Shown: piece after piece, positions 1 to 18,257 of the stretch | Layout: the number at the start of each line of letters is the position of its first letter | Position numbering within the stretch: the first letter of the stretch is position 1 | UHGV virus genome: UHGV-0068637 | Length of the DNA: 18,257 bases | Strand: one strand, 5' to 3' | DNA from: a virus | Position numbers and translations under genes: made by a program | Notes under the pieces: model-generated | Databases searched by the model: none | The model's input: the letters and a program-made list of their open reading frames with translations, nothing else | What the model was told of the DNA's origin: nothing

Positions 1-37
1 CTCGTTTCGCGCGGCGATGTTCTTCGCACATCACCTC

Positions 38-3000
38 TTATTCTTCGCTTCCGGTCAACTGACTGATAAGCGCTTCAAGTTTTGCTATCCGCTCATCCAT
101 TGCAGTAACGTCAGCTTTCAGGCTTGCGTTAACCTCATTCATTGCGGCAACGTTAGCTTTTAAGTTTGCGTTCTCCTCTTCCATTACAGCAACGCTGGCT
201 TTCAGGCTTGCGTTCTCCTCTTCCAGTTCGGTGACGCGATCATCCGTTTCGCGTGCCACCTGGACAAGTAAACCAGTAACCGCCGCATAGTCAACGCTGA
301 GGCACTTCATTTCCTCGCGTAAGATGTTGCCGTCAGTTGTTGGCCCTTGTAGCTCCTTGCCGTAAAGAGTGGTAAACGCTATCGCTTCAGGCAGCGCGTC
401 CATTACTTCCTGTGCAATAACACCAGCGTAAGGAAGGCCGTCATCTTTAAACGTGTAGGTATACCCGTTCATCTTACGGATGGATCCGGTGGCGTCACCT
501 ATGACCTTAATGTTGTCTTTAAGGCTCTGGTCAGAAGTTTGATACAGCGTCTTACATGTAAGATCGCCGTTAAAGTCAAATTTTCTGTTACCTGCTGCAT
601 CTTCCTGAGCATAGAACATGTATTGTTTGCTGTTACCAACCTCAAAAACGCTTTCCCTTCCGCTTTCACCCCATACCCTTACACTCCACGACTGCGCCGA
701 GGTGTCAGAGTTCCTTAAAAGAAGGCGCGGGCCGCTATCGCTGTTTTTAAGGATAACGTCGCCTTTTGCGGTTACGTCACTGACTGTGGTTAGCGTATTA
801 ACAGACACATCCTGATTTCTTCCTGAAACAACAATCTGACTCCATGCCGTCCAATTACCGTTCTCACAATAGCGAACGTATATTTGCTTCGTGTCTGTGC
901 CGACAAGTGTTTGTATGTTTGTGTAGTCTGTATCACTAATCTTGCGAATGGATTCTACACGCAACAAGAAGTTACCGCCTACACCGCTAGGCTTGTTGGC
1001 AATAGTGTTACCACCGCCTGCACTTGCGCATTGATAGTATTTAACAGAACCTTTATCAGATGCCTTAATAACAACGTTGTTAAGATCAATCTCCTGGTTT
1101 TCAATAGGTTGCGGATAGATAGGCCCGTACATACCTGCACTGAATGTGGCAAGGGCGGAAAACGTCGTTTGACCACCTACCGTCACACCGCTATCAAGCA
1201 CTGCTTGCGTGATAACTTTGCTGTTTGTTTTGTGATCGGGATTGTTACCAAAATACAGATCACCGCTGCCATCAATACCGAGGTATTTTTGAACAACGCT
1301 ATCAACCTTGAAGCCAATGGATAGGTTTTCAGAATACCCTGTACGCGTTAAAAGTAACGGTGTATGCTGTTTACCGCTGATTTTTAACGTGTTCTCCGTA
1401 GTTTCCGTGTTGTCGTTGGTGAACTCAGCTGTACGAGATGTTACTTTATATAGGATCTTTGCGCTGTTCGCCTGGATGCTTCCATCATGACGAACAACAA
1501 AATCACCTGTAGCCGTGCCGTTAGTGGTATTTGCCCGAATGCGGACTTCGCCACCCTCTTCGGAATTGGTAGGCGCCCAGATAACACCGCGTTCAGACTG
1601 GTCCTCATTCTGGAACCATAAATGGGCGGTTCCACTTTTTGAACGCAGATAGATCGACGGTGTTCCTTTAAGGATCGTCAGGTCGCCAGTCATGGTGTCA
1701 CCACCTTTTTTAACCTGAGCATCGTTGGTTACGTTGCCAAGTCCAACGTCAGCTTTAGACGGCTTGTATTTGGTTCCGTATAGAGTGTTGATCTGGAAAG
1801 TACCATCTTCAAGCGATCTGTCGTTACCAGAGAAAATCCTGACATTACCTGTGCCGTAGTCGATATTGATCGCAGACCACGTATCGCCGCACCGCGAGAA
1901 TACACCAGAACCGTGGCTGTGAAATGTGGCTGTGCTACCTTTTGGCTTACCGGATCTCCAGAAACACCCACCTTGCGCTTTCAGAGCTTTCAGTAAATCC
2001 TGATCGGTCATGTAACCCGTTGTGTCAGACCACGTTATCCCAGAACCACCAACACCGTAATTGCCTTTAAGCAGGGCATCTTGAAGGCCCAAATCTGCCT
2101 TAGTCGGCTTGTTTTCCTGGTCGTAAATCCTTATTGCAGGGCTTTCGATATATCCCTCTGGGGCGGTTTGTTGTTCGACATAGCCTTCTGGAATGTACAG
2201 TTCAGTCATGCCAGTCTGTGCCAGCACAGCAACCCTTGCGTCCTTAATGAATGCCCGCTGATAGCCCCAGACTTCAAAATATCCATCGCCCGGAACAATG
2301 CCGTAACGCATTTTGTTTTGTGCGTCCAGCCCTGCAGATCCGAGGCGGCGAACACCCAAAAACTTAGTTATGTTTGCACTGGTTATTCCGCCTGCAGTGG
2401 TGTAATTGCGAGCGGAGATCTCGATAAAGTCAATATTGCCGTAAGTCTTGCCGTAGTTACATGCGTTAGTAATCATTAGCGTCAGGTGGCAGTCACTAGC
2501 GCCCGGATCGGTCATTTTTGCGATCTTCACATAACGGGCATAATCAAAGGTATTGATAGGCCATTTACATTGAACCAATGCGTTGTTAGACCTTACTATC
2601 TGATTCAGATATTCTTGCGCCCTGTTCTCTGATGTTTTGGCTTTGGTTTCGCTTGTTTTTGCTGCCGTTTCGCTTGCCTTAGCGTTGGTTTCTGATGTTT
2701 TCGCGGCGGTGGCGGAGTTTGCTGCCGCTGTTTTTGATGCTGCTGCCGCGTTTTTGTCTGATTCTGTTTTTTGAGCGTTGGCAGTTGATTTCGCCGTTTC
2801 TGCGCGAATGTTGGTAAGAAGTTGTTCCATTTGACCATCACCGCCGAACTCATTCCACCACTCTACGGCGGAGGCGATTTCTGTTTCTTTGCTCTGGTAG
2901 TAACGCAGGGTTTCAGCTACGTCCTGAGCAAGCCCATCAACTGAGATCGAATCAGATAGCAGGATGCTAAATTTTGTCCCAGCAGGGATTGCGGGGTTAG

Positions 3001-3184
3001 CTGCTGGCGTCACTGACAGTTCAGTGCCGCTTTTAATTTCCGTGATGGTAAAGATCTGCACAGGATTGCCAACAGCAATGAGCGTGCAACCTACACGAAT
3101 AAGGGAAAGCGGCGCGGAGAAGTTTGTGCCCGTGCCTTTAACAGTGTTGCCATTGATGGCAATTGTTCCAGTTGTGTAAATCAT
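38..3184 (-). CDS. Side tail fibre protein with C-terminal intramolecular chaperone (peptidase S74-like) domain
   Basis: 1048-aa ORF, ATG at 3182-3184 with GGAG upstream. The Ala/Lys/Thr-rich 'AAKTSETNAKASETAAKTSETKAKTSE' region resembles lambda Stf / T4 fibre collar repeats. The C-terminal ~150 aa carries the 'TSDQSLKDNIKVI...GYTYTFKDD...GVIAQEV...LPEA...SVDY' signature typical of self-cleaving chaperone domains (endosialidase / T5 pb1 type), followed by a heptad coiled coil (ENASLKASVAVMEEENANLKANV). Confidence 0.8.
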   Translation of the reverse strand: MIYTTGTIAINGNTVKGTGTNFSAPLSLIRVGCTLIAVGNPVQIFTITEIKSGTELSVTPAANPAIPAGTKFSILLSDSISVDGLAQDVAETLRYYQSKETEIASAVEWWNEFGGDGQMEQLLTNIRAETAKSTANAQKTESDKNAAAASKTAAANSATAAKTSETNAKASETAAKTSETKAKTSENRAQEYLNQIVRSNNALVQCKWPINTFDYARYVKIAKMTDPGASDCHLTLMITNACNYGKTYGNIDFIEISARNYTTAGGITSANITKFLGVRRLGSAGLDAQNKMRYGIVPGDGYFEVWGYQRAFIKDARVAVLAQTGMTELYIPEGYVEQQTAPEGYIESPAIRIYDQENKPTKADLGLQDALLKGNYGVGGSGITWSDTTGYMTDQDLLKALKAQGGCFWRSGKPKGSTATFHSHGSGVFSRCGDTWSAINIDYGTGNVRIFSGNDRSLEDGTFQINTLYGTKYKPSKADVGLGNVTNDAQVKKGGDTMTGDLTILKGTPSIYLRSKSGTAHLWFQNEDQSERGVIWAPTNSEEGGEVRIRANTTNGTATGDFVVRHDGSIQANSAKILYKVTSRTAEFTNDNTETTENTLKISGKQHTPLLLTRTGYSENLSIGFKVDSVVQKYLGIDGSGDLYFGNNPDHKTNSKVITQAVLDSGVTVGGQTTFSALATFSAGMYGPIYPQPIENQEIDLNNVVIKASDKGSVKYYQCASAGGGNTIANKPSGVGGNFLLRVESIRKISDTDYTNIQTLVGTDTKQIYVRYCENGNWTAWSQIVVSGRNQDVSVNTLTTVSDVTAKGDVILKNSDSGPRLLLRNSDTSAQSWSVRVWGESGRESVFEVGNSKQYMFYAQEDAAGNRKFDFNGDLTCKTLYQTSDQSLKDNIKVIGDATGSIRKMNGYTYTFKDDGLPYAGVIAQEVMDALPEAIAFTTLYGKELQGPTTDGNILREEMKCLSVDYAAVTGLLVQVARETDDRVTELEEENASLKASVAVMEEENANLKANVAAMNEVNASLKADVTAMDERIAKLEALISQLTGSEE

Positions 3185-3361
3185 CGCAATGACTCCATTA
3201 TGTTAATTAACGGAATAATTCTACCATTTTGTGATCTGTGTTGCATTTTCTGCTTACACAAAATGTATTTGTTGATCTGTGTCAATATACGAAATGTGGT
3301 TTTGTCGGATATTTAAGCCACCGGGTGAACCGGATTAACCAACAAGAATGAGGGTTCAAAA
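3185..3361. promoter_or_regulatory. Divergent intergenic control region between tail fibre (-) and lipoprotein (+) genes
   Basis: 177-bp non-coding gap. Contains a 9-bp inverted repeat CATTTTGTG (3225-3233) / CACAAAATG (3257-3265), a 10-bp direct repeat TGATCTGTGT (3232-3241 and 3273-3282), and a GAGGG Shine-Dalgarno 7 nt before the ATG at 3362. No exact -35/-10 pair could be fixed by eye. Confidence 0.4.
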
Positions 3362-3610
3362 ATGAAAAACGTGTTCAAAGTGGTTTTGTTCGCCACGGCT
3401 GTTGCTCTTACTGGTTGCGCTGTTGACAAGGAGGCTGCATTGCATAACCTGCCGAATAGCGGAGTGATTCCACAAGATGTCGTCTATGATGGCAGCGGTC
3501 ATCTTGTCTATGACACTGAAAAACTGCCGTATACTGGTCAATGGTGTCATGAACTTGATCACAATATGCGCCGCATCGGTAGCCCTTCTAACTGTGTAGC
3601 TAACTACTAA
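3362..3610 (+). CDS. Small secreted lipoprotein, Cor-like superinfection-exclusion candidate
   Basis: 82-aa ORF with a signal peptide and lipobox (MKNVFKVVLFATAVALTG|C), a good RBS, and an intrinsic terminator immediately downstream. It is opposite-strand to, and sandwiched between, the J-like gene and the tail fibre, the position where cor-type lipoprotein morons sit in phi80/N15/T1-like phages. The function is inferred from context only. Confidence 0.65.
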   Translation: MKNVFKVVLFATAVALTGCAVDKEAALHNLPNSGVIPQDVVYDGSGHLVYDTEKLPYTGQWCHELDHNMRRIGSPSNCVANY

Positions 3611-3613
3611 AAG

Positions 3614-3644
3614 AAAACCCCGCGCGAAGCGGGGTTGTTTTTTA
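3614..3644. terminator. Bidirectional rho-independent terminator (lipoprotein gene / J gene convergent)
   Basis: Hairpin CCCCGC-GCGAA-GCGGGG followed by TTGTTTTTT on the plus strand, with an A-run on the other side giving a T-tract on the minus strand. Lies between the convergent stops at 3610 (+) and 3642 (-). Confidence 0.75.
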
Positions 3645-6600
3645 TATCCATGTTCCTGAACTTCTTGTTATAAGTATTAAACCTGGTTTTCTTATTGCTG
3701 CATTAGATGTATTGGTAAAGTTTTCCGTCACCTCTACTGTAATTGTTGGGTATGTGAGGCCAGATACACAGTGCACCGCGACAGTTGACATTGCTGGGGT
3801 TGATGCTGGCCTTTCTATATTAATTGTTTTTTGGTGTCCGCTTATATTTATAGTTACATTGATGCGAGAAGATTCACTATATGTATAGTATGACAAATCA
3901 TACGGAATCATAACGTAAACTGTTTTTGATAAACTTGATGAACTTGAATCAAGATAAGTTTTCGAAACGCGCCTGCTGCCATTTCCCCTCATTGACGGAA
4001 ATACATCCTCGTTTATCACTGACATACTTGCTACGTCACCAACAAAACTTGTAGCTTCAACTGCTCCAGTAAATTTACCGCCAGTTGCGTAAACAGTACC
4101 GTTAAACACACCAGCATAAGCGTATACCGTACCCCTTACGGTTACCTGGTTAAATACTGCGTCACCGGCTTTATCTATCGCCCATCCTGTACCGTTTTCC
4201 CAGCTGTAATTAACTGACTGTATTCGATCAGCTATTTTGGCGGAGTTGATAGTTCCGTCCTTAATAAACGCTTCTCTTACATACATTGCGCCATTGGTGA
4301 CATAGAAAGGCGTTATATATGTGCCGTTTGCTTCCGTCATCAACACGAAGCGGTCAACAAGGAAGATACACTGCGACTGGAAGTTAGTACCATCACCAGT
4401 GAGGCCAAGCGACATACCTGTCGCGTACGTCTTGCCGTAGTTGTCGGTTGCCAGCTTGATAGAGTACGACGCATCAACATTGCCTTTGAAGTCGGTCAAT
4501 GCTTTGGATGTCGTTTCTATTGCCGTTTTATTCCCGTTAACGGTCACTGTTAGCTGATCGATTTTCGTTGATAACGCCTCGTCAGCCGTAGCCATCGCCT
4601 GCGACCATTCAGTGATACTTGCGTCTACCAGTTCGAAGGACGCTGAGATCTGGCTGAATTTTTCAGCGTTTGATTCCTCATGCGTAGCTAGTGCCGTTGA
4701 TACCTCAGATACTTTCGAGTTGATTTCACCGGTAAGCGATGCGCTAAGGCCGCTTATTGCGTCTGCGCGTGCTTTTGTTTCGTCGGCGATAGCCTTGTCC
4801 ATCCTGGTAATGTTGCTCGTTACCTTGCTGTCAAGCGTTGAGATTGATGCATTCACACCGCTGATTGCTTCGCCGCGTGCACTGGTTTCGTCCGCAATGG
4901 CTTTATCGAGGCGGTTAATGCTTGCTTCCGTTTTCTTATCAAGATCTGTGATAGATGCGTTCACACCACTAATGGCTTCCGCTGTTGCCTTTTTCTCTTC
5001 CGCCATAACCTTGTCAATGCGGTCGATTTTCGCATTGGCTTCCCTGATCCCTTTCTTGTATTTGGCTGAAAGGGCAACATGCGTGTTGGTCTGAGCGATT
5101 GAGTTATTGATAAGTGCAATCGAGGTATTCTGCATACTTGCTTTGGTCTGGTTGATTTCATCGCTGTTTTTCTCAACGTTGTTTTCAACCGCACCAAGTT
5201 CGGCGCTGATACCGGATATTGCCTGCGCACGGGCGCTTGACTCGTCGGCAATGGCCTGATCCAGGCGCTTGACGCTGGCGTTTGTGTTGTTCTCAAGCGT
5301 TGTTAAGTCTGCTTTGACCTCTGTTATTGCGTCACTTCTTGCCTTCGTTTCGTCTGATATTGCTTTATCAAGGCGGGAAACGCTGGCGTCTGTTTTCTTG
5401 TCAAGGGTGTCGATCGATGCCTTCACGCCACTGATGGCCTGTGCGCGTGCGCTGGCCTCGTCAGCGATTGCCTGGTCGAGTCTGTTCACCTCTGATTCAG
5501 TGTTGCCTTCAAGCGTGCTGATGCTTGCATTAACGCTGCTGATAGCGTCAGTGCGTGCCTTCGTTTCGTCTGCAATCGCTTTATCAAGGCGATTAACGTT
5601 ACTTGTTACCTTGCCGTCAAGTGTGGAGATTGATGCCTTCACACCATTGATGGCTTCGGTTCTCGCGCTCGTTTCGTCGGCAATAGCCTTATCAAGGCGG
5701 CTTATGCTTGAATCGGTTTTCTTATCAAGTGCTGATACTGAGGCGTTCACCCCATTGATAGCTTCTGAGCGTGCGCTTGTTTCGTCTGCAATAGCTTGAT
5801 CCAGACGTTTAACGCTGGCGTCTGTTTTCTTGTCAAGTGCTGAAATGCTTGCGTTAACGTCGCTGACAGCCTGGGTTCGTGCGCTCGATTCATCGGCGAT
5901 TGCCTGGTCCAGACGTTTAACGCTGGCGTCAGTTTTCTTGTCAAGATTGTCTATTGAGGCGTTCACACCGTTAATAGCTTCGGCGCGTGCGCTGGCCTCG
6001 TCAGCCACTGCACGTTCCACGCTAGAAATCTGACCTTTAAGGTTGGAATCCATCGTGTTCATTTCTGCCGTGATGGTTTCCAGTGATTCCGCTGTCGCTT
6101 TTTTCTCTTCAGCGATAACGTTGTCAATACGGTCAATTTCCGCTTTCGTTTCCGTCCTGCCTTTCTTATACTGGGCGGTAAGGGTTACGCGCGTGTTTGT
6201 CTGTGCAAGCGAGTTGTTGATAAGCGCCAATGAAGCGTTTTGCAGGCTTGCTTTTGCCTGTGCCAGTTCGCTGTCAACTTTTTCGCTTGACACTTCTAAT
6301 AAGTCGATTCTGGACTCATGCTGACCAATATCATCGGCGTTCTCTTTAACTTTTTTGTAGAGATCTTCCGTTTCTTTTTTAAGCGTATCGGTGTCAGCTT
6401 TTATTGTTCCTGTTTCCGTGATCAGATTGTCAGTGTCAGTCCTTAAATCTTCAGTTATGTTGTTCAGGTTGTCGGTTTCGGTCCTTAAATCTTCAGTTAC
6501 GCTGGTAAGGTTGTCAGTTGTAGTTTTGAGGCTGTCAGTAGCAGTTTTCAGTTCTTCCGTGACACCATCAATGACATCGGCGCGGTCGCCAAGATCTTTG

Positions 6601-9083
6601 ATGTCACTAATCATATCTTTGAACTGCTCAGACTCCATGACGTCCTTCATCACGTAGTCGCTGATTTCGTCGAAGTTTTCAGTCGGTTTACCTGATGCCT
6701 CAACGAAGTCTGACACACCAAAGGCATTGCGCGTGCGCACATAGACGTAATAGGTGCGGCCCGTGTTCATGCCGCCAAACGTCCACTGATAACCACGTCC
6801 GGTGTATTGTGCCTTAGTGGTCACTGATGCCGGATCTGTGATTTGATTTTCACCAGCGAAATAGAACTCATAACTAGTGTCAGTGGTGAGCGTTGTTCTG
6901 CTAATCGGGTAAACTGTGGCCTGAAATACACCAGGAACCCAGTTGACACCTATCGGGGCCGCTGGCGCACCAATAACCAGGTCCACAATGCTTTCCGCAC
7001 CCTTCATGCCCGTGTCGTTTCTGCCACGGATGCCTAACGAATAGGTTCCCGCATCAATGCCATAAAAATCATGGCTGTAATTAGTGGTTTCGTAGTATTT
7101 AACCACCGCTCCCGCTGTATTGTATACGCGGATCTCAAAGGTAAGACGATGAGTTGTTGTCATCGTTTCCCATGTTGCGCGACATTGAACCGTTTCGGAT
7201 CCAACGTTCATCACTTTCAGGTTTTCAATGTTAGGCACGCGGAAGTGATTGAGCGTGTCGTTGTTGACTTCAAAGACTGCACCTTCATCAACTACAGCCT
7301 GTTTGTGAGGATCGTGCTGTGCCGCCTCTATGGTGTACACGCTGTTGTTTTCAGTTTCCGCAACGCTGACGATTCGACATAACACGGGTTTAGCTGCGTC
7401 TGTTGACACGGCGAACACAGTACCGTTACGAATCCATGCAGGGGCGGATGCAAGGGTAATTTGGTTCACGTTAACACCAGTGATCTGATGTTTTTTAAAC
7501 TTGCCATCACTGTCAAGCAGGCTGATGGTATCACCAGGGGCGATATATTCAGAGTCAACATTATCTACAGTGATAACCCTGCCACTGTTTGCCACGATGC
7601 GACCGCCCAAACGAGCGCCTGCGCGGTTATTGTCGAGTATCTCGATAATATCACCAGGGGTGAAGTGAATCGCGTCACGGGCCATTTTAAACGTGAATTT
7701 TGAGGGTTCGCGTTTTGCTGTTTCTATCAGCCATTTGCCAGCGCGGTAAGCCTGCCCGCGTGACGTGCAACCAAAAGCCTCCAACGTGGTTTCGTTGTAA
7801 CCATCGCGGGCGATCAGTTCATCATCTGCTACGTATTCTTTTGATTGTTCCCAACCGTTTTCCGGGTCAGTCCATGACACAATCACAGCGTTGTAAGATT
7901 CCGCGCGGGCGATACTTGAACGAGTAAATGCGCCATCAACGACGTTTGCATTCGTGATGGTGGCAATTGGATCTTGCGGTGCATCAATCATCACCGTAAG
8001 GCGCTGCCCGTCCCATAACGCGATACCACGGAACATGCCTGCAATGTTGTCCAGCAAGTCGCGGGCGCTCATTTGCTCAGTGATGTAAGCGTTAAGCGTC
8101 ATGCGTGGTTCAAGGCCGCCGTAACCGTCGTTTACCAACTGGTCGCAGTATTGAGAAAGCACATATAATGCGCCATCATCAACGTCAATGTAACCGGCGT
8201 GGCGGGTAAGCCCGAAGCGTTCATTTTTCACCAGATACCGGAAAAGCCATGCAGGGTTGTTGGTGTATGCCTTTTTGAAGCCACCAAGCCATAAACCTGA
8301 GTATGTGCGTGTTTCCGGGTCGTAGTTATCAGGCACGTCAACAATCAGGCCGCGCATGTGATAGGTGCGTGTCGGCGTGTCGGTATACTGATCGTGGTCA
8401 ATTACCGCGCCTGCTACAGCGGTGTGAGGATAAGACAAGTTATCGTCTATTATCTCGCTGTAACTGCTCCACCTGGTGTCATTGCGAAGTAGATCGCTTT
8501 TACTGTCTGGCGTTACGCGACGAACGCGAATATCAAACGGTTTTTCATCCGGCGCTTGGATGATGTGCGCTTCCATATACTCGCCGCTTTGTTTACCAGG
8601 GCCAATGGTAATATCTTTGACTAGTGACCACGTTGTTGACGATGATGGCTTAACATCAACCATCAACACAACAGATGTATTGTATTGATTGCCCTTGTCA
8701 TCTGACTGAACCAGAGAATCAACGCCAAGATTCAGCCTTACGCGGTTAACGTTTGGATCTGAAACGGTCCTGATTATTGGCGTATCGTGAGTCACTTTTG
8801 CGTTAACAATAACGGTTGATTCAATGGCGTTGAAGCCGTTGATTGGTGACTGGTCAGCCGTACCATTACGCCACGCCACGCTAACGCCAGGGACCGATGT
8901 GCCGCCGTTGGCGTCAGTGATTGGGCTGTCATTAAGCATTACGCTGTTTAATGGCGCTTTCTGGTTTACAGGGCCGTAGATTGGGCCTTCGCTGAGAATG
9001 TCCAAAACACGATAAAACTGTTTATGAAACAGGTTATCGTTTAATAATGTTGGTGTTTTGGCTTTGCCGCCGCCGCTACTCAT
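3642..9083 (-). CDS. J: Host specificity / central tail fibre protein (lambda J family) with large coiled-coil repeat insertion
   Basis: 1813-aa ORF with AGGAGA RBS. The N-terminal ~800 aa is collinear with lambda J ('ILSEGPIYGPV', 'NPAWLFRYLV...RFGL', 'LSQYCDQLV.DG.GG.EPRMT.NAY', 'EAFGCTSRGQAYRAGKWLI'), followed by FN3-like segments. The C-terminal ~300 aa is a J-like receptor-binding region. About 650 aa of repeat-rich alpha-helical sequence sits in between. Confidence 0.9.
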   Translation of the reverse strand: MSSGGGKAKTPTLLNDNLFHKQFYRVLDILSEGPIYGPVNQKAPLNSVMLNDSPITDANGGTSVPGVSVAWRNGTADQSPINGFNAIESTVIVNAKVTHDTPIIRTVSDPNVNRVRLNLGVDSLVQSDDKGNQYNTSVVLMVDVKPSSSTTWSLVKDITIGPGKQSGEYMEAHIIQAPDEKPFDIRVRRVTPDSKSDLLRNDTRWSSYSEIIDDNLSYPHTAVAGAVIDHDQYTDTPTRTYHMRGLIVDVPDNYDPETRTYSGLWLGGFKKAYTNNPAWLFRYLVKNERFGLTRHAGYIDVDDGALYVLSQYCDQLVNDGYGGLEPRMTLNAYITEQMSARDLLDNIAGMFRGIALWDGQRLTVMIDAPQDPIATITNANVVDGAFTRSSIARAESYNAVIVSWTDPENGWEQSKEYVADDELIARDGYNETTLEAFGCTSRGQAYRAGKWLIETAKREPSKFTFKMARDAIHFTPGDIIEILDNNRAGARLGGRIVANSGRVITVDNVDSEYIAPGDTISLLDSDGKFKKHQITGVNVNQITLASAPAWIRNGTVFAVSTDAAKPVLCRIVSVAETENNSVYTIEAAQHDPHKQAVVDEGAVFEVNNDTLNHFRVPNIENLKVMNVGSETVQCRATWETMTTTHRLTFEIRVYNTAGAVVKYYETTNYSHDFYGIDAGTYSLGIRGRNDTGMKGAESIVDLVIGAPAAPIGVNWVPGVFQATVYPISRTTLTTDTSYEFYFAGENQITDPASVTTKAQYTGRGYQWTFGGMNTGRTYYVYVRTRNAFGVSDFVEASGKPTENFDEISDYVMKDVMESEQFKDMISDIKDLGDRADVIDGVTEELKTATDSLKTTTDNLTSVTEDLRTETDNLNNITEDLRTDTDNLITETGTIKADTDTLKKETEDLYKKVKENADDIGQHESRIDLLEVSSEKVDSELAQAKASLQNASLALINNSLAQTNTRVTLTAQYKKGRTETKAEIDRIDNVIAEEKKATAESLETITAEMNTMDSNLKGQISSVERAVADEASARAEAINGVNASIDNLDKKTDASVKRLDQAIADESSARTQAVSDVNASISALDKKTDASVKRLDQAIADETSARSEAINGVNASVSALDKKTDSSISRLDKAIADETSARTEAINGVKASISTLDGKVTSNVNRLDKAIADETKARTDAISSVNASISTLEGNTESEVNRLDQAIADEASARAQAISGVKASIDTLDKKTDASVSRLDKAISDETKARSDAITEVKADLTTLENNTNASVKRLDQAIADESSARAQAISGISAELGAVENNVEKNSDEINQTKASMQNTSIALINNSIAQTNTHVALSAKYKKGIREANAKIDRIDKVMAEEKKATAEAISGVNASITDLDKKTEASINRLDKAIADETSARGEAISGVNASISTLDSKVTSNITRMDKAIADETKARADAISGLSASLTGEINSKVSEVSTALATHEESNAEKFSQISASFELVDASITEWSQAMATADEALSTKIDQLTVTVNGNKTAIETTSKALTDFKGNVDASYSIKLATDNYGKTYATGMSLGLTGDGTNFQSQCIFLVDRFVLMTEANGTYITPFYVTNGAMYVREAFIKDGTINSAKIADRIQSVNYSWENGTGWAIDKAGDAVFNQVTVRGTVYAYAGVFNGTVYATGGKFTGAVEATSFVGDVASMSVINEDVFPSMRGNGSRRVSKTYLDSSSSSLSKTVYVMIPYDLSYYTYSESSRINVTINISGHQKTINIERPASTPAMSTVAVHCVSGLTYPTITVEVTENFTNTSNAAIRKPGLILITRSSGTWI
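4730..6040 (-). repeat. In-frame 108-bp tandem repeat array (about 10 copies, 36-aa unit) inside the J-like gene
   Basis: The motif 'tcaag...gcgcgtgcgctggcctcgtcagc' recurs with exact 540-bp (5 x 108) spacing, e.g. 5401 vs 5941 and 5451 vs 5991. The protein unit is 'DKKTDASVKRLDQAIADESSARTQAVSDVNASISAL' and variants. The array is split into two blocks (about 2.5 and about 7.5 copies) by a duplicated ~250-bp spacer segment. Confidence 0.85.
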
Positions 9084-9096
9084 GGTTTTTCTCCTG

Positions 9097-9627
9097 TTAA
9101 CTTACAACGTCAAGGGCGTCTCTGTTGTTGCTTGTGTCTATGCCTAACGACCCGACATTTGAACCTATTTTCATTTCACCCAACAGGATTGGCACTGGTC
9201 TACCCTGTCCTACTTTGTTCTCAATGCTGGTGTATGTGTTGTTAGATATGGTGTTATCTTGTGCGCTTTCTGCTGATGTTTTTATCTTCATGTTGCGTGA
9301 CATAAAGATCGAGAAAGCAACGCTAACAACAGAAACACCGATTAAAATCCAGCCTACAACGCCAATCCCAGCAATACCACCTTCCACCACTGGCGCAACA
9401 ATCACTGTAGTTCCGTCAGGGTATTTACTATTAACCGCTGCCGGGGCCGTCTTTTCGTCATAATCTTTTCCGGCAATTCGTAAGCGCAAAGGTGTATTTA
9501 AAAAAGCCTTCTTGAACTCCTGATCCTGCGCGGTCAATATGCTAAGTCCTTGCGCTGGCGTATCAACGTTTAAACACACCTTGCCGTAATATCTTCGAAG
9601 ATTGCCCGTAAATCTAAATTTGAGCAT
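9097..9627 (-). CDS. I: Tail assembly protein I-like
   Basis: 176-aa ORF overlapping the 3' end of the K-like gene, as in lambda. The C-terminal 'ISNNTYTSIENKVGQGRPVPILLGEMKIGSNV' matches the lambda I 'NTYFSSLDNMVAQGNVLPVLYGEMRVGSRV' region, and there is a hydrophobic central segment. Confidence 0.8.
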   Translation of the reverse strand: MLKFRFTGNLRRYYGKVCLNVDTPAQGLSILTAQDQEFKKAFLNTPLRLRIAGKDYDEKTAPAAVNSKYPDGTTVIVAPVVEGGIAGIGVVGWILIGVSVVSVAFSIFMSRNMKIKTSAESAQDNTISNNTYTSIENKVGQGRPVPILLGEMKIGSNVGSLGIDTSNNRDALDVVS

Positions 9628-10301
9628 TTGTCAGATCTCCATATTGAATTAGTCTGTCGAACATACGCGGGCCGCATTTGCTCGCGGCGGCTTAACAGTC
9701 CGGCATTGTCATGATGCAAAACAGTGTTGTCACCAAGGTAAATCATCGCGTGGCATGGATCTGCACCCTTAAACGGCTGACGAATAATCACATCACCAGG
9801 CTGAATACTTTGCGCGTCAACCATGAAAAACCCGTTCAATGGCAGGTTTTTTATGTACAGGTTTTCCCCACGCAGCCACCACCCATCGTGGCGCTCAAAG
9901 TCCGGCAGATCCACGCCGCAAAGGTGATAGGCGTCACGAAAAAGCGAGTAACAATCCGTTTTCCCGTGCTCAAATTTACGGCCCAACAGGTGCGCAACCG
10001 GGCGGAATTTTCTTACCATGCCACCGGAACACAAATACCACGGCAGGCCGGAAATAACCTGTTGCTGCCGATCCCGTGCTGACAATACCAACGAATCGTC
10101 AGTATGGGAGTGAAAAACGGCTGTTATAACGCCTAATTCGTCAGCTTTGATATAATCGTCAGGCGAGATTTTAAAGCTGTTGTGAGGCGTTTCAGACACG
10201 TTTAAACACGGGTAAAAATAATCGTTATCTATCACCAGCCCGCATACTTCCTCGTCAGGGTGGGCCGCTGCATAGCGAATCATTTTATCTTCAAGCGCCA
10301 T
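9570..10301 (-). CDS. K: Tail assembly protein K-like (MPN/JAB + NlpC/P60 domains)
   Basis: 'HPDEEVCGLV...HSH' (JAMM-like) followed by 'GKTDCYSLFRDAYH...QPGDVI...HAMIYLGDNTVLHH' (NlpC/P60-like), collinear with lambda K. Start chosen at the ATG at 10299-10301 (AAGGTGGG RBS) rather than the TTG at 10307 used by the ORF track. Confidence 0.85.
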   Translation of the reverse strand: MALEDKMIRYAAAHPDEEVCGLVIDNDYFYPCLNVSETPHNSFKISPDDYIKADELGVITAVFHSHTDDSLVLSARDRQQQVISGLPWYLCSGGMVRKFRPVAHLLGRKFEHGKTDCYSLFRDAYHLCGVDLPDFERHDGWWLRGENLYIKNLPLNGFFMVDAQSIQPGDVIIRQPFKGADPCHAMIYLGDNTVLHHDNAGLLSRREQMRPAYVRQTNSIWRSDKCSNLDLRAIFEDITARCV

Positions 10302-10303
10302 AA

Positions 10304-11008
10304 TCAACCCACCTTGCTGGATCCTGGGAAACAGGAAATTGGTAACGGATTAGGACGCGGAAAACGCAAACGGCAACCGCTCAGGCGGTGGCTGCATTTA
10401 TCCAGCTTCGGATCACTGGTTGGCTTGTCTTTGTCAGTAGCTACGGGGCCGCCACTGTATCTGCAACCGTCACCGCGATATTGCCACTGGCAAACGTCAG
10501 CGAGGATTGTGCGCCCAGGTATAACCGCTTTATCTGCATCAATTGGCGTTGACAGTTCATATTGCACCTGGTCCGCTGTTTCTTCGCTCATCGCTTCAAC
10601 GACGTAAAAAGATACAGCCTCAATAGATGGATCTGCATCCGGGTTGCCATTGGGGAAGTTGACGGCGTCCAGGTATTTTACTTCCACCTGGCGGCGTGTA
10701 ACCTTCATTCCTCGCAGATCGTTGAAATCGTTATTCATCCCAGTGATTAGGCCGCCAATGTTGGCTACGACCATTTGGGGGCGTGAGTAAACGCCTTCGT
10801 TTTTCATTTCGAAGCCAGTAGCCTCGATTGGGTAGCTGTTGTAAGCCAATCCCTTCCAGATAACCGGGCCGTAATAGCCATTCGCGCCGGAATGGAAGCG
10901 GATAACCTCGCCACCCAGGGGCGTCAGGTCCAGTTCAAATAAGTCAATGACCGCGCCGACTCCGGCATCCACGGAATCAATAATCATTTCTGTAGGTATG
11001 CTGCGCAT
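10304..11008 (-). CDS. L: Minor tail protein L-like
   Basis: 234-aa ORF with AAGGTGA RBS. 'VIDLFELDLTPLGGEV..F', 'GLAYNSYPIEATGFEMKNEG', 'KYLDAVNFPNGNP', 'ILADVCQWQYRGDGCRYSGGPVATD...DKCSHRLSGCRLRF' are collinear with lambda L including the Cys cluster. Confidence 0.85.
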   Translation of the reverse strand: MRSIPTEMIIDSVDAGVGAVIDLFELDLTPLGGEVIRFHSGANGYYGPVIWKGLAYNSYPIEATGFEMKNEGVYSRPQMVVANIGGLITGMNNDFNDLRGMKVTRRQVEVKYLDAVNFPNGNPDADPSIEAVSFYVVEAMSEETADQVQYELSTPIDADKAVIPGRTILADVCQWQYRGDGCRYSGGPVATDKDKPTSDPKLDKCSHRLSGCRLRFPRPNPLPISCFPGSSKVG

Positions 11009-11061
11009 TTTATCACCTTGTCATTTTGTGATCGCCATCACGCTAAATCATACCAAAACGG

Positions 11062-11093
11062 TTGATCGCGTTTTTTACAATATGTATATTGTA
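11062..11093 (+). promoter_or_regulatory. Candidate sigma70 promoter with palindromic operator for cassette A
   Basis: TTGATC (11062-11067), 17-bp spacer, TATATT (11085-11090). The perfect inverted repeat TACAATAT-gt-ATATTGTA (11076-11093) overlaps the -10. Confidence 0.4.
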
Positions 11094-11136
11094 CTCAAAA
11101 GGAAGCATGGTTAACAAAATGGCGCGGAGGTGTGAC

Positions 11137-11292
11137 ATGGCTGATAAGGTGTGGAGGTTGACGGTGTTCCTTAGTGATGGCAGGGAAATGACTGTGGCCC
11201 TGTATAAAGATGAAGGCGAGGCACTTACTGACGCGCTATTACTCGCTGAAGACGAACGCGTTTTGGGGTACAGGATCGAACCTGTCAAATGA
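11137..11292 (+). CDS. Hypothetical small acidic protein (cassette A, ORF1)
   Basis: 51-aa ORF, GGAGG 6 nt upstream of the ATG. First gene after the candidate promoter. No recognisable family. Confidence 0.5.
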   Translation: MADKVWRLTVFLSDGREMTVALYKDEGEALTDALLLAEDERVLGYRIEPVK

Positions 11293-11307
11293 GGGTTATA
11301 ACAAAAA

Positions 11308-11661
11308 ATGGAAAAATACAGATTAGACGTGTGGACTGATAAATACGAATGGGAACGCATGGGGCTATTTGATACATATGAATCAGCGTGTGATGAAGGT
11401 AGTGAATTACTGCGCTGTTGGTCTAATGCTCGTTATTATTATGTTGTTCCAGTACAAGTACCGGATAAGGTGGAAGAGATGAACCCGAAAGATATTAACT
11501 TTAACGTCAATGTTGAATTTGCAGACTCTATGGATCAGGCTTGCCCTGGTGAAATACACGCAAAAGGTTTTCCGGCTGACGATCCAGAAGCAAAACGAGA
11601 ATACGAAAAAGCGGCAAAAGACTTCTGCATAGATAACCTGGGCTGTTTTAATGGCAAATAA
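11308..11661 (+). CDS. Hypothetical acidic Cys-containing protein (cassette A, ORF2)
   Basis: 117-aa ORF with protein-like composition, whereas the antisense frames are Phe/Cys/Ile-rich junk. Lies in an AT-rich region. RBS is weak. Confidence 0.55.
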   Translation: MEKYRLDVWTDKYEWERMGLFDTYESACDEGSELLRCWSNARYYYVVPVQVPDKVEEMNPKDINFNVNVEFADSMDQACPGEIHAKGFPADDPEAKREYEKAAKDFCIDNLGCFNGK

Positions 11662-11676
11662 ATAGTAGGCCAATAT

Positions 11677-11916
11677 ATGAAAATGATTGGTATTATAAAA
11701 CTCGTTGTTACATCTAACAAAAGGGAGGATTTTAATATAAAAGATAGATACCCATTATTCAAAACATCTTCTGGCAATTATTTTACTGTTGACAACTGTT
11801 TAAACTTTGTTCCGCTGACTGTGCTTGATATTTCTGGAGCAAGGGTGAAAGGGTACGGAACTGCTTGCGGTGATGATTTTGTGCCTGATATGCTATTTTT
11901 TGAAACGTGGGAATAA
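11677..11916 (+). CDS. Hypothetical protein (cassette A, ORF3)
   Basis: 79-aa ORF, weak RBS, start could be 11677 or 11683. No recognisable family. Confidence 0.45.
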   Translation: MKMIGIIKLVVTSNKREDFNIKDRYPLFKTSSGNYFTVDNCLNFVPLTVLDISGARVKGYGTACGDDFVPDMLFFETWE

Positions 11917-11921
11917 AAATC

Positions 11922-12188
11922 ATGGGGCGGCGCAATCACGGTGATTATGTGTACACGTTGAAACAGGCCGCCCGCCTCATCGGTTATCATGAGCACGAAT
12001 TTATTAATTTGCTGATTGAGCGCGGGATACTTTACCAGGTCTGTTTAACGCTGTACCCGAAAGCTAAATACCTACAGGAAAAGTTATTCATCATCATGAC
12101 GGATGAAAACCAGGTCAATCACTCATTCGTCACTGATAAAGGTGTCAACTATCTGCGCGATAACTTACAGGGCGGCAATTATGGATAA
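11922..12188 (+). CDS. Putative small helix-turn-helix DNA-binding protein (cassette A, ORF4)
   Basis: About 89 aa from the ATG at 11922 (the ORF track uses GTG at 11907). The N-terminal 'YTLKQAARLIGYHEHEFINLLIERGIL' has the pattern of an HTH recognition unit (excisionase / AlpA / MerR-like). Confidence 0.5.
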   Translation: MGRRNHGDYVYTLKQAARLIGYHEHEFINLLIERGILYQVCLTLYPKAKYLQEKLFIIMTDENQVNHSFVTDKGVNYLRDNLQGGNYG

Positions 12189-12252
12189 GGTTATCGAAAA
12201 TGTTTTGGTAGTGGCTGGCGCAATTGCCATCGTTTATGCCTTTATGAACTAA
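12181..12252 (+). CDS. Possible 23-aa hydrophobic peptide (cassette A, ORF5)
   Basis: MDKVIENVLVVAGAIAIVYAFMN. Overlaps the stop of ORF4. Very short and hand-called, so it may not be translated. Confidence 0.3.
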   Translation: MDKVIENVLVVAGAIAIVYAFMN

Positions 12253-12263
12253 TGGGGTGAATC

Positions 12264-12401
12264 ATGAAAATCGAAGTTTTAGCACTGATTGTAATGGGCT
12301 TGATTGTCTTCGGTGTTCACGCTGCTGGTTGGGACTGGGCGGCAATAGCAAACAACATGGCGCACGCTCACCCAATGAGTTTGCTGTATATTCACTACTA
12401 A
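12264..12401 (+). CDS. Small single-pass membrane peptide (cassette A, ORF6)
   Basis: 45-aa ORF, GGGGTGA RBS 4 nt upstream. The N-terminus 'IEVLALIVMGLIVFGV' is hydrophobic. A terminator follows directly. Confidence 0.45.
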   Translation: MKIEVLALIVMGLIVFGVHAAGWDWAAIANNMAHAHPMSLLYIHY

Positions 12402-12403
12402 CA

Positions 12404-12440
12404 AGAAAAACCCCGCGCGAAGCGGGGTTGTTATTATACG
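12404..12440. terminator. Bidirectional rho-independent terminator (near-identical copy of the 3614-3644 hairpin)
   Basis: CCCCGCGCGAAGCGGGGTTGTT is identical to 3618-3639. There are A/T runs on both sides, between the convergent stops at 12401 (+) and 12434 (-). Confidence 0.7.
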
Positions 12441-12631
12441 CCATCAACCAAAAATAAAACCTCCTTGCCTTCCCTGGATCTGCATCCCACATACCCGTCA
12501 CCAACATCATGAAGATACCAGGTATCGCCATTGTCAGCCTTTACAGTAAGGTCGTTGATCTCATAGTCGTCAAACAATGTAAAAGCGTCAGTTTTGTCAA
12601 CTACACAAGTCCCGTACATAACAACCTCCAT
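12434..12631 (-). CDS. Hypothetical 65-aa protein translationally coupled to M
   Basis: Its ATG (12629-12631) overlaps the TAA of the M-like gene (TAATG arrangement). Same strand as the tail genes, followed by a terminator. No recognisable family. Confidence 0.45.
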   Translation of the reverse strand: MEVVMYGTCVVDKTDAFTLFDDYEINDLTVKADNGDTWYLHDVGDGYVGCRSREGKEVLFLVDGV

Positions 12632-12984
12632 TAGCCAACAACTTGTTCAAACGTTGCGTTTAGCGTGTACACAGGCCCGTCCTTAGTCATACTCCAGCTA
12701 CGGCAAACAAAAAGCCTTTGCACGCCATCCATAGACGGCGACCAGTAAAAAGCCTCGACAGCGCCGCGCGCCCTCAAGAATGCTTCTGCCTGGATCGCCA
12801 CGTTTCCACCATCACCGCATCCTGCGCTACTGCCTTTAAAAACCAGGGTGTATTTATCAAGTAATGTGTTAATCCCTTTCGCCTGGCGCTGTTCATATCC
12901 ATCACCAAGTTTAATGACTGACACATTTGGTTCCCTGGTCACGCTGTAGCTTCTTTGTGGCGTCCATTTGAAAACTTCAGGCAT
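12631..12984 (-). CDS. M: Minor tail protein M-like
   Basis: 117-aa ORF with GGGGGA RBS. 'KLGDGYEQRQAKGIN', 'FYWSPSMDG', and the C-terminal 'TLNATFEQVVG' match lambda M ('RFGDGYSQRAPAGLN', 'FLWTPPYE', 'EFSAEFEQVVN'). Confidence 0.85.
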   Translation of the reverse strand: MPEVFKWTPQRSYSVTREPNVSVIKLGDGYEQRQAKGINTLLDKYTLVFKGSSAGCGDGGNVAIQAEAFLRARGAVEAFYWSPSMDGVQRLFVCRSWSMTKDGPVYTLNATFEQVVG

Positions 12985-13073
12985 GATTCCCCCTATAAGT
13001 TACATATTGCATACATCTTTACGCGCTTCTACGCGAAAAATTAGAACTTCGTCACAAGAATTATACCCAGTTT

Positions 13074-13112
13074 ACAAAATGGCTTCACACAGGACGTAAC
13101 AAGATGTATATA
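13074..13112 (+). promoter_or_regulatory. Candidate promoter for cassette B carrying the conserved ACAAAATGGCTTCAC motif
   Basis: ACAAAATGGCTTCAC at 13074-13088 is identical to 16293-16307. -35-like TTCACA (13084-13089), 17-bp spacer, -10-like TATATA (13107-13112). Confidence 0.35.
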
Positions 13113-13154
13113 GGAAGCAAGAAGAGAAAGCAGTACCAACAAAGGAGGGGCATC

Positions 13155-13310
13155 ATGAAACGCTATGTAGTGGTAATGCTGAACAACGCATTCGAACAGG
13201 TGGAAGTAGCGATCGTTAAAGGCTTCGATGACGCATTCAAATACGGTCAATTCATGATGAATGCAAAAGAAGATGAATACCGTGATTTCTTCCTGAAAGT
13301 GGTCAGCTAA
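13155..13310 (+). CDS. Hypothetical small protein (cassette B, ORF1)
   Basis: 51-aa ORF with a very strong RBS (AAAGGAGGGG) 4 nt before the ATG. No recognisable family. Confidence 0.55.
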   Translation: MKRYVVVMLNNAFEQVEVAIVKGFDDAFKYGQFMMNAKEDEYRDFFLKVVS

Positions 13311-13328
13311 TGGATTGTGGGGTGGGTT

Positions 13329-13583
13329 ATGAAATTGGTGGCGATTGGTAAAAACCTGAAAGCACAGAAAAACGCACAGGACCGGATCATCAAAAAGGGC
13401 AAGGCCTTATTAAACGCTTTCCTGAAAAAAGAGGCCAACCCCAAAAAATTACGCGATGGCTACGGTTATAAATTTGACATCAACCCCGATTGGCGGTTAT
13501 TCAGCGAAGATCTAAAGATGTGGTTAATTATTGACCATCTGGAATACAACCGCCACTGTGGAGTAAAAGGGGCGCATAAATGA
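13329..13583 (+). CDS. Hypothetical lysine-rich basic protein (cassette B, ORF2)
   Basis: 84 aa from the ATG at 13329 (the ORF track uses GTG at 13317). GGGGTGGG upstream. The N-terminal half is highly basic. Confidence 0.5.
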   Translation: MKLVAIGKNLKAQKNAQDRIIKKGKALLNAFLKKEANPKKLRDGYGYKFDINPDWRLFSEDLKMWLIIDHLEYNRHCGVKGAHK

Positions 13584-13591
13584 GGTGAAAT

Positions 13592-13684
13592 ATGGATGAC
13601 GATAAATTCACCTGGCGGGAGATCTGGAGCATCTGGCAGGTGATGTTTGCTCGCAGCTATATAGCAAGAAACGGAAGATTGTGA
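13592..13684 (+). CDS. Possible 30-aa peptide (cassette B, ORF3)
   Basis: MDDDKFTWREIWSIWQVMFARSYIARNGRL. GAGGTGA RBS that overlaps the ORF2 stop. Short and hand-called. Confidence 0.35.
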   Translation: MDDDKFTWREIWSIWQVMFARSYIARNGRL

Positions 13685-13702
13685 TTTGCGGAGGAAAATA
13701 AA

Positions 13703-13879
13703 ATGAAAAACCCGGCAAATAAAAGCAACGTAAAACGTATGGCGTGGGTGCTAAAATATATGGATAGTAAAGGGGATACATATACATGCCCATTTTTCAG
13801 GTATACTGACGCGGTATTTGCCAGAAGTGTACACGGAGGGAAAATTGAAAGAGGGTATACAAGTTTTGAGAATAACTAA
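13703..13879 (+). CDS. Hypothetical 58-aa protein (cassette B, ORF4)
   Basis: GGAGG RBS 8 nt upstream. Followed directly by a terminator. Confidence 0.5.
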   Translation: MKNPANKSNVKRMAWVLKYMDSKGDTYTCPFFRYTDAVFARSVHGGKIERGYTSFENN

Positions 13880-13884
13880 AAGAT

Positions 13885-13918
13885 AACCCCGGCATTGTAC
13901 CGGGGTTTTGTTTATTTG
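13885..13918. terminator. Bidirectional rho-independent terminator (cassette B / H gene convergent)
   Basis: Hairpin AACCCCGG-CATTGTA-CCGGGGTT followed by TTTTGTTTATTT. On the minus strand a T-rich tract follows the stem. Directly abuts the H stop at 13912-13914. Confidence 0.75.
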
Positions 13919-16251
13919 CGGCGAGGTTGCAACATTCCGCCAGGTCGTTGCGATTCCCTTGCCATCATTTTCATTGCTACGCGTTCCATTGTCTGTTCAA
14001 GCCTGCGACCGTCTTCGTCGCTAAATCCGTTTGTGGTCTGTACGGTGATGTTAACAGGCATATTGATGCCGCCACCATTGAAGAGATCGCGGCCAGGAAT
14101 AACCCTGCCATTTTCCCCAGGAATCATATACTGACGCCCGTTGCTCGTCTGGAATAACTCAGGAATCCCGTGTTCCCCTACGCGATACAGACTTCCACCA
14201 TTAACAGAACCACCATTATAACGTCCGCCGCCAAAAATTGACGTTGCCAGCGACATGATCGCAGAAAGTGCCGCAGCACCAGCCGCCGCCCAGCTACCAC
14301 CAGTTGACGCAGCCGTTGCCGCAGCCGCCGGGGCCGCCGCCGCAGCAATCTGACCTTGCGCCGCCACCGCGCCAGCCGTTGTACTTGCCTGGGTAGCCTT
14401 GCTTTGCGTTTCCATCATCAACTGATCTGCTATCCAGTTGGCGGCAATTTCTGATAGTTTGTTGCCAACGGTGTTAAGTATGCTACTTCCCAGGTTAGCA
14501 AAAACCTCGCTTAGTGATTGAGTACCGTTCAACAGGCCGGTAAGCGCATTACCCATGCCACCTTTTAGGCCACTGACACAAGCGCCGATCAGGCCGTTTG
14601 TGTCGCTCTGTGCCTGCCATTGTTCCCATTTCAGATCTCGGATCTGTTGCTCGTATTCCAATTGCGCCTGTCTCTGTTGCGCCTCTGTAGCGCCCAGGTC
14701 CAATAGCATTTGTTTTCTTACAGCCCATTCATTTTGCGCCTGCTTGATTGGGTCAATTTCTCCCTTAAGCTGGTCCATCGGGCTAACTATGTGGTCCCAT
14801 TTGTCGCGTAGCTCATCAACAGGGATCTGAGCTAATTCGTCTTTCAGTTCCTTGCCTATTCCTTTTTGCGCGGCCTTGTACTCAAGGAGGGTTATTTTGC
14901 CCTGGGCGAATGCAGCATCAATGGCCTTGCCGTTCTCCAGCGCTTTACGCATGGCGGCGGCGTCCTTGTTGTACTGGTCGGACACTTTTATACCTTCATC
15001 ACCAAGCCGATCAGCTTCGGATTTCTTTTGTTTTTTAGGTTTTTTCGGCTTACCAACTGGCTGATCGAATCCTGTGATCTTGCCATCGTCAGCCTCACCC
15101 TGTTTCTCCATGAACTCATCATATGCGGCGGTTGCGTTTTTAATGTCGTTTGCAAACGTCATTACTTTGCCAACGGTAGGGCCAAATTTCTTCTCGTTGT
15201 TGCTGTTTAGCTCTTCTTTGCGTTTGTCTACGATCTCCTTCATCCATTTGTAGCCATCCATTAGCGCCTTGATTGGCGTCACCATCCTGATGATTTCTTC
15301 CGCCACCTCGCCAGCTTTAACAGCAACATCGTCAAATATGTCGATGAACTCGCTACCAGCGGTTTTCAGTGTATTGAAACAGGTTGCGGCGAATTTTGCG
15401 CCTTTACCCAATCCCTCAACGCCACCAGTGATTAAGTCTATTGCTGTAACAACGCCGTCAGATATGCCGAAAAGATTATCAAGCTCTTCGACAACGCCCA
15501 TCATCTCAACTTTAAGCTCGTTGAAGGCTATGCCTGTTGTGCGCGGCAATTGTGCGAACTTCTCGTTTGTTTCCTGCGTGGAGGCCTGGATCGCGTTGAG
15601 CATCCTTTCAGCCGTGATCTTACCGTCCAGCATTTCAGCGCGGAACTGACCCATAGATAACCCCATTTGGCGGGCCATTTCCTGTACGATTGTTGGGGTA
15701 TTGTCGCGTATTGAGTTAAATTCTTCCGCCTGCAACACGCCAGCATCAATAGCCTGGCGGAACTGGCGCATGGAGTTAGATAACTGTTCCGCAGACACGC
15801 CGCCCAGACTACCAAGTTTTTGTAGCGTGCTAACCAGGTTGAGCACCTGGCCTTCCGTAGCGGATGTATTTTTTAGCGATATAGCAAGCCCTTGCCACAG
15901 GTCGCCAGTATCCTTGAGGCTTTGGCCTGTTTCTTTTGATATATCTTTCAGTCTGTTGAAAACACGTTCCGTGGCCTCCGCTTCACCTGTGAGCAGTTTG
16001 ATTTTTACGCGAAGCATTTTTGCTTGCTCCGCCATGTCAATAAACTGGCGCACAGCCTCCGCAGCAAGTAATAGATGGATAACCCTGGACAGTGCTTTGA
16101 TTGAAGTCTTAAGCGTGTTTACCTGGCGGTCAGCGCGTTTTGCGCCACGCTCGATGCTGTCAAATGCCTGGTCTGCCTGTCGTTGAGCAACGAGAAGTTG
16201 ACCAGTTTTTGCATCAACTTCGTAATAGATTGTACCTAAACTGGTTGCCAT
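13912..16251 (-). CDS. H: Tail length tape-measure protein (H-like)
   Basis: 779-aa ORF with GAGGT RBS. The N-terminal two-thirds is alpha-helical and rich in charged residues. There is a Gly/Ala-rich hydrophobic stretch near the C-terminus (AAQGQIAAAAAPAAAATAAS...SIFGGG) and a terminal 'GGSLYRVGEHGIPELF' region like lambda H. It sits directly upstream of M. Confidence 0.85.
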   Translation of the reverse strand: MATSLGTIYYEVDAKTGQLLVAQRQADQAFDSIERGAKRADRQVNTLKTSIKALSRVIHLLLAAEAVRQFIDMAEQAKMLRVKIKLLTGEAEATERVFNRLKDISKETGQSLKDTGDLWQGLAISLKNTSATEGQVLNLVSTLQKLGSLGGVSAEQLSNSMRQFRQAIDAGVLQAEEFNSIRDNTPTIVQEMARQMGLSMGQFRAEMLDGKITAERMLNAIQASTQETNEKFAQLPRTTGIAFNELKVEMMGVVEELDNLFGISDGVVTAIDLITGGVEGLGKGAKFAATCFNTLKTAGSEFIDIFDDVAVKAGEVAEEIIRMVTPIKALMDGYKWMKEIVDKRKEELNSNNEKKFGPTVGKVMTFANDIKNATAAYDEFMEKQGEADDGKITGFDQPVGKPKKPKKQKKSEADRLGDEGIKVSDQYNKDAAAMRKALENGKAIDAAFAQGKITLLEYKAAQKGIGKELKDELAQIPVDELRDKWDHIVSPMDQLKGEIDPIKQAQNEWAVRKQMLLDLGATEAQQRQAQLEYEQQIRDLKWEQWQAQSDTNGLIGACVSGLKGGMGNALTGLLNGTQSLSEVFANLGSSILNTVGNKLSEIAANWIADQLMMETQSKATQASTTAGAVAAQGQIAAAAAPAAAATAASTGGSWAAAGAAALSAIMSLATSIFGGGRYNGGSVNGGSLYRVGEHGIPELFQTSNGRQYMIPGENGRVIPGRDLFNGGGINMPVNITVQTTNGFSDEDGRRLEQTMERVAMKMMARESQRPGGMLQPRRK

Positions 16252-16289
16252 GATTTAACCTCATGAAAGTGTGATCTAGATCTCTATTC

Positions 16290-16331
16290 TATACAAAATG
16301 GCTTCACTTCAACGTATACATTTTGTATAAA
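16290..16331 (+). promoter_or_regulatory. Candidate promoter/operator for cassette C with conserved motif and 11-bp inverted repeat
   Basis: TATACAAAATG (16290-16300) and CATTTTGTATA (16319-16329) form an inverted repeat. ACAAAATGGCTTCAC at 16293-16307. -35-like TTCACT (16303-16308), 17-bp spacer, -10-like TATAAA (16326-16331). The palindrome GATCTAGATC lies just upstream (16273-16282). Confidence 0.35.
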
Positions 16332-16407
16332 GAAGTCAAAGGAAAGGGATTGAGCGAATGGATTCAGAAGGCCGGATGAACCGGAGGAAGCAAAAGAGGA
16401 TAAGAAA

Positions 16408-16494
16408 ATGAAAAACTACTACCGACCCAACGAGCATGAGCGTTATGCCGACTTCATCGAAGAAATGCTGAAAGCACTTAAAAACAAGAAATAA
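16408..16494 (+). CDS. Possible 28-aa peptide (cassette C, ORF1)
   Basis: MKNYYRPNEHERYADFIEEMLKALKNKK. AGAGGA RBS. A 17-aa upstream mini-ORF (16358-16411) overlaps its start. Confidence 0.35.
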   Translation: MKNYYRPNEHERYADFIEEMLKALKNKK

Positions 16495-16507
16495 ACGGGT
16501 TGGGTAA

Positions 16508-16615
16508 ATGGACACAATCAAAACGTTTATAGATGTATATATTACAGCATGGTTAGCATTTAATGTGATGGCTGTGCTAGTGCTGGCAATGACAACCGAA
16601 GATAAACGTAATTAA
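16508..16615 (+). CDS. Possible 35-aa membrane peptide (cassette C, ORF2)
   Basis: MDTIKTFIDVYITAWLAFNVMAVLVLAMTTEDKRN, with one hydrophobic helix. Its stop overlaps the next ATG (TAATG). Confidence 0.35.
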   Translation: MDTIKTFIDVYITAWLAFNVMAVLVLAMTTEDKRN

Positions 16616-16929
16616 TGGGGGTTATCATGGAACTGGTAATTGCATTCATCGGCTTTATCGCAACTATGGTTGTAGCTCAGAAAAAACATCTGAATATGCT
16701 ATTGGCATTCTTTGGTGCGCTGATTTTCTGGCCTGGGGTATTGATTTACGCACTGTGCGTTAACAAAAAGATGTTTAAACACTACGTCGATGCATTGACT
16801 TTCGTTAACATGGAGTACCCAAACGCAACTGACGTACAGAAAGCACAGGTTGCAACTTACCTTTACGATAACGTGTACGATATTCACGACCTGGATGAGG
16901 CAAGATGCAGATTTGCAGCATACAAATAA
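16615..16929 (+). CDS. Hypothetical small inner-membrane protein (cassette C, ORF3)
   Basis: About 100-104 aa; alternative ATG at 16627 preceded by GGGGG. Two predicted TM helices (LVIAFIGFIATMVVA, LLAFFGALIFWPGVLIYALCV) then a soluble tail. A terminator follows directly. Confidence 0.55.
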   Translation: MGVIMELVIAFIGFIATMVVAQKKHLNMLLAFFGALIFWPGVLIYALCVNKKMFKHYVDALTFVNMEYPNATDVQKAQVATYLYDNVYDIHDLDEARCRFAAYK

Positions 16930-16934
16930 AAATA

Positions 16935-16960
16935 AAGGCCCGGTTAATTCCGGGCTTTTT
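16935..16960. terminator. Bidirectional rho-independent terminator (cassette C / chaperone gene convergent)
   Basis: Hairpin GGCCCGG-TTAATT-CCGGGCC... followed by TTTTT on the plus strand and by TTTATTTTTATTT on the minus strand. The stop codon of the minus-strand gene lies in the loop. Confidence 0.7.
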
Positions 16961-17624
16961 CTTGCTCGCGTTTTTTCATCAATTCCAGCACCCTTTTAGC
17001 GGCCTCCATTTGCTCATCATAATCACGTTTATTTATATGAACGTTTGGCTTACGTTTCTCGTTTCTTTCGTCTGGTGGCGTTTTAGCGCGTACAGCGGCC
17101 CTGTATCCGGTCATTGTCATGCCCCATGCTTCAGATTCAGACAATCCCAGGTGAGCAACGGCAGAATAAACATACTCAAGGATGTCGAATGTCTGCTTAT
17201 AGTCGCCTTCCTGCTCCTCTCCAGCGTCTTCATCTGGTCCGTCACCAATTAAGCCGTGATACATGCAGTGTTGCGCCAGCGTGATAACGTCGCTGGTGGG
17301 CATCAACCCAGGTTTCAGTCTCAACTTACCCGAAGGAGTAAAGCTGCATTCGCCCAATAACTGGCCTATTTCGCATTCTGAGCAACATTTCAGGACGTGG
17401 ATGGACGTTTGCACTAACTCACCATAACAACGCGCCATAATGCGATTGCGGAGGTCTGGATCCGTTGGCAAACGCTGTGGATATTTACCACCGTGCACAG
17501 TTGCGAAGTATTCGACCAATTCCCTGTCACTGCCGATCTTAGCCATTGCAGCAAAGCAGGGATTGAACACATACCGCCTGCCATCAACCACAGCCGCAAA
17601 TTGTCCTGTTCGAACATGAATCAT
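16944..17624 (-). CDS. Putative tail assembly chaperone (position of lambda G/T), Cys-containing
   Basis: 227 aa from the ATG at 17622-17624 with AAGGTGA RBS (the ORF track extends to a TTG at 17663 through a terminator hairpin). It lies between the putative tube protein and the tape measure. The acidic C-terminal half (DGPDEDAGEEQEGDY) fits a chaperone, but no G/GT frameshift was identified. Function is assigned by position only. Confidence 0.4.
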   Translation of the reverse strand: MIHVRTGQFAAVVDGRRYVFNPCFAAMAKIGSDRELVEYFATVHGGKYPQRLPTDPDLRNRIMARCYGELVQTSIHVLKCCSECEIGQLLGECSFTPSGKLRLKPGLMPTSDVITLAQHCMYHGLIGDGPDEDAGEEQEGDYKQTFDILEYVYSAVAHLGLSESEAWGMTMTGYRAAVRAKTPPDERNEKRKPNVHINKRDYDEQMEAAKRVLELMKKREQEKARN

Positions 17625-17633
17625 AGCTGTCAC

Positions 17634-17661
17634 CTTAAAAATAAAGGGGCCATGTGGCCCC
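17634..17661 (-). terminator. Rho-independent terminator downstream of the putative major tail protein gene
   Basis: Perfect hairpin GGGGCC-ATGT-GGCCCC (17646-17661 on the plus strand) followed on the minus strand by TTTATTTTTAAGG. Sits between the stop at 17679 and the next minus-strand start at 17624. Confidence 0.65.
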
Positions 17662-17678
17662 AATGTCAGTGTTTGTTG

Positions 17679-18155
17679 TTACGCCGCCGGAACGTCAGCT
17701 ACTGTAACCTTGCCAGCGCTTTCGCATTCAATGGACCAGGTGGACACATCGTCATGCGGATCTTCTTCTTTAAAGGAAGTGCAAAGAAACGGGCCTTCAG
17801 TCACATCAAGCGGAGAAACAATTTTTAACCATACGATTGGCTGAGAACCAGTTACCTCACCCGGGTTAATAACGTGGCGTTTCAACTCTTTCTGATTGTG
17901 AAGCGCTTCTGTGCGGGATACGCCGTCACCTGAGAAGGAAACGGACTTGTAAGTTACCAGTGATTCTTTGGTGTAGTCTGCTGATTTGTCAGCGGTGGCG
18001 TCTGCGGTTTCCCATTCTACGGAAAGAGATTTACCACGCATCATGCCTAACGCTTTATATGCTTCGTCATTAGGTTTCGCATTAGGGCAAGCGATAGCGT
18101 AAAATACGGCAACGTCGCGGCCTAAGAACGAACCTTTATCACAAGTCTGAGACAT
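17679..18155 (-). CDS. Putative major tail (tube) protein
   Basis: 158-aa ORF with a strong RBS (AAGAGGT). It is immediately upstream of the chaperone and tape-measure genes and is followed by its own terminator, typical for a highly expressed tube subunit. The size fits small siphovirus tube proteins. Assignment is by context and composition, not a recognised motif. Confidence 0.5.
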   Translation of the reverse strand: MSQTCDKGSFLGRDVAVFYAIACPNAKPNDEAYKALGMMRGKSLSVEWETADATADKSADYTKESLVTYKSVSFSGDGVSRTEALHNQKELKRHVINPGEVTGSQPIVWLKIVSPLDVTEGPFLCTSFKEEDPHDDVSTWSIECESAGKVTVADVPAA

Positions 18156-18257
18156 GTTTAGTTACCTCTTATCTAGATATGATGGTTTGAAAAGCTACGG
18201 TAAAAATAAAGCGCCCTTCTCTTGTCTGCATTGCAGGAATAGCGCCAACTGGCTTCA

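Follow-up and report, generated by a model that had tools for sequence, protein, structure and literature searches.

A mosaic mEpimmI side tail fibre with a C-terminal Peptidase_S74 chaperone domain and a predicted self-cleavage site

The window analyzed here, an 18,257-nucleotide stretch of virus genome UHGV-0068637, carries a side tail fibre gene whose product is very probably a mosaic mEpimmI side fibre with a C-terminal intramolecular chaperone (IMC) of the Peptidase_S74 family as its last 165 residues (S884-E1048). This interpretation, which upholds the chaperone identity put forward in a preliminary description of the DNA, is supported because the domain matches the Pfam profile, T5 pb1 serves as a positive control, S884, D885, and K889 are conserved, profile searches recover the solved structures 6F45 and 7DC3, and the predicted fold matches those of MyRF (7DC3) and K1F (3GW6). 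The feature is of an ordinary, already annotated kind, the nearest relative being named an S74 family peptidase in RefSeq; only a rare 28-residue in-frame expansion of the coiled coil stands out. The gene was delimited from the open reading frame (ORF) list and its translation:

38-3184, minus strand: side tail fibre coding sequence, 1048 residues, stop codon at 38-40

The source phage is a temperate coliphage of the mEpimmI (mEp021-like) group. The 1048-residue ORF matches PHROG tail-fibre families and, by gene order, closes a siphovirus tail module as its final gene, with J, I, K, L, M, the tape measure, and the major tail protein encoded upstream on the same strand.

The core of the chaperone domain and its two predicted catalytic residues map as follows:

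383-535, minus strand: Peptidase_S74 core, residues 884-934, comprising a loop, two short helices, and two short strands (PF13884)
533-535, minus strand: codon of Ser884, the predicted catalytic nucleophile, at position 1 of the PF13884 profile
518-520, minus strand: codon of Lys889, the predicted general base (Ser+5), from conservation and spacing

The profile comparison by which the preliminary description proposed to check the domain was positive: Pfam Peptidase_S74 (PF13884) matches residues 884-934 with E = 1.8e-11 and 44.6 bits, against a curated gathering cutoff of 22 bits, and 2911 representative clusters matched at E ≤ 1e-3. The same profile detects the domain of the positive control, T5 pb1, at residues 1264-1323 (35.9 bits), beginning at the catalytic Ser1264, and is also present in the fibres of mEp021, mEp554, and Ayreon. 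In a profile search against solved structures, the tip of gp37 of Salmonella phage S16 (6F45) was the best sequence relative, matching over the whole domain (E = 7.4e-19) and taking in the SSDRRIKKDIK motif, the GYTY and AGxIAQEV blocks, and the terminal helix, and MyRF (7DC3) followed at E = 1.5e-7. With the C-terminus as a single sequence, phmmer against the PDB returned 6F45 weakly (E = 0.003), amid coiled-coil noise. All of the motifs quoted as hallmarks in the preliminary description were located in the ORF, including GYTYTFKDD (residues 907-915), GVIAQEV (921-927), LPEA (931-934), SVDY (963-966), and, in the shaft, SETNA (164-168). An accidental resemblance, in which the C-terminus would be a coiled-coil tail of other origin, has next to no likelihood: several weak coiled-coil Pfam matches do fall over the C-terminus, but this reading is refuted by a Pfam score twice the curated cutoff, by the IMC profile and fold matches, and by the conserved catalytic residues. 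The fibre had no match in an NCBIfam search; hence, the RefSeq name of its relatives must stem from another rule.

The designation of the chaperone as T5 pb1-type did not hold. BLASTP found no similarity to pb1 805-1396, and hhalign aligned the T5 and window IMCs weakly (E = 0.0016, probability 16%), with a consistent motif alignment; T5 was thus rejected as the closest IMC, the S16 gp37 type being nearest. The interval originally assigned to the domain, 38-520, also needed adjustment. The K889 codon begins at position 520, so that the S884 codon and the scissile bond lie 13-18 nt outside that interval, and the correct range of the domain is 41-535 of the window.

The predicted active site lies in the segment TSDQSLKDNIKVI (residues 883-895, window positions 500-538). 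Among 142 relatives, each the representative of a 50%-identity cluster, S884, D885, and K889 are kept in 133, 137, and 138, respectively, and all 3 are invariant in a 57-sequence alignment. S884 and K889 align with T5 Ser1264 and Lys1269, and the +5 spacing of the pair is that of both the T5 residues and MYRF S578/K583; with T5 pb1, the window fibre further shares a C-terminal S74 IMC and a Thr-Ser-Asp-x-x-Leu-Lys motif. The conserved Ser-Lys pair anticipated in the preliminary description therefore exists, but its serine is S884 of 'TSD' rather than S887 of 'SLK', in whose place most relatives have D, R, E, or N. The position of the cut was refined in a similar way. In T5 pb1, the Thr1263-Ser1264 bond is cut, the serine departs with the chaperone, and mutation has identified Ser1264 as catalytic (PMC4690869). 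Following the T5 and K1F precedent, the predicted scissile bond is T883/S884, in the TSD site originally proposed but one residue upstream of the bond indicated there (TS|DQSLK). The assignment is uncertain by one residue, since the phi29 appendage has been modelled with a cut after the serine, on the S/D side, whereas T5 and K1F indicate a cut before it (PMC4690869). In T5, Arg1250 from the neighbouring subunit acts as a 'folding sensor' that completes the oxyanion hole; R843, the nearly invariant arginine of 'WGxSxR' in the alignment of relatives (column R45), is a speculative candidate for its counterpart.

Structure prediction supplied two further elements of the domain:

293-382, minus strand: long beta-hairpin, residues 935-964, the predicted chaperone 'tentacle' (AF2 strands 935-948 and 954-964, pLDDT > 80)
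56-289, minus strand: C-terminal alpha-helix, residues 966-1043, a predicted trimeric coiled coil (single AF2 helix, pLDDT > 90)

The AF2 monomer model of residues 876-1048 has a pLDDT of 93.3 and a pTM of 0.70, with core elements H898-902, E908-911, E918-921, and H924-930. The order of its elements (alpha/beta body, hairpin, C-terminal helix) agrees with that of the published T5 IMC (PMC4690869), with which it shares the succession of loop, alpha/beta body, hairpin tentacle, and coiled-coil helix. In Foldseek, the domain model had only 2 matches at E < 0.01, the ICA domain of MyRF (7DC3) at E = 1.6e-5 and the chaperone of K1F (3GW6) at E = 3.3e-4, each with prob 1.00; the third-ranked match stood at E = 0.68. 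A longer monomer model, of residues 690-1048, averaged a pLDDT of 65.7, with the S74 core below 50, and in Foldseek matched T4 gp34 only, through its pre-IMC part, with no S74 match; the domain-only model was built on a more diverse alignment. Thus, a PF13884 match above threshold, a conserved Ser/Lys(+5) pair, and, in the monomer model, the S74 order of fold elements occur together in the last 165 residues of a tail fibre, after a T4 gp34-like fibre domain.

Both structural matches belong to well-characterized systems. The K1F endosialidase chaperone, the founding member of Peptidase_S74, belongs to the same Pfam family, has a fold like that predicted here, and combines Ser-Lys dyad chemistry with trimerisation-dependent self-release; it differs in sequence (~15% identity), in its longer tentacles, and in its passenger, a sialidase tailspike with a triple beta-helix stalk rather than a fibre. 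The ICA domain of MYRF/MrfA, eukaryotic membrane-bound transcription factors, is the best structural match (Foldseek TM 0.59 on target) and has the same S/K dyad at +5, but is internal whereas the window domain is C-terminal. Cleavage of MYRF depends on a leucine zipper at its C-terminal end.

By homology to K1F endosialidase, T5 pb1, and MYRF, a mechanism can be proposed in which the long C-terminal helix would align three nascent chains into a trimeric coiled coil, and the beta-hairpin 'tentacles' would grip the beta-structured tip (residues ~800-883) and template its trimeric fold. Only the correct fold would place Ser884 beside Lys889 of the same chain, whereupon the T883-S884 bond would be cut and the chaperone trimer (~17.8 kDa) would dissociate. 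The product would be a mature fibre of 883 residues (~95 kDa), its distal end freed for contact with the cell surface. A separate Tfa-type assembly chaperone would be unnecessary, and the S74 chaperone acting in cis would explain the absence of such a gene downstream of the fibre gene; nor was a Tfa-like gene found beside the fibre gene of the closest prophage, which is followed directly by host ynaN/zntB.

The terminal coiled coil noted in the preliminary description is borne out by a clean heptad register, with V/N/I and L/M at core positions, and by the single predicted helix over residues 966-1043. Tandem Repeats Finder (TRF) located within it the following array:

92-225, minus strand: 42-nt tandem repeat (14 residues, two heptads per unit), 3.2 copies

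The three units (residues 988-1001, 1002-1015, and 1016-1029) are identical to one another at 32-35 of 42 nt. The nearest relatives have a single 14-residue unit, so the window protein is longer by two extra units, 28 residues in frame. Its triple array is absent from 103 close relatives, yet a representative cluster, P0115 (1136 residues), has the same three units, and the array is therefore rare rather than unique. The C-terminal helix of ~78 residues also exceeds that of T5 (24 residues), the IMC sequences of the two fibres being only remotely related.

The length of this helix bears on a different fate for the domain, in which the S74-like region is retained and its 78-residue helix forms a permanent trimeric coiled-coil 'needle' at the distal fibre end, either structural or for probing membranes. 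The coiled coil extends 85 residues past V964, an unusual length given at most 64 in 95 close relatives, the helix also draws coiled-coil matches from Pfam and the PDB, including, in profile searches, the P22 tail needle gp26 (4LIN, E = 0.0018), and cleavage of the window fibre is a prediction. However, Ser884, Asp885, and Lys889 are intact at family-invariant positions, the experimentally examined dyad-bearing members considered here (T5 pb1, K1F, and MYRF) self-cleave, and the uncleaved form of the T5 fibre cannot compete for receptor binding (PMC4690869), all of which makes a retained needle unlikely. On the preferred reading of a released chaperone, the array could instead be a copy-number-variable 'trimerisation zipper' and the conserved IMC a recombination anchor for swaps of fibre modules, a combination that we regard as possible but doubtful. 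An increase from one to three units may tune the efficiency or timing of folding nucleation and self-cleavage on a foreign passenger, the pb1-type shaft, and virulent T5-like and temperate phages may exchange fibre modules through the IMC.

Upstream of the chaperone, the fibre is a mosaic, as the preliminary description had suspected, but with different parents:

2756-3184, minus strand: N-terminal virion-attachment module of the mEpimmI type, residues 1-143 (84% identity to the mEp554 fibre N-terminus)
788-2755, minus strand: T5 pb1-like shaft, residues 144-799 (57% identity to T5 pb1 142-804 over 656 residues)
2627-2701, minus strand: Ala/Lys/Thr-rich 'KTSET(N/K)A' heptad repeats, residues 162-186, from motif positions

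Thus, an mEpimmI-type N-terminus, as in mEp554, is joined to a shaft like those of T5 pb1 and Ayreon. Over residues 4-207, the fibre matches depolymerases of Klebsiella phages in their N-terminal domain (7VYV, 7VZ3, and 7LZJ; E ~ 1e-35), and the shaft is 59% identical to the Stf of phage Ayreon and matches phrog_24369 with E = 3.6e-278. The name 'pyocin knob', given by RefSeq to relatives, covers approximately residues 690-790 of the shaft; a sequence search against the PDB gave no confirmation of such a domain, the structure model is poor in this part, and the name is borrowed from RefSeq. BLASTP against T5 pb1 found nothing significant outside pb1 142-804: the collar-attachment region (1-140) and pb1 805-1263, including the bullet-shaped polymannose-binding domain (970-1263), have no detectable counterpart in the window fibre, which thus shares the shaft with T5 pb1 but neither its N-terminal attachment region nor its polymannose-binding domain. 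Unlike virulent T5, the window phage is temperate and is not a Tequintavirus.

The likeness to the lambda Stf shaft, noted in the preliminary description, proved to be confined to the repeats. Lambda Stf (orf-401/orf-314) has the same genomic role, a side fibre after J, and shares 'AAKTSETNA(K/R)xSET', but only 12 of 14 residues in a low-complexity repeat, with no similarity between the window fibre and orf-401 beyond it. The window protein has three KTSE repeats across residues 162-186, encoded in part by a tandem repeat with a 21-nt unit at 2633-2692, and its KTSET(N/K)A repeats are common to T5 pb1. Because the lambda homology is limited to a 14-residue low-complexity match, lambda Stf was rejected as the origin of the shaft in favour of T5 pb1, the true homologue. 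Neither feature of the lambda Stf type was found: the Pfam search did not detect the 'Prophage tail fibre N-terminal' domain (PF08400) in the window protein, and where lambda uses a separate Tfa chaperone, encoded downstream, the window fibre carries the S74 domain instead. Ayreon Stf differs from the window fibre in having PF08400.

The nearest relative is WP_237998197.1, annotated in RefSeq as 'pyocin knob domain-containing S74 family peptidase', from an mEpimmI prophage of E. coli 2-331, with 89.7% nucleotide identity over 99% of the gene. It forms, with the fibres of mEp554 (WWQ70723.1), mEp021 (AXN54201.1), and Ayreon (ATP61598.1), a group in which the fibre gene is the last after J and encodes an S74 C-terminus. 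The N-terminal module is alike across this group, and so is the T5-like shaft, except that the much shorter fibres of mEp021 and mEp554 (449 and 841 residues) have no pb1-like shaft. Between the window fibre and WP_237998197.1, the most variable segments are residues 541-600 (52% identity) and 690-799 (59%), whereas the IMC core (884-987) is 98% identical. The preliminary description put the receptor-binding tip immediately before the chaperone; this placement is tentative, and residues 800-883 vary less than the two segments named.

Between the shaft and the predicted cleavage site lies one more domain:

536-787, minus strand: distal beta-structured domain, residues 800-883, the predicted C-terminal tip of the mature fibre (homology to the T4 gp34 repeated domain)

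It matches the T4 gp34 proximal long tail fibre (4UXE/5NXF) with E = 1.8e-4 as a single sequence and E = 6e-7 as a profile, and Foldseek matched the region to 4UXE (E = 8.5e-3). The IMC of S16 gp37 is likewise preceded by T4-type fibre repeats, and in S16, a T4-like myovirus, as in T2, the processed gp37 tip bears a separate adhesin, gp38. The window fibre might accordingly be cleaved only to expose a docking site for such an adhesin. S16 gp37 is its closest solved structure by sequence, and the pre-IMC domain is T4-fibre-like, short (~84 residues), and less variable than residues 690-799 (81% versus 59% identity between close relatives). The locus, however, offers no candidate: no gene lies 3' of the fibre gene in the window, which ends 37 nt beyond it, the nearest prophage continues into host genes, and the interval between J and the fibre gene has no gp38-like ORF in the ORF list, just one conserved 82-residue ORF on the opposite strand without a Pfam match. 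A docked adhesin is thus slightly less probable still than a retained needle, and a tip that itself contacts the cell would remain the better account.

The published analysis of the mEpimmI group treated only J as a receptor-binding protein, and that paper and its supplements contain neither peptide data on processing of the mEp021 fibre nor an analysis of the side fibres (PMC11893012). The value of the present assignment lies mainly in annotation and engineering, and it will not surprise phage structural biologists. Expression of the fibre, or swaps of its receptor-binding part, should keep the C-terminal 165 residues for folding, even though they are predicted to be missing from the product. 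A mature fibre ending, as predicted, at T883 would define which part can contact the host, and the side fibres of mEpimmI phages are now documented as S74-capped mosaics, one of them with a shaft 57% identical to that of virulent T5.

The C-terminus of the 1048-aa side tail fibre (S884-E1048) is a Peptidase_S74, or intramolecular chaperone (IMC), domain, as four independent lines of evidence establish. Residues 884-934 score 44.6 bits (E=1.8e-11) against PF13884, the Pfam profile for Peptidase_S74 ("Chaperone of endosialidase"), well above its curated cutoff of 22 bits, which bears out the profile assignment proposed in the preliminary description. The match begins at profile position 1 (S884), as does that of the positive control, T5 pb1 (1264-1323). 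Because this position falls on both S884 and T5 Ser1264, whose replacement by Ala blocks autoproteolysis of the T5 fibre (PMC4690869), S884 is the equivalent residue. S884, D885, and K889 are nearly invariant among 33 close homologues, invariant in an alignment of 57 sequences extending to distant members, and conserved in 133, 137, and 138, respectively, of 142 sequences (the query and 141 representatives of 50%-identity clusters). With 2911 representative clusters matching at E<=1e-3, this is a very large family.

Structural comparisons gave the same answer. A profile of the domain matched the fibre tip of phage S16 gp37 over the whole domain (6F45; E=7.4e-19); it also matched the ICA domain of MyRF (7DC3; E=1.5e-7). 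AlphaFold2 modelled aa 876-1048 confidently (pLDDT 93.3, pTM 0.70) as a loop, a pair of short helices, and a pair of short strands, followed by a long beta-hairpin (strands 935-948 and 954-964) and a 78-residue helix, the same order of elements as published for the T5 chaperone. With this model as query, Foldseek found only two domains in the PDB, all chains at probability 1.00: MyRF ICA (E=1.6e-5) and, in 3GW6, the intramolecular chaperone of K1F endosialidase (E=3.3e-4, plus weaker chains); the next match has E=0.68. The testable defining features of Peptidase_S74, namely profile match, dyad, fold, and position, were thus all found.

Every motif quoted in the preliminary description occurs in the fibre translation:

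Sequence motifs of the fibre (all on the minus strand)
aa 883-895 (window 500-538), minus strand: TSDQSLKDNIKVI
aa 907-915, minus strand: GYTYTFKDD
aa 921-927, minus strand: GVIAQEV
aa 931-934, minus strand: LPEA
aa 963-966, minus strand: SVDY
aa 164-168, minus strand: SETNA, inside three KTSE repeats (aa 162-186)

The terminal coiled coil is equally real, with clean heptads carrying V/N/I and L/M at core positions; aa 966-1043 form one predicted helix (pLDDT >90). The conserved Ser-Lys pair is S884 and K889: the catalytic-equivalent serine is S884 rather than the variable S887 of "SLK", at which most of the 142 sequences have D, R, E, or N. The range proposed for the domain, 38-520, is the 3' end of the fibre ORF, but the Lys889 codon begins at position 520, which leaves the Ser884 codon (533-535), and with it the predicted scissile bond, just outside.

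In K1F endosialidase, T5 pb1, and MYRF, the chaperone domain trimerises through a C-terminal helix or zipper and aids folding of the preceding beta-structure; only in the correctly folded trimer does the Ser adjoin the Lys for cleavage, with the oxyanion stabilised by an arginine of a neighbouring chain. By homology, the fibre domain would likewise trimerise, assist folding of beta-structure, and self-cleave through Ser884/Lys889. T5 is cut between Thr1263 and Ser1264, so that the serine departs with the chaperone (PMC4690869), as it does in K1F, whereas the phi29 appendage has been modelled the other way, with Ser as the last mature residue. From the alignment with the T5 site (...TLYQT/SDQSLKDNI... 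in the fibre, ...GTINT/SDARLKNDV... in T5), the cut is predicted between T883 and S884. The S/D bond favoured initially lies one residue downstream and is the less likely site, being contrary to the closest precedents, T5 and K1F. The predicted products would be a mature fibre of 883 aa (95.2 kDa) and a released fragment of 165 aa (17.8 kDa). Since the uncleaved T5 form does not compete for receptor binding, unmasking of the distal end by cleavage is a reasonable expectation for this fibre.

The coiled coil of the fibre is expanded by a tandem repeat:

92-225, minus strand: 42-nt tandem repeat, 3.2 copies, within the coiled coil (aa 988-1029)

Its product is three units of two heptads (14 residues) each (EEENASLKASVAVM, EEENANLKANVAAM, and NEVNASLKADVTAM), pairwise identical at 32-35 of 42 nt. 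Ayreon, mEp554, and the nearest prophage have a single unit, as does every one of 95 close relatives with the VDY..GLLVQV anchor, and the tail past this anchor measures 85 residues in the fibre versus at most 64 in those 95. The same three units recur in one representative cluster, P0115 (1136-aa fibre), so that this allele, though rare, is not unique; nor is it recent, because the units have diverged from one another. As 42 nt equals two heptads, the coiled-coil register is kept when copy number changes. The extra units add 28 aa to a domain predicted to be discarded after folding, and for this reason the length of the chaperone domain is probably weakly constrained.

The fibre as a whole is a mosaic, as had been proposed, of an mEp554-type N-terminus, a pb1-like shaft, a T4 gp34-like domain, and an mEp554/Ayreon-like C-terminus:

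Modules of the fibre
aa 1-~160: N-terminal module, 84% identity to the mEp554 fibre N-terminus
window 2756-3184, minus strand: N-terminal attachment domain
aa 144-799: shaft, 57% identity to T5 pb1 142-804 and 59% to phage Ayreon Stf
aa ~825-880: pre-IMC domain, homologous to a repeated domain of T4 gp34, the proximal long tail fibre
aa 810-1048: C-terminal part, 49-54% identity to mEp554 and Ayreon fibre C-termini

The resemblance of the shaft to lambda Stf reduces to a 12/14 match in a low-complexity AAKTSETNAxxSET repeat; lambda Stf was rejected as shaft donor, the true donor type being pb1-like. The fibre has neither a PF08400 domain nor a Tfa gene (in the nearest prophage, no gene for a Tfa-type assembly chaperone lies after it) and is thus not Stf-type. 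Nor is it T5-type as a whole, since homology to T5 pb1 is confined to the shaft; the comparison found no counterpart of pb1 805-1263, the polymannose-binding bullet domain. Residues 4-207 also match the N-terminal domains of solved Klebsiella phage depolymerases (7VYV/7VZ3/7LZJ; E~1e-35), which suggests an adaptor module common to the N-terminal attachment domain of a coliphage siphovirus fibre and to Klebsiella capsule depolymerases. Side fibres of the mEp021-like temperate coliphages (mEpimmI) span 449 to 1048 aa, their middle portion being exchanged wholesale and the N-terminal module and S74 C-terminus retained in all.

The window consists of a siphovirus tail module encoded throughout on the minus strand:

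Features of the tail module
17679-18155, minus strand: major tail protein
13912-16251, minus strand: tape measure protein, followed in module order by M-, L-, K-, and I-like proteins (minus strand)
12631-12984, minus strand: M-like tail gene
10304-11008, minus strand: L-like tail gene
3642-9083, minus strand: J protein, 1813 aa
3616-3636: bidirectional terminator-like hairpin, immediately past the J stop codon, between J and the fibre gene
38-3184, minus strand: fibre ORF, 1048 codons, with the feature at 38-520 as its 3' end

Given this hairpin, transcription of the fibre gene may be independent of the remaining tail operon. The stretch from J to the fibre gene also carries a conserved plus-strand ORF of 82 aa (3362-3610), whose product is listed as hypothetical both in mEp554 and in RefSeq (WP_086611538.1) and had no Pfam match. 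An insert of ~1.6 kb (11043-12631), with small ORFs on both strands, separates the M-like and L-like genes and looks like an accessory (moron) cassette within the tail operon; Pfam assigns its plus-strand ORF 11907-12188 to the antirepressor KilAC/ANT C-terminal domain (E=4.3e-7) and gives nothing for its remaining small ORFs. The mEpimmI structural cluster is reported to house exclusion lipoprotein genes (PMC11893012). J, the tip attachment and host specificity protein, has 1813 aa versus 1132 aa in lambda; between its second Ig-like domain (ending at aa 811) and Phage_Tail_Tip (aa 1521-1658) lie ~700 residues in which Pfam gives weak coiled-coil-like matches alone and no strong domain. Variable repeats are reported at positions 950-1475 of mEpimmI J proteins (PMC11893012).

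The window DNA and the fibre N-terminus match mEp phages (mEp554, mEp013, mEp010, mEp021, and others) and prophages of E. coli strains 2-331, WCHEC025970, 127, 190, and MIN12, all mEpimmI prophage hosts in PMC11893012, where J is taken to be the receptor-binding protein and the side fibre falls outside the analysis. The fibre regions correspond to L005 152-2677 in mEp554 and L006 278-1627 in mEp021. In mEp021, a lipoprotein and a "virion structural protein" are annotated between J and the fibre region. In the nearest prophage, the fibre is the final phage gene; the host genes ynaN and zntB come next.

As a guide to where the receptor-binding determinant may lie, identity to the nearest fibre relative, WP_237998197.1 (prophage of E. 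coli 2-331), varies along the protein as follows:

Segment identities in a single pairwise comparison with WP_237998197.1
aa 1-540: 94-97%
aa 541-600: 52%
aa 601-689: 87%
aa 690-799: 59%, putative "pyocin knob" (RefSeq label)
aa 800-883: 81%
aa 884-987 (IMC core): 98%

With the lowest identities at aa 541-600 and 690-799, the extreme tip does not appear, in this one comparison, to be the most divergent segment of the passenger, the fibre part upstream of the IMC. The domain belongs to a well-known kind already annotated in relatives, the nearest being "pyocin knob domain-containing S74 family peptidase" in RefSeq and many database homologues bearing the name "peptidase S74"; the use of the finding lies in annotation and engineering.

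Follow-up and report, generated by a model that had tools for sequence, protein, structure and literature searches.

Why do the same short sequence words recur ahead of every gene cassette that runs against the tail genes of this phage, and what might read them? The DNA analysed here is a stretch of 18,257 nt from virus genome UHGV-0068637 (the window). It is the tail-gene region of a temperate coliphage of the mEp021 group (mEpimmI), and its best matches, mEp554, mEp044, mEp010 and mEp021, are 88–90% identical over 69–76% of the window. The late genes of the window lie on the minus strand, interrupted by four plus-strand cassettes:

3362-3610, plus strand: cassette A
11137-12401, plus strand: cassette B
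13155-13879, plus strand: cassette C
16408-16929, plus strand: cassette D
3616-3636, either strand: bidirectional terminator at the end of cassette A; an identical hairpin at 12409-12429 ends cassette B

The cassette products include an exclusion lipoprotein (cassette A), a KilAC protein and a ParE-like toxin pair; superinfecting phage are excluded by a homologous lipoprotein (PMC11893012). The four divergent intergenic regions, IG1–IG4, total 631 bp, or 3.5% of the window. Terminators stand on the flanks of every cassette, and A and B have in common a terminator module of about 45 nt (3602-3646 and 12393-12438).

Each of the four cassettes is a moron equipped with a promoter region and a terminator of its own. 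Lambdoid morons, among them those of HK97/HK022 and lambda bor/lom, are reportedly promoter-gene-terminator units within late operons. The cassettes here resemble them as small accessory genes between conserved tail genes, at junctions that are empty in distant relatives, in having a promoter-like region and a hairpin terminator each, and in their lysogenic-conversion or defence content (exclusion lipoprotein, toxin-antitoxin pair, KilAC protein). They differ in that all four are counter-oriented and occupy almost every gap of one tail operon, and in that their control regions are paralogous and share a word also present in the early region. Cassette content is highly variable among relatives, behind promoter regions that are constant. 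In distant relatives the gap between the tape-measure gene and M is mostly 0–57 nt, and the morons found in that gap have other promoters, which do not contain the word.

The word is enriched and conserved in intergenic DNA

The word ACAAAATG occurs 8 times in the window against 1.64 expected, a count reached in 0 of 200 window shuffles, and seven of the eight copies fall inside the four divergent intergenic regions. When these regions alone were shuffled with dinucleotides preserved, the mean was 0.086 copies and 0 of 5000 shuffles reached seven. ACAAAATG is the top 8-mer of the four regions, and no shuffle gave any 8-mer common to all four. The enrichment is still extreme when the two most similar promoters (P_C and P_D, below) are counted once. 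With up to one mismatch allowed, the four regions reach 22 copies per kb, and the rest of the window 0.9 per kb.

Within the phage group, seven GenBank phages and 30 IMG/VR loci (~37 loci) keep the word at the same places; in 50 more distant relatives it is at background (0–1.6 per 10 kb, median 0). The complete mEp021 genome has 17 copies, 16 of them intergenic (12.4% of the genome) and one coding. There it is the most frequent intergenic 8-mer, spread over 13 intergenic segments and flanking the repressor gene on both sides, and the overlapping top intergenic 8-mers together define a 12-mer. The motif is in excess of chance in the window, and the genome-wide count, made on mEp021, concentrates it in intergenic DNA. 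Its abundance in mEp021 intergenic DNA, including beside the repressor gene, means that the word is not a specific mark of opposite-strand cassettes, as had been proposed. At the mEp021 copies at 2379, 6066, 11173 and 20079 we found no convincing promoter, and such occurrences of the top 8-mer count against the explanation that we favour below.

One word in several predicted promoter registers

Every element quoted in the original prediction is present where it was placed, and words do occur in the control regions of all four cassettes, adjoining promoter-like hexamers. The elements do not form a single motif family: the 8-mer takes up at least four distinct registers, namely upstream of a -35, abutting a -10, flanking a CRP-like half-site, and in a 5'UTR or over a leftward -35. 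The best explanation, to which we give a probability of about 0.45, is that the ACAAAATG/CATTTTGT words are genuine, conserved components of related promoter regions, of host type, that belong to the four backward-facing cassettes. These regions, partly paralogous, would be read by the host sigma-70 RNA polymerase. The word would then be a regulatory signal not described before, though of a fairly ordinary kind for a phage, with four classes of copy. In the first, CAAAA(T/C)GG (CAAAATGG) stands 0–1 nt upstream of the -35 in the predicted promoters P_B, P_C and P_D, and in a mEp021 early promoter (TTGACT-17-TATATT). In the second, ACA-W-N-W-TG (ACAWNWTG) lies directly against the -10 (TATAWW) in P_B, P_C, P_D and the IG1 copy. 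The third, CATTTTGTGATC, would be the T-rich flank plus left half of CRP-like palindromes, and the fourth is the copy at 11114 in the cassette B leader, overlapping the -35 of a predicted leftward promoter. That one 8-mer should serve in four registers is not parsimonious.

The features of IG3 and IG4 are:

13041-13056, plus strand: CRP-like TTAGA ACTTCG TCACA, TGAGA in most relatives; centre 35.5 bp from the P_C -35
13074-13088, plus strand: 15-mer ACAAAATGGCTTCAC of P_C, exact match; word CAAAATGG at -44 to -37, the proximal UP position
13099-13112, plus strand: ACAAGATG TATATA, -10-proximal word variant (one-mismatch copy) and P_C -10 box
16270-16285, plus strand: CRP-like TGTGA TCTAGA TCTCT; centre 25.5 bp from the P_D -35
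16293-16307, plus strand: 15-mer ACAAAATGGCTTCAC of P_D, exact match; word, then the first 5 nt of the -35 TTCACT (16303-16308)
16319-16331, plus strand: CATTTTG TATAAA, 3' spacer end and P_D -10 box; right arm of an inverted repeat

The 15-mer is identical in the two promoters, and their layouts, TTCACA-17-TATATA and TTCACT-17-TATAAA, are as first described; TATACAAAATG and CATTTTGTATA both lie within 16290-16329. P_C and P_D can be aligned over ~60 nt, and the exact identity of the 15-mer reflects duplication of the whole promoter. In P_C, CAAAATGG is followed by the first 5 nt of the -35 TTCACA (13084-13089), a combination kept in 26 loci with minor variants (ACGAAATGG); at the -10, TGTATA is invariant and the last two bases are TA or CA among relatives. 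In P_D, TACAAAATG is invariant in 32 unique orthologues, the -35 varies (TTCACT, TTTACT, TTCATT, TTTATT), and the -10 is TATAAA, TATAAG or TATAGA. Across ~60 orthologous copies of these boxes (TATATA/TATACA; TATAAA/TATAAG/TATAGA) the critical T at -7 is never present, so P_C and P_D are atypical and probably activator-dependent; a consensus promoter scan of the window called neither. Both points also speak against our best explanation. Around the -35 and spacer of P_D runs a 17-nt inverted repeat (left arm 16284-16300, right arm the 16319-16331 element); CATTTTGTATA is nearly invariant among the 32 unique sequences, and both arms are nearly invariant too.

The arrangement of word, gap, -35, 17-nt spacer and -10 recurs in 33, 26 and 35 loci for P_B, P_C and P_D, and at 11929-11966 of mEp021. 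The first-class word is exactly in register with the UP-element proximal subsite, reportedly AAAAAARNR at -46 to -38, and could serve as a docking tract for the RNA polymerase alpha C-terminal domain, with a CRP-like site on its upstream side and the -35 downstream. Like the UP element of rrnB P1, ACAAAATGG stops one base short of the -35; it matches 6 of 8 specified positions and has its A-tract at -43 to -40. T7 A1 and T5 N25, two strong phage promoters, also carry A-tracts at -43. Unlike in a UP element, the C and TGG are conserved here as strongly as the A-tract, and the word, found in other registers too, varies less than the -35; dependence on the alpha domain is putative.

CRP-like and FNR-like sites

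Each control region contains one CRP-like palindrome (TGTGA-N6-TCACA). Those of IG1 and IG2, with the neighbouring elements of IG1, are:

3225-3245, plus strand: CATTTTG TGATC..., T-rich flank and CRP-like TGTGA TCTGTG TTGCA (3230-3245)
3258-3271, plus strand: ACAAAATG TATTTG, -10-proximal-type word copy between the CRP-like and FNR-like sites
3272-3313, plus strand: predicted P_A of the lipoprotein cassette; FNR-like TTGAT CTGT GTCAA (3272-3285), 22 nt, -10 GATATT (3308-3313)
11022-11042, plus strand: CATTTTG TGATC..., flank and CRP-like TGTGA TCGCCA TCACG (11027-11042), one mismatch to TGTGA-N6-TCACA

CATTTTGTGATC is exact at 3225-3236 and 11022-11033, and the ACAAAATG copy reported in 3257-3265 starts at 3258. 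Comparison of 24 orthologues of the IG1 site shows conservation in the half-sites and variation in the N6 spacer. Across 28 unique sequences the IG2 site shows 13 spacer variants with TGTGA and TCACG invariant; its CATTTTG flank is not conserved. The IG4 site has an invariant left half and a weak, variable right half, another point against the best explanation. Overall, variable columns number 9 of 40 in half-sites and 19 of 24 in spacers (Fisher p=1.7e-5). With CRP and FNR sites scored by consensus mismatches only, rather than by a curated matrix, 4 of the 14 CRP-like matches of the window (≤2 mismatches) fall within these 3.5% of the sequence.

The FNR-like site has one mismatch to TTGAT-N4-ATCAA and is perfect, with variable N4, in most relatives. 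GATATT or GATACT stands at the same offset ahead of two different downstream cassettes. The word copy between the two sites is conserved (TATACAAAATGTATTTA in most relatives), and the CRP-like and FNR-like sites are both absent from the two relatives that lack cassette A.

The distance from CRP-like centre to -35 is fixed inside each promoter family, the centres lying at about -82.5, -62.5, -70.5 and -60.5 from the predicted starts. CRP- and FNR-dependent promoters are said to fall into classes I, II and III, and class I and class III CRP promoters use positions like these. The sites here share with them the consensus forms, conserved half-sites, free spacers, and centres near -61.5, -71.5 and -82.5 (CRP-like) or -41.5 (FNR-like); they differ in the poor right half of one site and in that the starts are predicted. 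Since each region has a CRP-like site, the proposed co-regulation of the cassettes is plausible, with CRP as the candidate regulator and FNR a further candidate at P_A.

Descent of the control regions

Local alignment scores for IG3 against IG4 (40), IG1 against reversed IG4 (30) and IG1 against the IG4 leader (27) each exceeded all 300 shuffles. A reversed match of 28 nt joins IG1 to IG4, the 3258-3271 copy corresponding to 16307-16334, and cassettes A and D have a 5'UTR hairpin in common:

3321-3333, plus strand: leader hairpin CCGGGTGAACCGG of cassette A; paralogous CCGGATGAACCGG at 16372-16384 in the cassette D leader

These comparisons support partial paralogy of the four control regions by shared descent. 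Of the common origin first suggested, this part stands; the idea that the word is an insertion-site signature was rejected, as the terminator ends of the four cassettes carry no copy.

Alternative readings of the word

The word is invariant where the -35 varies, tighter than expected of a degenerate A/T-rich UP subsite, and a dedicated binding protein is thus a live alternative, which we nevertheless consider rather unlikely. On it, the 12-nt T(A/T)TACAAAATG(G/T) would be recognized by a sequence-specific protein, either phage-encoded (immunity repressor Rep021, Cro-like gp14, another core protein) or a host factor. That protein would join the repressor-flanking and all moron promoters into one regulon, activating from about -42 or repressing where the word overlaps the -10. 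The intergenic bias in mEp021 (16 copies in 13 segments against 1 coding) and the 12-mer fit this, as do the occurrence of several copies per region in both orientations and a distribution that coincides with a single-immunity phage group. The best direct repeat across the repressor-flanking control regions is ACAAAATGGTATGACT / ACAAAATGGATTGACT, 14/16 identical to the P_D sequence. The conserved inverted repeat of IG4 also suits a bound protein, and its near-invariant arms weigh against the promoter-piece explanation. However, the site is asymmetric, unlike the palindromes bound by CI-like repressors; copies are irregularly spaced (10, 29, 32, 67, 92 bp) and vary in position relative to promoters; some are mere start-codon contexts (mEp021 34020 and 43736; window 11006 and 16403); and relatives do not conserve the IG2a copy. 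We could link no candidate protein to the word, and we know of no E. coli factor whose consensus fits it. Stoperators of Cluster A mycobacteriophages and start-associated sequences of Cluster K offer a parallel: there too a short asymmetric word recurs across many intergenic regions within one phage group and hardly at all in coding DNA, with copies beside the repressor gene. Here the word has no consistent orientation relative to transcription and no fixed distance to start codons, and any repressor link is putative.

It is less probable again that the recurrence is mainly a legacy of descent, with regions built from duplicated promoter, leader and terminator modules, the 8-mer itself functionless, and conserved patches persisting as homology for cassette exchange between phages. 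The paralogy, the shared terminator module and the variable cassettes behind constant promoter regions would suit it, as would the IG1 homology, which breaks directly after ACAAAATGTAT between relatives with different cassettes. But copies other than those of P_C and P_D share only 8–12 nt in unrelated flanks, and the enrichment survives counting that pair once. Neutral positions a few bases off vary freely (the 13 CRP spacer variants) beside an invariant word, a pattern that supports purifying selection on it.

A role in RNA seems improbable: ACAAAAUG upstream of the Shine-Dalgarno sequence as an unstructured A-rich translation enhancer, needed for late-gene translation to restart after a long antisense cassette, or inverted copies as late-transcript hairpins. 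In its favour, the four regions of the window border eight transcription units (stf, L, M in relatives, tape measure, A, B, C, D), all of them preceded by a single sense-oriented copy at 13–107 nt from the start codon; for L, B and M this copy immediately precedes the Shine-Dalgarno sequence. The IG4 arms also fold to a 13-bp stem (z = -2.3 and -2.5). Against it, 4 of the 16 intergenic mEp021 copies run antisense to the transcription around them, and in P_C and P_D the copy precedes the predicted start. The z-scores are modest, with 2–7 of 200 shuffles folding equally well and z = -0.9 for the IG1 plus strand; invariant arms leave no covariation, and there were no Rfam matches.

A Dam-sensitive switch through embedded GATC sites, also proposed earlier, is very improbable: density is raised (9.5 per kb in the four regions, 4.6 per kb overall) and the phage group encodes adenine methyltransferases, but most ACAAAATG copies have no GATC, IG3 has none, and the only six GATCs all lie in TGTGATC, TTGATC or a variable CRP spacer, those conserved being confined to the TGTGATC CRP-like core and the TTGATC -35 (the second of IG4 and the TTGATC of IG1 are not conserved). 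As CATTTTGTGATC combines CRP-like flank and left half, the embedded GATCs are accounted for as by-products of TGTGATC and TTGATC.

Symmetry at the predicted cassette B promoter

On the promoter-piece explanation, the remaining IG2 features are:

11052-11090, plus strand: predicted P_B; CCAAAACGG, -35 TTGATC (11062-11067), 17-nt spacer ending ACAATATG, -10 TATATT (11085-11090)
11076-11093, either strand: perfect 18-bp palindrome TACAATATGTATATTGTA over the P_B spacer and -10
11114-11121, plus strand: ACAAAATG copy in the cassette B 5' leader, 15 nt before the start codon

P_B matches the promoter consensus at 9 of 12 positions in the consensus scan. Most relatives have CCAAAATGG-A in place of CCAAAACGG; by locus, CCAAAATGGA-TTGATC occurs in 21 and CCAAAACGG-TTGATC in 10. 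The palindrome, confirmed as perfect, is conserved except for G/T at 11091. Its right half gives TACAAT, the -10 of a predicted leftward promoter (-35 TTGTTA, 11117-11112), and a -10 is kept on both strands (TACAAT or TAAAAT).

Bidirectional promoters reportedly arise from such sequence symmetry. The palindrome offers TATATT and TACAAT on opposite strands, with predicted starts ~16 bp apart, and IG3 and IG4 contain mirrored -10-like boxes. In contrast to bidirectional promoters, IG3 and IG4 offer poor leftward -35 elements, and the late genes would be expected under Q-modified polymerase, with internal promoters unneeded; the mEp021 annotation includes a Q-type late regulator. The 11114 copy shows no variation among 28 unique sequences; read on the opposite strand, it overlaps the predicted leftward -35. 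Some relatives use its ATG to start a different first gene.

Gene layout and accessory cassettes

By megablast, the window is the tail region of a phage of the mEp021 group, the temperate, Nus-dependent, non-lambdoid coliphages known as "mEpimmI". The top match was mEp554, at 90% identity with 76% of the window covered. Comparing the annotation with seven relatives gave the following layout:

Tail genes and accessory cassettes of the window
38–3184, minus strand: side tail fibre gene
3362–3610, plus strand: cassette A, lipoprotein
3642–9083, minus strand: J
to 11008, minus strand: I, K and L
11137–12401, plus strand: cassette B, contains a KilAC-domain protein
12434–12984, minus strand: small gene and M-like minor tail gene
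13155–13879, plus strand: cassette C, ParE-like toxin with a 51-aa ORF before it
13912–16251, minus strand: tape measure gene
16408–16929, plus strand: cassette D
minus strand: 239-aa gene and major tail gene

The cassette genes lie between conserved structural genes and are missing at the same junction in relatives: cassette A is missing from two of them, and close relatives differ in cassette content. Because the gap between the tape measure and M genes is mostly 0–57 nt in distant relatives (M protein 66–71% identical), we regard the cassettes as insertions, that is, as morons. Where a moron is present at this junction in distant relatives, it has other promoters, which lack the recurrent word described below. 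All four cassettes end in hairpin-plus-T terminators. A Q-type late regulator is annotated in mEp021, so the late genes are probably transcribed through the cassettes by antiterminated polymerase.

The mapped contents are a superinfection-exclusion lipoprotein, a ParE-like toxin pair, the KilAC protein and small unknown genes. The stretch 13155–13583 of cassette C resembles a toxin-antitoxin pair, with the 51-aa ORF followed by an 84-aa protein matching Pfam PF24732, a ParE-like toxin domain, at E=7e-12. At the position of cassette A, phage mEp010 encodes the lipoprotein gp116 ("Lpp010"), which excluded superinfecting phages when expressed from a plasmid (PMC11893012). The mEpimmI phages were first defined in 2025 and reported to be prevalent in the human gut, and we found an mEp021-type prophage in 16 of 5426 complete E. 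coli genomes. We know of no published start-site map for strains among these 16.

A group-specific 12-nt word dominates phage intergenic DNA

The control regions of cassettes A–D lie in four divergent intergenic regions, IG1 (3185–3361), IG2 (11009–11136), IG3 (12985–13154) and IG4 (16252–16407), which total 631 bp at 38% G+C. The original prediction was that a recurrent motif family marks every one of these regions as a shared promoter/operator vocabulary; all the coordinates it quoted are correct, and the pattern it described exists and is far from random. The 8-mer ACAAAATG, hereafter the word, with its opposite-strand form, occurs eight times in the window against 1.64 expected (0 of 200 shuffles reached eight). 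Seven of these copies are inside IG1–IG4, where shuffles of these regions alone gave a mean of 0.086 copies and none of 5000 reached seven. It is the commonest 8-mer in IG1–IG4 and the sole one common to all four, and no shuffle produced an 8-mer common to all four. Allowing up to one mismatch, the four regions hold 14 copies, or 22 per kb, versus 0.9 per kb elsewhere.

The genome-wide intergenic excess on which the prediction was staked is present in the complete relative mEp021, where 16 of 17 word copies fall within the intergenic 12.4% of the genome. The word ranks first among mEp021 intergenic 8-mers, ranks 2–5 are its overlapping shifts, and the top overlapping 8-mers give the consensus T(A/T)TACAAAATG(G/T). 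Two of the mEp021 copies (11173 and 11928) flank the repressor gene, and four (2379, 6066, 16543 and 20144) run antisense to the genes around them. All 30 IMG/VR loci of the group have the word at a density of 3–9 per 10 kb, compared with 0–1.6 per 10 kb and a median of 0 for 50 more distant relatives. A search of the searchable literature found no relevant paper mentioning the words.

Word copies belong to distinct elements of predicted promoters

When the IG regions were aligned by promoter-like hexamers, the family proved heterogeneous. The idea of a shared vocabulary is broadly right, but it lumps together several distinct elements, which we call classes U, T and C; it also missed the sites resembling those of CRP and FNR, and how the word is distributed over the whole genome.

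Word classes relative to the predicted cassette promoters P_A–P_D
Class U: CAAAATGG one base 5' of the -35
Class U, P_B in the window: CCAAAACGG-TTGATC-17-TATATT
Class U, P_C: TACAAAATGG-C-TTCACA-17-TATATA
Class U, P_D: TACAAAATGG-C-TTCACT-17-TATAAA
Class T: ACA-N3-TG block abutting a TATAWW box
Class T, P_B: ACAATATG abutting TATATT
Class T, P_C: ACAAGATG abutting TATATA
Class T, P_D: ACATTTTG abutting TATAAA
Class T, IG1: ACAAAATG abutting TATTTG
Class C: CATTTTGTGATC at 3225 and 11022, T-rich flank joined to TGTGATC, which forms the left half of the CRP-like palindrome
11114, cassette B leader: word copy whose other strand overlaps TTGTTA, the -35 of a scan-called leftward promoter TTGTTA-18-TACAAT

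The P_D copy reads as CATTTTGT, since ACAAAATGT and ACATTTTGT are reverse complements. P_B orthologues have CCAAAATGG-A-TTGATC in 21 of 33 loci, and the class U layout recurs in mEp021 downstream of the repressor gene as TATACAAAATGG-A-TTGACT-17-TATATT, with AGAAAATTTTTTAAAAAAG before it. The sequence ACAAAATGG, followed by one base and the -35, is found in P_C, P_D, most P_B orthologues and this mEp021 early promoter. The -35/-10 spacing of the predicted P_B, P_C and P_D is kept in all loci; P_B scored 9/12 in the consensus scan, and the -10 elements of P_C and P_D lack T at -7.

At rrnB P1, one base separates the proximal subsite of the UP element from the -35, the same register as that of class U. 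Placed in the -46 to -38 register, the A-tract matches the consensus AAAAAARNR at six of eight specified positions. CAAAATGG would thereby occupy the docking position of the alpha-CTD, between the CRP-like site and the -35.

Predicted CRP and FNR input

Searching for TGTGA-N6-TCACA with up to two mismatches gave a single site per IG region (at 3230, 11027, 13041 and 16270), so that four of the 14 matches in the window lie in 3.5% of its sequence; sites were scored by consensus mismatches alone (1–2 per site). In alignments of 24–32 unique orthologous sequences per region, 9 of 40 half-site columns vary versus 19 of 24 spacer columns (Fisher p=1.7e-5). The IG2 site occurs with 13 different spacers while TGTGA and TCACG are invariant; the right half of the IG4 site is weak. 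Within each promoter family the site centre keeps a constant distance to the -35, namely 27.5 or 28.5 bp in P_B, 35.5 bp in P_C and 25.5 bp in P_D. With starts assumed 7 nt after the predicted -10, the centres for cassettes A–D fall at -82.5, -62.5, -70.5 and -60.5, respectively. CRP acts at class I promoters from positions near -61.5, -71.5 and -82.5, and -41.5 is also a CRP promoter position. Counted from the predicted starts, the CRP-like sites of P_B, P_C and P_D would thus lie close to class I positions.

In IG1, before the exclusion-lipoprotein gene, 3272–3313 contains an FNR-like site, TTGAT-N4-ATCAA. Of its 10 half-site positions, the window matches 9 and most relatives match all 10; N4 varies. 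GATATT follows the site at a distance of exactly 22 nt and is replaced at this offset by GATACT in relatives with a different downstream cassette. We infer from the predicted start that the FNR-like site has class II geometry (-41.5), which would put the IG1 CRP-like site at -82.5. This site and spacing predict anaerobic, FNR-dependent expression of the exclusion-lipoprotein gene. Both IG1 sites are missing in the two relatives without cassette A and are therefore tied to the cassette, not to the fibre gene. In these relatives (L010, 19324–19436; L036, 12338–12417) a perfect palindrome of 15 bp, TATACATTATGTATA in L010, comes directly after the J terminator, and the word is found instead right where the fibre gene has its ribosome-binding site (AACAAAATGGAGTC).

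The suggestion that Dam methylation of embedded GATC sites affects expression is not supported. GATC is conserved solely within TGTGATC and the TTGATC -35, is absent from IG3 and is missing from most word copies. A switch of the pap/agn43 type was rejected on these grounds.

A word copy in the gp25/gp26 gap of mEp021 (16520–16575) has a CRP-like site and a solitary half-site, TGTGATC, beside it; the sequence is ACAAAATGTATATTTATGTGATCGCAATCACG and, across the word on the opposite strand, TTGTGATCGCATATCC.

Control regions as mosaics of related modules

Among 32 unique sequences of IG4, three blocks are invariant: TGTGAT, TCTATT(C/T)TATACAAAATG (16283–16300) and CATTTTGTATA (16319–16329). The -35 between the second and third varies (TTCACT, TTTACT, TTCATT or TTTATT), and together these two make up an inverted repeat of 17 nt, with 15 of the 17 positions matching. 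P_C and P_D align locally over ~60 nt with a score of 40, above all 300 shuffles, and the 15-mer identical between them is thus part of a duplicated promoter. IG1 3248–3275 matches the reverse complement of IG4 16307–16334 with a score of 30, and the leaders of cassettes A and D have CCGGNTGAACCGG in common. Judged from these alignments, the control regions show themselves to be mosaics of related modules.

Two further likenesses were seen between cassettes. A hairpin, CCGG(G/A)TGAACCGG, lies within a 27-nt similar stretch of the A and D leaders (3321–3333 and 16372–16384) and in cassette A would lie at the extreme 5' end of the predicted transcript. An end module of ~45 nt is common to cassettes A and B (3602–3646 and 12393–12438); it takes in their final codons (ACTACTAA) and the bidirectional terminator hairpin AACCCCGCGCGAAGCGGGGTT, which is identical in the two.

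Interpretation of the intergenic regions

The best-supported reading is that the IG regions are host-polymerase promoter regions for the morons, built from paralogous modules. As such they add a new example to a known kind, moron promoters that have putative sites for host factors along with a promoter-proximal word specific to this phage group. That morons have promoters of their own and can be controlled by host factors is already established, and the value of the analysis is practical rather than conceptual: it maps how the four cassettes are probably expressed from the prophage, through predicted host-type promoters and CRP-like sites. Together with the FNR-like site at the exclusion gene, these would tie phage defence to the carbon and oxygen status of the gut. 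Promoters and operators of mEpimmI phages were previously undescribed; the sole paper devoted to these phages reports nut sites, att sites and lipoboxes, but neither promoters nor operators (PMC11893012).

Several observations count against the promoter reading. The -10 of P_C and P_D lacks T at -7 in every orthologue, the word is conserved more than the -35 and more than expected of a degenerate UP subsite, a single 8-mer in several registers is odd, and some mEp021 copies have no recognisable promoter. These weaknesses, together with the best direct repeat flanking the mEp021 repressor gene (ACAAAATGGTATGACT and ACAAAATGGATTGACT), keep a specific binding protein in play as an alternative. 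T(A/T)TACAAAATG(G/T) would then be the binding word of a putative group-specific protein, possibly the immunity repressor Rep021 at about -42, coupling the repressor-flanking and moron promoters; we consider this improbable. Lambda CI activates P_RM from about -42. If the alternative were true, exclusion, toxin-antitoxin and other accessory genes would be switched by the lysogeny circuit on top of CRP and FNR input, in a coliphage counterpart, with activating geometry, of the mycobacteriophage stoperator network. Like stoperators, the mEp021 word is asymmetric and recurs in numerous intergenic stretches, the immunity region among them; stoperator orientation follows transcription, whereas that of the word does not (2379, 6066, 16543 and 20144 are antisense). 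Neither Rep021 operators nor a convincing leftward early promoter were located in mEp021 10861–11217.

Roles at the RNA level were also considered, as each of the eight transcription units adjoining IG1–IG4 in the window has one sense-oriented upstream copy. The four antisense copies in mEp021 speak against such roles, as do the only modest z-scores of hairpins formed by inverted copies, and a scan of the entire window against Rfam gave no matches.

The remaining candidates were rejected. Reading all copies as a spacer end plus -10 (CATTTTG abutting TAnnnn) of a promoter that transcribes in the direction of CATTTTGT works for P_D, for the leftward TATACA-16-TATACT of mEp021 and for mEp021 20144; it does not unify the family, because most other copies lack a -35 and five continue with TG or TT. 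When CAAAAT in the word was taken as a -10, manual checks of the 16–18 bp upstream gave an acceptable -35 for no copy but that of P_C (GTCACA-18-CAAAAT). Reading the word as an insertion-site or target-duplication signature is not supported, because the word is missing from the cassette terminator ends. Compared by eye with the consensuses, sigma-54, -E, -28, -32 and -S promoters, and likewise IHF, LexA, OmpR, ArcA, TyrR, EvgA, GadE box and dif/Xer sites, fit at a few bases at most.

Additional features

In mEp021, the early promoter downstream of the repressor gene (11906–11966) has an rrnB-like A/T-rich upstream region plus the word, and a paralogous AAAATTTTTTA...ACAAAATGGTATGACT block with no recognisable -10 lies just upstream of the repressor start codon (11137–11188).

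Within 11076–11117 of the window, a perfect 18-bp palindrome over the P_B -10 gives -10 boxes on both strands, TATATT and TACAAT. As the leftward TACAAT has the -35 TTGTTA, P_B may be a symmetric bidirectional promoter with predicted starts ~16 bp apart; the palindrome could equally be an operator. On the minus strand, a perfect TATAAT (13060–13065) faces the M-like gene and is invariant in 31 unique orthologues with variable flanks; its -35, GTGAAG, coincides with the opposite-strand P_C -35.

Repeats lie at 5617–5993 and 6422–6548 in the J-like host-specificity gene: tandem repeats of 108 nt (36 aa; 3.5 copies, 73% match) and repeats of 42 and 21 nt. J length is widely spread among relatives, from 4.2 to 5.5 kb.

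Follow-up and report, generated by a model that had tools for sequence, protein, structure and literature searches.

A probable LamB-associated superinfection-exclusion lipoprotein encoded between the tail fibre and J genes of virus genome UHGV-0068637

Introduction

The lipoprotein Llp of phage T5, a small protein made as a 77-residue precursor from a gene that adjoins and is divergent from the receptor-binding gene oad, renders the outer-membrane receptor of its own phage unusable and carries an intramolecular disulphide (PMC9586334). In the crystal structure of Llp bound to its target FhuA, a TonB-dependent transporter, the plug of the transporter is jammed and the loops EL7 and EL8 are folded inward (van den Berg et al., PNAS 2022; PMC9586334). 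The Cor proteins of phages phi80, N15, T1 and HK022 are outer-membrane lipoproteins of approximately 75 residues encoded downstream of J, and they exclude phages with which they share a receptor, namely the FhuA-dependent phages. In T1 the cor gene lies on the opposite strand, downstream of a J-like locus.

A further set of lipoproteins has been described in the mEpimmI phages. Negrete-Mendez et al. (Front Microbiol 2025; PMC11893012) assigned gp116 of phage mEp010, here Lpp010, as a type-C lipoprotein and cloned it under Ptac. Plasmid-expressed Lpp010 excludes mEp010, mEp044, mEp554 and lambda, whilst mEp013 escapes, and all five fail on a lamB knockout (PMC11893012). The sister phage mEp021 has in the same slot, between fibre and J, a different lipoprotein of type A (gp81, Lpp021). 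It is unrelated to type C, is also carried by mEp515, and excludes both phages, which need OmpA (PMC11893012). The published phenotypes of Lpp010 concern LamB-dependent phages. Van den Berg et al. expected proteins of this kind downstream of gpJ in phages that target LamB, Bas23 amongst them, which 'likely do have SE lipoproteins', and asked how such lipoproteins work given that LamB has no known allostery (PMC9586334).

Here we analyse a lipoprotein gene in a stretch of viral DNA 18,257 nucleotides in length from UHGV virus genome UHGV-0068637, referred to in full as the window. The gene had been picked out in a preliminary description made from the sequence without database searches, and we now compare its product, its neighbours and its distribution with the systems outlined above.

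The lipoprotein gene and its surroundings

The open reading frame at 3362..3610 on the plus strand starts with ATG, ends with TAA and consists of 82 codons and the stop. Its translation is MKNVFKVVLFATAVALTGCAVDKEAALHNLPNSGVIPQDVVYDGSGHLVYDTEKLPYTGQWCHELDHNMRRIGSPSNCVANY (beginning MKNVFKVVLFATAVALTGCAVDK). Residues 1-18 (3362..3415, plus strand) form a signal peptide with a basic n-region (MKNVFK), a hydrophobic core (VVLFATAVA) and a lipobox, L16-T17-G18-C19, encoded at nt 3407-3418 and matching the pattern [LVI][ASTVI][GAS]C. The mature lipoprotein, C19 to Y82 (64 residues; 3416..3607, plus strand), opens with a variable linker that leads into a conserved core containing PNSGV-P and DTEKLP-TGQW. 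A conserved pair of cysteines is present, C62 (3545-3547) and C78 (3593-3595), the latter invariant and the former found in 22 of 23 homologues. In the alignment of these 23 homologues the lipobox cysteine and 20 further positions are invariant. The residue at position +2 after the lipobox cysteine is alanine; in the homologues read it is Ala, Gly, Ser or Thr and in none of them Asp.

Against the mEp010 homologue there are 14 synonymous differences and a single non-synonymous one, giving a dN/dS of 0.02, and in five other pairs of homologues the value is 0.04-0.10. This low dN/dS, together with the invariant lipobox cysteine and 20 other invariant positions, leads us to regard 3362..3610, on comparative sequence grounds, as a real gene under strong purifying selection and not a chance ORF. 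Given that evidence the minus-strand ORF at 3356..3562, which overlaps the lipoprotein gene, is probably spurious.

The gene sits between two genes of the opposite orientation. Upstream and divergent from it is a side tail fibre gene (38..3184, minus strand; 1048 residues) with a Peptidase_S74 intramolecular chaperone domain. Downstream and convergent is a J-like gene for the tail-tip or host-specificity protein (3642..9083, minus strand; 1813 residues), with Pfam matches to FNIII-A_GpJ, Phage-tail_3, Ig_J and Phage_Tail_Tip. The preliminary description of an 82-residue lipoprotein with a canonical lipobox (LTG then C at residues 16-19), encoded between the J homologue and the fibre on the strand opposite to both, is thus confirmed. 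A Shine-Dalgarno-like GAGGG (3350-3354, plus strand), read directly from the sequence, lies 7 nt 5' of the ATG. An intrinsic terminator hairpin occupies 3616..3636, with an 8 bp stem that includes six GC pairs. T-runs flank it on either side, one for each strand, so that the hairpin can act bidirectionally, ending the lipoprotein gene on one strand and J, which converges on it, on the other.

The divergent intergenic region, 3185..3361, presumably holds the promoters of the lipoprotein and fibre genes. A scan of the window gave no sigma-70-like promoter at the scan threshold; when the scan was relaxed the sole candidate was weak and distant, ATGACT-19-AATAAT at 3189-3219. The same description had called the gene a moron. 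The terminator is in keeping with that label, whilst no sigma-70-like promoter was found at threshold, so the term fits in part. The intergenic region also contains a 16-nt direct repeat, at 3226-3241 (ATTTTGTGATCTGTGT) and 3267-3282 (ATTTGTTGATCTGTGT), 41 bp apart, and a 9-nt inverted repeat at 3225-3233 and 3257-3265. These repeats, spanning 3225-3282, may represent a regulator site for the divergent promoters.

Elsewhere in the window, at approximately 11300-12460, a group of small plus-strand ORFs of 117, 79, 93 and 66 residues lies inside the minus-strand tail operon. They correspond to the hypothetical proteins gp107-111 of mEp010, and this island may be a second accessory or moron cassette. 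The window as a whole matches part of a 28-kb contig from an ENA metagenome assembly exactly.

Family membership and distribution

The lipoprotein matches phrog_12984, annotated 'lipoprotein', with an E-value of 9e-27 over the whole profile, and this is the sole PHROG matched. Searches of other collections contributed little: there are no Pfam matches at E<=10, only sub-threshold, signal-peptide-like matches in NCBIfam, and no match in PADLOC. Nothing relevant was found in the PDB, where a sequence search gave one rhodanese at E = 1.3 and a profile search none.

Homologues were found with tblastn in 44 phage records. The closest, at 96-99% identity, are in mEp010, mEp013, mEp044 and mEp554, followed by MagusPhagus at 91%. 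Full-length matches at 47-59% identity occur in Seuratvirus (CAjan, Seurat, Bas21, Bas23 and Bas24), Nonagvirus 9g and Dhillonvirus (EP23, PNS1 and HH3), and also in Cronobacter phage CSP1, Salmonella phage STP-SP5 and Enterobacter phage AS5. In KurtStettler (Bas22) and the Maverick and CS16 phages the C-terminal half alone matches, at 68-73%. The family is small and isolated. It forms 25 clusters at 90% identity among 5.8 billion proteins, and when 1.84 billion representative proteins were searched with a mature-part profile, three genuine clusters at 50% identity were recovered; two additional weak profile matches, to very long repetitive proteins, are regarded as spurious. The lipoprotein locus is uncommon in E. 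coli, being present in 18 of 5,426 complete genomes, every time on the chromosome.

The relationship with the mEp phages extends beyond the lipoprotein. Between about 57 and 76% of the window aligns with the tail region of mEp554, mEp044, mEp010 and mEp013, at 88-90% nucleotide identity. As judged by these sequence comparisons the window gene is the type-C Lpp (phrog_12984) of the mEpimmI phages, which are temperate, non-lambdoid coliphages. The slot itself, convergent with J and divergent from the fibre, recurs beyond the window at eight loci drawn from five phage lineages. The same gene order is seen in the mEp phages, MagusPhagus, Seuratvirus, Dhillonvirus, an HK97-like E. coli prophage and metagenomic T1-like contigs.

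Two members merit description. In E. coli O68:H12 strain 97.3 a prophage at dusA carries the lipoprotein gene next to an HK97-like J of 1296 residues. The lipoprotein gene (extracted locus 5607-6104) looks chimeric, its N-terminal two-thirds being Seuratvirus-like and its last ~140 nt 94% identical to the window. In RefSeq it is an over-long ORF of 165 residues that begins at a GTG further upstream. Where the start is expected, the methionine of MKRS... is replaced (..PIKRSIV..), so that initiation may occur elsewhere or the gene may be defective. The other is the lipoprotein of phage STP-SP5 (OR498732, 107-337), 58.5% identical to that of the window, which takes the family to Salmonella phages. 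The adjoining J is unannotated and the record ends inside it.

Comparison with Lpp010 and the BASEL phages

The window protein and Lpp010 (mEp010 gp116, WWQ70279.1) are identical at 81 of 82 positions (98.8%). The lone difference, Thr12 in the window and Ala12 in Lpp010, falls inside the signal peptide, and the mature sequences of 64 residues are consequently 100% identical. In this sense the lipoprotein is already known: the same mature sequence has been published and tested. The two loci also agree in gene position, orientation, terminator and phage backbone, with mEp010 aligning to 73% of the window at 89% nucleotide identity. They differ, apart from residue 12, in the adjoining J gene, where the C-terminal domain is of another variant.

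Homologues in phages Bas21-24 of the BASEL collection (Maffei et al. 2021; PMC8594841), whose terminal receptor is LamB, occupy the same locus and are true members of the family; those compared share 62-64% identity with the window protein over the mature sequence. They include Bas23 (WildeMaa), the phage singled out by van den Berg et al. In contrast to the window, the carriers are virulent, a Gly-rich linker replaces AVDKEAALHNL, and a strong sigma-70-like promoter is present, TTGACT-16-TATATT in Bas21 and Bas22.

The phage mEp013 is instructive. It carries an almost identical lipoprotein, yet is not excluded by Lpp010, and it needs LamB. The block cannot then be a simple removal of LamB, and exclusion would depend on how each J domain engages this porin. 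Self-exclusion of the phage from which the window derives is possible but not certain.

The C-terminal domain of J and the likely receptor

J ends in a stretch of 115-134 residues that comes after a conserved F[VI]GD[VI]A motif and exists in distinct variants. In the window this presumed receptor-binding domain comprises the C-terminal 134 residues, from the motif FVGDVA to the end (3645..4046, minus strand), and belongs to what we term variant 2. Variant 2 is also found in MagusPhagus, Bas21, Bas23, Bas24, CAjan, Seurat and the Dhillonvirus phages EP23 and PNS1. Variant 1 is carried by mEp010, mEp013, mEp044, mEp554, KurtStettler (Bas22), 9g, CSP1, HK97 and the HK97-like E. coli prophage; among these, LamB dependence is experimentally established for the four mEp phages and Bas22. 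A third, intermediate variant occurs in metagenomic T1-like contigs that keep this gene order, beside the most divergent member of the lipoprotein family (P0026). The J C-terminal domain of STP-SP5 (IEGDVCAIW...), truncated by the end of the record, is a further divergent form.

The window domain is 56% identical to that of MagusPhagus, 41-44% to those of the Seuratvirus phages Bas21, Bas23 and Bas24 and of EP23 (E about 1e-17), and 29% to the variant 1 domains of mEp010, KurtStettler and HK97. In the BASEL S5 table (PMC8594841) the terminal receptor entered for Bas21, Bas23 and Bas24 is LamB. The phage of the window may use LamB as well, although the nearest receptor-verified J domains are only 41-44% identical to its own.

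The lipoprotein is closely associated with these domains. The 44 records that carry it divide into 32 with variant 2 and 11 with variant 1, STP-SP5 being the 44th. Viewed from the side of J, all 32 records with variant 2 have the lipoprotein, as do 11 of the 15 with variant 1 or a distant relative, the exceptions being HK97 (two records), PD328 and GS166. The tail of HK97 J is variant 1 and 70% identical to that of mEp010. No lipoprotein gene and no recognisable remnant of one is present in the 207-bp gap between J and stf of HK97 (extracted locus 4033-4239), which indicates that the lipoprotein is dispensable for a variant 1 J and that the pairing is not obligatory.

Upstream of this domain, the central part of the window J (~4650-6250, residues ~950-1475) contains tandem coiled-coil-like repeats (...NASI.aLDKKTDASVKRLDQAIADE.SAR...), and such repeats account for J lengths of 1478-1828 residues among the lipoprotein-carrying relatives. 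Repeats of varying length in J are mentioned in the mEpimmI paper (PMC11893012).

A J domain exchanged beside a conserved lipoprotein

Comparison of the two genes across pairs of phages reveals that they have not travelled together. The window and mEp010 share a mature lipoprotein that is 100% identical and J C-terminal domains that are only 29% identical. KurtStettler and GottfriedDienst give a similar picture, with 97% and 31% respectively, whilst in mEp010 and KurtStettler the values are 64% for the mature lipoprotein and 68% for the J domain. By these identities the similarity of the lipoprotein tracks the phage lineage and not the J variant.

The nucleotide similarity of the window to mEp010, mEp013 and mEp044 ends at ~3645, at the J stop codon and the common terminator. 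The position of this break, a recombination junction, points to exchange of the J domain beside a lipoprotein gene that was kept. That the same mature lipoprotein is found with another J variant suggests that it acts on the receptor and not on a phage protein. Retention across the J swap, and the exclusion of lambda, which has a very different J tail, both favour action on a common receptor.

Alternative explanations

Could the protein belong with Cor and Llp and block FhuA, as the preliminary description proposed from its position? It resembles them in size, in its lipobox and in lying beside a tail-tip or receptor-binding gene, and the opposite-strand placement of T1 cor and the divergence of T5 llp from oad strengthen the analogy. 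We compared it with the sequences of phi80 Cor, T1 Cor and T5 Llp, extracted from the genome records. These three match phrog_1119 ('Cor superinfection exclusion protein') with E-values of 7e-37, 3e-30 and 1e-19, respectively, whereas the window protein has no match to that profile at E<=10. BLASTP at permissive settings aligned little past the signal peptide and lipobox (E 0.008-49), and hhalign of the mature-family profile gave probabilities of 0.06% against mature Cor and 0.16% against mature Llp. On these three lines the window protein is placed outside the Cor/Llp family and membership is rejected; what they share is functional and positional. The type-A lipoprotein was also considered and homology rejected. 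Gp81 of mEp021 matches PF24052 (5.6e-31) and phrog_4281, whereas the window protein has no Pfam match and the hhalign probability is 0.25%. The two further differ in the phages concerned, OmpA-dependent for type A, and in the J C-terminus alongside. Names are in any case a poor guide to kinship among small phage lipoproteins, and do not prove family: in RefSeq NC_005859 the T5 llp gene (extracted locus 20430-20663) is named 'lpp' with the product 'Cor superinfection exclusion protein', and PHROGs merges Cor and Llp. FhuA as the target is disfavoured by the phages that the identical mature protein excludes, all of which need LamB, by the occurrence of window-type J domains in the LamB phages Bas21, Bas23 and Bas24, and by a window J C-terminus unlike that of phi80. 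We therefore judge a Cor/Llp-family protein directed at FhuA to be very improbable. The other part of the earlier proposal, a Cor-like exclusion role deduced from position, draws support from the expression of Lpp010 (PMC11893012).

An exclusion role leaves room for a block that follows adsorption, for example at insertion of the tail tip or at passage of DNA through the periplasm or inner membrane. The escape of mEp013 despite its need for LamB would agree with such a block, as would the lack in LamB of both the plug and the allostery that Llp exploits. Lambda and the mEp phages are, however, unrelated except in their receptor and are both excluded, and the link with LamB-type J domains persists in four unrelated backbones that differ in tape-measure and ejection proteins; a lipoprotein of the outer membrane would, moreover, be poorly sited to act at the inner membrane. 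We consider a post-adsorption block unlikely. The product might instead be a generic lysogenic-conversion lipoprotein, affecting serum resistance or the envelope in the manner of lambda Bor, with its place next to J incidental. Such genes come to mind because in the temperate members the gene is not part of the late operon, faces the other way and has its own terminator. Yet it has no Pfam match to any family of that kind, it is carried with a strong sigma-70-like promoter by the strictly virulent Seuratvirus and Dhillonvirus, expression of Lpp010 produces exclusion, and the family shows tight linkage with a single class of J domain. Of the explanations considered this is the least credible, and we give it almost no weight.

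Proposed mode of action

We consider the product of the window gene, the type-C Lpp, likely to be an exclusion lipoprotein associated with LamB and a functional counterpart of Llp and Cor. In E. coli the sorting of lipoproteins follows the residue at position +2, with Asp as the determinant in the rule, and uses the Lol pathway. From its lipobox the precursor would be exported, acquire its lipid at Cys19 and be processed by signal peptidase II, and with Ala and not Asp at +2 the product is predicted to proceed by the Lol pathway to the outer membrane. In the oxidising periplasm a disulphide between C62 and C78, suggested by their conservation, probably stabilises the 64-residue domain. Such a bond would differ from that of Llp, where Cys11-Cys58 ties the termini together, in that both cysteines (mature residues 44 and 60) are in the C-terminal third.

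Cells that express the protein should then resist LamB-dependent phages, as the experiment with Lpp010 showed for mEp010, mEp044, mEp554 and lambda (PMC11893012). Most likely the lipoprotein acts on LamB and makes this terminal receptor unusable. Three observations point in that direction: the receptor common to the excluded phages, the near-exclusive linkage to LamB-type J domains, and the constancy of the lipoprotein across the J swap. In a lysogen the effect would be to block superinfection. For the virulent Seuratvirus and Dhillonvirus a second role seems likely, since these phages carry the gene and in Bas21 and Bas22 a strong promoter precedes it; by analogy with lytic conversion in T5, progeny may be spared from binding to LamB in cell debris.

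How might a porin without a plug be disabled? The jamming of the plug by Llp does not transfer, since LamB has neither a plug nor known allostery. Our tentative suggestion, which we hold at somewhat less than even weight, is that the lipoprotein disables plug-less LamB by a mechanism unlike the allostery of Llp and acts on the receptor and not on a phage protein. It could cap or enter the periplasmic mouth of the LamB trimer, or be exposed at the surface over the loops that bind J. Action directed at the receptor would explain how one mature lipoprotein comes to serve with two J domains of 29% identity, and also the escape of mEp013. AlphaFold2 models are too unreliable for a comparison of folds, both for the full precursor (23 sequences; mean pLDDT 60, pTM 0.32) and for the mature part (20 sequences; mean pLDDT 51, pTM 0.26).

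Implications

With respect to annotation, we recommend that the gene be named as a LamB-associated superinfection-exclusion lipoprotein, type-C Lpp, and not Cor, a label that has already been misapplied. The family would then be to LamB what Llp and Cor are to FhuA. Temperate gut coliphages share it with virulent Seuratvirus, Nonagvirus and Dhillonvirus, and on this basis lysogens that carry the gene should resist both lambda-like phages and those resembling Bas21-24. The virulent carriers in these three genera are candidates for phage therapy.

At only 64 residues, the mature lipoprotein offers a convenient subject with which to address the question, raised by van den Berg et al. (2022; PMC9586334), of how a porin that has no plug can be blocked. 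The window also provides a natural case in which a receptor-binding domain has been swapped whilst the exclusion gene beside it was kept, and so bears on the co-evolution of exclusion and host range.

Follow-up and report, generated by a model that had tools for sequence, protein, structure and literature searches.

Why should a phage tail gene cluster be punctuated by what look like transcription terminators? The question is raised by a stretch of 18,257 nucleotides (the window) whose minus strand carries a whole tail gene set (38-18155). A sequence-only reading had proposed that hairpins of the intrinsic-terminator type split this cluster, so that its expression would need antitermination or internal promoters, and our analysis upholds that proposal while giving the hairpins a different setting. 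We put at roughly 80% the probability of the following account as a whole: antisense accessory cassettes share bidirectional terminators with the tail genes that they separate, and the tail genes are read through these terminators with the help of a Q-type antiterminator.

Judged by its sequence, the window represents the tail region of a new temperate coliphage that belongs to the mEp021 (mEpimmI) group. Nucleotide identity to seven mEpimmI members is 85-90% over 50-76% of the window, the tail proteins are mostly 75-99% identical to theirs, the gene order is that of mEp021-type genomes, and the closest prophage match shows 92.6% identity with 97% of the queried part covered. Prophages related to mEpimmI were found in 35 of 5426 complete genomes, and the group is common in gut E. 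coli. Members of the group carry both N-type and Q-type antiterminators. Our comparison set consisted of 10 related genomes, namely seven phages and three prophage loci, the latter covering the segment from I to the tube gene only.

The canonical order of lambda tail genes is V-G-T-H-M-L-K-I-J. The minus strand of the window carries the tube (major tail) gene (17679-18155), a DUF6246 gene (16944-17624), the tape measure gene H (13912-16251), M (12631-12984), an ORF of 65 aa (12434-12631), L (10304-11008), K (9570-10307), I (9097-9627), J (3642-9083) and a side tail fibre gene (38-3184). The product of 16944-17624 had been called a chaperone, a label that reflects position only (the gene stands between those for the tube and the tape measure protein), since Pfam identifies the product as DUF6246 and PHROG places it in phrog_791, a family of unknown function. 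Neither database gave a chaperone-family match, and the gene is a single 226-aa frame ending in a terminator, with no longer form made by a -1 frameshift. The cluster had also been taken for one uninterrupted minus-strand operon, which it is not, as plus-strand ORFs occupy four gaps between the tail genes (3185-3641, 11009-12433, 12985-13911 and 16252-16943). The assumption of an uninterrupted operon is why the sequence-only reading missed that four of the hairpins are shared 3' ends of opposite-strand cassettes. In Erwinia phage Midgardsormr38, which has homologous tail-tip genes, the tape measure gene, one small ORF, M, L, K, I and J are contiguous on one strand, and opposite-strand islands are absent from its stretch from the tape measure gene to J.

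All five minus-strand hairpins proposed earlier are present, and a strict scan of the minus strand (perfect stem of at least 6 bp with at least 5 GC pairs, loop of 3-8, at least 5 T in 8) returned exactly five GC-rich hairpins with a T-run, compared to a mean of 0.18 sites and a maximum of 2 in 200 dinucleotide shuffles (0/200 reaching 5). RNAfold energies of the sites with short flanks range from -12.6 to -17.8 kcal/mol, and all five have a U-rich tail on the tail strand. The hairpins start 4-17 nt past the stop codon of a tail gene, except the one at 16955-16938, which spans the stop codon. By this signature they qualify as intrinsic (Rho-independent) terminators, transcript release itself being a prediction. 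Four of the five also qualify on the plus strand in the strict scan and lie between convergent genes, with stop-codon gaps of 31, 32, 32 and 14 nt, and the tube hairpin alone lies between genes on the same strand. T-runs on both strands and the position at convergent gene ends lead us to regard these four as bidirectional. No Rfam family matched anywhere in the window at gathering thresholds, and hence no known regulatory RNA accounts for the hairpins.

The unidirectional hairpin (17646-17661, minus strand; GGGGCC-ACAT-GGCCCC then TTTATTTTTA) lies between the tube and DUF6246 genes, and its T-run enters the DUF6246 ribosome-binding site directly, leaving no room for a promoter. All 11 genomes keep it, with a loop that varies and a single compensatory pair change (GGGGCC/GGCCCC to GGGGCT/AGCCCC), and in 9 of them the tail on the plus strand is not rich in T. 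At the convergent junction between the DUF6246 gene and the plus-strand island D, the hairpin at 16938-16955 (GCCCGG-AATTAA-CCGGGC then CTTTATTTTT) has the DUF6246 stop codon in its loop and a coding 5' arm; its plus-strand T-run is invariant in 11 genomes, while the tail-direction run ranges from 4 to 8 T in 10 and is poor in mEp021, mEp010 and mEp515. The hairpin at 13885-13907 (AACCCCGGTA-CAA-TGCCGGGGTT then ATCTTTTAGT) takes up the 32 nt that separate the tape measure gene from the final gene of island C, and mEp021 and mEp013 have an unrelated hairpin in its place at the same junction. The remaining two are identical 21-mers (AACCCCGCTTCGCGCGGGGTT), each followed by a T-rich tail. One, at 12409-12429, lies within the 32 nt that separate the 65-aa ORF from the final gene of island B, and its loop is flipped in MagusPhagus, mEp010 and mEp044; the other, at 3616-3636, lies within the 31 nt from J to the island A lipoprotein gene. 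Among 2.9 million IMG/VR contigs there are 17 copies of the exact 21-mer, all of them at the junction of the 65-aa ORF with island B or of J with Lpp. We rejected the idea that this repeat (AACCCCGCGCGAAGCGGGGTT) is a generic or mobile palindromic element, as all of its IMG/VR copies sit at these two homologous convergent junctions.

Two further sites were considered at the ends of the window. Downstream of the side tail fibre gene the 5' arm of a putative sixth minus-strand terminator (1-10, with GAAACGAG at 8-1) is cut by the window start and was judged by homology to T21 of mEp554, which reads GAAACGAGGCTAACGCCTCGTTTC then TTTTT. A supposed terminator upstream of the tube gene, a copy of the repeat GGGCGCTTTATTTTTA at 18201-18216, was discarded since it forms no stem and lies inside the upstream CDS according to synteny with mEp021 gp60.

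Hairpins were found at every one of the five junctions that could be read in the 10 related genomes, and in some relatives the junction hairpin is of unrelated sequence or carries a compensatory C:G to U:A change. GenBank already annotates terminators at matching junctions in mEp021 (TERM_8 to TERM_13), mEp554, mEp010, mEp044, mEp013 and mEp515; these annotations, which are predictions only, are often identical in sequence to the hairpins described here, and several are on both strands. A search by term of the paper on these phages (PMC11893012) found "terminator" once, in the legend of an early-region figure, and "moron" or "opposite" never, so the interrupted tail operon is apparently not discussed there.

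Each of the four plus-strand islands opens with a non-coding divergent region followed by ORFs. Island A (3185-3641, 43.1% GC) has a divergent region at 3185-3361 and a single lipoprotein gene at 3362-3610 with the lipobox LTGC. Its product is 99% identical to Lpp010, which, produced from a Ptac plasmid, gave superinfection exclusion of mEp010, mEp044, mEp554 and lambda (PMC11893012, section 3.7). Island B (11009-12433, 42.0% GC; divergent region 11009-11136) contains ORFs at 11137-11292, 11308-11661 and 11677-11916, a KilAC/ANT-domain ORF at 11922-12188 and an ORF for a small hydrophobic protein at 12264-12401. Island C (12985-13911, 41.9% GC; divergent region 12985-13154) contains ORFs at 13155-13310 and 13703-13879 and, at 13329-13583, a ParE-like toxin domain ORF whose RefSeq orthologue is named ParE family toxin-like protein. 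Island D (16252-16943, 39.9% GC; divergent region 16252-16407) has three ORFs (16408-16494, 16508-16615 and 16627-16929) for small, hydrophobic, likely membrane proteins, and its cargo varies among genomes. PADLOC gave no defence-system match for ten island proteins, and on that evidence the cassettes cannot be called known defence systems.

The plus-strand ORFs of the cassettes are protein coding. They match PHROG or Pfam families, and substitutions in the islands fall mostly at position 3 of the plus-frame codons (for example, 12/2/79, 30/6/130 and 12/14/96 at positions 1, 2 and 3). The same pattern, together with the plus-strand gene calls of RefSeq, speaks against the minus-strand ORFs inside the islands that are annotated as mEp554_92 and mEp554_93, and we do not regard these as real genes. 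All four slots are occupied in seven phages, and the three slots within range are occupied in the three prophage loci, with island lengths of 640-1186, 922-2330 and 1006-1425 nt and varying contents. The islands have several features by which morons are recognized: they are inserted between genes that are adjacent in relatives (compared with Midgardsormr38 and the lambda order), and their cargo families, lengths and GC content (40-43% versus 47-50% in the tail genes) indicate variable accessory content of atypical composition with no role in assembly. Each has a terminator at its end, while a strong plus-strand promoter candidate is present for island B only (score 13.6), those of A, C and D being modest (7.1-8.7).

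The divergent regions evolve more slowly than nearby synonymous sites, being 81-98% identical to those of relatives compared to 50-91% for the third codon positions of nearby tail genes. The sequence CATTTTGT occurs 8 times in the window against 1.5 expected, and seven of the eight copies lie within the divergent regions; all four regions have the motif, frequently in inverted pairs. Regions C and D are paralogous to each other (z = 9.2). A GATCACA box, which contains GATC, lies just 3' of the tail-direction -10 element in three of the regions; its enrichment is weak (6 found versus 2.3 expected, with 7 of 200 shuffles reaching 6) and was not used as evidence.

Within each divergent region there is a minus-strand sigma-70-like promoter candidate among the top 0.013% of positions, and in three of the four the highest-scoring candidate points tail-ward. 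The tape measure candidate (16286-16312, TTGAAG-15-TAGAAT) is located inside the inverted repeat TATACAAAATG-N18-CATTTTGTATA, overlaps the plus-strand candidate of island D (16303-16331, TTCACT-17-TATAAA) and has a core that is kept even in mEp013, whose tape measure protein is 42% identical. The candidate for M and the 65-aa ORF (13060-13088, GTGAAG-17-TATAAT) overlaps at its -35 element the -35 of the island C candidate on the plus strand (13084-13112, TTCACA-17-TATATA), and the candidate for L-K-I-J (11088-11117, TTGTTA-18-TACAAT) overlaps that of island B (11062-11090, TTGATC-17-TATATT), the top plus-strand candidate in the window. For the side tail fibre gene the candidate (3218-3246) has an extended -10, TGgTAGAAT, and the sequence from this element through to the start codon is invariant in eight of eight genomes. 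The -10 elements of the tail-direction candidates are conserved across genomes. These scores come from a heuristic weight matrix of consensus frequencies and are inflated by AT-rich intergenic DNA, and several equally high ones fall inside the AT-rich island B. A separate promoter scan of the window gave no overall excess over shuffles (22 found versus 25.6 expected), so that the promoter assignments depend on position, conservation and the heuristic matrix.

Neither the Q gene nor the late promoter is part of the window, and what can be said of them comes from the relatives only. All seven sequenced relatives have a Q-type antiterminator (84-100% identical; mEp021 gp37 matches PF03589 at 1e-29), whose gene precedes the lysis, head and tail genes (approximately 30 kb) and has the same orientation as these. 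Outside the group, the mEp021 protein is closest to the gene 23/Q-like proteins of P22-like phages, at about 39% identity. Just upstream of the mEp021 holin gene there is a promoter-like site followed by a strong terminator, an arrangement that resembles lambda PR'-tR'. Polymerase modified by such a protein would be expected to ignore the terminators of the tail cluster. Both routes named by the sequence-only reading are therefore backed by evidence: antitermination by the conserved Q-type gene, and separate promoters by the conserved sigma-70-like candidates that precede the tape measure gene, M, L and the side fibre gene. For its further suggestion that terminator strength sets a ratio of tube >> chaperone > tape measure > tip proteins, we find no support beyond the tube hairpin.

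The simplest reason for the presence of the four bidirectional hairpins is that plus-strand cassettes have been inserted between the tail genes. Each cassette runs from a conserved divergent region, its putative promoter region, to a GC-rich hairpin with T-runs on both strands, 5-8 nt past its last stop codon. Relative to the tail gene upstream, the same hairpin begins 4-6 nt past the stop codon or spans it. The four hairpins would end cassette transcripts, probably made in the lysogen, keep them from entering the tail genes antisense and halt unmodified polymerase moving tail-ward. The tube hairpin is an ordinary co-directional one that probably attenuates downstream transcription or stabilizes the 3' end of the tube mRNA. 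In lytic growth, a Q-modified, terminator-resistant polymerase that starts from a late promoter ahead of the lysis genes most likely reads the tail genes, with the conserved tail-direction promoter candidates at the block starts as possible supplements.

How much of tail expression is due to read-through is where the alternatives differ. A single Q-modified, lambda-like late transcript might cross all hairpins and islands, with the promoter-like sequences of the divergent regions serving the cassettes only. The PF03589 protein of every sequenced relative, the promoter-like site and terminator upstream of the mEp021 holin gene and the tube-DUF6246 junction, where the missing room for a promoter means that at least the tube hairpin must be read through, all fit this idea; however, it does not explain why the top candidates point tail-ward in three of four divergent regions or why the tail-direction -10 elements are conserved, and in this strict form we hold it to be possible but doubtful. 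At the other extreme, the tail genes could form five or six independent units whose own promoters and truly terminating hairpins set the protein ratios by their strengths, which combines the internal-promoter route of the sequence-only reading with its proposal on ratios. The sigma-70-like candidates in all four divergent regions, the conservation of this non-coding DNA above synonymous sites and the U-rich tails on the tail strand would agree with such an organization, but the DUF6246 gene would be left without a promoter, the tail-direction T-run of its hairpin is poor in three phages in which the plus-strand run is unchanged, and a retained Q antiterminator would have no obvious purpose with no terminators to cross. 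Constitutive promoters would moreover express tail genes in lysogens, which seems wasteful, and the candidates may therefore be weak, regulated or not promoters. We consider full independence unlikely.

The hairpins could instead act mainly after transcription, as 3' stabilizers or processing boundaries that shield parts of a long late mRNA against exonuclease attack. The gene before the tube hairpin encodes the most abundant tail protein, a comparable hairpin (TERM_7) is annotated in mEp021 behind a large gene for a virion structural protein further upstream, and a hairpin could still affect mRNA half-life under Q-type antitermination. Against a general role of this kind, conserved T-runs, which terminators need and stabilizers do not, flank the stems on the relevant strands, and bidirectional termination is a simpler explanation for four hairpins exactly at convergent gene ends, making it very unlikely as the main function. 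A more elaborate possibility is that the four divergent regions are copies of one regulatory module that forms a local switch at each slot, in which overlapping back-to-back promoters could be unable to fire together and could be read by a phage factor or Dam methylation. The paralogy of C and D, the presence of CATTTTGT in all four regions, the GATCACA box in three and the slow evolution of this DNA would fit such a module. We regard this as distinctly improbable; if true, the lysogen would express the cassettes and keep the tail blocks silent, lytic growth would invert this state, and the tail would be expressed from several coordinately switched units and not from one lambda-like late transcript.

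The layout is ordinary for temperate phages, being a moron architecture already annotated in close relatives, and it involves no new type of mechanism. For annotation it means that the terminators inside this tail operon are footprints of antisense accessory cassettes. It also settles which strand encodes the island genes; one deposited relative has some of them annotated on the wrong strand. Biologically, it is a compact and well-conserved example of several putatively lysogen-expressed cassettes within an essential late operon, insulated by shared bidirectional terminators, and the mEpimmI group would be a convenient system for studying how antiterminated late transcription overrides convergent cassette transcription.

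The closest known systems are the morons (a concept of Hendrix and Juhala, by the definition quoted in PMC2629481). As in lambdoid and HK97-like phages, the cassettes are non-assembly accessory genes between genes that are adjacent in related phages, with apparently independent expression, lower GC content, variable content and lysogenic-conversion functions such as superinfection exclusion. In contrast to those morons, four cassettes here occupy fixed slots in one tail cluster, all are antisense and share a terminator with the upstream tail gene, and their promoter regions are interrelated, C and D being paralogous and CATTTTGT recurring in all four. A close parallel is the "ant moron" (immI region) of P22, a variable cassette, often with an antirepressor-type gene and a superinfection-exclusion gene, that lies between virion genes in the late operon of a temperate phage with a Q-type antiterminator (gp23) and is crossed by the polymerase that gp23 modifies; it is believed to influence how frequently late transcripts extend into the tailspike gene (PMC2629481). 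Mnt/Arc-type repressors and sar-like antisense RNA were not found in the window, where Rfam likewise gave no match. P22-like phages have one moron slot and no other location in the morphogenetic cluster with morons (PMC2629481), compared to four slots in the mEp021 group. Finally, the shared hairpins resemble the bidirectional terminators of E. coli, where a compact element between convergent genes sets both 3' ends. As described in bioRxiv 10.1101/2022.10.23.513370, that class (Ju et al. 2019) is unlike intrinsic terminators and is proposed to rely on collisions between polymerases, whereas the four elements of the window are canonical hairpins flanked by T-runs on both sides.

Seven phages of the mEp021 (mEpimmI) group align to the stretch at 85-90% identity over 50-76% of its 18.3-kb length. 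Related prophages are found in 35 of 5,426 complete Escherichia coli genomes, the best of them matching with 92.6% identity across 97% of the queried part. On the strength of these matches, we take the phage to be a new member of this described group of temperate, Nus-dependent coliphages (PMC11893012). Its tail genes follow one another on the minus strand, from the major tail (tube) protein (17679-18155) through a DUF6246 protein (16944-17624), the tape measure protein (13912-16251), an M-type minor tail protein (12631-12984), a conserved 65-aa ORF (12434-12631) and L, K, I and J (together 3642-11008) to the side tail fibre (38-3184). The sequence-only reading had called the second of these a chaperone, which fits its position; the protein is DUF6246, and the label is positional only. 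It is a single 226-aa ORF with an acidic linker in the tail assembly chaperone position, and the gene has no evident alternative frame that could yield a lambda G/GT-type frameshift product.

Several features of the tail-tip and fibre genes were seen in passing. The 1813-aa J protein has a long repetitive segment (4740-6117, minus strand) in which a 108-nt (36-aa) unit following the pattern RLDQAIADE.SAR..AI.GVNASI..LDKKTDASV is repeated about eight times in tandem. The segment is probably coiled-coil and varies in length among relatives, whose J genes are about 4.2 to 5.5 kb. In mEp021 (8132-8698) and mEp515 (7108-7674), an HNH endonuclease gene has been inserted between I and J, in the direction of the tail genes; the window lacks this gene, its I and J being separated by 13 nt. 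In the side fibre gene, three overlapping copies of an 81-nt unit at a spacing of 42 nt (72-236, minus strand) encode 14-aa repeats close to the C terminus of the protein. The side fibre stop codon is followed, ahead of the next terminator, by a possible 11-codon ORF (1-37, minus strand; ribosome-binding site AGAGGTG), which runs past the edge of the window and reads ATGTGCGAAGAACATCGCCGCGCGAAACGAGGCTAA in mEp554, where it is conserved; it may be due to chance.

The five minus-strand hairpins that the sequence-only reading had placed after the tube gene (17634-17661), the DUF6246 gene (16935-16960), the tape measure gene (13885-13918), the 65-aa ORF (12404-12440) and J (3614-3644) are all present. 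Folded with short flanks in RNAfold, they give -12.6 to -17.8 kcal/mol, and each has a U-rich tail on its 3' side on the minus strand, so that all five sites have the GC-rich stem-loop and U-rich tract of an intrinsic terminator. A strict scan of the whole window, which demanded a perfect stem of 6 bp or more with no fewer than 5 GC pairs, a loop of 3-8 and 5 or more T in 8, returned exactly these five sites on the minus strand, compared to a mean of 0.18 and a maximum of 2 in 200 dinucleotide-preserving shuffles. The observation is confirmed, far beyond chance. A sixth terminator, 3' of the side fibre gene, is truncated by the window start, with only its 5' arm present.

In the ten related genomes that were fetched, every readable copy of the five junctions has a hairpin. 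The loops differ among genomes over stems that are kept, one stem pair is altered on both sides (C:G to U:A) in mEp013 and mEp515, and an unrelated hairpin occupies the tape measure junction in mEp021 and mEp013 and the J junction in mEp021 and mEp515. This combination of variable loops, a paired change and replacement in place argues that the structure is maintained and not the sequence alone. The terminators are an ordinary feature that GenBank records of relatives already annotate (TERM_8 to TERM_13 in mEp021, T11 to T21 in others), and a term search of the group paper (PMC11893012) returned no discussion of them.

The underlying cause of this feature, which the sequence-only reading missed, is a set of antisense accessory cassettes. 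The tail cluster is not the continuous minus-strand operon that had been assumed, as plus-strand ORFs occupy 3185-3641, 11009-12433, 12985-13911 and 16252-16943 (islands A to D). Six of the 10 island ORFs tested match PHROG families with E values of 1e-19 to 1e-42, and two exceed Pfam thresholds, one for a KilAC/ANT domain (11922-12188) and one for a ParE-like toxin domain (13329-13583). Substitutions relative to the relatives fall overwhelmingly at codon position 3 of the plus frames, with counts at positions 1/2/3 that include 12/2/79, 30/6/130, 12/14/96 and 11/16/83. On these three lines of evidence, the island ORFs are real genes. The islands have a GC content of 40-43%, compared to 47-50% for the tail genes, and they vary in length and content between genomes; their slots are identical in all 11 genomes, as far as each locus reaches. 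Erwinia phage Midgardsormr38 has homologous tail-tip genes, but there a single strand carries the tape measure gene, one small ORF, M, L, K, I and J, and opposite-strand islands are absent, from which it follows that the islands are insertions. They fit the definition of a moron as quoted in PMC2629481.

The 82-aa product of 3362-3610 in island A has a lipobox and is 99% identical to Lpp010, which, when expressed from a plasmid, excluded mEp010, mEp044, mEp554 and lambda according to section 3.7 of PMC11893012. In island C (13155-13583, plus strand), a 51-aa ORF (phrog_29810) lies directly upstream of the 84-aa ParE-like protein (PF24732, 45 bits against a cutoff of 24.4), whose orthologue is named ParE family toxin-like protein in RefSeq, and the two are likely to form a toxin-antitoxin pair. 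Island C of mEp515 also has a gene with an HNH motif. In island D of mEp554 (15677-16228), the deposited annotation has mEp554_92 and mEp554_93 running in the direction of the tail genes. This is probably an error, since both the codon position substitution counts and the way RefSeq annotates orthologous prophages favor the opposite strand. Islands A and D have related 5' leaders at their first genes (3300-3370 and 16360-16416, plus strand): each has a small CCGG-loop-CCGG hairpin and leads into an ORF that begins ATGAAAAAC, and the two ribosome-binding sites are similar. The ribosome-binding site and start recur a third time at 13691-13711 (repeat families D8, D11 and D18).

Four of the five hairpins occupy the gaps of 31, 32, 32 and 14 nt that separate convergent stop codons, and these four also pass the strict scan on the plus strand. 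From this position and the two-way match, we infer that they are bidirectional terminators common to a tail gene and the last cassette gene. The J and 65-aa ORF hairpins are an identical 21-mer, inverted at the 65-aa ORF junction in some relatives, and all 17 exact occurrences in IMG/VR are at one or the other of these junctions. At the DUF6246 hairpin, the plus-strand T-run is invariant across the 11 genomes while that in the tail direction varies (4 to 8 T in 10), and the constant requirement therefore seems to be to end the cassette transcript rather than to attenuate tail transcription. The DUF6246 stop codon sits in the terminator loop (16944-16955, minus strand), with the last Ala-Arg encoded by the 5' arm of the stem, a layout kept in all 11 genomes despite differing loops and stop codons (UAA or UAG); a ribosome terminating there would cover the stem and might thereby weaken termination in the tail direction alone. 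The proposal that relative terminator strength sets the stoichiometry of the tail proteins fits naturally only at the tube hairpin. This is the only one of the five between two same-strand genes; in 9 of the 11 genomes it lacks a T-rich tail on the plus strand, and it leads directly into the ribosome-binding site of the next gene. A role in stabilizing mRNA would suit it equally well.

The sequence-only reading had held that one late transcript would need antitermination or that each block would need its own promoter; sequence evidence exists for both. Each island starts in a divergent noncoding region (3185-3361, 11009-11136, 12985-13154 and 16252-16407) that is 81-98% identical to relatives, compared to 50-91% for third codon positions of neighboring tail genes, which points to selection on the noncoding sequence. 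Of the 8 copies of the octamer CATTTTGT in the window (1.5 expected), 7 fall within these regions, and two of the regions, those ahead of the tape measure gene and M, are paralogous to each other (z = 9.2). In each of the four regions, a tail-direction sigma-70 candidate ranks among the best 0.013% of positions: TGgTAGAAT (3218-3246), TTGTTA-18-TACAAT (11088-11117), GTGAAG-17-TATAAT (13060-13088) and TTGAAG-15-TAGAAT (16286-16312), all on the minus strand. Their -10 elements are conserved, and they overlap plus-strand candidates back to back; they are candidates only, because the matrix is a heuristic one based on consensus frequencies, and high scores arise by chance in AT-rich DNA. A GATCACA box with a Dam site (3230-3236, 11027-11033 and 16270-16276, minus strand) lies just downstream of the -10 candidate in three of the four regions, extended to GATCACAAAATG in two cases; the enrichment is weak by itself (6 found, 2.3 expected). 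The early region of mEp021, at about 16.5 kb, has a GATCACA...CATTTTGT...TGTGATC palindrome.

For antitermination, the evidence comes from relatives. In mEp021, the gp37 product has a match (1e-29) to PF03589, the Q antiterminator family, and the gene lies upstream of the lysis, head and tail genes in the same orientation. This Q protein is 84-100% conserved in all seven sequenced relatives, and its nearest homologues outside the group are gene 23/Q-like proteins of P22-like phages (about 39% identity). N-like and Q-like proteins are mentioned in passages of the group paper (PMC11893012). Just upstream of the mEp021 holin gene, a promoter-like site is followed by a strong terminator, an order like that of lambda PR'-tR'.

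What the sequences establish directly is which strand each gene uses, the terminator signatures, that the cassettes code for protein, and how far these features are conserved; for termination, promoter activity, timing and read-through, we infer the following. Cassette transcription in the lysogen probably begins at the cassettes' own promoters and ends at the shared hairpins, which would guard the tail genes against antisense transcription. During lytic growth, Q-modified polymerase that started at the late promoter probably reads through every hairpin and prevails over cassette transcription, and the internal promoters may add to tail transcription. The closest precedent is the "ant moron" of P22, a variable accessory cassette within a late operon that is read by a Q-type-modified polymerase and is thought to affect the level of transcription reaching the tailspike gene (in the account of PMC2629481). 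In contrast to P22, the mEp021 group has four slots and not one, and its cassettes are uniformly antisense, with shared bidirectional terminators and related promoter modules.

Follow-up and report, generated by a model that had tools for sequence, protein, structure and literature searches.

In lambda gpJ, the hub is followed by the domains FNIII-1 and FNIII-2, a shaft of alpha-helix at residues 809–861, a beta-prism and a receptor-binding domain, and residues 841–861 of the shaft turn to strands upon LamB binding (PMC11101478). The shaft standing between tail gate and receptor-binding tip remodels when the receptor is bound, modestly in lambda and completely in the F7 pyocin. The shaft of the F2 pyocin (PyoF10, PDB 25vf), which comes after a J-like hub, is a solved three-stranded coiled coil described as ‘exceptionally long’ (PMC13455828); the pyocin central straight fibre comprises residues 819–1204 (~386 aa), with a fold-switching coiled coil of 163 residues. 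Phage T1 has a short shaft, its 352-aa C-terminus being modelled by AF3 at ~37 nm. The mEpimmI phages' J proteins vary in size, with ‘repeats of different length (positions 950-1,475)’ (PMC11893012, section 3.6); these repeats were presented without a structural reading, and quantised steps are absent from the description. The same study, from 2025, also found J among the virion proteins of mEp021 using mass spectrometry.

The window analysed here, the whole 18,257-nucleotide stretch of virus genome UHGV-0068637, comes from a phage of E. coli and contains a J-type gene whose frame is unbroken across 1813 aa. The gene and its parts are as follows:

3642..9083, minus strand: J-type central tail fibre / tip attachment protein gene (open reading frame, 1813 aa)
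6678..9083, minus strand: hub domains and two FNIII/Ig domains (aa 1–802; aligns to lambda J 1–~806)
6564..6677, minus strand: N-terminal shaft helix (aa 803–840; counterpart of lambda J ~809–847 by phmmer)
6333..6563, minus strand: heptad array, 10–11 copies of T-[DE]-x-L-x-x-x (aa 841–917)
6162..6332, minus strand: linker and ‘hinge 1’ (aa 918–974, ending ...QAKASLQNASLALINNSLAQTNTRVTLTAQYKK)
5190..6161, minus strand: 36-aa repeat array 1, nine units (aa 975–1298)
5052..5189, minus strand: linker and ‘hinge 2’ (aa 1299–1344)
4728..5051, minus strand: 36-aa repeat array 2, three units (aa 1345–1452)
4485..4727, minus strand: non-repeat C-terminal shaft end (aa 1453–1533)
4107..4484, minus strand: beta-prism of the central straight fibre (aa 1534–1659; Phage_Tail_Tip, AF2 strands)
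3645..4106, minus strand: putative C-terminal receptor-binding domain, beta-sandwich (aa 1660–1813)
3616..3636, no strand: bidirectional terminator-like hairpin directly past the J stop codon

The gene product matches the Pfam families FNIII-A_GpJ, Phage-tail_3, Ig_J, Ig_J_second and Phage_Tail_Tip, and belongs to phrog_31, ‘central tail fiber J’. The hub domains are homologous to those of lambda J (PDB 8iyk; phmmer E 4e-179 over aa 1–851), and two FNIII/Ig domains lie C-terminal to the hub (Ig_J at aa 609–707, E 7e-14; Ig_J_second at aa 709–811, E 1e-31). By AF2, Pfam and Foldseek, these are followed by a helical shaft, a beta-prism (Phage_Tail_Tip at aa 1521–1658, E 3e-38) and a C-terminal receptor-binding domain. 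The NCBIfam model lambda_TipJ is also matched (E 3e-213, 710 bits), but the protein is not lambda J itself, because the score is below the 1950-bit cut-off of this exception model. Upstream on the same strand are TMP_3 (13912–16251), Phage_tail_L (10304–11008), a K-like NlpC/P60+JAB gene (9570–10307) and an ORF in the I position (9097–9627). Homologues of L, K and I precede J in the lambda-type order of tape measure, M, L, K, I, J, and the gene order matches that of the mEp phages.

The mEpimmI J proteins (mEp021, mEp010, mEp013, mEp044, mEp515 and mEp554, together with MagusPhagus and ~38 E. coli prophages) are encoded by the same gene in the same synteny, with 82–87% DNA identity over the alignable part and a query coverage of 47–78%. 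Their N-terminal 792 aa are equal in length, and three repeat arrays and both hinges are in common with the UHGV-0068637 protein, which differs in its own 160/370/215-aa combination of segment lengths and in a divergent receptor-binding end.

The rod predicted by AF2 spans aa 803–1533 (~730 residues, window 4485–6677), with the second FNIII domain on one side and the beta-prism/receptor-binding end on the other. An initial sequence-only reading had assigned an insertion to 4580–6560, which is correct in location and a little too narrow in extent. The open reading frame, at 1813 aa, does exceed the 1132 aa of lambda J (PDB 8iyk_J), as that reading had observed, and the surplus is exactly where it had been placed, between the FN3 region and the receptor-binding C-terminus: phmmer aligns query 1–851 with lambda J 1–858 and query 1517–1688 with lambda J 840–1001, so that ~660–680 extra residues fall between the FNIII region (Ig_J_second, 709–811) and Phage_Tail_Tip (1521–1658). 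However, these residues are not new material, as the word insertion would imply. The N-terminal part of the lambda shaft aligns to aa ~802–851 and its C-terminal part to aa ~1517–1538, at the two ends of the rod, which makes the surplus an expansion within the helical shaft that lambda J already has. The lambda shaft (8iyk, 8xck, 8xcj) occupies the same site between FNIII-2 and the beta-prism, and is without 36-aa units, heptad array or hinges. From ~53 residues in lambda to ~730 here, the shaft is stretched ~14-fold by tandem repeats.

The rod had been expected to form an extended helix rather than globular repeats, and the AlphaFold modelling proposed for this question agrees: helix is returned by both AF2 runs, which were of the monomer only and used different alignments of 25–39 sequences. 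The first run gives ~94% helix in the rod, at 803–816, 819–928, 934–963, 980–1299 and 1309–1533; the N-terminal shaft is covered by the helix at 803–816 and the one starting at 819, the longest single helices are 320 and 225 residues, and array 1 forms a single unbroken helix (980–1299). In the second run the 36-aa units are helical at pLDDT 87–93. Confidence in the model of the whole rod is moderate (mean pLDDT 67, pTM 0.23). The hydrophobic moment of the 36-aa units peaks at a period of 3.60 with a power of 280, versus a maximum of 111 in 200 shuffles, and the heptad array has a hydrophobic period of 3.54 (power 124, shuffle maximum 74). The rod thus combines continuous predicted helix with a regular core periodicity near 3.5–3.67, as a coiled coil does.

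These data also bear on whether the repeats are natively beta-structured, as a beta-helix or beta-prism, or form small globular beads. The 36-aa units are rich in small residues and in Ser/Thr, and AF3 gave a beta-prism for 30% of the related fibre regions studied by He et al. (PMC12874032). Such folds are nevertheless highly unlikely here, given that the beta signature, a peak at period 2.0, reaches a power of 30 against 280 at 3.60 (about one tenth), that both AF2 runs yield helix, that the solved homologues are coiled coils in their pre-ejection state, and that the rod has few Gly or aromatic residues and no Pro, which is absent from aa 801 to 1591. Domain searches with the rod alone against Pfam, NCBIfam and PHROGs returned only sub-threshold generic coiled-coil matches (SMC, ‘helix-rich protein’, tape measure), and Foldseek with the rod model against the PDB gave nothing below E 0.3, a single long helix being unsearchable in that way. 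Of the precomputed labels PF28217 and PF27241 on homologues, candidates for a curated rod domain, PF28217 proved to be a faint match to FAM81B, a generic coiled coil.

Twelve 36-aa units are in register, nine at aa 975–1298 and three at aa 1345–1452; the unit first singled out from the letters corresponds to aa 1048–1083. The shorter periodic region, first described as having a period of ~7–11 aa, resolves into 10–11 heptads. TRF finds the heptad array at 6422–6548 with periods of 42 and 21 nt, and detects just the best-preserved portion of the 36-aa arrays (5617–5993, period 108, score 267). The canonical 36-aa units are 50–83% identical in protein and 55–80% in DNA, and since the longest DNA word that they have in common is 27 nt, they are old. 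Hinge 1 and its linker (aa 918–974) are without the 3.5–3.6 helical periodicity. Nowhere else is the rod as well conserved: across 39 homologues, 75% of the columns here are invariant. AF2 breaks the helix in hinge 1 at 964–979 (pLDDT ~40). Hinge 2 is a paralogue of hinge 1 whose sequence parallels aa 940–974. It is predicted as helix except for a break at 1300–1308, and it is missing from P0047 and MagusPhagus.

Repeats of this type are present in other phage and pyocin shafts. A tblastn search with the rod matched 202 phage records, mostly annotated as J or tail fibre. Residues 880–977 of T1 gp33 (9l9p_S) are of the same repeat type (E 6.6e-11), and T1 and other Drexlerviridae have 25–38% rod identity and a different hub lineage. 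Rod aa 1364–1539 align to the F2-pyocin fibre at 914–1086, within its shaft and including array 2, with E 3.5e-7; this value comes from phmmer, with a database of another size, and is for F2, not F7, whereas He et al. used a BLAST threshold of E < 1e-6 against F7. By phmmer, the shaft end (aa 1453–1533) matches T1 J and the F2 pyocin at the same two values, 6.6e-11 and 3.5e-7. The F-type pyocins share with the rod the repeat type E-x-x-A-R...A-[IL]-x-x-[VI]-x-A and may also share the pattern SxSxxMxxLxS. The J protein of Klebsiella phage vB_Kpn_K62PH164C2 (2229 aa) has the same AIA-x-E-x-x-AR units, ‘ENALAND’ hinge-like elements and a Pro-free stretch of 1333 aa; because its rod is longer, that of UHGV-0068637 is not the record holder.

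The reading that we favour, and hold to be probable, is that the rod is a lambda-J-type alpha-helical shaft expanded by tandem duplication, trimeric and with a length set by repeat copy number, which holds the receptor-binding tip away from the tail cone. J is trimeric in every solved relative, with three chains in each of the lambda, T1 and pyocin PDB entries, and therefore three chains should form a parallel three-stranded coiled coil. Such a coiled coil would begin with the canonical heptad stretch at aa 841–917 and continue through two arrays of nine and three 36-residue units, interrupted by two short conserved non-periodic segments. Each unit would contribute ten core positions with a spacing of 4-4-3-4-3-4-4-3-4-3, equal to 3.6 residues per turn, and so the bundle would be almost unsupercoiled. 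The rod would measure roughly 100 nm, or ~105–110 nm at full extension, and bear the beta-prism and receptor-binding domain at its distal end. Kept distant from the tail cone, the tip could reach an outer-membrane protein through surface polysaccharide, and the rod would signal binding to the FNIII gate. It counts against an extended rod that mEpimmI tails are ~130 nm and that no tip fibre of ~100 nm is mentioned for them (PMC11893012). Either folding of the rod upon itself at its two hinges or a lack of visibility in negative stain may account for this.

Comparison of homologues provides evidence that copy number sets fibre length. The hub/FNIII part is constant, with the anchor FVEASGK at position 792 in all of 120 homologues, and each of the three arrays varies independently of the others, by exact multiples of 14, 36 and 36 aa respectively. 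The first segment, containing the heptads, measures 125, 146, 160, 174 or 188 aa; the second, containing array 1, ranges from 154 to 478 aa in 36-aa steps (3–12 units); and the third, containing array 2, measures 179, 215, 251 or 287 aa (2–5 units). Indels of exactly 14, 36, 72 and 108 aa separate homologues, including an insertion of 14 aa in the heptad array of P0034 and changes of −36, −72 and +108 in array 1. Under the expanded-shaft reading, related phages would alter rod length by gaining or losing entire units in frame, and recombination between diverged repeats is the most likely route. The expectation that copy number tunes length is thus borne out, and the further expectation that it is hypervariable proves overstated. 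The segment lengths found here are shared by at least 54 distinct 90%-identity clusters (54 of the 100 scored); this one architecture dominates, and the rod is therefore variable rather than hypervariable. Slippage-driven hypervariability is ruled out by the divergence of the units, with exact words of at most 27 nt and DNA identities of 55–80%.

Nor is the fibre, first suggested to be unusually long, exceptional in its group: homologues of equal length, which the initial reading had itself named as refuting it, are the norm. J measures 1573–1935 aa in each of the 120 best homologues and 1478–1828 aa among mEpimmI members (mEp021 1727, mEp010 1707, mEp044 and mEp554 1828, MagusPhagus 1478 aa). 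The rod has 412 aa in MagusPhagus, 659 aa in mEp010 and 781 aa in mEp044 and mEp554, for which the expanded-shaft reading predicts ~60, ~98 and ~116 nm. Long J proteins are also frequent more widely: among the nearest 150 clusters at 50% identity, the median J length is 1371 aa, and 58 of them are at 1500 aa or more. It weighs against the proposed reach function that rod length does not follow C-terminal type: rods of 505–867 aa are paired with one and the same 276-aa C-terminus, and mEp021, which uses OmpA, and mEp554, which uses LamB, have identical rod architecture. The same comparisons address the concern that the repeat region is an assembly artefact or part of a decaying gene. Short-read metagenomes often mis-assemble repeats, and the window is apparently metagenomic; yet the J frame is intact over its full length, an identical J protein is found on 6 independent contigs, and this architecture recurs in many complete genomes of E. 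coli as well as in phages that have been isolated. The 36-aa units are also easy to assemble, because their DNA identity is only 55–80%. This explanation is effectively refuted.

The end of the rod raises a different possibility. In AF2 run 1, helix extends to 1533 and strands start at 1540; in run 2, helix stops at 1503 and strands at 1509–1515 and 1518–1524 are predicted at pLDDT below 50. The beta-prism directly adjoins the coiled coil in both runs, and the last ~30 rod residues are helix in one and strand in the other. These residues align to lambda J 840–858 and are the counterpart of lambda J 841–861, which switches. The C-terminal end of the rod would probably join in the helix-to-strand remodelling known from lambda and the F-type pyocins. 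A bolder reading, possible but doubtful, is that the rod or much of it is a metastable spring or winch, by which the fibre shortens several-fold, pulls the tail tip to the membrane and opens the gate. On that view, copy number would govern both stroke and reach. He et al. showed such a switch in the F7 pyocin; of 24 central fibres from siphophages with a relationship to the pyocin C-terminus, they predicted it in 21 (PMC12874032). They stated that the extensive switch is absent from lambda and T5. Demonstrated in F7, the switch is only a candidate in the UHGV-0068637 rod, which is homologous to the F2-pyocin shaft over aa 1364–1539 and has a beta-prism seed directly at its C-terminus.

The repeat units themselves give mixed signals on a switch. 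The SxSxxMxxLxS motif occurs in forward orientation at unit position 22 in 9 of the 12 units and reversed at position 7 in 8 of 12, with the S positions outside the predicted coiled-coil core and the M and L positions inside it; an E19–R23 (i, i+4) pair, as described by He et al., is present in 10 of the 12 units. The rod contains 35 matches to the motif versus 9.6 ± 3.0 in shuffles, a formally significant excess that is nevertheless to be discounted for a permissive motif in units that are not independent, because they are copies and one ancestral unit is counted many times. The chance of a single unit carrying both motifs is estimated at ~6%. The heptad array is without the motif. Even with the more diverse alignment the 36-aa units stay helical at high pLDDT, and varying the alignment in the two monomer runs of 25–39 sequences, which probes the switch only weakly, did not produce both conformations for them; only the junction at aa ~1504–1533 changes from helix to strand. 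It is unlikely that the entire 36-residue array is a giant F7-type switch, in which a coiled coil of ~100 nm becomes a beta-prism of ~25–30 nm upon receptor binding. If it were, a ‘non-contractile’ phage would possess a contractile central fibre, the fibre would draw its non-contractile tail to the membrane across the layer of O-antigen or capsule, and lineages would tune reach and stroke by the number of 36-aa units.

The hinges invite another interpretation, compatible with the expanded-shaft reading, in which the rod, chiefly through its two non-periodic hinges, is a docking platform for the side tail fibre. In the F2 pyocin, three side-fibre trimers attach to the shaft at a Gly-containing kink (PMC13455828). 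Here the AF2 helix break lies around G975, beside the most conserved part of the rod (hinge 1 and the preceding linker), and the side fibre gene is directly downstream of J. Nevertheless, no sequence similarity of the hinges to the pyocin kink was found, HMMER aligning the kink to an ordinary unit, and hinge 2 is both dispensable in some homologues and predicted as helix. The conservation contrast along the rod is modest; as a sign of a hinge binding site, the conservation profile was set aside, its differences being too small to carry weight. We regard docking by the hinges as improbable.

Beyond the rod, the expanded shaft leads into a fibre end resembling that of lambda: Foldseek matches the model of the C-terminal fibre to the central fibre of lambda gpJ (8xcj, E 5e-13; 8xck, E 7e-9). 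The receptor-binding domain is modelled at pLDDT ~90 over 1677–1812. Its closest counterpart is in MagusPhagus (58% identity), with 32% identity to mEp044, a LamB user, and no match to mEp021, an OmpA user; comparison of the C-terminal domain with these three yielded no receptor assignment. When 19 diverse C-terminal regions were trimmed and searched with as a profile, just 26 proteins came back, most of them fragments.

Earlier publications cover the family, its shaft domain and even repeats in these very proteins, and longer examples exist. A long rod is usual among these phages and takes a known design to an extreme; what the sequence reveals is therefore a modest finding. The mEpimmI phages provide a natural series in which hub and gate are the same, with shaft lengths of 412 to 867 residues that differ by clean increments of 14 and 36, and several members are isolated, infect K-12 and have known receptors (LamB, OmpA). 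This series makes it testable how shaft length relates to reach through surface polysaccharide and to adsorption and ejection kinetics, and whether the repeats switch fold.

The hairpin past the J stop codon (3616..3636) has an 8-bp stem, 6 G-C pairs and T-runs on each strand. Immediately downstream of J is the side tail fibre gene, at 38–3184 of the window.

The window encodes a lambda-like tail-tip operon on its minus strand, with the following genes:

13912–16251, minus: tape measure protein
10304–11008, minus: L homologue
9570–10307, minus: K-like NlpC/P60 protein
9097–9627, minus: ORF in the I position
3642–9083, minus: J homologue, 1813 aa
38–3184, minus: side tail fibre, 1048 aa, with an S74 chaperone domain

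Pfam assigns aa 88–811 of J to FNIII-A_GpJ, Phage-tail_3, Ig_J and Ig_J_second, and aa 1521–1658 to Phage_Tail_Tip, with no credible Pfam match between aa 811 and 1521. Alignment against solved structures pairs J aa 1–851 with lambda J 1–858 (E 4e-179) and aa 1517–1688 with lambda J 840–1001. These two blocks flank a gap that places the ~680 extra residues of J where the sequence-only reading had put them. They are not, however, an inserted new domain. Lambda gpJ consists of hub domains, FNIII-1/2, an alpha-helical shaft, a beta-prism, and a receptor-binding domain, and the shaft (residues 809–861) is a three-helix bundle clamping the FNIII-2 trimer (PMC11101478). The N-terminal half of this shaft matches J aa ~802–851 and its C-terminal end matches aa ~1517–1538. 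Since both ends align to the ends of the rod, the helical shaft of J (aa 803–1533, window 4485–6677), the repeat arrays are an expansion within a domain already present in lambda. Two further J-type shafts, those of T1 gp33 (880–977, E 6.6e-11) and of the central fibre of the F2 pyocin (914–1086, E 3.5e-7), are homologous to the C-terminal part of the rod. J is trimeric in the lambda, T1 and pyocin structure entries, and the J C-terminal model matches the lambda central fibre in Foldseek (8xcj, E 5e-13; 8xck, E 7e-9).

The rod contains two arrays of a 36-aa unit and one heptad array, interrupted by two conserved, non-periodic hinges:

aa 803–840: N-terminal helix, matching the start of lambda's shaft
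aa 841–917: heptad array, 10–11 heptads, T-[DE]-x-L-x-x-x
aa 918–974: linker and hinge 1, terminating in ...ALINNSLAQTNTRVTLTAQYKK
aa 975–1298: 36-aa array 1, nine units
aa 1299–1344: linker and hinge 2, a paralogue of hinge 1
aa 1345–1452: 36-aa array 2, three units
aa 1453–1533: non-repeat tail, the rod end

The first units after each hinge are 53% identical, more alike than either is to the canonical units; the hinge and head unit were thus duplicated together, as one block. Canonical units share 50–83% protein and 55–80% DNA identity, and the longest exact DNA word common to two units is 27 nt. The repeats are thus old and kept by selection, and do not stem from recent slippage. The unit consensus is LDKKTDASISRLDKAIADETSARAEAISGVNASIST, and columns R11, D13, E19, A22 and A32 are invariant in all twelve units. 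Core positions 1, 5, 9, 12, 16, 19/20, 23, 27, 30 and 34 divide each unit into two halves of 18 residues (11+7) and put ten turns into 36 residues. This pattern is that predicted for a nearly unsupercoiled bundle, not a classical left-handed coiled coil.

Several observations bear on the fold. First, J contains no proline between aa 801 and 1591, and glycine makes up 3% of the rod, from which aromatics are almost absent. Second, the hydrophobic moment is strongest at a period of 3.54 residues in the heptad array and of exactly 3.60 residues in both 36-aa arrays (power of the 3.60 peak 280, versus 111 for the highest of 200 shuffles), with a period-2 strand signal about one-tenth as strong; the helical periodicity is absent from both linkers. 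Third, AlphaFold2 on aa 795–1560 (38 homologues) predicts helices at 803–816, 819–928, 934–963, 980–1299 and 1309–1533, breaking only at 964–979 and 1300–1308, with strands from 1540; mean pLDDT is 67, and array 1 reaches 70–84. In a second run (aa 1381–1813), with a more diverse alignment of 25 sequences, the 36-aa units remain helical at pLDDT 87–93. The extended helical rod predicted from sequence is thus borne out by proline content, periodicity and both models, and the alternative of globular repeats is left unsupported by the same composition, the 3.60 period, the weak period-2 signal and the helical models. If all 731 residues were helical (~0.148 nm per residue), the rod would span ~108 nm, not far short of the ~130 nm given as tail length for the temperate coliphage group mEpimmI; the paper on that group mentions no such fibre (PMC11893012), a caveat for this estimate.

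The best-supported reading is that the rod would form a long helical stalk, trimeric and for the most part rigid, that holds the beta-prism and receptor-binding domain out from the tail cone, with repeat number setting its length. It is plausible that such a stalk would serve to reach outer-membrane proteins through O-antigen or capsule. A fold switch of the whole rod is unlikely. Besides the switch shown in the F7 pyocin, similar ones are predicted in 21 of 24 related siphophage fibres, marked by an SxSxxMxxLxS motif and acidic-Arg i±4 pairs (He et al., PMC12874032). Here the motif occurs forward at unit position 22 in 9/12 units and reversed at position 7 in 8/12, its small 'S' residues lying outside the predicted core and its M/L residues inside, and an E19-R23 pair is found in 10/12. 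However, the motif is permissive, the units all descend from a single ancestral copy, and both AlphaFold runs make them confidently helical, so its recurrence is treated as a lead only. The sole stretch that changes between runs is aa ~1504–1533, helix in the first and strand in the second, at low confidence. It is equivalent to lambda 841–861, which turns to strand in the LamB-bound state (PMC11101478); local, lambda-like remodelling at the end of the rod is therefore likely. A further idea compatible with the stalk, by analogy with F2 pyocin, is that the hinges dock the side fibre; they display a slight excess of conservation.

The sequence-only reading suggested that the central fibre may be unusually long, yet this length of J is the norm for its phage group. 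The nearest phages are mEpimmI members (82–87% DNA identity), whose J proteins are as follows:

mEp044: 1828 aa
mEp554: 1828 aa
mEp021: 1727 aa
mEp010: 1707 aa
MagusPhagus: 1478 aa

All of the best 120 database homologues are 1573–1935 aa, and J size differences with repeats of varying length (positions 950–1,475) are already in print for mEpimmI (PMC11893012). A full HMMER scan finds 6813 relatives of the J hub (aa 1–800). The 150 closest clusters at 50% identity have a median J length of 1371 aa, with 58 of at least 1500 aa and 11 of at least 2000 aa; the proline-free stretch from ~residue 800 reaches at least 200 aa in 65, 400 in 11, and 700 in one. The rod matches 202 phage records by tblastn, chiefly J/tail-fibre genes of Drexlerviridae and relatives. 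Klebsiella phage vB_Kpn_K62PH164C2 (Drexlerviridae) encodes a 2229-aa J (L004 824–7513) with a 1333-aa proline-free stretch, ~1250 residues of which are AIA-x-E-x-x-AR repeats of the type found here, and a pair of 'ENALAND...' elements resembling the hinges. Very long shafts with hinge-like interruptions may thus have originated in, or moved between, several phage families. Within a known and continuous range of lengths the rod therefore falls close to the upper limit; it is an extreme case of a domain class already described, but not a record.

The N-terminal 792 aa are equal in length in 120/120 homologues, confining length change to the rod and C-terminal domain. Cut at its two hinge motifs, the rod falls into three modules, each varying in length independently of the others:

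Segment 1: 125, 146, 160, 174, 188 aa; step mostly 14 aa (two heptads)
Segment 2: 154 to 478 aa; step 36 aa
Segment 3: 179, 215, 251, 287 aa; step 36 aa

Pairwise alignments with 93–97% identical homologues contain clean in-frame differences of -36, -72, +108 and +14 aa, and one homologue has lost hinge 2 through an 82-aa deletion. The repeats are real, and the helical reading and copy-number idea both survive: length changes in whole-unit steps. The suggested hypervariability does not: the locus is variable, but the commonest architecture, with 54 of 100 scored clusters, is that of the window (160/370/215), which is kept down to ~84% identity. Rod length shows no relation to C-terminal type among the 120 homologues, and the OmpA user mEp021 and LamB user mEp554 have the same rod architecture. 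With their naturally graded lengths, the mEpimmI J shafts lend themselves to experiments on the mechanics of J-type fibres.

The receptor-binding domain (aa 1660–1813, window 3645–4106) is a confidently predicted beta-sandwich (pLDDT ~90) with Foldseek matches to lambda J, Sf6/HS1 tail-needle knobs and the tips of Bdellovibrio fibres. In sequence it is nearest to MagusPhagus (58%) rather than to the mEp phages that use LamB or OmpA, and the receptor of this phage may therefore be another one.

Terminator-like hairpins formed by D-A-S-V-K-R-L codons lie within several 36-aa units (4908–4928, 5262–5284, 5802–5824 and 5912–5930, plus strand, antisense to J). The repeat region has 17 such sites versus 8.4 ± 2.8 in shuffles, and published annotations of mEp044 and mEp554 each place one antisense ARNold 'terminator' within J. 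These are probably a by-product of the repeat, not a signal. A bidirectional terminator-like hairpin (3616–3636) is common to J and a convergent 82-aa lipoprotein gene (3362–3610, plus strand; MKNVFKVVLFATAVALTGC..., lipobox LTGC, phrog_12984 'lipoprotein', E 9e-27) that is flanked by J and the side-fibre gene, the place occupied in mEpimmI phages by the tested Lpp superinfection-exclusion lipoproteins (PMC11893012). The side fibre has a Peptidase_S74 intramolecular chaperone domain (aa 884–934), three 14-aa coiled-coil repeats at its extreme C-terminus (window 92–225, TRF period 42), and an Ala/Ser/Thr/Lys-rich, AAKTSET-like 7-aa repeat near its N-terminus (2633–2692). A putative HNH endonuclease gene lies between I and J in mEp021 (L007 1937–2503), absent there from the window, mEp044, mEp010 and mEp554. 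On the opposite strand, a small-gene cassette (~11300–12200, plus), including one product with a weak ANT (antirepressor) match, separates the M-like and L tail genes. A comparable run of small hypothetical genes sits there in the mEp phages; in lambda the site is empty.

Follow-up and report, generated by a model that had tools for sequence, protein, structure and literature searches.

Genomic context of the J gene

The 18,257 nt of virus genome UHGV-0068637 that were analysed (hereafter the window) contain on the minus strand an open reading frame (3642-9083) with a translated product of 1,813 amino acids. This product harbors the Pfam domains FNIII-A_GpJ, Phage-tail_3, Ig_J and Ig_J_second, all above their gathering scores, as well as a Phage_Tail_Tip domain (PF09327, DUF1983; aa 1521-1658; 4110-4523, minus strand; E-value: 3e-38), and its aa 1-851 align with residues 1-858 of λ gpJ (8iyk; E-value: 4e-179). 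Judging from its domain content and this alignment, the gene is a member of the gpJ (tip attachment protein J, central tail fibre) family, with a predicted role in tip attachment and host specificity. Genes for TMP_3, Phage_min_tail, Phage_tail_L and NlpC/P60+JAB proteins are located upstream in the same orientation, and J follows the tape measure, M, L, K and I genes of the tail cluster, an order also observed in the annotated mEp phages. Just downstream of J are a lipobox ORF (3362-3610), which encodes a putative antisense lipoprotein and occupies the same place in the mEp phages, and a gene coding for a 1,048 amino acid side fibre (38-3184).

The J genes of the mEpimmI coliphages mEp021, mEp044, mEp010, mEp013, mEp554 and mEp515 share 83-87% nucleotide identity with that of the window over most of their length, and these phages have the gene order L, K (NlpC/P60), I, J, antisense lipoprotein and side fibre, as well as the A and R repeat units described below, in common with the window. 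By nucleotide similarity and tail-tip architecture, as judged from the 18-kb window, the phage can be placed in the mEpimmI (mEp021-like) group. It differs from all six mEp phages in its C-terminal tip (16-30% identity) and in the unusual divergence of its second A unit. The variable C-terminal, putatively receptor-binding region (aa 1659-1813; 3645-4109, minus strand) ranges from 7 to 100% identity among relatives, and in the relatives compared its variation assorts independently of shaft architecture. The exact 1,813 amino acid protein is present on six metagenome contigs, and the best identity of the whole window to complete E. coli genomes is 88.8%; ~500 J genes of E. coli prophages match the window.

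Organization of the shaft repeats

The shaft of the J protein (aa ~812-1520) is flanked on one side by the second Ig/FNIII domain and on the other by the distal β domain with its receptor-binding tip. Three tiers of repeats can be distinguished in it, namely heptad repeats of 7/14 amino acids, 36 amino acid R units, each equivalent to ten helical turns, and a module, present twice, that consists of a 57 amino acid non-periodic A unit and a trailing array of R units. All features given below lie on the minus strand. The proximal heptad region (aa 836-905; 6369-6578) is made up of xTDNLxx repeats (TRF periods 42 and 21 at 6422-6548), the copy number of which varies among relatives. The first A unit (aa 943-999; 6087-6257), recognized by self-match and 100% identical at the protein level to the first copy of many relatives, is followed by a degenerate 36 amino acid repeat, r0 (aa 1000-1035; 5979-6086; HMM: 17.5 bits; 42-58% nucleotide identity to other units), and by array 1, in which seven 36 amino acid (108 nt) repeats, R1-R7 (aa 1036-1287; 5223-5978; TRF period 108; HMM: 65-74 bits), are arranged in the subtype order D D D K E D T. 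A partial repeat plus linker, p8 (aa 1288-1312; 5148-5222), with a context conserved ahead of all second copies of the β and γ types, leads into the second A unit (aa 1313-1369; 4977-5147), a divergent β-type allele likewise recognized by self-match. Array 2 comprises two 36 amino acid repeats, R9-R10 (aa 1370-1441; 4761-4976), identified by HMM hits and assigned to subtypes D and K, and the distal segment (aa 1442-1520; 4524-4760), helical in the AF2 model, continues into the β domain. At the nucleotide level the R units are 55-76% identical.

In λ gpJ an α-helical shaft occupies the same place in the same protein family, from FNIII-2 to the β-prism of the central straight fibre (PDB 8iyk, 8xci; PMC11101478). 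The λ shaft is a short three-helix bundle, whereas that of the window spans ~690 residues and is built from repeats. Since λ J residues 838-1001, which come after the λ helical shaft, align to aa 1515-1688 of the window protein, the repeat block is placed as a ~665-690 amino acid expansion at the position of the short α-helical shaft of λ.

Extent of the duplicated module

A repeat search and a local blastn self-comparison matched 4977-5150 to 6087-6260 over 174 nt without gaps (75.9% identity; E-value: 8e-32), at an offset of exactly 1,110 nt, or 370 codons (10 × 36 + 10). Codon shuffles of the J gene (n = 20) reached at most 46.6% identity in any 174-nt segment, which bears out the higher-order duplication proposed within the J repeats in the initial annotation. 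The expected off-diagonal of ~1.1 kb is visible in a self dot-plot at offset 1,110, together with a family of 108k+30 diagonals (462 to 1,110) that come from repeat-versus-repeat matches and are strongest at offset 786 (76.2% over 235 nt). Only two A units occur in the 18-kb window by self-comparison, and the two peptides originally quoted lie in the minus-strand ORF at 3642-9083, as its residues 945-999 and 1315-1369. A segment of ~250 bp at ~75% identity had been described; the identity holds, but the specific similarity is limited to 171-174 nt (57-58 codons), the intervals 4950-5200 and 6060-6310 containing flanks without a specific match, and the spacing of 1,111 bp is corrected to 1,110 nt. 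The repeat HMM map of both modules agrees with the description of 108-bp repeats after each copy, with one degenerate, seven good and one partial unit after copy 1 (aa 1000-1304), and two good units followed by degenerate ones after copy 2 (aa 1370-1441 onward).

No significant extension of the duplication was found upstream of the A units, either by local alignment of aa 870-942 with aa 1240-1312 (score: 42; z = 1.7; equalled in 38 of 500 shuffles) or by profile-profile comparison (hhalign) of 26 and 24 upstream segments (E-value: 0.03-0.04). The upstream resemblance, seen between VKADLTTLENNT and IKADTDTLKKET and between VENNVEKNSDEINQ and LEVSSEKVDSELAQ, is suggestive at this non-significant level.

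Distribution and divergence of the A units

The comparison set comprised 47 related J genes from mEp021-group coliphages and IMG/VR contigs. Two A units are present in 35 of these genes and a single unit in the remaining 12, so that of the single- and three-module variants to be looked for among relatives the former exist, but none of the 47 genes has three modules. The R units number one to eight in the first array and zero to four in the second, and the 7+2 layout of the window is common to L011, L025 and L031. Tips that are ≥90% identical are paired with different shafts, including forms of 1,620, 1,656 and 1,692 amino acids that differ by 36 amino acid steps. Beyond this set, an exhaustive search of 1.84 billion protein representatives with the A unit retrieved one true family representative (P0031, with an A plus a γ-type A unit), a fragment of 94 amino acids and an unrelated protein with repeats; three copies were seen in none of these representatives. 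By this search the A unit is confined to this J family. Word-indexed protein searches retrieved at least 12 proteins for the repeat block and at least 24 for its distal part, numbers that do not suffice for a deep alignment.

First copies are 91-100% identical at the protein level in all but two of 46 relatives (L045 and L046; 75%). Comparison of the two copies with each other gives dN 0.15 and dS 1.35 in the window and dN 0.055-0.07 and dS 0.3-1.5 (0.7-1.5 in most genes) in the relatives, and the dN/dS of ~0.1 indicates that both A copies are under purifying selection. Twelve of 13 β-type second copies are nearest to the second copy of another phage, the exception being L031; the second copy is thus orthologous across related phages. 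The initial annotation had supposed that the insert grew by segmental duplication and then diverged. The second copy is indeed a diverged in-frame duplicate, but because second copies group across phages and dS lies at ~0.7-1.5 in most genes (1.35 in the window), the duplication is old and common to the relatives rather than this genome's own growth.

The second A unit of the window is nearest to copy 2 of mEp010 (83.6% nucleotide identity) and shares at most 80% amino acid identity with any of the 46 relatives. An exact search of IMG/VR and GTDB genomes did not recover this allele, and the best match of the allele, or of the allelic patch in which it lies, in 5,426 complete E. coli genomes is 84%.

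Recombination in the repeat block

The repeats are in-frame units whose copy number differs among close relatives across the 47 genes, and individual events can be traced. An exact 1,002-nt indel distinguishes the J genes of mEp021 and mEp515, two phages that both rely on OmpA (PMC11893012). The sequences flanking the indel, 3,395 nt on one side and 792 nt on the other, are 100% identical, and the point of crossover could be narrowed to 5 nt within an R unit of type K. L014 lacks the equivalent of window aa 1277-1394 (118 amino acids, including the second A unit), in register between two R units. Present diversity can thus be attributed to in-register homologous recombination between R units, by 36 amino acid steps or by loss of whole modules (118 and 334 amino acid indels). 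Gene conversion and patchwise replacement of alleles have a share in it as well. L031 carries a gene-conversion tract, in that the first ~97 nt of its copy 2 are almost fully identical to its own copy 1. The window and L031 are mosaic relative to each other, with a patch of 66-91% identity per 60-nt segment (aa ~1241-1440, comprising R7, p8, A2, R9 and R10; 4764-5363, minus strand) between flanks of 93-100%. A replaced allelic patch best explains the strong divergence of A2 in the window relative to L031, which is 98-100% identical elsewhere; drift in situ fits less well.

The suggestion that the duplication leaves a substrate for unequal recombination is supported by these documented in-register events, but not for the A copies themselves, which are poor substrates (76% identity); the mapped crossovers fall in the flanking 36 amino acid repeats. 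Given repeats that are 55-76% identical, with exact runs no longer than 27 nt in array 1 and 14 nt from one module to the other, the allele in the window is itself a weak recombination substrate.

Origin of the second module

In all likelihood the 1,110-nt repeat represents an old in-frame higher-order duplication within the α-helical shaft of J, resized by recombination between R units. An ancestral module, consisting of an A unit and its R array, would have been duplicated in frame within the shaft, after which the second copy would have diverged and been kept across related phages by purifying selection. Recombination between R units would add or drop 36 amino acid steps or whole modules, such that shaft length is tuned and the receptor-binding tip varies separately. 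Single-module forms that lack a T-type unit, mEp515 apart, may be either ancestral or products of deletion.

A possible but distinctly less probable origin of the second module is the joining of two J alleles by inter-genomic unequal crossover, or its import, in place of intragenic duplication followed by divergence. The location of the module within the 600-nt patch that diverges from L031 would fit such an event, as would p8, which resembles a hybrid of the start of an R unit and the sequence preceding copy 1, and the dS between copies (~1), which exceeds that between many orthologous first copies (0.23-0.9). However, allele-joining differs from intragenic duplication in the partner molecule only and would yield the same kind of duplication, and the resemblance ahead of the A units falls short of significance (z = 1.7; hhalign E-value: 0.03-0.04). 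Chance similarity or an assembly artefact, to which repeat-rich genes are prone in short-read data, is refuted by the E-value of 8e-32 against shuffles of at most 47% identity, by repeats whose divergence (exact runs of 27 nt at most) precludes their collapse, by the identical 1,813 amino acid protein on six independent contigs and by the two-A layout of cultured, sequenced phages.

Predicted structure and function of the shaft

An AF2 monomer model of aa 812-1500 is a nearly continuous helix (pLDDT 64), and a second monomer run on aa 1366-1510, with a 23-sequence alignment, gives a continuous helix in which the mean pLDDT of 10-residue blocks is 85-98 up to ~aa 1494 and then falls C-terminally. 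Not a single proline occurs among the 709 residues of the shaft, and hydrophobicity recurs with a period of 3.54 across the heptad region, as against 3.60 in the R arrays. The A units have no peak at the 3.5-3.6 hydrophobic period, and AF2 confidence is low in both (aa 958-971 and 1328-1341), with a real helix break in A2 only. We infer that the shaft is a parallel bundle of helices contributed by the three J chains, in which case each R unit would add ~5 nm and each module ~50 nm of reach, and the length of the shaft would set the distance from tip to tail tube without altering receptor specificity. The A unit would then be a conserved discontinuity in the bundle, at which the shaft could hinge, dock a partner or nucleate β structure.

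The published description of mEp virions gives tails of ~130 nm and no fibre measurements (PMC11893012). Against an extended-shaft model, a ~100-nm shaft would stand out, yet none is described there.

By analogy with the central fibre of F7 pyocin, the repeat array may be more than a passive spacer. It could start out as a metastable coiled coil and turn into a β-prism when the receptor is bound, whereby the tail tip is pulled to the membrane and opened. We regard this as a tentative and rather doubtful reading. A preprint (PMC12874032) describes how a 163-residue coiled coil of the F7 fibre (residues 921-1083) refolds into a β-prism, and the short λ shaft partly converts to β structure on LamB binding (PMC11101478). 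The distal region of the window J protein is homologous to that of F-type pyocin central fibres (F7; F2 fibre PDB 25vf), the SxSxxMxxLxS pattern may be common to the two, and in both a long helix, in the window an AF2 model, lies directly upstream of the β domain. Residues 914-1186 of 25vf align to aa 1365-1642, including R9-R10, with an E-value of 1e-30 that is owed mostly to the Tail_Tip domain. The SxSxxMxxLxS pattern, reported for switching strands in that preprint, has 35 perfect matches in aa 943-1520 versus 8.7 ± 2.9 in shuffled sequences (maximum 18), a count inflated because the R units are homologous and not independent; per consensus unit there are two matches, with a chance probability of ~0.1 as estimated from the shuffle mean. 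Each R unit carries one forward and one reverse match, and the R-F-R-F order runs through each A unit. The duplicated module would, under fold-switching, give a longer stroke, and each A unit could seed the switch through its β-prone core (QTNTRVTLTAQY), where α-periodicity is lost and the AF2 model is of low confidence or broken. However, both AF2 runs give helix only, although monomer runs are uninformative on switching, and the preprint (PMC12874032) states that λ and T5 do not refold on this extensive scale. With ~690 residues, the switch would moreover be about four times larger than any observed. The window shaft also differs from the F7 coiled coil, which it exceeds about fourfold in length, in its overt 36 amino acid repeats and duplicated A module, and both switching and docking are proposed here by analogy. 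More doubtful still is the fuller proposal that the block is a ~690-residue metastable helical 'spring' that converts to a β-prism on receptor binding, with A units as internal β-nucleation or side-fibre docking sites and module gain or loss tuning the stroke; if true, mEp021 and mEp515, which differ by 334 amino acids and use the same receptor, would be a natural isogenic test pair for it.

It appears improbable that the A unit serves to anchor another protein of the virion, such as the side tail fibre encoded downstream (38-3184; 1,048 amino acids), with two A units providing two attachment tiers. The strong conservation of the unit, both among first copies and between copies (dN/dS ~0.1), would be in keeping with such a role, and the preprint on F7 pyocin (PMC12874032) describes three side-fibre trimers bound to a short coiled-coil segment of the central fibre. 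The pyocin docking site is, however, an acidic gap, whereas the A unit is not acidic and the heptad region (xTDNLxx) is, and the side-fibre genes are similar in single-A and double-A phages.

Relation to described tail fibres

'Repeats of different length (positions 950-1,475)' and size differences have already been reported for the mEp J proteins (PMC11893012), though the repeat hierarchy, the A unit and the mEp021/mEp515 indel were not resolved there. The J repeats are thus known, and the present case is an ordinary but well resolved one. The resulting map traces how one phage family builds and resizes its central tail-fibre shaft, with length and tip varying independently. It may be of use for the annotation and comparison of J genes with otherwise puzzling size differences, for the choice of splice points in host-range engineering, and for tests of shaft length with the cultured pair mEp021 and mEp515, the J proteins of which differ by 334 shaft residues only. 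Should the shaft fold-switch like that of the F-pyocins, these phages would provide an accessible E. coli model of the mechanism.

In-frame repeats in trimeric fibres recombine, changing the length of the fibre or the attached tip. Collagen-like repeats serve as recombination sites in the host-specificity genes of Streptococcus thermophilus phages, and comparable repeat-mediated variation occurs in the His-box regions of T-even gp37/38 and in trimeric autotransporter stalks. Those repeats have other folds and sequences, whereas the J protein of the window has a two-level (36 and ~370 amino acids) α-helical shaft. No specific account of unequal crossover driven by tail-fibre repeats came up in the literature search. 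Among solved central fibres, chain S of 9l9p ('Putative tail fiber protein') differs from the window J protein in having two or three repeat units only, no A unit and a total of 1,172 amino acids, but its repeats (…IADETQAR…, …IATETEALSREIDQLKAQI…) are R-like, of similar length, and align to R9-R10 and beyond.

Duplication of a 57-codon unit within the J gene

The 1,813 amino acid ORF on the minus strand at 3642-9083 encodes a J-type central tail fibre protein, as recognized by Pfam comparison and alignment with λ gpJ. The translated product contains the FNIII-A_GpJ (aa 88-214), Phage-tail_3 (aa 335-492), Ig_J (aa 609-707), Ig_J_second (aa 709-811) and Phage_Tail_Tip (aa 1521-1658) domains. 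Upstream, in the same orientation, are the genes for the tape measure, minor tail, L, NlpC/P60+JAB and I proteins, while an antisense lipoprotein ORF and a gene for a 1,048 amino acid side fibre, which bears an S74 chaperone domain, follow downstream.

A repeat search of the window identified a 174-nt match between 4977-5150 and 6087-6260 (76% identity; spacing: 1110). The identical pair was recovered by blastn self-comparison (75.9%, ungapped; e-value: 8e-32), and in 20 codon shuffles of the J gene the best 174-nt window reached at most 46.6% identity. The ~1.1-kb off-diagonal duplication proposed in the initial annotation is therefore real; its specific match covers 171-174 nt instead of ~250 bp, and the copies are set 1110 nt apart (370 codons; 10 x 36 + 10) instead of 1111 bp. 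In the self dot-plot, the 1110 offset is present beside an additional family of 108k+30 diagonals, which derive from matches between the second and first arrays of 36-aa (108-nt) R repeats and of which the strongest is found at offset 786 (76.2% over 235 nt). The peptides originally quoted correspond to aa 945-999 and 1315-1369 of the ORF and belong to a 57-codon unit (A), present in two copies and no more by self-comparison of the window, each forming a module with its trailing R array. Similarity upstream of the A units was considered as an extension of the duplication, but is not significant. Within the helical, repeat-built segment of J, this in-frame duplicated module is old and shared with related phages.

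Architecture and predicted structure of the repeat block

Residues 1-858 and 838-1001 of λ gpJ (8iyk) align to aa 1-851 and aa 1515-1688, respectively, and delimit a block of ~665 aa (~690-700 aa when measured from one flanking Pfam domain to the other). The λ α-helical shaft is a short three-helix bundle extending from FNIII-2 to the β-prism fibre (PMC11101478) and, as λ gpJ aligns on both sides, the block represents an expansion at the position of this shaft. Read in register on the minus strand, it comprises very acidic 7/14-aa repeats of the type xTDNLxx (aa 836-905; window 6369-6578), a linker (aa 906-942), A1 (aa 943-999), a degenerate 36-aa repeat, r0 (aa 1000-1035), seven 36-aa repeats, R1-R7, of subtypes D D D K E D T (aa 1036-1287), a partial repeat and linker, p8 (aa 1288-1312), A2 (aa 1313-1369), R9-R10 of subtypes D K (aa 1370-1441) and a degenerate helical segment (aa 1442-1520). 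The heptads number about nine in the window and about three or four in phage mEp013 and the related locus L033, and the R units share only 55-76% nucleotide identity with each other.

Proline is absent from aa 812-1520. Hydrophobicity recurs with a period of 3.54 in the heptad part and of 3.60 over the R arrays, such that 36 residues correspond to ten turns, while the A units lack any peak at 3.5-3.6. AF2 prediction from the single sequence yielded a near-continuous helix (pLDDT: 64), with low-confidence stretches at aa 921-935, 958-971 (in A1), 1149-1157 (short, in R4) and 1328-1341 (in A2), and a true exit from the helix only at aa 929-931 and 1335-1341, the latter in A2. With a 23-sequence alignment, aa 1366-1510 were modelled as one helix followed by β structure, with mean pLDDT per 10-residue block of 85-98 up to ~aa 1494. 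We infer that three J chains would associate into a parallel bundle forming a length-setting shaft, within which the A unit would represent a conserved discontinuity. In extended helical form, aa 813-1500 would measure ~100 nm and one R unit ~5 nm.

The shaft may alternatively refold from coiled coil to β-prism, by analogy with the F7 pyocin central fibre, where a 163-residue coiled coil is reported to undergo this transition upon target binding (preprint, PMC12874032). Residues 914-1186 of the F2-pyocin fibre (25vf) align to aa 1365-1642, R9-R10 included, and the pattern SxSxxMxxLxS, ascribed to switching strands (preprint, PMC12874032), is matched perfectly 35 times in aa 943-1520 (shuffled sequences: 8.7 ± 2.9). 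Each R unit carries one forward and one reverse match and each A unit four, alternating; as the R units are homologous, however, this per-unit evidence is weak, and the AF2 monomer models gave helix. Such a fold switch would be the sole route to something more notable. The same work describes the docking of F7 pyocin side fibres on a short acidic coiled-coil segment (PMC12874032), and by analogy J could hold a side-fibre docking site in its conserved A unit or in the acidic heptads.

Module layouts among related J genes

The J gene is 83-87% identical to those of the mEp021-group temperate coliphages and phage MagusPhagus, and searching IMG/VR for the A unit provided 39 further loci. When A and R profiles made from the window were run on all 47 J genes, two A units were found in 35 and one in 12 (two of these 3′-truncated), the first A being trailed by 1 to 8 R units and the second by 0 to 4. 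Among the variants proposed for comparison in the initial annotation, single-module forms exist, whereas a three-module form was observed in 0/47 J genes and was likewise absent when 1.84 billion representatives were searched exhaustively by HMMER for the A unit. This search returned one family representative and one fragment, and the A unit is specific to this J family. Two or three R-like ~36-aa repeats (…IATETEALSREIDQLKAQI…) are present in a solved 'putative tail fiber protein' (PDB 9l9p chain S), within the segment aligned to R9-R10, showing that R repeats extend beyond the mEp group.

The layout is A r DDKEDT / A DDEK in mEp044, mEp021 and mEp554, A r DDT / A DDEK in mEp010, A r DT / Aγ in mEp013, A r DDK in mEp515, A r xKK in MagusPhagus and A r DDDKEDTK in locus L014, while L011, L025 and L031 share the window-like layout of 7+2 R units. 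All arrays entering the distal domain end in a K-type unit or directly in a γ-type A. Differing shafts were found among J genes with last 150 aa at least 90% identical, one such cluster including two-module forms of 1620, 1656 and 1692 aa and a single-module form of 1517 aa; tip and shaft architecture therefore assort independently of each other.

Age and selection of the duplication

The second A copies fall into three types, namely β, which has R units after it and a protein near-identical to copy 1, γ (…AQSKMSTVIEAKYRKGQ…), and δ, in which A plus r is duplicated (L045 and L046). The β copies share on average 87% nucleotide identity among themselves and 80% with first copies, and for 12/13 the nearest neighbour is the β copy of another phage. 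Within genomes, copy 1 and β-type copy 2 differ by dN 0.055-0.07 and dS 0.3-1.5 (window A1 and A2: dN 0.15; dS 1.35). The duplication is therefore older than the diversification of these phages. Purifying selection acts on both A copies, which are constrained at the protein level.

Recombination and mosaicism

The J proteins of mEp021 (L004; 1727 aa) and mEp515 (L006; 1393 aa) are 100% identical apart from a 334-aa indel, which as an extended helix would correspond to ~49 nm. Their DNA is identical over the 3395 nt preceding and the 792 nt following an exact 1002-nt indel, and the crossover can be placed to within 5 nt in two K-type R units of ~90% identity. These phages constitute a cultured natural pair, isogenic at J, differing by 334 aa of shaft. 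Both use OmpA as receptor, while mEp010, mEp013, mEp044 and mEp554 (1504-1828 aa) use LamB (PMC11893012), so that the number of modules does not follow receptor use. L014 has the C-terminal tip of the window, its last 153 aa being 100% identical, but lacks window aa 1277-1394. These 118 aa take in the remainder of R7, p8, A2 and the beginning of R9, and the junction passes in register from R unit to R unit. The second A unit of L031 indicates an intragenic gene-conversion tract, its first ~97 nt being almost fully identical to its own copy 1 and the rest of the β type of other phages.

In-register recombination makes both module and R number polymorphic. Unequal recombination, for which the initial annotation saw a substrate in the duplication, is documented in relatives, with crossovers in R units and not in A units. 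The window allele is a weak substrate, its longest exact repeats within array 1 (R1-R7) measuring 27, 23 and 23 nt and the longest between modules 14 nt. A literature search for analogous unequal-crossover cases gave nothing specific. The 2025 mEpimmI description noted J proteins varying in size, with 'repeats of different length (positions 950-1,475)' (PMC11893012). The present analysis adds a repeat hierarchy of three tiers, the A unit with its types, the duplication's age, individual recombination events, above all mEp021 versus mEp515, and the assignment of the block to the α-helical shaft. Length and tip exchange through repeats is a familiar theme in phage fibres, and the window represents a modest addition to this repeat-mediated variation.

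The window and L031 J genes are of equal length and share 93-100% identity per 60-nt window (mostly 98-100%) at aa 1-480, 901-1240 and 1461-1813, except for a drop to 88-93% at aa 1541-1600. Identity falls to 66-91% at aa 481-900 and 1241-1440, the latter exactly R7, p8, A2, R9 and R10. The former patch, also given as window 7584-8642 with 68-98% per 60-nt window against 96-100% upstream, spans the distal hub, Ig domains and heptad region, so that J is mosaic beyond the repeat block. The window A2 allele has a best match of 84% identity among 5426 complete E. coli genomes, and exact searches did not recover it from IMG/VR or from GTDB genomes. An identical 1813-aa J protein occurs on six metagenome contigs, excluding a one-off assembly error.

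Adjacent and antisense ORFs

The lipoprotein ORF between J and the side-fibre gene (3362-3610, plus strand; 82 aa; lipoprotein signal …ALTGC) has no Pfam match and occupies the position of the Lpp superinfection-exclusion lipoproteins of mEpimmI phages (PMC11893012). The side tail fibre (38-3184, minus strand) carries the Peptidase_S74 intramolecular chaperone domain at aa 884-934, 14-aa tandem repeats (EEENASLKASVAVM-like; TRF 92-225, period 42) at its C-terminus and an Ala/Thr/Lys-rich 7-aa repeat (TRF 2633-2692) near its N-terminus. Two long plus-strand ORFs inside the J repeat block (4612-5094 and 5269-5799; 160 and 176 aa) and a strongly negative AT skew over 4500-6500 (-0.33 to -0.38) are most likely by-products of repeat codon composition, and the ORFs are probably not genes.

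Follow-up and report, generated by a model that had tools for sequence, protein, structure and literature searches.

The low-GC DNA that separates the tail genes L and M in the virus genome UHGV-0068637 is best explained, with a probability of roughly 60 %, as a multi-gene moron operon (cassette A) that is near-fixed in the mEpimmI (mEp021-like) phage lineage and forms an autonomous unit antisense within the late tail operon. Judging from its sequence, the window (the entire stretch of 18,257 nucleotides analysed) derives from a prophage of E. coli that belongs to the mEp021 (mEpimmI) group, and ~91-93 % identity is shared over the cassette region with the E. coli phages mEp021, mEp554, mEp013, mEp515 and mEp010. 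Among the mEp coliphages isolated from human faeces that depend on Nus, phages of the mEpimmI type equalled the lambdoid phages in prevalence (PMC11893012). Six open reading frames (A1-A6) are located on the plus strand, backwards relative to the tail-gene block, and the following features were distinguished in and around them:

11027..11042, no strand assigned: CRP-like site, TGTGA-N6-TCACG (TGTGATCGCCATCACG), 9/10 core positions, centre at 11034.5
11062..11090, plus strand: predicted sigma-70-like promoter, -35 TTGATC, 17-bp spacer, -10 TATATT, 9/12 matches
11076..11093, no strand assigned: perfect 18-bp palindrome, TACAATAT-GT-ATATTGTA, overlapping the -10
11111..11136, plus strand: leader, with an invariant 22-nt block (11111-11132) and the ribosome-binding site GGAGGTG (11126-11132)
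11137..11292, plus strand: A1, 51 aa, pI 4.5, phrog_29559
11308..11661, plus strand: A2, 117 aa, pI 4.45, 5 Cys, two modules
11677..11916, plus strand: A3, 79 aa, variable slot flanked by A2 and A4
11922..12188, plus strand: A4, 88 aa, KilAC/ANT domain with HTH-like N-terminal part, phrog_5689
12181..12252, plus strand: A5, 23 aa, hydrophobic, in a 3' variable slot, its start overlapping the end of A4
12264..12401, plus strand: A6, 45 aa, with one hydrophobic transmembrane-like N-terminal stretch
12409..12429, no strand assigned: bidirectional intrinsic-terminator hairpin between the convergent A6 and 65-aa tail-strand ORF
12434..12631, minus strand: acidic ORF of 65 aa, phrog_3249, overlapping the M stop codon

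Composition and distribution of the cassette

The GC content of cassette A is 42 % (11009-12433; 0.420 for 11040-12440) and is, as the original prediction held, lower than that of the flanking tail genes L (0.522) and M (0.494), while its GC skew is +0.18 (11040-12440) and that of both L and M is negative. The base composition thus deviates from the surrounding genes in GC content as well as in the sign of the skew, one of the properties by which morons are defined (PMC3594210). All six ORFs are under purifying selection across the relatives (dN/dS 0.11-0.44, each <1) and the antisense ORFs in the cassette stretch are not conserved across these relatives, so that A1-A6 can be considered genuine genes. 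The six plus-strand ORFs proposed from the sequence are present, with products as they had been described, namely two acidic proteins of 51 and 117 aa (the latter with 5 Cys), a 79-aa protein and two short hydrophobic peptides. Their placement as an opposite-strand island between L and M also stands, except that the right neighbour is the 65-aa minus-strand ORF and not M directly. The cassette genes are already annotated in the mEp phage records as hypothetical proteins and a "putative antirepressor", and the set A1-A2-A4 is contained in the GenBank annotation of mEp021 (gp71-74) and of its relatives. The mEp021 gene ipe, which is linked to a haemolysis phenotype, was considered as a cassette member and rejected, as it is gp29 and is found elsewhere in the genome. 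Rfam and tRNA scans were empty.

A survey of 54 related genomes showed that 53 bear the cassette, while it has been deleted in one (L045). The gap between M and L measures 1199-1894 bp in the genome studied here and 53 relatives, as opposed to 45 bp in many phages of a sister group (L ~72 % identical), which agrees with the supposition that M and L are otherwise adjacent. The extra DNA amounts to ~1.4 kb of low GC content, or 1.6 kb when the 65-aa tail-strand ORF is counted. This ORF (dN/dS 0.12) is missing in both the sister group and L045 and belongs to the DNA that is extra relative to the sister phages. Other members of the sister group contain 300-1300 bp of unrelated low-GC cargo between M and L, including a DUF6602/NucC-like nuclease and a retropepsin-like protease. 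Since M and L in the sister group are either 45 bp apart or separated by unrelated cargo, the M-L junction can be regarded as an insertion hotspot. The synteny comparison thus bears out the suspicion that this junction is variable, and same-strand structural genes, which would have spoken against an accessory island, were not seen at this position in the relatives. In L045 the natural deletion begins at the A1 ribosome-binding site and takes in everything up to and including the 65-aa ORF, which indicates that the cassette is dispensable.

No other species and no second genomic setting was found to contain the cassette, and mobility, as expected of a moron, was thus not observed. The A1 and A2 families are confined to E. 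coli mEpimmI-type prophages and occur at this locus in 53/53 of the surveyed cassette-bearing genomes, with a distant stand-alone relative of the A2 C-terminal module as the sole exception outside the locus. The proposal of a moron-type accessory island is retained, but the cassette is not a sporadic moron, as A1, A2 and A4 are fixed in 52-53/54 related genomes. Such near-universal presence would also fit a function that is specific to the lineage and serves the life cycle of the phage itself, and in this respect speaks against the moron reading.

Transcription signals

Of the promoter and terminator in the original prediction, the former corresponds to a conserved promoter-like site and the latter to the hairpin at 12409-12429. 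On its own, the 9/12 promoter match is not above chance, with ten such sites found between 10800 and 14100 where 7.3 are expected. The site is, however, conserved in 13 genomes (-35 p-distance 0.075), is kept in the deletion variant L045 and is situated in an intergenic region which is 3-4x more conserved than synonymous sites (p-distance 0.10 versus pS 0.32-0.48). The 22-nt block of the leader is identical in all 13 genomes (p-distance 0.000). The palindrome overlapping the -10 is unique in the window (0.06 expected) and conserved (p-distance 0.044), and it supplies the TACAAT -10 (11093-11088) of a minus-strand promoter-like site with TTGTTA at 11117-11112 and a spacing of 18 bp. The palindrome is a candidate operator or, alternatively, a candidate core of a bidirectional promoter. 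A role as shared operator was rejected, as the pattern occurs once per contig among the related phage contigs listed and no similar repeat was found in the mEp021 immunity region.

The consensus CRP half-sites (TGTGA-N6-TCACA) are matched at 9/10 core positions at 11027-11042, and the half-sites are invariant or nearly so in the 13 genomes (p-distance 0 and 0.056), whereas divergence in the 6 bp that separate them is neutral (0.338). CRP binding at this position is inferred from this pattern. Two matches with at most one mismatch are found in the whole window and 0.77 are expected, so the site could be a chance match, and it could alternatively form a small RNA stem on the minus strand, just 5' of the L ribosome-binding site. 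Class I promoters of the lac type depend on cAMP-CRP, which binds at -61.5 (also -71.5, -82.5 and -92.5). The cassette shares with these the half-sites and the variable spacer, and the centre of the site would lie ~61.5-62.5 bp upstream of the plus-strand start, which is predicted only from the -10 hexamer at 11085-11090.

At the right boundary, the hairpin folds at -16 kcal/mol (z = -3.3) with the better T-run on the minus strand. The mEp phage records give a terminator here, and that of mEp021 assigns it to both strands. Cassette A thus has a terminator of its own, as morons do. A Q-like regulator and many terminators inside the late region are also found in mEp021.

These signals suggest a model in which host RNA polymerase would transcribe the cassette rightward from ~11096, independently of phage late control, so that it would be expressed in the lysogen and soon after infection. 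The CRP-like site near -61.5 would place it under catabolite control. Late transcription of the tail genes would have to proceed through the hairpin and then through 1.4 kb of antisense DNA, for which the Q-type antiterminator of the group is presumably used, and this late antisense transcription would shut the cassette down by transcriptional interference.

Proteins encoded by the cassette

A1 and A2 are, on the basis of sequence comparisons, orphan families restricted to E. coli. A1 (charge -4.5; dN/dS 0.23) is encoded in 52/54 related genomes, and its strand-strand-helix-strand pattern was read from the sequence. The label "transporter" in NCBI records of A1 is without support. Its family comprises 68 clusters, which derive from E. 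coli wherever the organism is named, the remainder being metagenomic or unnamed. A2 (charge -11.4; dN/dS 0.24) is present in 53/54 genomes and consists of a variable, A1-like N-domain (residues 1-50; dN/dS 0.28, pN 0.26) and a strongly conserved C-module (residues 58-117; dN/dS 0.15) with the motif SMDQxCPGEIHxxGFPADDPxAKREYEKAAKDFCIDNL. Positive selection on the variable N-domain was not seen. Alignment of A1 with the A2 N-domain (hhalign E 0.003) suggests that the two may be paralogous small acidic alpha/beta domains. An exhaustive HMMER search with A2 gave 15 matches among 1.84 billion representatives, and no relatives were found when the A2 profile was scanned against the GTDB species-representative genomes. 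Pfam scans of every A2 alignment member produced scattered matches only (E 0.035 or worse), while the best PDB hits of the A2 profile, HepS (E 0.42) and a 16S rRNA methylase (E 0.62), were discarded as noise. Neither A1 nor A2 matched toxin or antitoxin families in Pfam, NCBIfam or PADLOC.

In the AlphaFold2 model of A2 only the 50-residue N-domain is predicted with confidence (pLDDT >90, as opposed to 42-56 in the C-module). Foldseek comparison of the A2 model against BFVD identified exclusively small phage proteins that are uncharacterised (DUF7336- and DUF2188-like), the N-domain fold resembling many such proteins of 50-70 aa, and these matches indicate a predicted fold class rather than a function. 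The stand-alone C-module homologue, P0124 (profile E 4e-10), is encoded in a run of small genes on an unrelated phage contig of ~58 kb, and the protein also has a weak match in a Sashavirus genome. Three long repeat proteins (P0127, P0128 and P0132) were dismissed as A2 relatives, as short stretches matched many times and the similarity is spurious. With its conserved C-terminal peptide module, A2 probably binds or inhibits some conserved protein of the host or of a phage.

The claim that none of the products matches a nameable family proved wrong for the HTH-like protein, as A4 belongs to the ANT/KilAC family (PF03374; 30.7 bits at E 4e-7, where the cut-off is 25.3 bits), with the match spanning positions 23-106 of the 108 in the profile. 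A4 is encoded in 53/54 related genomes and has the lowest dN/dS of the cassette (0.11), with a synonymous diversity about half that of the neighbouring genes. Its AlphaFold2 model is poor (pLDDT 61), and searches of the PDB gave nothing below E 5 with the model (Foldseek) and nothing better than E 0.8 with the sequence. Neither the A2 model nor the A4 model gave information on function. ANT/KilAC domains occur in antirepressors, and the phage collection includes larger Ant/Rha proteins to whose KilAC domains A4 is only ~32-38 % identical. An N-terminal partner domain (KilA-N, Bro-N, AntA/B or Rha) is absent from A4 and its close homologues, all of which are 82-88 aa in length. A4 thus shares PF03374 with P1/P7 Ant and with Listeria AriS, but is known from sequence and consists of this domain alone. 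The isolated KilAC domain of AriS is itself active, inhibiting SOS when overexpressed (PMC9043618), and the KilAC-like protein is among the manually identified core proteins (PMC11893012). A4 would act as a regulator, for which the palindrome in the cassette promoter is a possible target, or may alternatively damp SOS and induction in the manner of the AriS domain.

The remaining genes occupy variable slots. A3 is found in 8/54 related genomes (dN/dS 0.44, n=5), has no match in Pfam or PHROG, and is inserted as a module with clean boundaries, which lie in the final A2 codons on one side and at the start of A4 on the other. A5 (GRAVY 1.41; dN/dS 0.20, n=4) was detected by tblastn in three of the first twelve loci, and most of the 54 do not have it, while A6 (GRAVY 0.99; dN/dS 0.21), which occurs with two C-terminal variants, is present in 37/54 related genomes and is unannotated in mEp021. 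Both are tiny membrane peptides by prediction. They have no match in PHROG or Pfam, their tblastn matches are confined to mEpimmI phages, and neither incorporates a lipobox, since both lack Cys. They resemble proteins of the HK97 gp15 type only in size, hydrophobicity and location, and no relationship by sequence to this characterised exclusion protein was found. As alternative peptides in the 3' slot, A5 and A6 may act like the HK97 gp15-type entry blockers.

Function and relation to known accessory genes

Cassette A is not the only backward-facing unit in this tail region. At 3362-3610, a gene on the strand opposite to the tail genes shares 98.8 % identity with mEp010 gp116 (Lpp010), a lipoprotein shown experimentally to exclude phages (PMC11893012). 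The Lpp010/Lpp021 cassettes of the mEpimmI phages, of which this is one in the same genome, follow the plan of cassette A in that they are of low GC content, lie between tail genes and run against them, but comprise a single lipoprotein gene with demonstrated exclusion (PMC11893012), whereas cassette A has no lipoprotein. In the adjacent cassette B, the second gene (13329-13583) matches the Pfam family ParE_like (E 7e-12) and is preceded by a 51-aa ORF (B1); homology between B1 and A1 was considered and rejected, as no similarity is detectable. The superinfection-exclusion, anti-defence or toxin-type content once ascribed to cassette A found no backing, as PADLOC, NCBIfam, Pfam, PDB sequence and fold searches returned nothing specific. 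PADLOC-DB v2 gave no match at E values up to 1 for A1-A6 and the 65-aa ORF, the NCBIfam scan of all products gave nothing, and no functional homologue of any product besides A4 was found. Given that no link to defence, anti-defence or toxins emerged, the description of the cassette as the best candidate for an undescribed accessory system is to be taken as a possibility and not as a result. If the moron operon reading holds, the net role would be a benefit to the lysogen or phage-phage competition rather than virion assembly. A more specific version, in which A1, A2 and A4 with interchangeable membrane-type peptides would constitute an undescribed prophage phage-competition system (exclusion, defence or counter-defence), switched through CRP according to catabolite state, silenced by late antisense tail transcription and built around the two-module A2, with its conserved C-terminal peptide acting on a conserved factor of host or phage, is speculative and has a rather low probability.

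Two other readings, both improbable, account for part of the evidence. The cassette may be an early counter-defence or host-takeover module, made from a host-type promoter at DNA entry and silenced later by antisense late transcription, in which A1 and A2, perhaps joined by the 65-aa ORF, would inhibit host defences or enzymes. The strongly acidic nature of A1 and A2, the pairing of a highly divergent A2 N-domain with a conserved C-module, the resemblance of the former to small phage proteins such as DUF7336 and the occurrence of P0124 among the small genes of an unrelated phage are all in keeping with such a role. The products are, however, not homologous to known anti-defence proteins and both A2 modules have a dN/dS <1, which by this crude measure gives no sign of an arms race. 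The deep antisense position in the late region is furthermore typical of morons expressed from the prophage, and a lipoprotein that acts in exclusion is encoded by the similarly designed cassette nearby.

The other reading, in which the cassette has a lineage-specific core function (for example KilAC control of lysis-lysogeny or induction, with A1 and A2 as cofactors) and is not accessory, is likewise unlikely. It draws on the retention of A2 and A4 in 53/54 and of A1 in 52/54 genomes, the strong constraint and reduced synonymous diversity of A4, the listing of the KilAC-like protein as core, and the association of the domain with antirepressors and, in isolated form, with SOS modulation in Listeria. 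Such a function is difficult to reconcile with the loss of the whole cassette in L045 and its complete absence from the sister group, with the lack in A4 of the N-terminal domain of known antirepressors, and with a palindrome that, among the contigs listed, has a single copy per contig and for which no counterpart was found in the mEp021 immunity region.

An addiction or abortive-infection system of the toxin-antitoxin kind, with A1 as the neutralising partner of an effector encoded downstream (A2 or A5/A6), is very unlikely: the parallel with the ParE_like gene of cassette B, behind a first gene that is likewise 51 aa long, the type I toxin size of the short hydrophobic A5 and A6 and the plausible autoregulation through the operator-like palindrome are outweighed by the acidic A2 that falls in no toxin family (Pfam, NCBIfam, PADLOC), by an A1 that resembles the A2 N-domain and neither B1 nor a DNA-binding antitoxin, and by the absence of A6 from 17/54 genomes and of A5 from most, which a lone toxin or antitoxin would not easily tolerate.

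The moron operon reading places cassette A alongside the lambdoid morons, such as HK97 gene 15, in the sense of the Juhala/Hendrix concept (PMC3594210). Common to both are extra DNA between tail genes that are adjacent in relatives, deviant GC content, a promoter-like site and a terminator, small genes including hydrophobic membrane-type peptides, and a location in an insertion hotspot. Lambdoid morons, however, consist of one or two genes and are sporadic, whereas cassette A has six genes transcribed against the late operon, is fixed in nearly the whole lineage and is found in no other phage context. It is an ordinary kind of phage add-on, with proteins that are mostly lineage-restricted orphans, and a well-behaved example of a known phenomenon rather than a surprise. 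The mEpimmI tail module is interrupted by several such backward-facing cassettes, of which one is a proven exclusion gene and cassette A is the largest and most conserved. The insertion hotspot at the M-L junction is common to two phage lineages and is of practical use, as the NucC-like nuclease insert makes this junction worth searching for prophage-borne defence cargo. Should the orphan proteins act on targets in the host or in competitor phages, they would represent new small-protein effectors, and cassette A a clear case of a quasi-core accessory operon.

Composition and coding content of cassette A

Cassette A comprises six ORFs on the plus strand (A1-A6), which fill positions 11137-12401 within the minus-strand tail genes. 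The original prediction of a low-GC, opposite-strand island of six ORFs at this position is confirmed, with a GC content of 42.0 % for the cassette, as compared to 52.2 % for L and 49.4 % for M, and a GC skew that is positive in the cassette but negative in both L and M. The direct right-hand neighbour is not M, as had been stated, but a 65-aa ORF on the tail strand.

Features of cassette A and the surrounding tail region
3362-3610, plus: 82-aa lipoprotein (lipobox LTGC), in the interval that separates J from the fibre gene downstream
3642-9083, minus: tail gene J
9097-9627, minus: tail gene I
9570-10307, minus: tail gene K
10304-11008, minus: tail gene L
11137-11292, plus: A1
11308-11661, plus: A2
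11677-11916, plus: A3
11922-12188, plus: A4
12181-12252, plus: A5
12264-12401, plus: A6
12434-12631, minus: 65-aa ORF in the tail-strand gene run
12631-12984, minus: M (Pfam Phage_min_tail)
13155-13310, plus: 51-aa ORF (phrog_29810)
13329-13583, plus: 84-aa ORF with Pfam PF24732 ParE_like toxin domain (E 7e-12, over cut-off)
13703-13879, plus: 58-aa ORF following the 84-aa ORF
13885-13907, both strands: bidirectional hairpin ending the 12985-13911 cassette
13912-16251, minus: tape-measure gene
16615-16929, plus: 104-aa ORF whose N-terminal half is hydrophobic and possibly membrane-spanning

As judged from their sequence evolution, the six plus-strand ORFs are real genes. Using a sample of 13 and later about 40 non-identical genomes, dN/dS values of 0.23 (A1), 0.24 (A2), 0.44 (A3; n=5), 0.11 (A4), 0.20 (A5; n=4) and 0.21 (A6) were obtained, compared to 0.05 and 0.08 for the flanking tail genes L and M, while the antisense ORFs within the cassette DNA are broken or shortened in relatives. 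The products had also been described accurately, with two acidic proteins (A1, pI 4.5; A2, pI 4.45), five cysteines in A2 and a pair of hydrophobic peptides. Over the 2.7 kb surrounding the cassette, identity with mEp021, mEp554, mEp013, mEp515, mEp010, mEp044 and MagusPhagus is 89-93 %, and partial matches are present in 34/5,426 complete E. coli genomes, in every case on the chromosome. The mEp021-type E. coli phages constitute the 'mEpimmI' group (PMC11893012).

Two further low-GC gaps occur in the tail module. The region 12985-13911 (GC 0.419), between M and the tape-measure gene, holds an opposite-strand cassette that resembles a pairing of a ParE-like toxin with a small partner encoded upstream of it. 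The gap at 16252-16943 (GC 0.385-0.41), which separates the start of the tape-measure gene from the next minus-strand tail-module ORF, includes the 104-aa ORF, for which no family match was found.

The M-L junction among related phages

Eighty loci from IMG/VR, collected with L as probe, and twelve annotated loci were compared. Fifty-four genomes, including the window, share at least 85 % identity in L and have a readable M-L gap, which spans 1199-1894 bp in all but one deletion variant (locus L045). A2 and A4 are each present in 53/54 genomes, A1 in 52/54, A6 in 37/54 and A3 in 8/54, while an alternative 24-aa hydrophobic peptide (13/54), a 67-aa protein (11/54) and an HNH endonuclease-like ORF (1/54) were also observed. 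These counts indicate a layout with a fixed A1-A2-A4 core and two variable slots, the first in the A2/A4 interval and the second downstream of A4. The A3 module is sharply delimited, reaching from the final codons of A2 up to the start of A4. The window carries one of the fullest versions of the cassette.

In L045 (L045:3873-4000, IMGVR_UViG_3300045988_076424) the M-L gap is reduced to 128 bp. This natural deletion variant retains the entire promoter region up to GTTAACAAAAT, including the CRP-like site and palindrome, but lacks all of the DNA that runs from the A1 ribosome-binding site to the 65-aa ORF, both included. What remains is fused directly to the start region of M. Cassette A can thus be lost.

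Among the sister group, related phages with an L about 72 % identical to that of the window, many have M and L separated by just 45 bp that contain a hairpin and nothing else, while others carry 300-1300 bp of unrelated, low-GC and mostly opposite-strand cargo. This includes a 268-aa DUF6602 / PD-DExK protein (L069:2700-4000), a retropepsin-like protease, a weak match to a CxxCxxCC domain (under the Pfam cut-off) and several orphans. By sequence comparison the M-L junction is an insertion hotspot, the variability that the original prediction had raised, and the same-strand structural genes it had named as contrary evidence occur at the junction in none of the relatives compared.

In PADLOC, the L069 protein matches both the model of a CRISPR-associated PD-DExK nuclease (E 3e-26) and that of NucC (E 1e-13), and is a candidate prophage-borne defence nuclease. 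The occupied sister-group gaps (L056-L092; e.g. L069:2700-4000 and L091:3197-4000) begin with a tail-strand terminator hairpin, followed by a conserved leader of about 140 nt and then unrelated cargo genes. Here RNAalifold predicts a hairpin that contains two compensatory pairs as well as an invariant TCAGCC/GGCTGA helix, and Rfam has no match. The conserved segment could represent a promoter and leader (or a leader peptide) common to exchangeable cargo genes.

Upstream region and terminator

On the plus strand a single promoter-like site precedes A1, TTGATC-17-TATATT (11062-11090), and the matches of the promoter scan as a whole are not above chance. Despite this, the 128-bp L-A1 intergenic region is strongly constrained, with a pairwise distance of 0.10 compared to 0.32-0.48 at synonymous sites of the flanking genes. 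It includes an invariant 22-nt block, the 3' end of which is the A1 ribosome-binding site. At 11027-11042, the repeat TGTGA-N6-TCACG has (nearly) invariant half-sites and a spacer that changes at the neutral rate (0.34), a pattern expected of a dimeric protein site. The repeat agrees with the CRP core at 9/10 positions, although about one such match per window is expected by chance, and its centre precedes the transcription start that the -10 predicts by 61.5-62.5 bp, as in class I geometry. Binding by CRP is inferred; alternatively, the repeat could fold into a short RNA stem in front of the L ribosome-binding site. A perfect 18-bp palindrome, TACAATAT-GT-ATATTGTA (11076-11093), is unique in the window and was found once per related phage contig among the matches listed in a viral contig scan. 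As it overlaps the plus-strand -10 and also contributes the -10 hexamer to a promoter-like site on the minus strand (TTGTTA-18-TACAAT), it may serve as an operator or as a bidirectional promoter core.

A hairpin at 12409-12429 (-16 kcal/mol, z = -3.3) closes the unit, and a terminator is annotated at this position in the mEp records, in that of mEp021 on both strands. Read on the minus strand, the hairpin lies between M and L, and late transcription must thus cross it and 1.4 kb of antisense DNA. Given that the genome of mEp021 includes a gene for a Q-like late regulator, and that numerous terminators lie within its late region, antitermination is the likely means of read-through.

Cassette products and a moron interpretation

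A2 is represented by only 54 clusters among 5.8 billion proteins, those with a named source all deriving from E. coli or uncultured bacteriophage and the rest being unnamed or metagenomic. Searching 1.84 billion representatives exhaustively with a profile yielded 15 hits, and no relatives were found in 185,579 species-representative genomes. Its alignment combines a variable N-domain, confidently modelled by AlphaFold2 as strand-strand-helix-strand, with a highly conserved C-terminal module modelled at low confidence; fold searches returned only generic or uncharacterised matches. A1 (68 clusters; E. coli wherever the organism is named) and the A2 N-domain can be aligned over their full lengths (hhalign E 0.003), and the two are probably paralogues. 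In the homologous protein P0048, an extra N-terminal segment of similar sequence pattern precedes the A2-like part. NCBI records name A1, a soluble, acidic 51-aa protein, a 'transporter', but NCBIfam, Pfam and PHROG provide no support for this, and the name looks like a propagated misannotation. The A2 C-module seems to be autonomous, given its stand-alone 56-aa relative P0124 (E 4e-10), which is encoded within a run of small genes on the roughly 58-kb contig of an unrelated phage. P0124 also has a weak match to a Sashavirus genome.

While none of the products had been assigned to a named family, the 'HTH-like' A4 is a KilAC domain by itself (PF03374 ANT/KilAC, E 4e-7, over the gathering score). 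Its nearest relatives outside the group are the C-terminal parts of larger Ant/Rha proteins (32-38 % identity). For Listeria AriS, overexpression of the isolated KilAC domain suppresses the SOS response, although the authors consider the biochemical role of this domain otherwise unclear (PMC9043618). With a pS of 0.24, compared to 0.40-0.48 in the neighbouring genes, A4 has about half their synonymous diversity, which suggests extra DNA or RNA constraint or recent recombinational sweeps around A4 as a conserved anchor between the two variable slots. A role of the cassette as core regulator of induction is considered improbable. A3, A5 and A6 have no relatives beyond the group, and none of A1-A6 matched PADLOC or NCBIfam. 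An early counter-defence module is likewise judged unlikely, and a toxin-antitoxin-like module somewhat more so.

With the defining features of morons (PMC3594210), cassette A shares extra DNA, deviant GC and a terminator, and its own promoter is plausible, but mobility between unrelated contexts was not observed. A proven example of the same design is found in the same window, where the product of 3362-3610 is 98.8 % identical to mEp010 gp116 (Lpp010), which experimentally excludes mEp010, mEp044, mEp554 and lambda (PMC11893012). On the basis of these features and this precedent, cassette A is read, with a probability of roughly 0.6, as a moron operon of several genes that has become fixed in its lineage, is transcribed by host RNA polymerase and may be activated by CRP. 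The observation underlying the original prediction stands, while its interpretation as an accessory system is supported in part. The products would benefit the lysogen or act in phage competition, where A2 might bind a conserved target via its C-module, A4 might be a regulator or SOS modulator, and A5 and A6 might be exclusion factors at the membrane. The cassette is already publicly annotated, as hypothetical genes, and belongs to an established class of elements; the novelty lies in the comparative picture and in the recognition of A1 and A2 as orphan, modular proteins.

Follow-up and report, generated by a model that had tools for sequence, protein, structure and literature searches.

We found that the 18-bp palindrome in front of cassette A, a reverse-oriented moron cassette between tail genes M and L, is on balance probably the core of the cassette's promoter region, where three constrained elements overlap, and not a dyad tied to the cassette protein ORF4. 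The observations behind this reading are the sequence elements at the site, their conservation pattern among relatives, the recurrence of a short motif, the absence of covariation between site and protein, and the persistence of the surrounding block in genomes without ORF4.

The window, the whole stretch of 18,257 nt that was analyzed, comes from an mEp021-like (mEpimmI) temperate coliphage and covers its tail-gene region, which has 90 to 93% DNA identity to mEp021, mEp554, and others. The tail genes are on the minus strand, with accessory cassettes between them on the plus strand. Cassette A is a plus-strand unit between M and L that begins with ORF1 (positions 11137 to 11292; 51 aa, function unknown, phrog_29559, with GGAGGTG upstream) and continues on the same strand with ORF2 (11308 to 11661; 117 aa, function unknown, phrog_38567), ORF3 (11677 to 11916; 79 aa, no family match, missing from most relatives), ORF4 (ATG at 11922, stop at 12188; 88 aa), ORF5 (12181 to 12252; a hydrophobic peptide of 23 aa, its start overlapping the ORF4 end), and ORF6 (12264 to 12401; a 45-aa predicted membrane peptide). 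It is closed by an intrinsic terminator, predicted for both directions, at 12409 to 12429, and the 26 nt from 12407 to 12432 are identical to the terminator 3' of the lipoprotein gene (3614 to 3639). PADLOC and NCBIfam scans of all cassette ORFs returned no matches, and a comparison of the 51-aa first ORFs of cassettes A and B found no paralogy. Cassette content is variable among relatives, and two genomes, L011 (Escherichia coli MS 21-1) and L083, are without the whole cassette, including ORF4 and a 65-aa ORF; we found no cassette matches elsewhere in the MS 21-1 chromosome. The comparison shows that cassette A is a dispensable insertion. With a promoter-like site and a terminator of its own, a position between late genes M and L, and presence or absence among relatives, cassette A has the attributes of a moron, and the palindrome region is probably an ordinary moron promoter. 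The cassette A intergenic region is not discussed in the published genome paper of the phage group.

The first-pass annotation had assigned a promoter to cassette A at this site, and the assignment was borne out in that the region is promoter-like and conserved. A consensus scan of the plus strand identified a -35-like hexamer, TTGATC, at 11062 to 11067 and a -10-like hexamer, TATATT, at 11085 to 11090, with a 17-bp spacer and a predicted start near A11097. This arrangement, TTGATC-17-TATATT, matches 9 of 12 consensus positions and, with A at -11, T at -7, and a spacer within the 16- to 18-bp range, has the hexamers and spacing of a sigma-70-type promoter. Among 42 unique relatives, TTGAT is invariant (the sixth base is C or A), TATATT is found in 42/42, and the hexamers are kept while the spacer varies at 11067 to 11071, as in sigma-70 promoters; conservation also extends to the spacer's 3' half, beyond the requirements of a minimal promoter. 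The call of a candidate promoter for cassette A is supported by these features of the sequence, from which we infer promoter activity and the start sites.

The palindrome itself, TACAATAT-GT-ATATTGTA, is located at 11076 to 11093, where it had been reported, and has perfect 8-bp arms around a non-symmetric GT center; its claimed overlap with the -10 hexamer is also correct, since TATATT lies inside it. It is the sole perfect inverted repeat in the window with 8-bp arms and a spacer of at most 4 nt. First-order Markov simulations of the window gave an expectation of 1.6 ± 1.5 such repeats (8-bp arms, same spacer limit), so with 1 observed the palindrome alone is not beyond chance, and the probability of one falling within the 129-nt intergenic region between L and cassette A, P of about 0.018, is a modest, post hoc figure. 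Additional copies of the 18-mer, considered as the signature of a regulon, were rejected, as mEp021 contains only one, with 2 mismatches, in the upstream region of the lipoprotein gene, and half-sites are not enriched (2 exact versus 3.0 expected; 58 with at most one mismatch versus 60 expected). A scan of IMG/VR for the 18-mer returned 53 matches, comprising 39 contigs of the same phage group already found via ORF4, one additional sequence that is the cassette-less member L083, and 13 occurrences in unrelated AT-rich contexts. A conserved promoter and a repeated short motif seem to have given rise to the palindrome by accident.

Conservation of the region was assessed in 55 related sequences, of which 42 are unique, with per-column counts taken over the unique set. 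A near-invariant 28-bp core block (11072 to 11099) sits between the -35-like hexamers of both strands and is bordered by variable flanks at 11067 to 11071 and 11100 to 11109. Inside the block, columns 11072, 11073, 11075, and 11083 vary in 1 to 5 sequences each and column 11080 in 3, while column 11091 is split between G (18 sequences) and T (24 sequences). The perfect dyad is kept in only 15/55 sequences, and it is broken in 39 of the 54 that are readable, by three independent single substitutions that give ATATTTTA in the right arm (34/55), TACAGTAT (4 sequences), or TACAATAC (1 sequence). The palindrome's variable columns are 11080, 11083, and 11091, and a compensatory change accompanies none of them. 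For the promoter reading, the dyad substitutions are neutral: 11080 is in the spacer, and 11091 is plus-strand position -6 and on the minus strand merely converts TACAAT to TAAAAT. The two genomes without cassette A retain the block up to AACAAAAT, and the deletion junction follows directly after it. The relatives are close (80 to 98% identity in the region), so part of this conservation is mere shared ancestry. Conservation exceeds the needs of a minimal sigma-70 promoter at -25 to -13 and at -6 to +3, which leaves room for a bound factor.

ORF4 is a stand-alone, N-terminally truncated KilAC/ANT domain. Its only domain is a match to Pfam PF03374 (E value of 3.7e-7; 30.9 bits versus a gathering cut-off of 25.3) that spans model positions 23 to 106 of 108, and no other family scored above threshold; ORF4 also aligns to the C-terminal ANT domain (residues 162 to 260) of the 264-aa protein P0009. 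Ant and AriS-like proteins have an N-terminal AntA/AntB, Bro-N, or pRha domain in addition to the ANT domain (PMC9043618), and ORF4 has none of these N-terminal domains; its "antirepressor" label is corrected here to a truncated stand-alone KilAC domain. According to the paper on Listeria AriS, the exact function of KilAC/ANT is still unclear, and the domain is linked to SOS inhibition, probably via RecA (PMC9043618); PMC5944126 links an isolated KilAC/ANT domain to growth inhibition. Operator binding by a KilAC domain is not reported in the literature that we found, and the few activities that are reported differ from it. The helix-turn-helix-like N terminus noted in the earlier annotation is present (TLKQAARLIGYHEHEFINLLIERGIL), and this segment does resemble a helix-turn-helix. 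An AlphaFold2 (AF2) model of ORF4, built from an 8-sequence alignment, has a pLDDT of 61, and LKQAARLIGYHEHEFINLLIERG is predicted to form a helix-turn-helix in this low-confidence model. A Foldseek search of the model against the PDB gave nothing below an E value of 5, with MerR-type and sigma-domain helix-turn-helix proteins among the non-significant neighbors, and a PDB sequence search with ORF4 gave nothing meaningful. The family is small: a word search placed the ORF4 homologues in 7 clusters, and a search of 1.84 billion representatives returned 3 matches, one being its own cluster and one apparently spurious.

These data bear on the model with which the first-pass annotation had explained the palindrome, autoregulation of cassette A by ORF4, which would act as a dimeric helix-turn-helix repressor on the 18-bp dyad over the -10, and they make it quite improbable. 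The position of the dyad over the -10, the predicted helix-turn-helix, the non-significant MerR-type and sigma-domain neighbors, and the joint occurrence of block and ORF4 in 53/55 sequences are consistent with this model. Against it, the symmetry of the dyad is neither maintained nor compensated among relatives, L011 and L083 keep the site without ORF4, the left half of the dyad is a generic repeated motif, the structure model is poor, and the activities reported for KilAC, in the literature found, are inhibition of SOS and of growth. Site and protein also do not covary, as the identical ORF4 helix-turn-helix-like segment is found with the perfect dyad and with two of the three other site variants, and the remaining variant (one sequence) has an ORF4 segment with a one-residue change that is also found with the two commonest site variants. 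From these observations we infer that ORF4 probably does not bind the palindrome. A dyad matching at 7 of 8 positions may yet act as an operator, but the idea of an operator with its autoregulator finds little support here, and ORF4 is more likely to have a protein as its target than to repress its own cassette.

The opposite strand carries promoter-like elements as well. The minus-strand scan found TTGTTA-18-TACAAT, composed of a -35-like TTGTTA at 11112 to 11117 and a -10-like TACAAT (TAAAAT in most relatives) at 11088 to 11093 that reads toward L with a predicted start near 11081. Both forms of this -10-like hexamer retain A at position 2 and T at position 6; TA(C/A)AAT is found within the palindrome in all 42 unique relatives, and AACAA of the opposite-strand -35 is invariant, with the last base varying in 5/42. 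The minus-strand -10 that the earlier annotation had read as similar to TGgTATGAT does exist as the extended -10-like TGGTATGAT, but it lies at 11047 to 11055, 3 nt from where it had been placed, and it is present in most relatives and damaged in 4/42 unique ones. The accompanying claim that this intergenic region would have to carry a divergent L-K-I-J promoter appears too strong: by annotation, these phages have a Q-like late regulator and many predicted terminators in their late region, and a dedicated promoter is not strictly required.

It is possible, though unlikely, that the symmetry at this site is functional because the site is a true bidirectional promoter, to which RNA polymerase would bind either way, starting near 11097 for cassette A or near 11081 for L-K-I-J, with the two orientations in competition. 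Bacterial bidirectional promoters are defined by divergent starts 7 to 25 bp apart (PMC10268837), and the predicted starts here, 16 bp apart, are within that range; TTGATC-17-TATATT and TTGTTA-18-TACAAT have a common core, the -35-like and -10-like hexamers of both strands are kept while the spacers vary among the 42 relatives, and the cassette-less genomes retain the sequence exactly through the minus-strand -35. Such promoters arise from the symmetry of the -10 element, with 18 bp as the modal spacing, according to Warman et al. 2021 as summarized in PMC10268837. The spacing here differs from that value, and reciprocal -11A/-7T pairing is obtained only with weaker hexamers: the reciprocal hexamer of TATATT is CAATAT (AAATAT in most relatives), which matches 3/6 positions, and the better minus-strand hexamer, TACAAT, is offset by 2 bp from the reciprocal position. 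In addition, L-K-I-J should, by annotation, be readable from the late promoter via the Q-type antiterminator, so a promoter for L is unneeded.

We also found that the left arm and center of the palindrome are one copy of a motif, ACAAnATG(TA), that is present in every strand-switch region of the tail module, with two or three copies per region in mixed orientation. In the four strand-switch intergenic regions, ACAA.ATG was observed 9 times versus 0.21 expected (0/5,000 local shuffles reach 9), and ACAANATGTA was observed 4 times in the window versus 0.20 expected, figures that are post hoc because the motif was derived from the same data. At cassette A, the copy within the palindrome (ACAATATG, 11077 to 11084) is the core of a 15-bp unit of the dyad family TATACA-N3-TGTATA (TTTACA-ATA-TGTATA, 11074 to 11088). 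A second copy, ACAAAATG, is on the minus strand at 11022 to 11029 in a well-conserved stretch (TTGT is invariant, and 11022 to 11025 vary in 1 to 6 of the 42), and a third, again ACAAAATG, is on the plus strand at 11114 to 11121, where the conserved promoter region gives way to variable cassette content. Inspected by eye, the motif has no consistent partner hexamer at 16 to 18 bp, and its reading as a -35 or -10 element was rejected.

The block could alternatively be an operator for a regulator other than ORF4, a phage-core or host protein that recognizes ACAAnATG or TATACA-N3-TGTATA, and we regard this as rather doubtful. Such sites lie in every strand-switch region and also in intergenic regions elsewhere in the genome, and since the site at cassette A covers the spacer and the -10 (about -23 to -9), a bound protein would repress this cassette and place it under joint control with the lipoprotein, ParE-like, and other cassettes. 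Apart from the motif counts, TATACANNNTGTATA with at most 2 mismatches occurs 3 times in the window versus 0.6 expected and 10 times in mEp021 versus 2.45 expected, equally post hoc values, and 9 of the 10 mEp021 matches are intergenic in a genome that is about 12% intergenic. The motif is conserved in the lipoprotein region, and upstream of the tape-measure gene its arms are invariant while the sequence between them is variable. In the other three regions, the hexamer after TG is often without the -7 T (TATAAA, TATATA, TATACA, and TATTTG), so that the motif cannot be read there as a pure -10. Variation at cassette A also follows the 15-bp unit rather than the 18-bp palindrome, as 11075 T to A perfects the unit, 11080 is in its spacer, and 11091 is outside it. 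Against such a regulator, the binding protein is hypothetical, with no candidate found, and duplication of promoter modules could account for the copies by common descent; cassette A and the lipoprotein unit also have identical terminators. Upstream of the tape-measure gene, conservation is limited to a directional 12-mer and does not include the 15-bp dyad's left arm, which makes a dimer-on-dyad model weak. A CI-like repressor was rejected as the binder because a related dyad or motif is absent from the cro-repressor intergenic region of mEp021, and a comparison of the dyads, by eye, with consensus sequences of E. coli regulators (LexA, Fur, TyrR, EvgA, MlrA, NsrR, OmpR, and others) gave nothing convincing. 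A more speculative extension is that ACAAnATG / TATACA-N3-TGTATA may define a phage-wide regulon of a single hypothetical DNA-binding protein with two or three sites in each strand-switch region of the tail module. Either a host factor or a phage-core protein, perhaps even the near-core KilAC protein, could fill this role, and it may coordinate all of the reverse-oriented accessory cassettes (those of the lipoprotein exclusion gene, the KilAC protein, and the ParE-like toxin, and the one adjoining the tape-measure gene) with the adjoining tail genes; for example, it could shut the cassettes off during late read-through transcription.

Upstream of the block, a CRP-like dyad, TGTGA-TCGCCA-TCACG, is located at 11027 to 11042, centered about 62 bp upstream of the predicted plus-strand start. 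It has one mismatch to TGTGA-N6-TCACA, and its half-sites are nearly invariant with a variable spacer in the 42 relatives; only this placement and conservation pattern are suggestive, and CRP-like sites are not enriched window-wide (14 versus 9.3 ± 3.1). That the palindrome folds into an RNA hairpin, whether in a leader or in the late antisense transcript, and thereby influences termination, translation, or processing is hardly credible, and this reading was rejected. The arms of the palindrome can pair, and late minus-strand transcription must traverse the region, but the predicted folds are weak (-5.1 and -3.7 kcal/mol, with z-scores of -1.3 and -0.9 versus shuffles), no Rfam family matches anywhere in the window, arm substitutions are without compensation, and the site is upstream of the predicted plus-strand start.

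In the preferred reading, that of a moron promoter core, the first constrained element would be the sigma-70-type promoter TTGATC-17-TATATT, pointing into the cassette; the second would be the -35/-10-like pair TTGTTA-18-TA(C/A)AAT on the opposite strand, pointing at L; and the third would be one copy of the short motif ACAAnATG(TA). The perfect 8+8 dyad would be a chance overlap of these three in the one sub-lineage with G at 11091; its symmetry is not maintained, and it would have no link to ORF4. For the annotation of the mEpimmI phages, a recently described group, the analysis is of use in that it places candidate promoters for their reverse-oriented cassettes. The motif common to all strand-switch regions is the one item that may be of larger importance: should it prove to be a regulator site, it would account for joint control of several prophage accessory genes that are embedded antisense in a late operon, among them the exclusion lipoprotein and the ParE-like toxin.

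ORF4 has the Pfam domain PF03374 in common with AriS-type ANT/KilAC regulators (Azulay et al. 2022, PMC9043618); unlike them, it has a merely putative activity, is only 88 aa long, is without an N-terminal AntA, Bro-N, or pRha domain, covers model positions 23 to 106 only, and belongs to a very isolated family. The site resembles bacterial bidirectional promoters in having a pseudo-symmetric, AT-rich core where each strand carries a -10-like hexamer and in divergent starts, predicted from sequence, that are 16 bp apart and inside the 7- to 25-bp range, whereas its spacing is not the modal 18 bp and its best hexamers are not reciprocally paired. Autoregulated pairs of repressor and operator over a promoter are exemplified by the lambda Cro/CI operators and by antitoxin operators. 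As in those pairs, a dyad lies over a promoter -10 with a small protein containing a helix-turn-helix-like segment encoded downstream, but here the dyad lacks both conservation and covariation with the protein and is retained where the protein is absent, and the ORF4 family is not a known operator binder. The morons of lambdoid phages, such as lambda bor and lom and those of HK97, are autonomous promoter-gene-terminator units inserted between late genes. Cassette A is likewise small and accessory, is flanked by M and L, both conserved tail genes, carries a promoter-like site and a terminator of its own, varies in content, and is missing as a whole from two genomes. Unlike the lambdoid morons, it has a putative expression in lysogens and is one of several cassettes that are all reverse-oriented within the tail module and have common short 5' motifs, two of them with an identical 3' terminator.

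Across 10300-13000, the DNA shares 89-93% identity with seven sequenced coliphages (mEp021, mEp554, mEp013, mEp515, mEp010, mEp044, and MagusPhagus) and also has matches in prophages from 35 out of 5,426 complete E. coli genomes. These relatives are Nus-dependent, non-lambdoid "mEpimmI" temperate phages, and the published mEpimmI genome paper makes no mention of promoters or operators of the tail region (PMC11893012). The tail genes, among them the tape-measure gene (13912-16251), M (12631-12984), L (10304-11008), K, I, and the host-specificity gene J (3642-9083; 1813 aa), are all on the minus strand, as is a 65-aa ORF (12434-12631), and the interspersed cassettes are on the plus strand. Within J lie several direct repeats, 30-125 nt long and 82-100% identical (4777-6139, minus strand), and a 24-nt near-perfect palindrome, TAATGTCGTTTGCAAACGTCATTA, lies inside the tape-measure coding sequence (15141-15164). 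Cassette A (11137-12401, plus strand), an accessory ("moron") cassette between L and M, ends in a bidirectional terminator (12409-12429). The identical 26-nt sequence AAAACCCCGCGCGAAGCGGGGTTGTT forms this terminator (12407-12432) and that of the lipoprotein gene unit (3614-3639), so that the two units share 3' ends in addition to 5' motifs.

In the intergenic region between L and cassette A, we found the palindrome TACAATAT-GT-ATATTGTA at 11076-11093, with TATATT (11085-11090) inside it, described in the first-pass annotation as the candidate -10 of a cassette A promoter, and TTGATC 17 bp upstream. The window holds one perfect inverted repeat with 8-bp arms separated by ≤4 nt, compared to 1.6 ± 1.5 expected from its size and composition, and the chance of such a repeat landing in this 129-nt intergenic region is ~0.018. 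The palindrome is real, yet on its own it is only mildly unusual.

Our alignment of this intergenic region across the window and 54 related loci comprised 42 unique sequences. Part of the conservation reflects shared ancestry, since the relatives are closely related. The TTGAT of the -35 element is invariant and TATATT is unchanged in every unique sequence, while positions 11072-11099, bounded by variable stretches at 11067-11071 and 11100-11109, are nearly invariant, as is AACAAAATG (11113-11121). Three columns vary within the palindrome: 11080 (G in 3 unique sequences), 11083 (C in 1), and 11091 (G in 18, T in 24). The palindrome is perfect in 15 of all 55 sequences; the right arm is ATATTTTA in 34, while TACAGTAT is present in 4 and TACAATAC in 1, and none of these variants carries a compensating substitution in the opposite arm. 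Thus, the perfect dyad is the marker of one sub-lineage rather than a maintained feature.

The palindrome had been proposed as an operator through which ORF4 (11922-12188) autoregulates cassette A. The HTH-like segment quoted for ORF4 is present there, but we found no positive support for autoregulation and several observations against it, beginning with the failure of the dyad to be maintained. The identical ORF4 segment, YVYTLKQAARLIGYHEHEFIDLLIERGILYQVCLTL, accompanies the perfect site, the A-to-G site, and the T-variant site, and the segment found with the lone T-to-C site differs by one residue, a variant also seen with the two commonest sites. In addition, two relatives, a locus of E. 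coli MS 21-1 and an IMG/VR contig (IMGVR_UViG_3300045988_076424), have neither cassette A with ORF4 nor the 65-aa ORF downstream of M, and retain the intergenic block through ...GTTAACAAAAT, which abuts the end of M; elsewhere, the MS 21-1 chromosome contains nothing that matches the cassette. The empty site lies at 2690-2735 of the MS 21-1 locus, the missing part corresponds to approximately 11122-12620 of the window, and in both relatives the breakpoint sits right behind AACAAAAT, at a copy of the motif described below; microhomology there spans only ~2 nt.

The sole family match of ORF4 above threshold is to the ANT/KilAC domain (PF03374; 30.9 bits against a cut-off of 25.3, model positions 23-106), and ORF4 lacks a partner domain on the N-terminal side. 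The family is very small: one search gave 7 clusters, and a second gave 3 matches among 1.84 billion representatives, including a 264-aa protein whose ANT domain is C-terminal. Azulay et al. call the exact function of KilAC/ANT unclear and report SOS inhibition, probably via RecA, by the KilAC domain of Listeria AriS on its own (PMC9043618); in E. coli, growth is inhibited by the KilA-type domain of phi11 Gp07 (PMC5944126). An AF2 model of ORF4 was poor (pLDDT 61, from a shallow alignment) and had no significant fold neighbours. ORF4 in the window also carries a 6-residue C-terminal extension, QGGNYG (12171-12188), which is missing from all 7 homologue clusters and extends over the start of an ORF for a hydrophobic 23-aa peptide (12181-12252).

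ACAATATGTA, which makes up the palindrome's left arm and centre, fits a motif, ACAANATGTA, that occurs once in each of four strand-switch intergenic regions, between the tail fibre and lipoprotein genes (3185-3361), L and cassette A (11009-11136), M and cassette B (12985-13154), and the tape-measure gene and the next cassette (16252-16407). By post hoc statistics, the four copies compare to 0.20 expected in the window (0/200 shuffles reach four), and the core ACAA.ATG occurs 9 times in the 631 nt of these regions compared to 0.21 expected from local dinucleotide-preserving shuffles (0/5000 reach 9). Each region has two or three core copies, in both orientations and some extended to ACAAnATGTA, at 3225-3232(-), 3258-3267(+), 11022-11029(-), 11077-11086(+), 11114-11121(+), 13074-13081(+), 13099-13108(+), 16293-16300(+), and 16317-16326(-). 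In the close relative mEp021, 19 of 30 core copies are intergenic, in a genome with ~12% intergenic DNA.

Many copies extend into a 15-bp dyad, TATACA-N3-TGTATA, found with ≤2 mismatches 3 times in the window (0.6 expected) and 10 times in mEp021 (2.45 expected; 9 of 10 intergenic); the region between cro and the repressor has no such site. Beside cassette A, the dyad reads TTTACA-ATA-TGTATA (11074-11088). A T-to-A change at 11075 perfects it, column 11080 falls in its spacer, and 11091 lies outside, so the variation among relatives fits this unit better than the 18-bp palindrome. Upstream of the mEp021 lipoprotein gene, we found a copy of the whole 18-mer with 2 mismatches. Conservation of the motif extends to the lipoprotein region and to the sequence upstream of cassette B. 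Just upstream of the tape-measure gene, two inverted motif copies, TATACAAAATG (16290-16300) and CATTTTGTATA (16319-16329), form an 11-bp perfect inverted repeat with an 18-nt spacer, whose arms are invariant and spacer variable in 14 relatives; this repeat exceeds the palindrome at 11076-11093 in both length and conservation. An IMG/VR contig (IMGVR_UViG_2939147180_000006), aligned to 3255-3290, has no lipoprotein gene and keeps a perfect TATACAT-T-ATGTATA dyad directly beside a terminator, again a motif without cargo.

The regions upstream of cassette B and the tape-measure gene align over ~50 nt, which suggests duplicated promoter modules; they share the 16-mer TACAAAATGGCTTCAC (13073-13088 and 16292-16307). 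Cassette B encodes a ParE-like toxin domain protein (13317-13583, plus strand; PF24732, E 8e-12) directly behind a 51-aa ORF (13155-13310, plus strand), and the two may be a toxin-antitoxin pair within the tail module. Upstream of M, TTTACGCG-CTTC-TACGCGAAAAAT (13018-13041) is almost invariant in 47 relatives and has one further copy in mEp021, near record position 28917 at the terL-portal junction.

The best-supported reading of the palindrome is an incidental overlap, within the candidate promoter core of the moron cassette, of the cassette's -10, a -10-like element on the opposite strand, and a copy of the phage-wide intergenic motif. A shared DNA-binding factor is a less likely but live alternative, and three points speak for it: the block is conserved beyond the needs of a minimal promoter; the motif recurs strongly; and the motif is not simply a -10 element, since the critical -7 T is frequently missing from the hexamer that follows TG in the other three strand-switch regions. 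If such a factor existed, the first-pass idea of an operator over the -10 could survive in a limited sense, with another dyad and another protein.

Promoter-like elements lie on both strands, each assigned by its match to consensus. On the minus strand, TTGTTA (11117-11112) and TACAAT (11093-11088) are separated by 18 bp; the G/T polymorphism at 11091 only turns TACAAT into TAAAAT, AACAA of the -35-like element is invariant in the 42 unique relatives, and both cassette-less relatives keep the sequence exactly through this element. The first-pass annotation's minus-strand TGGTATGAT is present, at 11047-11055 and thus 3 nt from where it had been placed, and is damaged in 4 of the 42. A divergent promoter for L is not strictly needed; a putative Q late regulator is among the genes of mEp021, whose late region has many predicted terminators. 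All four strand-switch regions also hold CRP-like dyads (TGTGA-N6-TCACA, 1-2 mismatches; 11027-11042, 16270-16285, 3230-3245, and 13041-13056), one of them close to the full CRP consensus (AAAgTGTGATCTAGATCtCtaTT, 16267-16289); the window-wide count is not enriched (14 observed, 9.3 expected). The dyad at 11027-11042, with nearly invariant half-sites and a variable spacer in 42 relatives, has its centre ~62 bp upstream of the start predicted for cassette A. The predicted starts, ~11097 (plus) and ~11081 (minus), would be 16 bp apart. Bidirectional promoters in bacteria are defined by a 7-25 bp range and originate in the near-symmetry of -10 elements (PMC10268837); the 16-bp distance would fall within this range, but the arrangement is not the typical 18-bp one.

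Follow-up and report, generated by a model that had tools for sequence, protein, structure and literature searches.

Gene 15 of phage HK97, the archetypal moron and the first of them, is located between the genes for the tail chaperone and the tape measure; its product is an exclusion protein of the inner membrane, which blocks DNA entry (PMC3594210). Phage exclusion has also been shown experimentally for the mEpimmI lipoprotein cassette (Lpp021/Lpp010, Cor-like) (PMC11893012). A third precedent is TaiEcA of phi80, encoded by an opposite-strand moron in a Q-dependent late operon, the level of which drops when Q is expressed (PMC11364771). We describe here a cassette that lies beside a tape-measure gene on the opposite strand, an arrangement that an earlier note on this DNA had called unusual; HK97 gene 15 holds the same slot (PMC3594210), so the arrangement is not unusual.

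The window is the whole stretch of DNA analysed, 18,257 nucleotides of the virus genome UHGV-0068637, and belongs to a mEpimmI-group (mEp021-like) temperate E. coli siphophage or prophage. Within its late tail operon, the region 16252–16962 (cassette C) falls between the tape-measure gene and the DUF6246 gene, both on the minus strand, and contains three plus-strand genes. The features of the locus are as follows.

13912–16251, minus strand: tape-measure protein gene, the left flank, 779 aa (Pfam TMP_3, 2.2e-49; phrog_1538, 7.5e-138).
16270–16285, plus strand: TGTGA-N6-TCTCT box, CRP-like with 8/10 matches, its centre at about -61 relative to the inferred start of transcription.
16290–16329, unstranded: inverted repeat TATACAAAATG-N18-CATTTTGTATA, with perfect 11-nt arms at 16290–16300 and 16319–16329.
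16303–16331, plus strand: inferred sigma-70 promoter, with -35 TTCACT (16303–16308), a 17-nt spacer and -10 TATAAA (16326–16331); start near 16338.
16338–16407, plus strand: purine-rich leader kept in relatives, with a hairpin CCGG-ATGAA-CCGG (16372–16384) and a GAGG ribosome-binding site (16396–16399).
16408–16494, plus strand: orf28, a hydrophilic, conserved 28-aa protein, MKNYYRPNEHERYADFIEEMLKALKNKK; the usual first cassette gene whatever the cargo.
16508–16615, plus strand: orf35, a predicted 35-aa single-pass membrane peptide with one TM helix (Kyte-Doolittle segment 6–30).
16627–16929, plus strand: orf100, 100 aa, with two predicted N-terminal TM helices followed by a helical C-terminal domain of ~55 aa.
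16934–16959, unstranded: bidirectional intrinsic terminator, stem AAAGGCCCGG / CCGGGCTTT at 16934–16943 / 16950–16959, serving orf100 (plus) and DUF6246 (minus).
16944–17624, minus strand: DUF6246 gene, the right flank, 226 aa from a conserved ATG (PF19759, 8.5e-58; phrog_791, 2.6e-66).

Set against the Juhala/Hendrix definition of a moron (per PMC3594210), the cassette has its own terminator and a deviant base composition, and it is present, absent or replaced among close genomes. Its G+C is 0.38–0.42 vs ~0.50 in the flanks and the GC skew is reversed within it, which bears out the earlier note in placing a third opposite-strand unit between the tape-measure and chaperone genes. As to a promoter of its own, a consensus scan gave 0 sites, and a conserved TTCACT-17-TATAAA stands in register with scan-supported promoters that have a common 12-nt motif. 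The layout is also that of a noncontiguous operon, with orf28, orf35 and orf100 on the plus strand between the co-oriented DUF6246 and tape-measure genes on the minus strand. The best explanation as a whole, and one we regard as modestly probable, is that cassette C forms an autonomous unit of transcription on the opposite strand, a moron, in the late tail operon.

The earlier note had taken the minus strand at this position to be the usual place of a second chaperone ORF. We found instead that the chaperone slot, between the tail-tube and tape-measure genes, is filled by the single 226-aa DUF6246 ORF, the length that PGAP annotation also gives to DUF6246 homologues. Because a comparison of DUF6246 with PDB sequences returned nothing significant, its chaperone role is assigned by position.

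We found that orf28, orf35 and orf100 are three real protein-coding genes. Variable columns among the relatives are distributed over the three codon positions as 5/3/19 in orf28, 10/4/18 in orf35 and 21/10/45 in orf100; dN/dS is 0.06 for orf28 (dS 0.69), which also shows one in-frame 3-nt indel, and about 0.1–0.2 for both orf35 (~0.15) and orf100. Since variation is biased by codon position and dN/dS is low in all three, the ORFs are more than chance, and the comparison indicates that each is under purifying selection. The two tiny ORFs of 28 and 35 aa in the earlier note are thus well founded. So is its ~100-aa protein with two N-terminal TM helices, which is orf100 with Kyte-Doolittle segments at residues 1–19 and 21–46, and the predicted TM segments of orf35 and orf100 agree with its proposal that small inner-membrane proteins are encoded here. 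A longer version of the third ORF would span 16615–16929 (104 aa), but its ATG at 16615 is missing in 5/7 relatives, including mEp044 and N1286; the conserved start, the ATG at 16627, is preceded by a ribosome-binding site, GGGGG/GGAGG. An AlphaFold2 model of orf100 (pLDDT 74.5) has helices at residues 2–19 and 24–63. The membrane topology is ambiguous, with positive charges on both sides of TM2. The best-conserved stretch of the protein is FWPxVLIYALCVNK.

Searches of Pfam, PHROGs, NCBIfam and PADLOC with orf28, orf35 and orf100 gave nothing above noise. PADLOC-DB models had 0 matches to these three proteins and to six alternative cargo proteins, and a Pfam scan of orf100 at E<=1 returned just a sub-threshold NdhL (0.043) and no Imm_superinfect. 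Neither orf35 nor orf100 matched PDB sequences in a profile search or BFVD folds, and Foldseek of the orf100 model against BFVD found none at E<=1e-3. When orf35/orf100 profiles were searched exhaustively against 1.84 billion representatives, only three clusters at 50% identity were recovered. The two are orphans by family, fold and defence database. A 29-aa query was also searched by tblastn against phage records. Neither orf28 nor orf35 is annotated in RefSeq, and a conserved 28-aa protein under strong purifying selection has gone unrecognised.

The cassette ends at the bidirectional terminator that the earlier note had described, with the stop codon of the upstream minus-strand gene in its loop. 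The loop TTAATT (16944–16949) indeed contains the complement of the DUF6246 TAA stop (16944–16946), and the stem is followed by a T-run on both strands, with folding energies of -16.4 kcal/mol (z -3.4) on the plus strand and -14.3 on the minus strand. Apart from a chance Trp-leader match at the terminator (E 0.73), an Rfam search of 15500–18257 returned nothing.

At the other end, the earlier note had seen a candidate promoter with a large inverted repeat. The repeat stands: 0/200 shuffles contained perfect arms of 11 nt. The promoter was missed by a consensus scan of 15900–17300, which returned no sigma-70 site, and is retained as the conserved candidate TTCACT-17-TATAAA. The repeat arms are identical in the 11 relatives selected by BLAST and in 43 contigs of IMG/VR, the latter from a scan of its viral contigs with a strict fixed-gap repeat pattern, while the spacer between them varies in 16/18 columns; a distant relative (L159) has a single one-sided arm change. 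With a loose pattern (20 specified bases, variable gap), a scan of genome contigs found unrelated AT-rich chance matches only. As an RNA hairpin the repeat has no covariation to test, since its arms hardly vary.

The left arm with the following G (16290–16301) makes up a 12-nt motif common to other promoters in the phage group. In the mEp044 genome it occurs 12 times vs 0.3 expected, an enrichment of ~40-fold, and it ends 1–2 nt upstream of the -35 at scan-supported promoters flanking the repressor gene (TTGACT-17-TATATT and TTAACA-17-TACATT). From its conservation, and from the same register in these scan-supported promoters of a related phage, we infer that TTCACT-17-TATAAA is the promoter of the cassette. 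A leftward promoter within the repeat, from which transcription would begin anew into the tape-measure gene, was also weighed and rejected as unsupported: its -35 would lie wholly in columns of the spacer that vary, whereas that of the rightward promoter retains an invariant TT.

The standard for a class I CRP-dependent promoter is TGTGA-N6-TCACA centred near -61.5, and the CRP-like box lies at about that distance from a transcription start that is itself only inferred. Its TGTGAT is kept in all relatives, and the paralogous element of mEp044 carries a perfect site, TGTGATCTGTATCACA, in the same register; matches of 8/10 are no commoner than chance (14 in the window vs 9.3 expected), so that the box is not significant alone. 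Some relatives have a ~92-nt insertion in the leader. In L155, a second copy of the element lies in another gap of the tail operon, where it putatively drives a distant orf100 homologue.

Comparing the slot among ~58 related mEpimmI (mEp021-like) phages and prophages, we found at least nine cargo types. The slot, by this comparison, is a recombination or cargo hotspot in which the regulatory region, usually together with orf28, is constant and mostly envelope-targeted modules are swapped. The first gene, orf28, was found in 12/13 relatives and is solitary in L155, with promoter and terminator; close relatives have either both orf35 and orf100 or neither. The variable cargo consists mostly of the orf35+orf100 pair, Sec-signal proteins and lipoproteins; those alternatives that have been sequenced carry a Sec signal or a lipobox, or match the VasI/TagO and BamE families. 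Different cargo sits beside tape-measure proteins 97–98% identical to that of the window, and cargo type does not follow the type of tape measure; nothing thus points to a lock and key specific to that protein. The slot may be more useful than the orf35/orf100 pair itself: a constant regulatory region and a terminator frame at least nine exchangeable modules, which amount to a catalogue of candidate exclusion and lysogenic-conversion genes in a phage group that is common in the human gut.

In the mechanism that we propose, a sigma-70 promoter (12-nt motif, TTCACT-17-TATAAA) set between near-invariant repeat arms, with a TGTGA box near -61, would drive orf28, orf35 and orf100. The cassette would be expressed from the prophage, and the 35-aa and 100-aa proteins would be integrated into the inner membrane. 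In lytic growth, transcription of the late operon would cross the cassette antisense on its way to the tape-measure gene and would damp its expression, as in the phi80 taiEcA 'noncontiguous operon'. Superinfection exclusion by orf35/orf100 is plausible by analogy, and the likeliest single function, which we put forward tentatively and at somewhat less than an even chance, is that the pair blocks genome entry of superinfecting phages, like HK97 gp15 in the same slot. With no database or fold match to either protein, analogy is the whole basis for assigning them a function. If the exclusion reading holds, orf35 and orf100 would form a new family of superinfection-exclusion proteins of the inner membrane, one with a very narrow distribution.

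Other accounts of the locus have to be set against this one. The earlier note had cautioned that a conserved minus-strand chaperone ORF would turn the plus-strand ORFs into antisense artefacts, and such a gene could take the form of a T-like extension reached from DUF6246 by a -1 frameshift. The -1 frame does overlap the last 17 DUF6246 codons and is open for 80 more here, and PHANOTATE called minus-strand ORFs across the region in mEp554 and mEp044. However, the open length of the extension in 15 relatives varies between 0 and 126 codons (26 in mEp044, which is 94% identical, 16–30 in three and 0 in five), and at E<=0.05 neither Pfam nor PHROGs gave a family match for any stop-free minus-strand segment of at least 25 codons in 16200–17000. 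Variation in the orf100 region piles up at plus-strand third positions, or first positions when read in that minus frame, unrelated cargo replaces the whole stretch in close relatives, and PGAP annotation in relatives is of the plus-strand gene. The variable frame length, the lack of a profile match, the third-position variation and the cargo replacement refute the minus-strand chaperone ORF, and we hold the artefact account to be extremely improbable. A different proposal leaves the genes in place and changes their role: the membrane pair would be a toxin-like or abortive-infection module in which orf35 is the toxin, orf100 modulates or neutralises it, and infection triggers membrane depolarisation. 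The type I toxins TisB and Ldr are the models for orf35, the size and hydrophobicity of which fit, as does its strict pairing with orf100 among close relatives; antisense late transcription could, in this architecture, serve as RNA-level control. Against this, no PADLOC or Pfam match was found, in L155 the distant homologue of orf100 occurs without an orf35, and the remaining cargo of the slot consists of ordinary exported proteins and lipoproteins and includes no toxins, so that we regard a toxin module as improbable.

Lysogenic conversion unrelated to phage defence, in which envelope proteins would serve stress tolerance, transporter modulation or gut colonisation, is in keeping with the envelope targeting of all identifiable slot cargo, including the VasI/TagO-like and BamE-like lipoproteins. 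The CRP-like box could tie expression to nutrient state, and many small membrane proteins of E. coli modulate transporters (PMC3594210). This account has no positive support, however, and the sole tested cassette in the phage group is an exclusion lipoprotein (PMC11893012); we consider it unlikely. The timing of expression could also differ from the one we propose. The presence of the 12-nt motif at early promoters beside the repressor gene means that phage control could apply rather than constitutive expression in the lysogen. The unit would then act during infection or induction, in transient exclusion, in lysis timing or through orf28 as a regulator, with the repeat as operator. The enrichment of the motif in mEp044, its occurrence at the promoters flanking the repressor gene and also near a nut site, and a paralogous promoter and leader before a short ORF that has a terminator and immediately precedes the lysis genes all point this way, as does the retention of orf28 across cargo types and alone in L155. 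Yet the motif is non-palindromic; it always has one orientation, 1–2 nt upstream of a -35, and would suit an UP-like promoter element as well as an operator. A peptide of 28 aa is also unlikely to bind DNA, and such control of the whole unit seems to us doubtful. The constant part of the slot, when considered as a regulatory device, comprises the inverted repeat, the TGTGA box, the 12-nt motif (also at repressor-side promoters and other cassettes) and the 28-aa protein. A broader and rather unlikely extension would make it, in place of a plain promoter, a phage-wide device by which a single factor, host CRP or a regulator of the phage, controls early promoters and tail-operon cassettes together as one regulon, with orf28 as a new micro-protein effector or regulator and cargo such as orf35/orf100 as a new stage-specific, two-component inner-membrane exclusion system.

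Returning to the proposed exclusion moron that we prefer, the comparison with known systems is of several kinds. T4 Imm and P22 SieA are small multi-TM inner-membrane blockers of phage DNA entry. They have in common with orf35 and orf100 that they are small phage inner-membrane proteins, which is an analogy only, and their genomic context differs. In phi80 taiEcA, as here, an opposite-strand gene interrupts the late operon, and in phi80 late transcription lowers its expression (PMC11364771); TaiEcA is, however, a 26-kDa soluble tail-assembly inhibitor encoded upstream of the packaging genes, and cassette C is not homologous to it. The mEpimmI Lpp cassettes belong to the same phage group and likewise lie on the opposite strand, end at a terminator and have an envelope-targeted product. 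Their upstream region has GTGATCT, a ACAAAATG-type motif and a CCGG-N5-CCGG leader hairpin in common with that of cassette C. Their proteins are outer-membrane-directed lipoproteins (PMC11893012), whereas orf35 and orf100 have no lipobox and are predicted to reside in the inner membrane; the lipoprotein ORF of the window's cassette A (3362–3610) looks like the Lpp021/Lpp010 counterpart. HK97 gp15 has the same slot, its own terminator, a small inner-membrane product and absence or replacement in related phages (PMC3594210), and differs in being one 62-aa single-pass protein encoded on the tail-gene strand, whereas here there are three genes on the opposite strand. At the level of sequence, BLASTP of orf35 and orf100 against HK97 gp15/YebO gave no alignment at E<=100 and their Pfam scan was without the YebO family. 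Cassette C is in these respects a fresh example of an already known type of element, a moron in the slot of HK97 gp15.

Cassette C, a plus-strand unit at 16252-16962, fills a 692-nt gap between the DUF6246 gene and the tape-measure gene, which lie on the opposite strand. The window covers the tail-gene region of a temperate E. coli siphophage or prophage of the mEpimmI (mEp021-like) group, and around cassette C several E. coli prophages and the mEpimmI phages mEp044 and mEp554 match its sequence at 92-94% identity. The ORFs, inverted repeat, transmembrane (TM) helices and terminator that the earlier note had read here were all found at the locus.

Genes of cassette C and its flanks.
17679-18155, minus strand: tail-tube gene (Phage_tail_2, phrog_853)
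16944-17624, minus strand: DUF6246 gene (PF19759 at 8.5e-58)
16408-16494, plus strand: orf28
16508-16615, plus strand: orf35
16627-16929, plus strand: orf100
13912-16251, minus strand: tape-measure gene (TMP_3)

The plus-strand ORF listing gives products of 28, 35 and 104 aa. For the third ORF the conserved start is ATG 16627 (100 aa), preceded by a GGGGG/GGAGG ribosome-binding site; the alternative ATG at 16615 is absent from most relatives. Which strand codes needs to be tested because the existing annotations conflict: PGAP places a 100-aa gene on the plus strand, whereas PHANOTATE-based GenBank ORFs of mEp554 (locus L011, 1738-2289) and, in part, mEp044 (L002, 3237-3416) run on the minus strand, antisense to orf28, orf35 and orf100. 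RefSeq/PGAP annotates orf100 and leaves out orf28 and orf35; a 29-aa ORF is annotated in mEp515 only.

Variable columns of the cassette C genes by codon position (1/2/3).
orf100: 7 loci compared; 21/10/45; dN/dS ~0.1-0.2
orf35: 7 loci compared; 10/4/18; dN/dS ~0.15
orf28: 12 loci compared; 5/3/19; dN/dS 0.06, dS 0.69, one in-frame 3-nt indel

The alternative is a chaperone ORF hidden on the minus strand, and the earlier note had held that a conserved one, if found by profile search, would make the plus-strand ORFs antisense artefacts. The -1 frame relative to DUF6246 does overlap the 3' end of that gene, in the manner of a G/GT frameshift. Its open length is 80 codons in the window but 26 in mEp044 and 4-30 elsewhere, and in five relatives it is 0; the most variable columns of this frame fall at codon position 1. 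No minus-strand stop-free segment of at least 25 codons matched a Pfam or PHROG family. Between tail-tube and tape-measure genes, the chaperone slot of the window (16944-17624, minus strand) and its homologues is taken up by one 226-aa DUF6246 ORF, for which no frameshift partner is conserved; DUF6246 has no relative by sequence in the PDB. The hidden chaperone ORF is ruled out by the profile, open-length and codon-position tests, and since the minus strand fails every one of them, orf28, orf35 and orf100 are real plus-strand genes.

By hydropathy, orf35 has a single TM segment (residues 6-30) and orf100 has two (residues 1-19 and 21-46), and the AlphaFold2 model of orf100 (pLDDT 74.5) has helices at 2-19, 24-63, 69-82 and 86-95. 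Both proteins are predicted to insert into the inner membrane. The proteins of cassette C gave no matches in Pfam, PHROG, NCBIfam, PADLOC, PDB or BFVD. Relatives of orf100 at 70% identity or more form 8 clusters only, and a profile search run exhaustively over 1.84 billion representatives gave 3 clusters in total. Of 50,697 phage records, mEp044 and mEp554 are the only ones with orf35 and orf100, and six mEpimmI phages the only ones with orf28. The regulatory region with orf28 is present in 34 of 5,426 complete E. coli genomes, nearly always without annotation there. At its other end the cassette closes with a terminator (16934-16959) that, as claimed earlier, carries the DUF6246 stop codon in its loop and folds on both strands (-16.4 kcal/mol on plus, -14.3 on minus), with a T-run after the stem on either.

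Upstream of the genes lies an inverted repeat, TATACAAAATG-N18-CATTTTGTATA (16290-16329), perfect across 11 nt and seen in 0 of 200 shuffles. Across 11 BLAST-selected loci there is no change in TGTGAT (16270-16275), in the left arm, or in the right arm with its TATAAAG; loci farther off carry single changes. The spacer between the arms varies in 16 of 18 columns over 20 unique versions, which were gathered by a pattern requiring the arms; all evaluable loci fitted this pattern, and they had been picked on other criteria. We propose as promoter TTCACT (16303-16308), a 17-nt spacer and TATAAA (16326-16331); a consensus promoter scan missed it, since the -10 does not end in T. In some relatives a purine-rich insertion of ~92 nt lies in the leader between promoter and CCGG hairpin (L004 (UMNK88), L135, L148, L153 and L155:600-715); it is missing in the window.

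The mEp044 genome (L157/L158) has 12 copies of a motif, T[AT]TAC[AG][AG]AATG, where 0.3 would be expected (for example at 9674, 10517, 17940/18018, 23446, 38788/38827, 42269 and 51763). For the most part the copies fall between genes, 1-2 nt ahead of a -35; one adjoins a boxA-like sequence. The cI-like repressor gene of mEp044 has scan-supported promoters on both sides (TTGACT-17-TATATT and TTAACA-17-TACATT), with the motif ending 1-2 nt upstream of the -35, and cassette C has the same register. The motif also precedes the window's other opposite-strand units, cassettes B (13071) and A (3286). In cassette C it takes the form of a perfect inverted repeat. This 12-nt motif could be an UP-like promoter element, an operator or a global regulator site.

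In mEp044 the promoter and leader of cassette C have a paralogue at 23427-23523 (nhmmer E 1.9e-4), which immediately precedes the lysis genes and runs on the late-gene strand. With the 45-aa ORF and terminator-like hairpin that follow (L157, 23427-23700), it recalls the layout of lambda pR'-tR'. Its CRP-type palindrome, TGTGATCTGTATCACA, is perfect and has the register of the window's TGTGA box. That box, an 8/10 match to the CRP type, would be centred at about -61, the class I CRP position, given a start inferred near 16338; such matches number 14 in the window versus 9.3 expected, and one of them by itself is not significant. The box is overlapped by GATCTAGATC (16273-16282), a palindrome of 10 bp that contains two Dam sites; among aligned elements only those of the window and L146 carry it, and TCTATGTC takes its place in most relatives.

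Cassette A (3220-3640) encodes an 82-aa lipoprotein (MKNVFKVVLFATAVALTGC..., ORF 3362-3610, lipobox LTGC) that looks like a counterpart of the Lpp exclusion lipoproteins tested by experiment (PMC11893012). Upstream, cassette A has in common with cassette C GTGATCTGTGT, motifs of the form ACACAAAATG/TATACGAAATG and, in the leader, a CCGG-GTGAA-CCGG hairpin. Cassette B (13041-13905) has several small ORFs and a terminator adjoining the tape-measure stop codon; upstream, TTTACAAAATGGCTTCAC (13071-13088) agrees with cassette C at 17/18 positions and is followed by TTCACA-17-TATATA.

We compared the window with 14 phage or prophage loci and 43 IMG/VR contigs, and in all of them the tape-measure/DUF6246 gap holds a plus-strand unit. 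Its constant part consists of a ~70-nt regulatory region and a purine-rich leader, joined in most genomes by orf28 (27-29 aa).

Cargo downstream of the constant part.
orf35+orf100: 16 loci, window included
Sec-signal proteins: 116/119, 138 and 165 aa
Lipoproteins: VasI/TagO-like 219 aa; BamE-like 124 aa; others of 203 and 245 aa
Small soluble ORFs: a few
Mosaics: e.g. 116+35+100, 138+35+100, 138+124

The "138" or "138+124" cargo adjoins tape-measure proteins 97-98% identical to that of the window; near-identical backbones carry different cargo, and therefore cargo is swapped between conserved flanks. The distant relative L155 has orf29 as a single gene between a promoter and a terminator of its own, and at 1585-2122, in the tail-tube/DUF6246 gap, a second copy of the inverted-repeat promoter element followed by a 122-aa orf100 homologue without orf35. 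With this copy in another tail-operon gap, the promoter module appears portable. Across the group, as seen in L007/L010/L134/L152, L008/L009 and the window, tape-measure proteins come in lengths of ~735, ~780 and ~1050 aa. In L163 and L179 the N-terminus of the tape-measure protein is different, yet the cassette promoter element is the same.

Cassette C is a self-contained opposite-strand cassette of three selected genes with a strong bidirectional terminator and atypical composition, in a slot whose mostly envelope-directed cargo is exchanged in modules. It has the marks of a moron, an independent transcription unit added to a phage genome, in its terminator, its composition and its presence or replacement among relatives. 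The earlier reading holds in part, in that a moron encoding membrane proteins is supported. The putative promoter, under its proposed control, would drive the unit; the unit would be expressed from the prophage, and orf35 and orf100 in the inner membrane would block entry of superinfecting phages. By analogy, an exclusion function is plausible; entry blocking in particular we hold tentatively, at slightly below an even chance. Late transcription, antisense to the cassette, would damp it, and late transcripts would have to pass the terminator and ~690 nt of antisense cassette before the tape-measure gene; mEpimmI phages require Nus-factor antitermination (PMC11893012).

The group's genome paper, in which cloned lipoproteins exclude phages, does not describe how the hotspot is built, nor the conserved 28-aa protein or the phage-wide motif (PMC11893012). 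Cassette C is a sound lead toward new exclusion genes and a conserved micro-protein, and similar elements are already known. In phi80, taiEcA is an opposite-strand moron within the Q-dependent late operon whose level drops on Q expression (PMC11364771). HK97 gp15, a small inner-membrane protein, blocks genome injection (PMC3594210). The proteins of cassette C have no sequence similarity to gp15 and so do not belong to its family. The gp15 gene (62 aa) lies on the tail-gene strand with its own terminator, whereas cassette C is a three-gene unit on the opposite strand. The position, which the earlier note had thought unusual, is not so: cassette C resembles the HK97 gp15 moron in position and, by analogy, perhaps in function.
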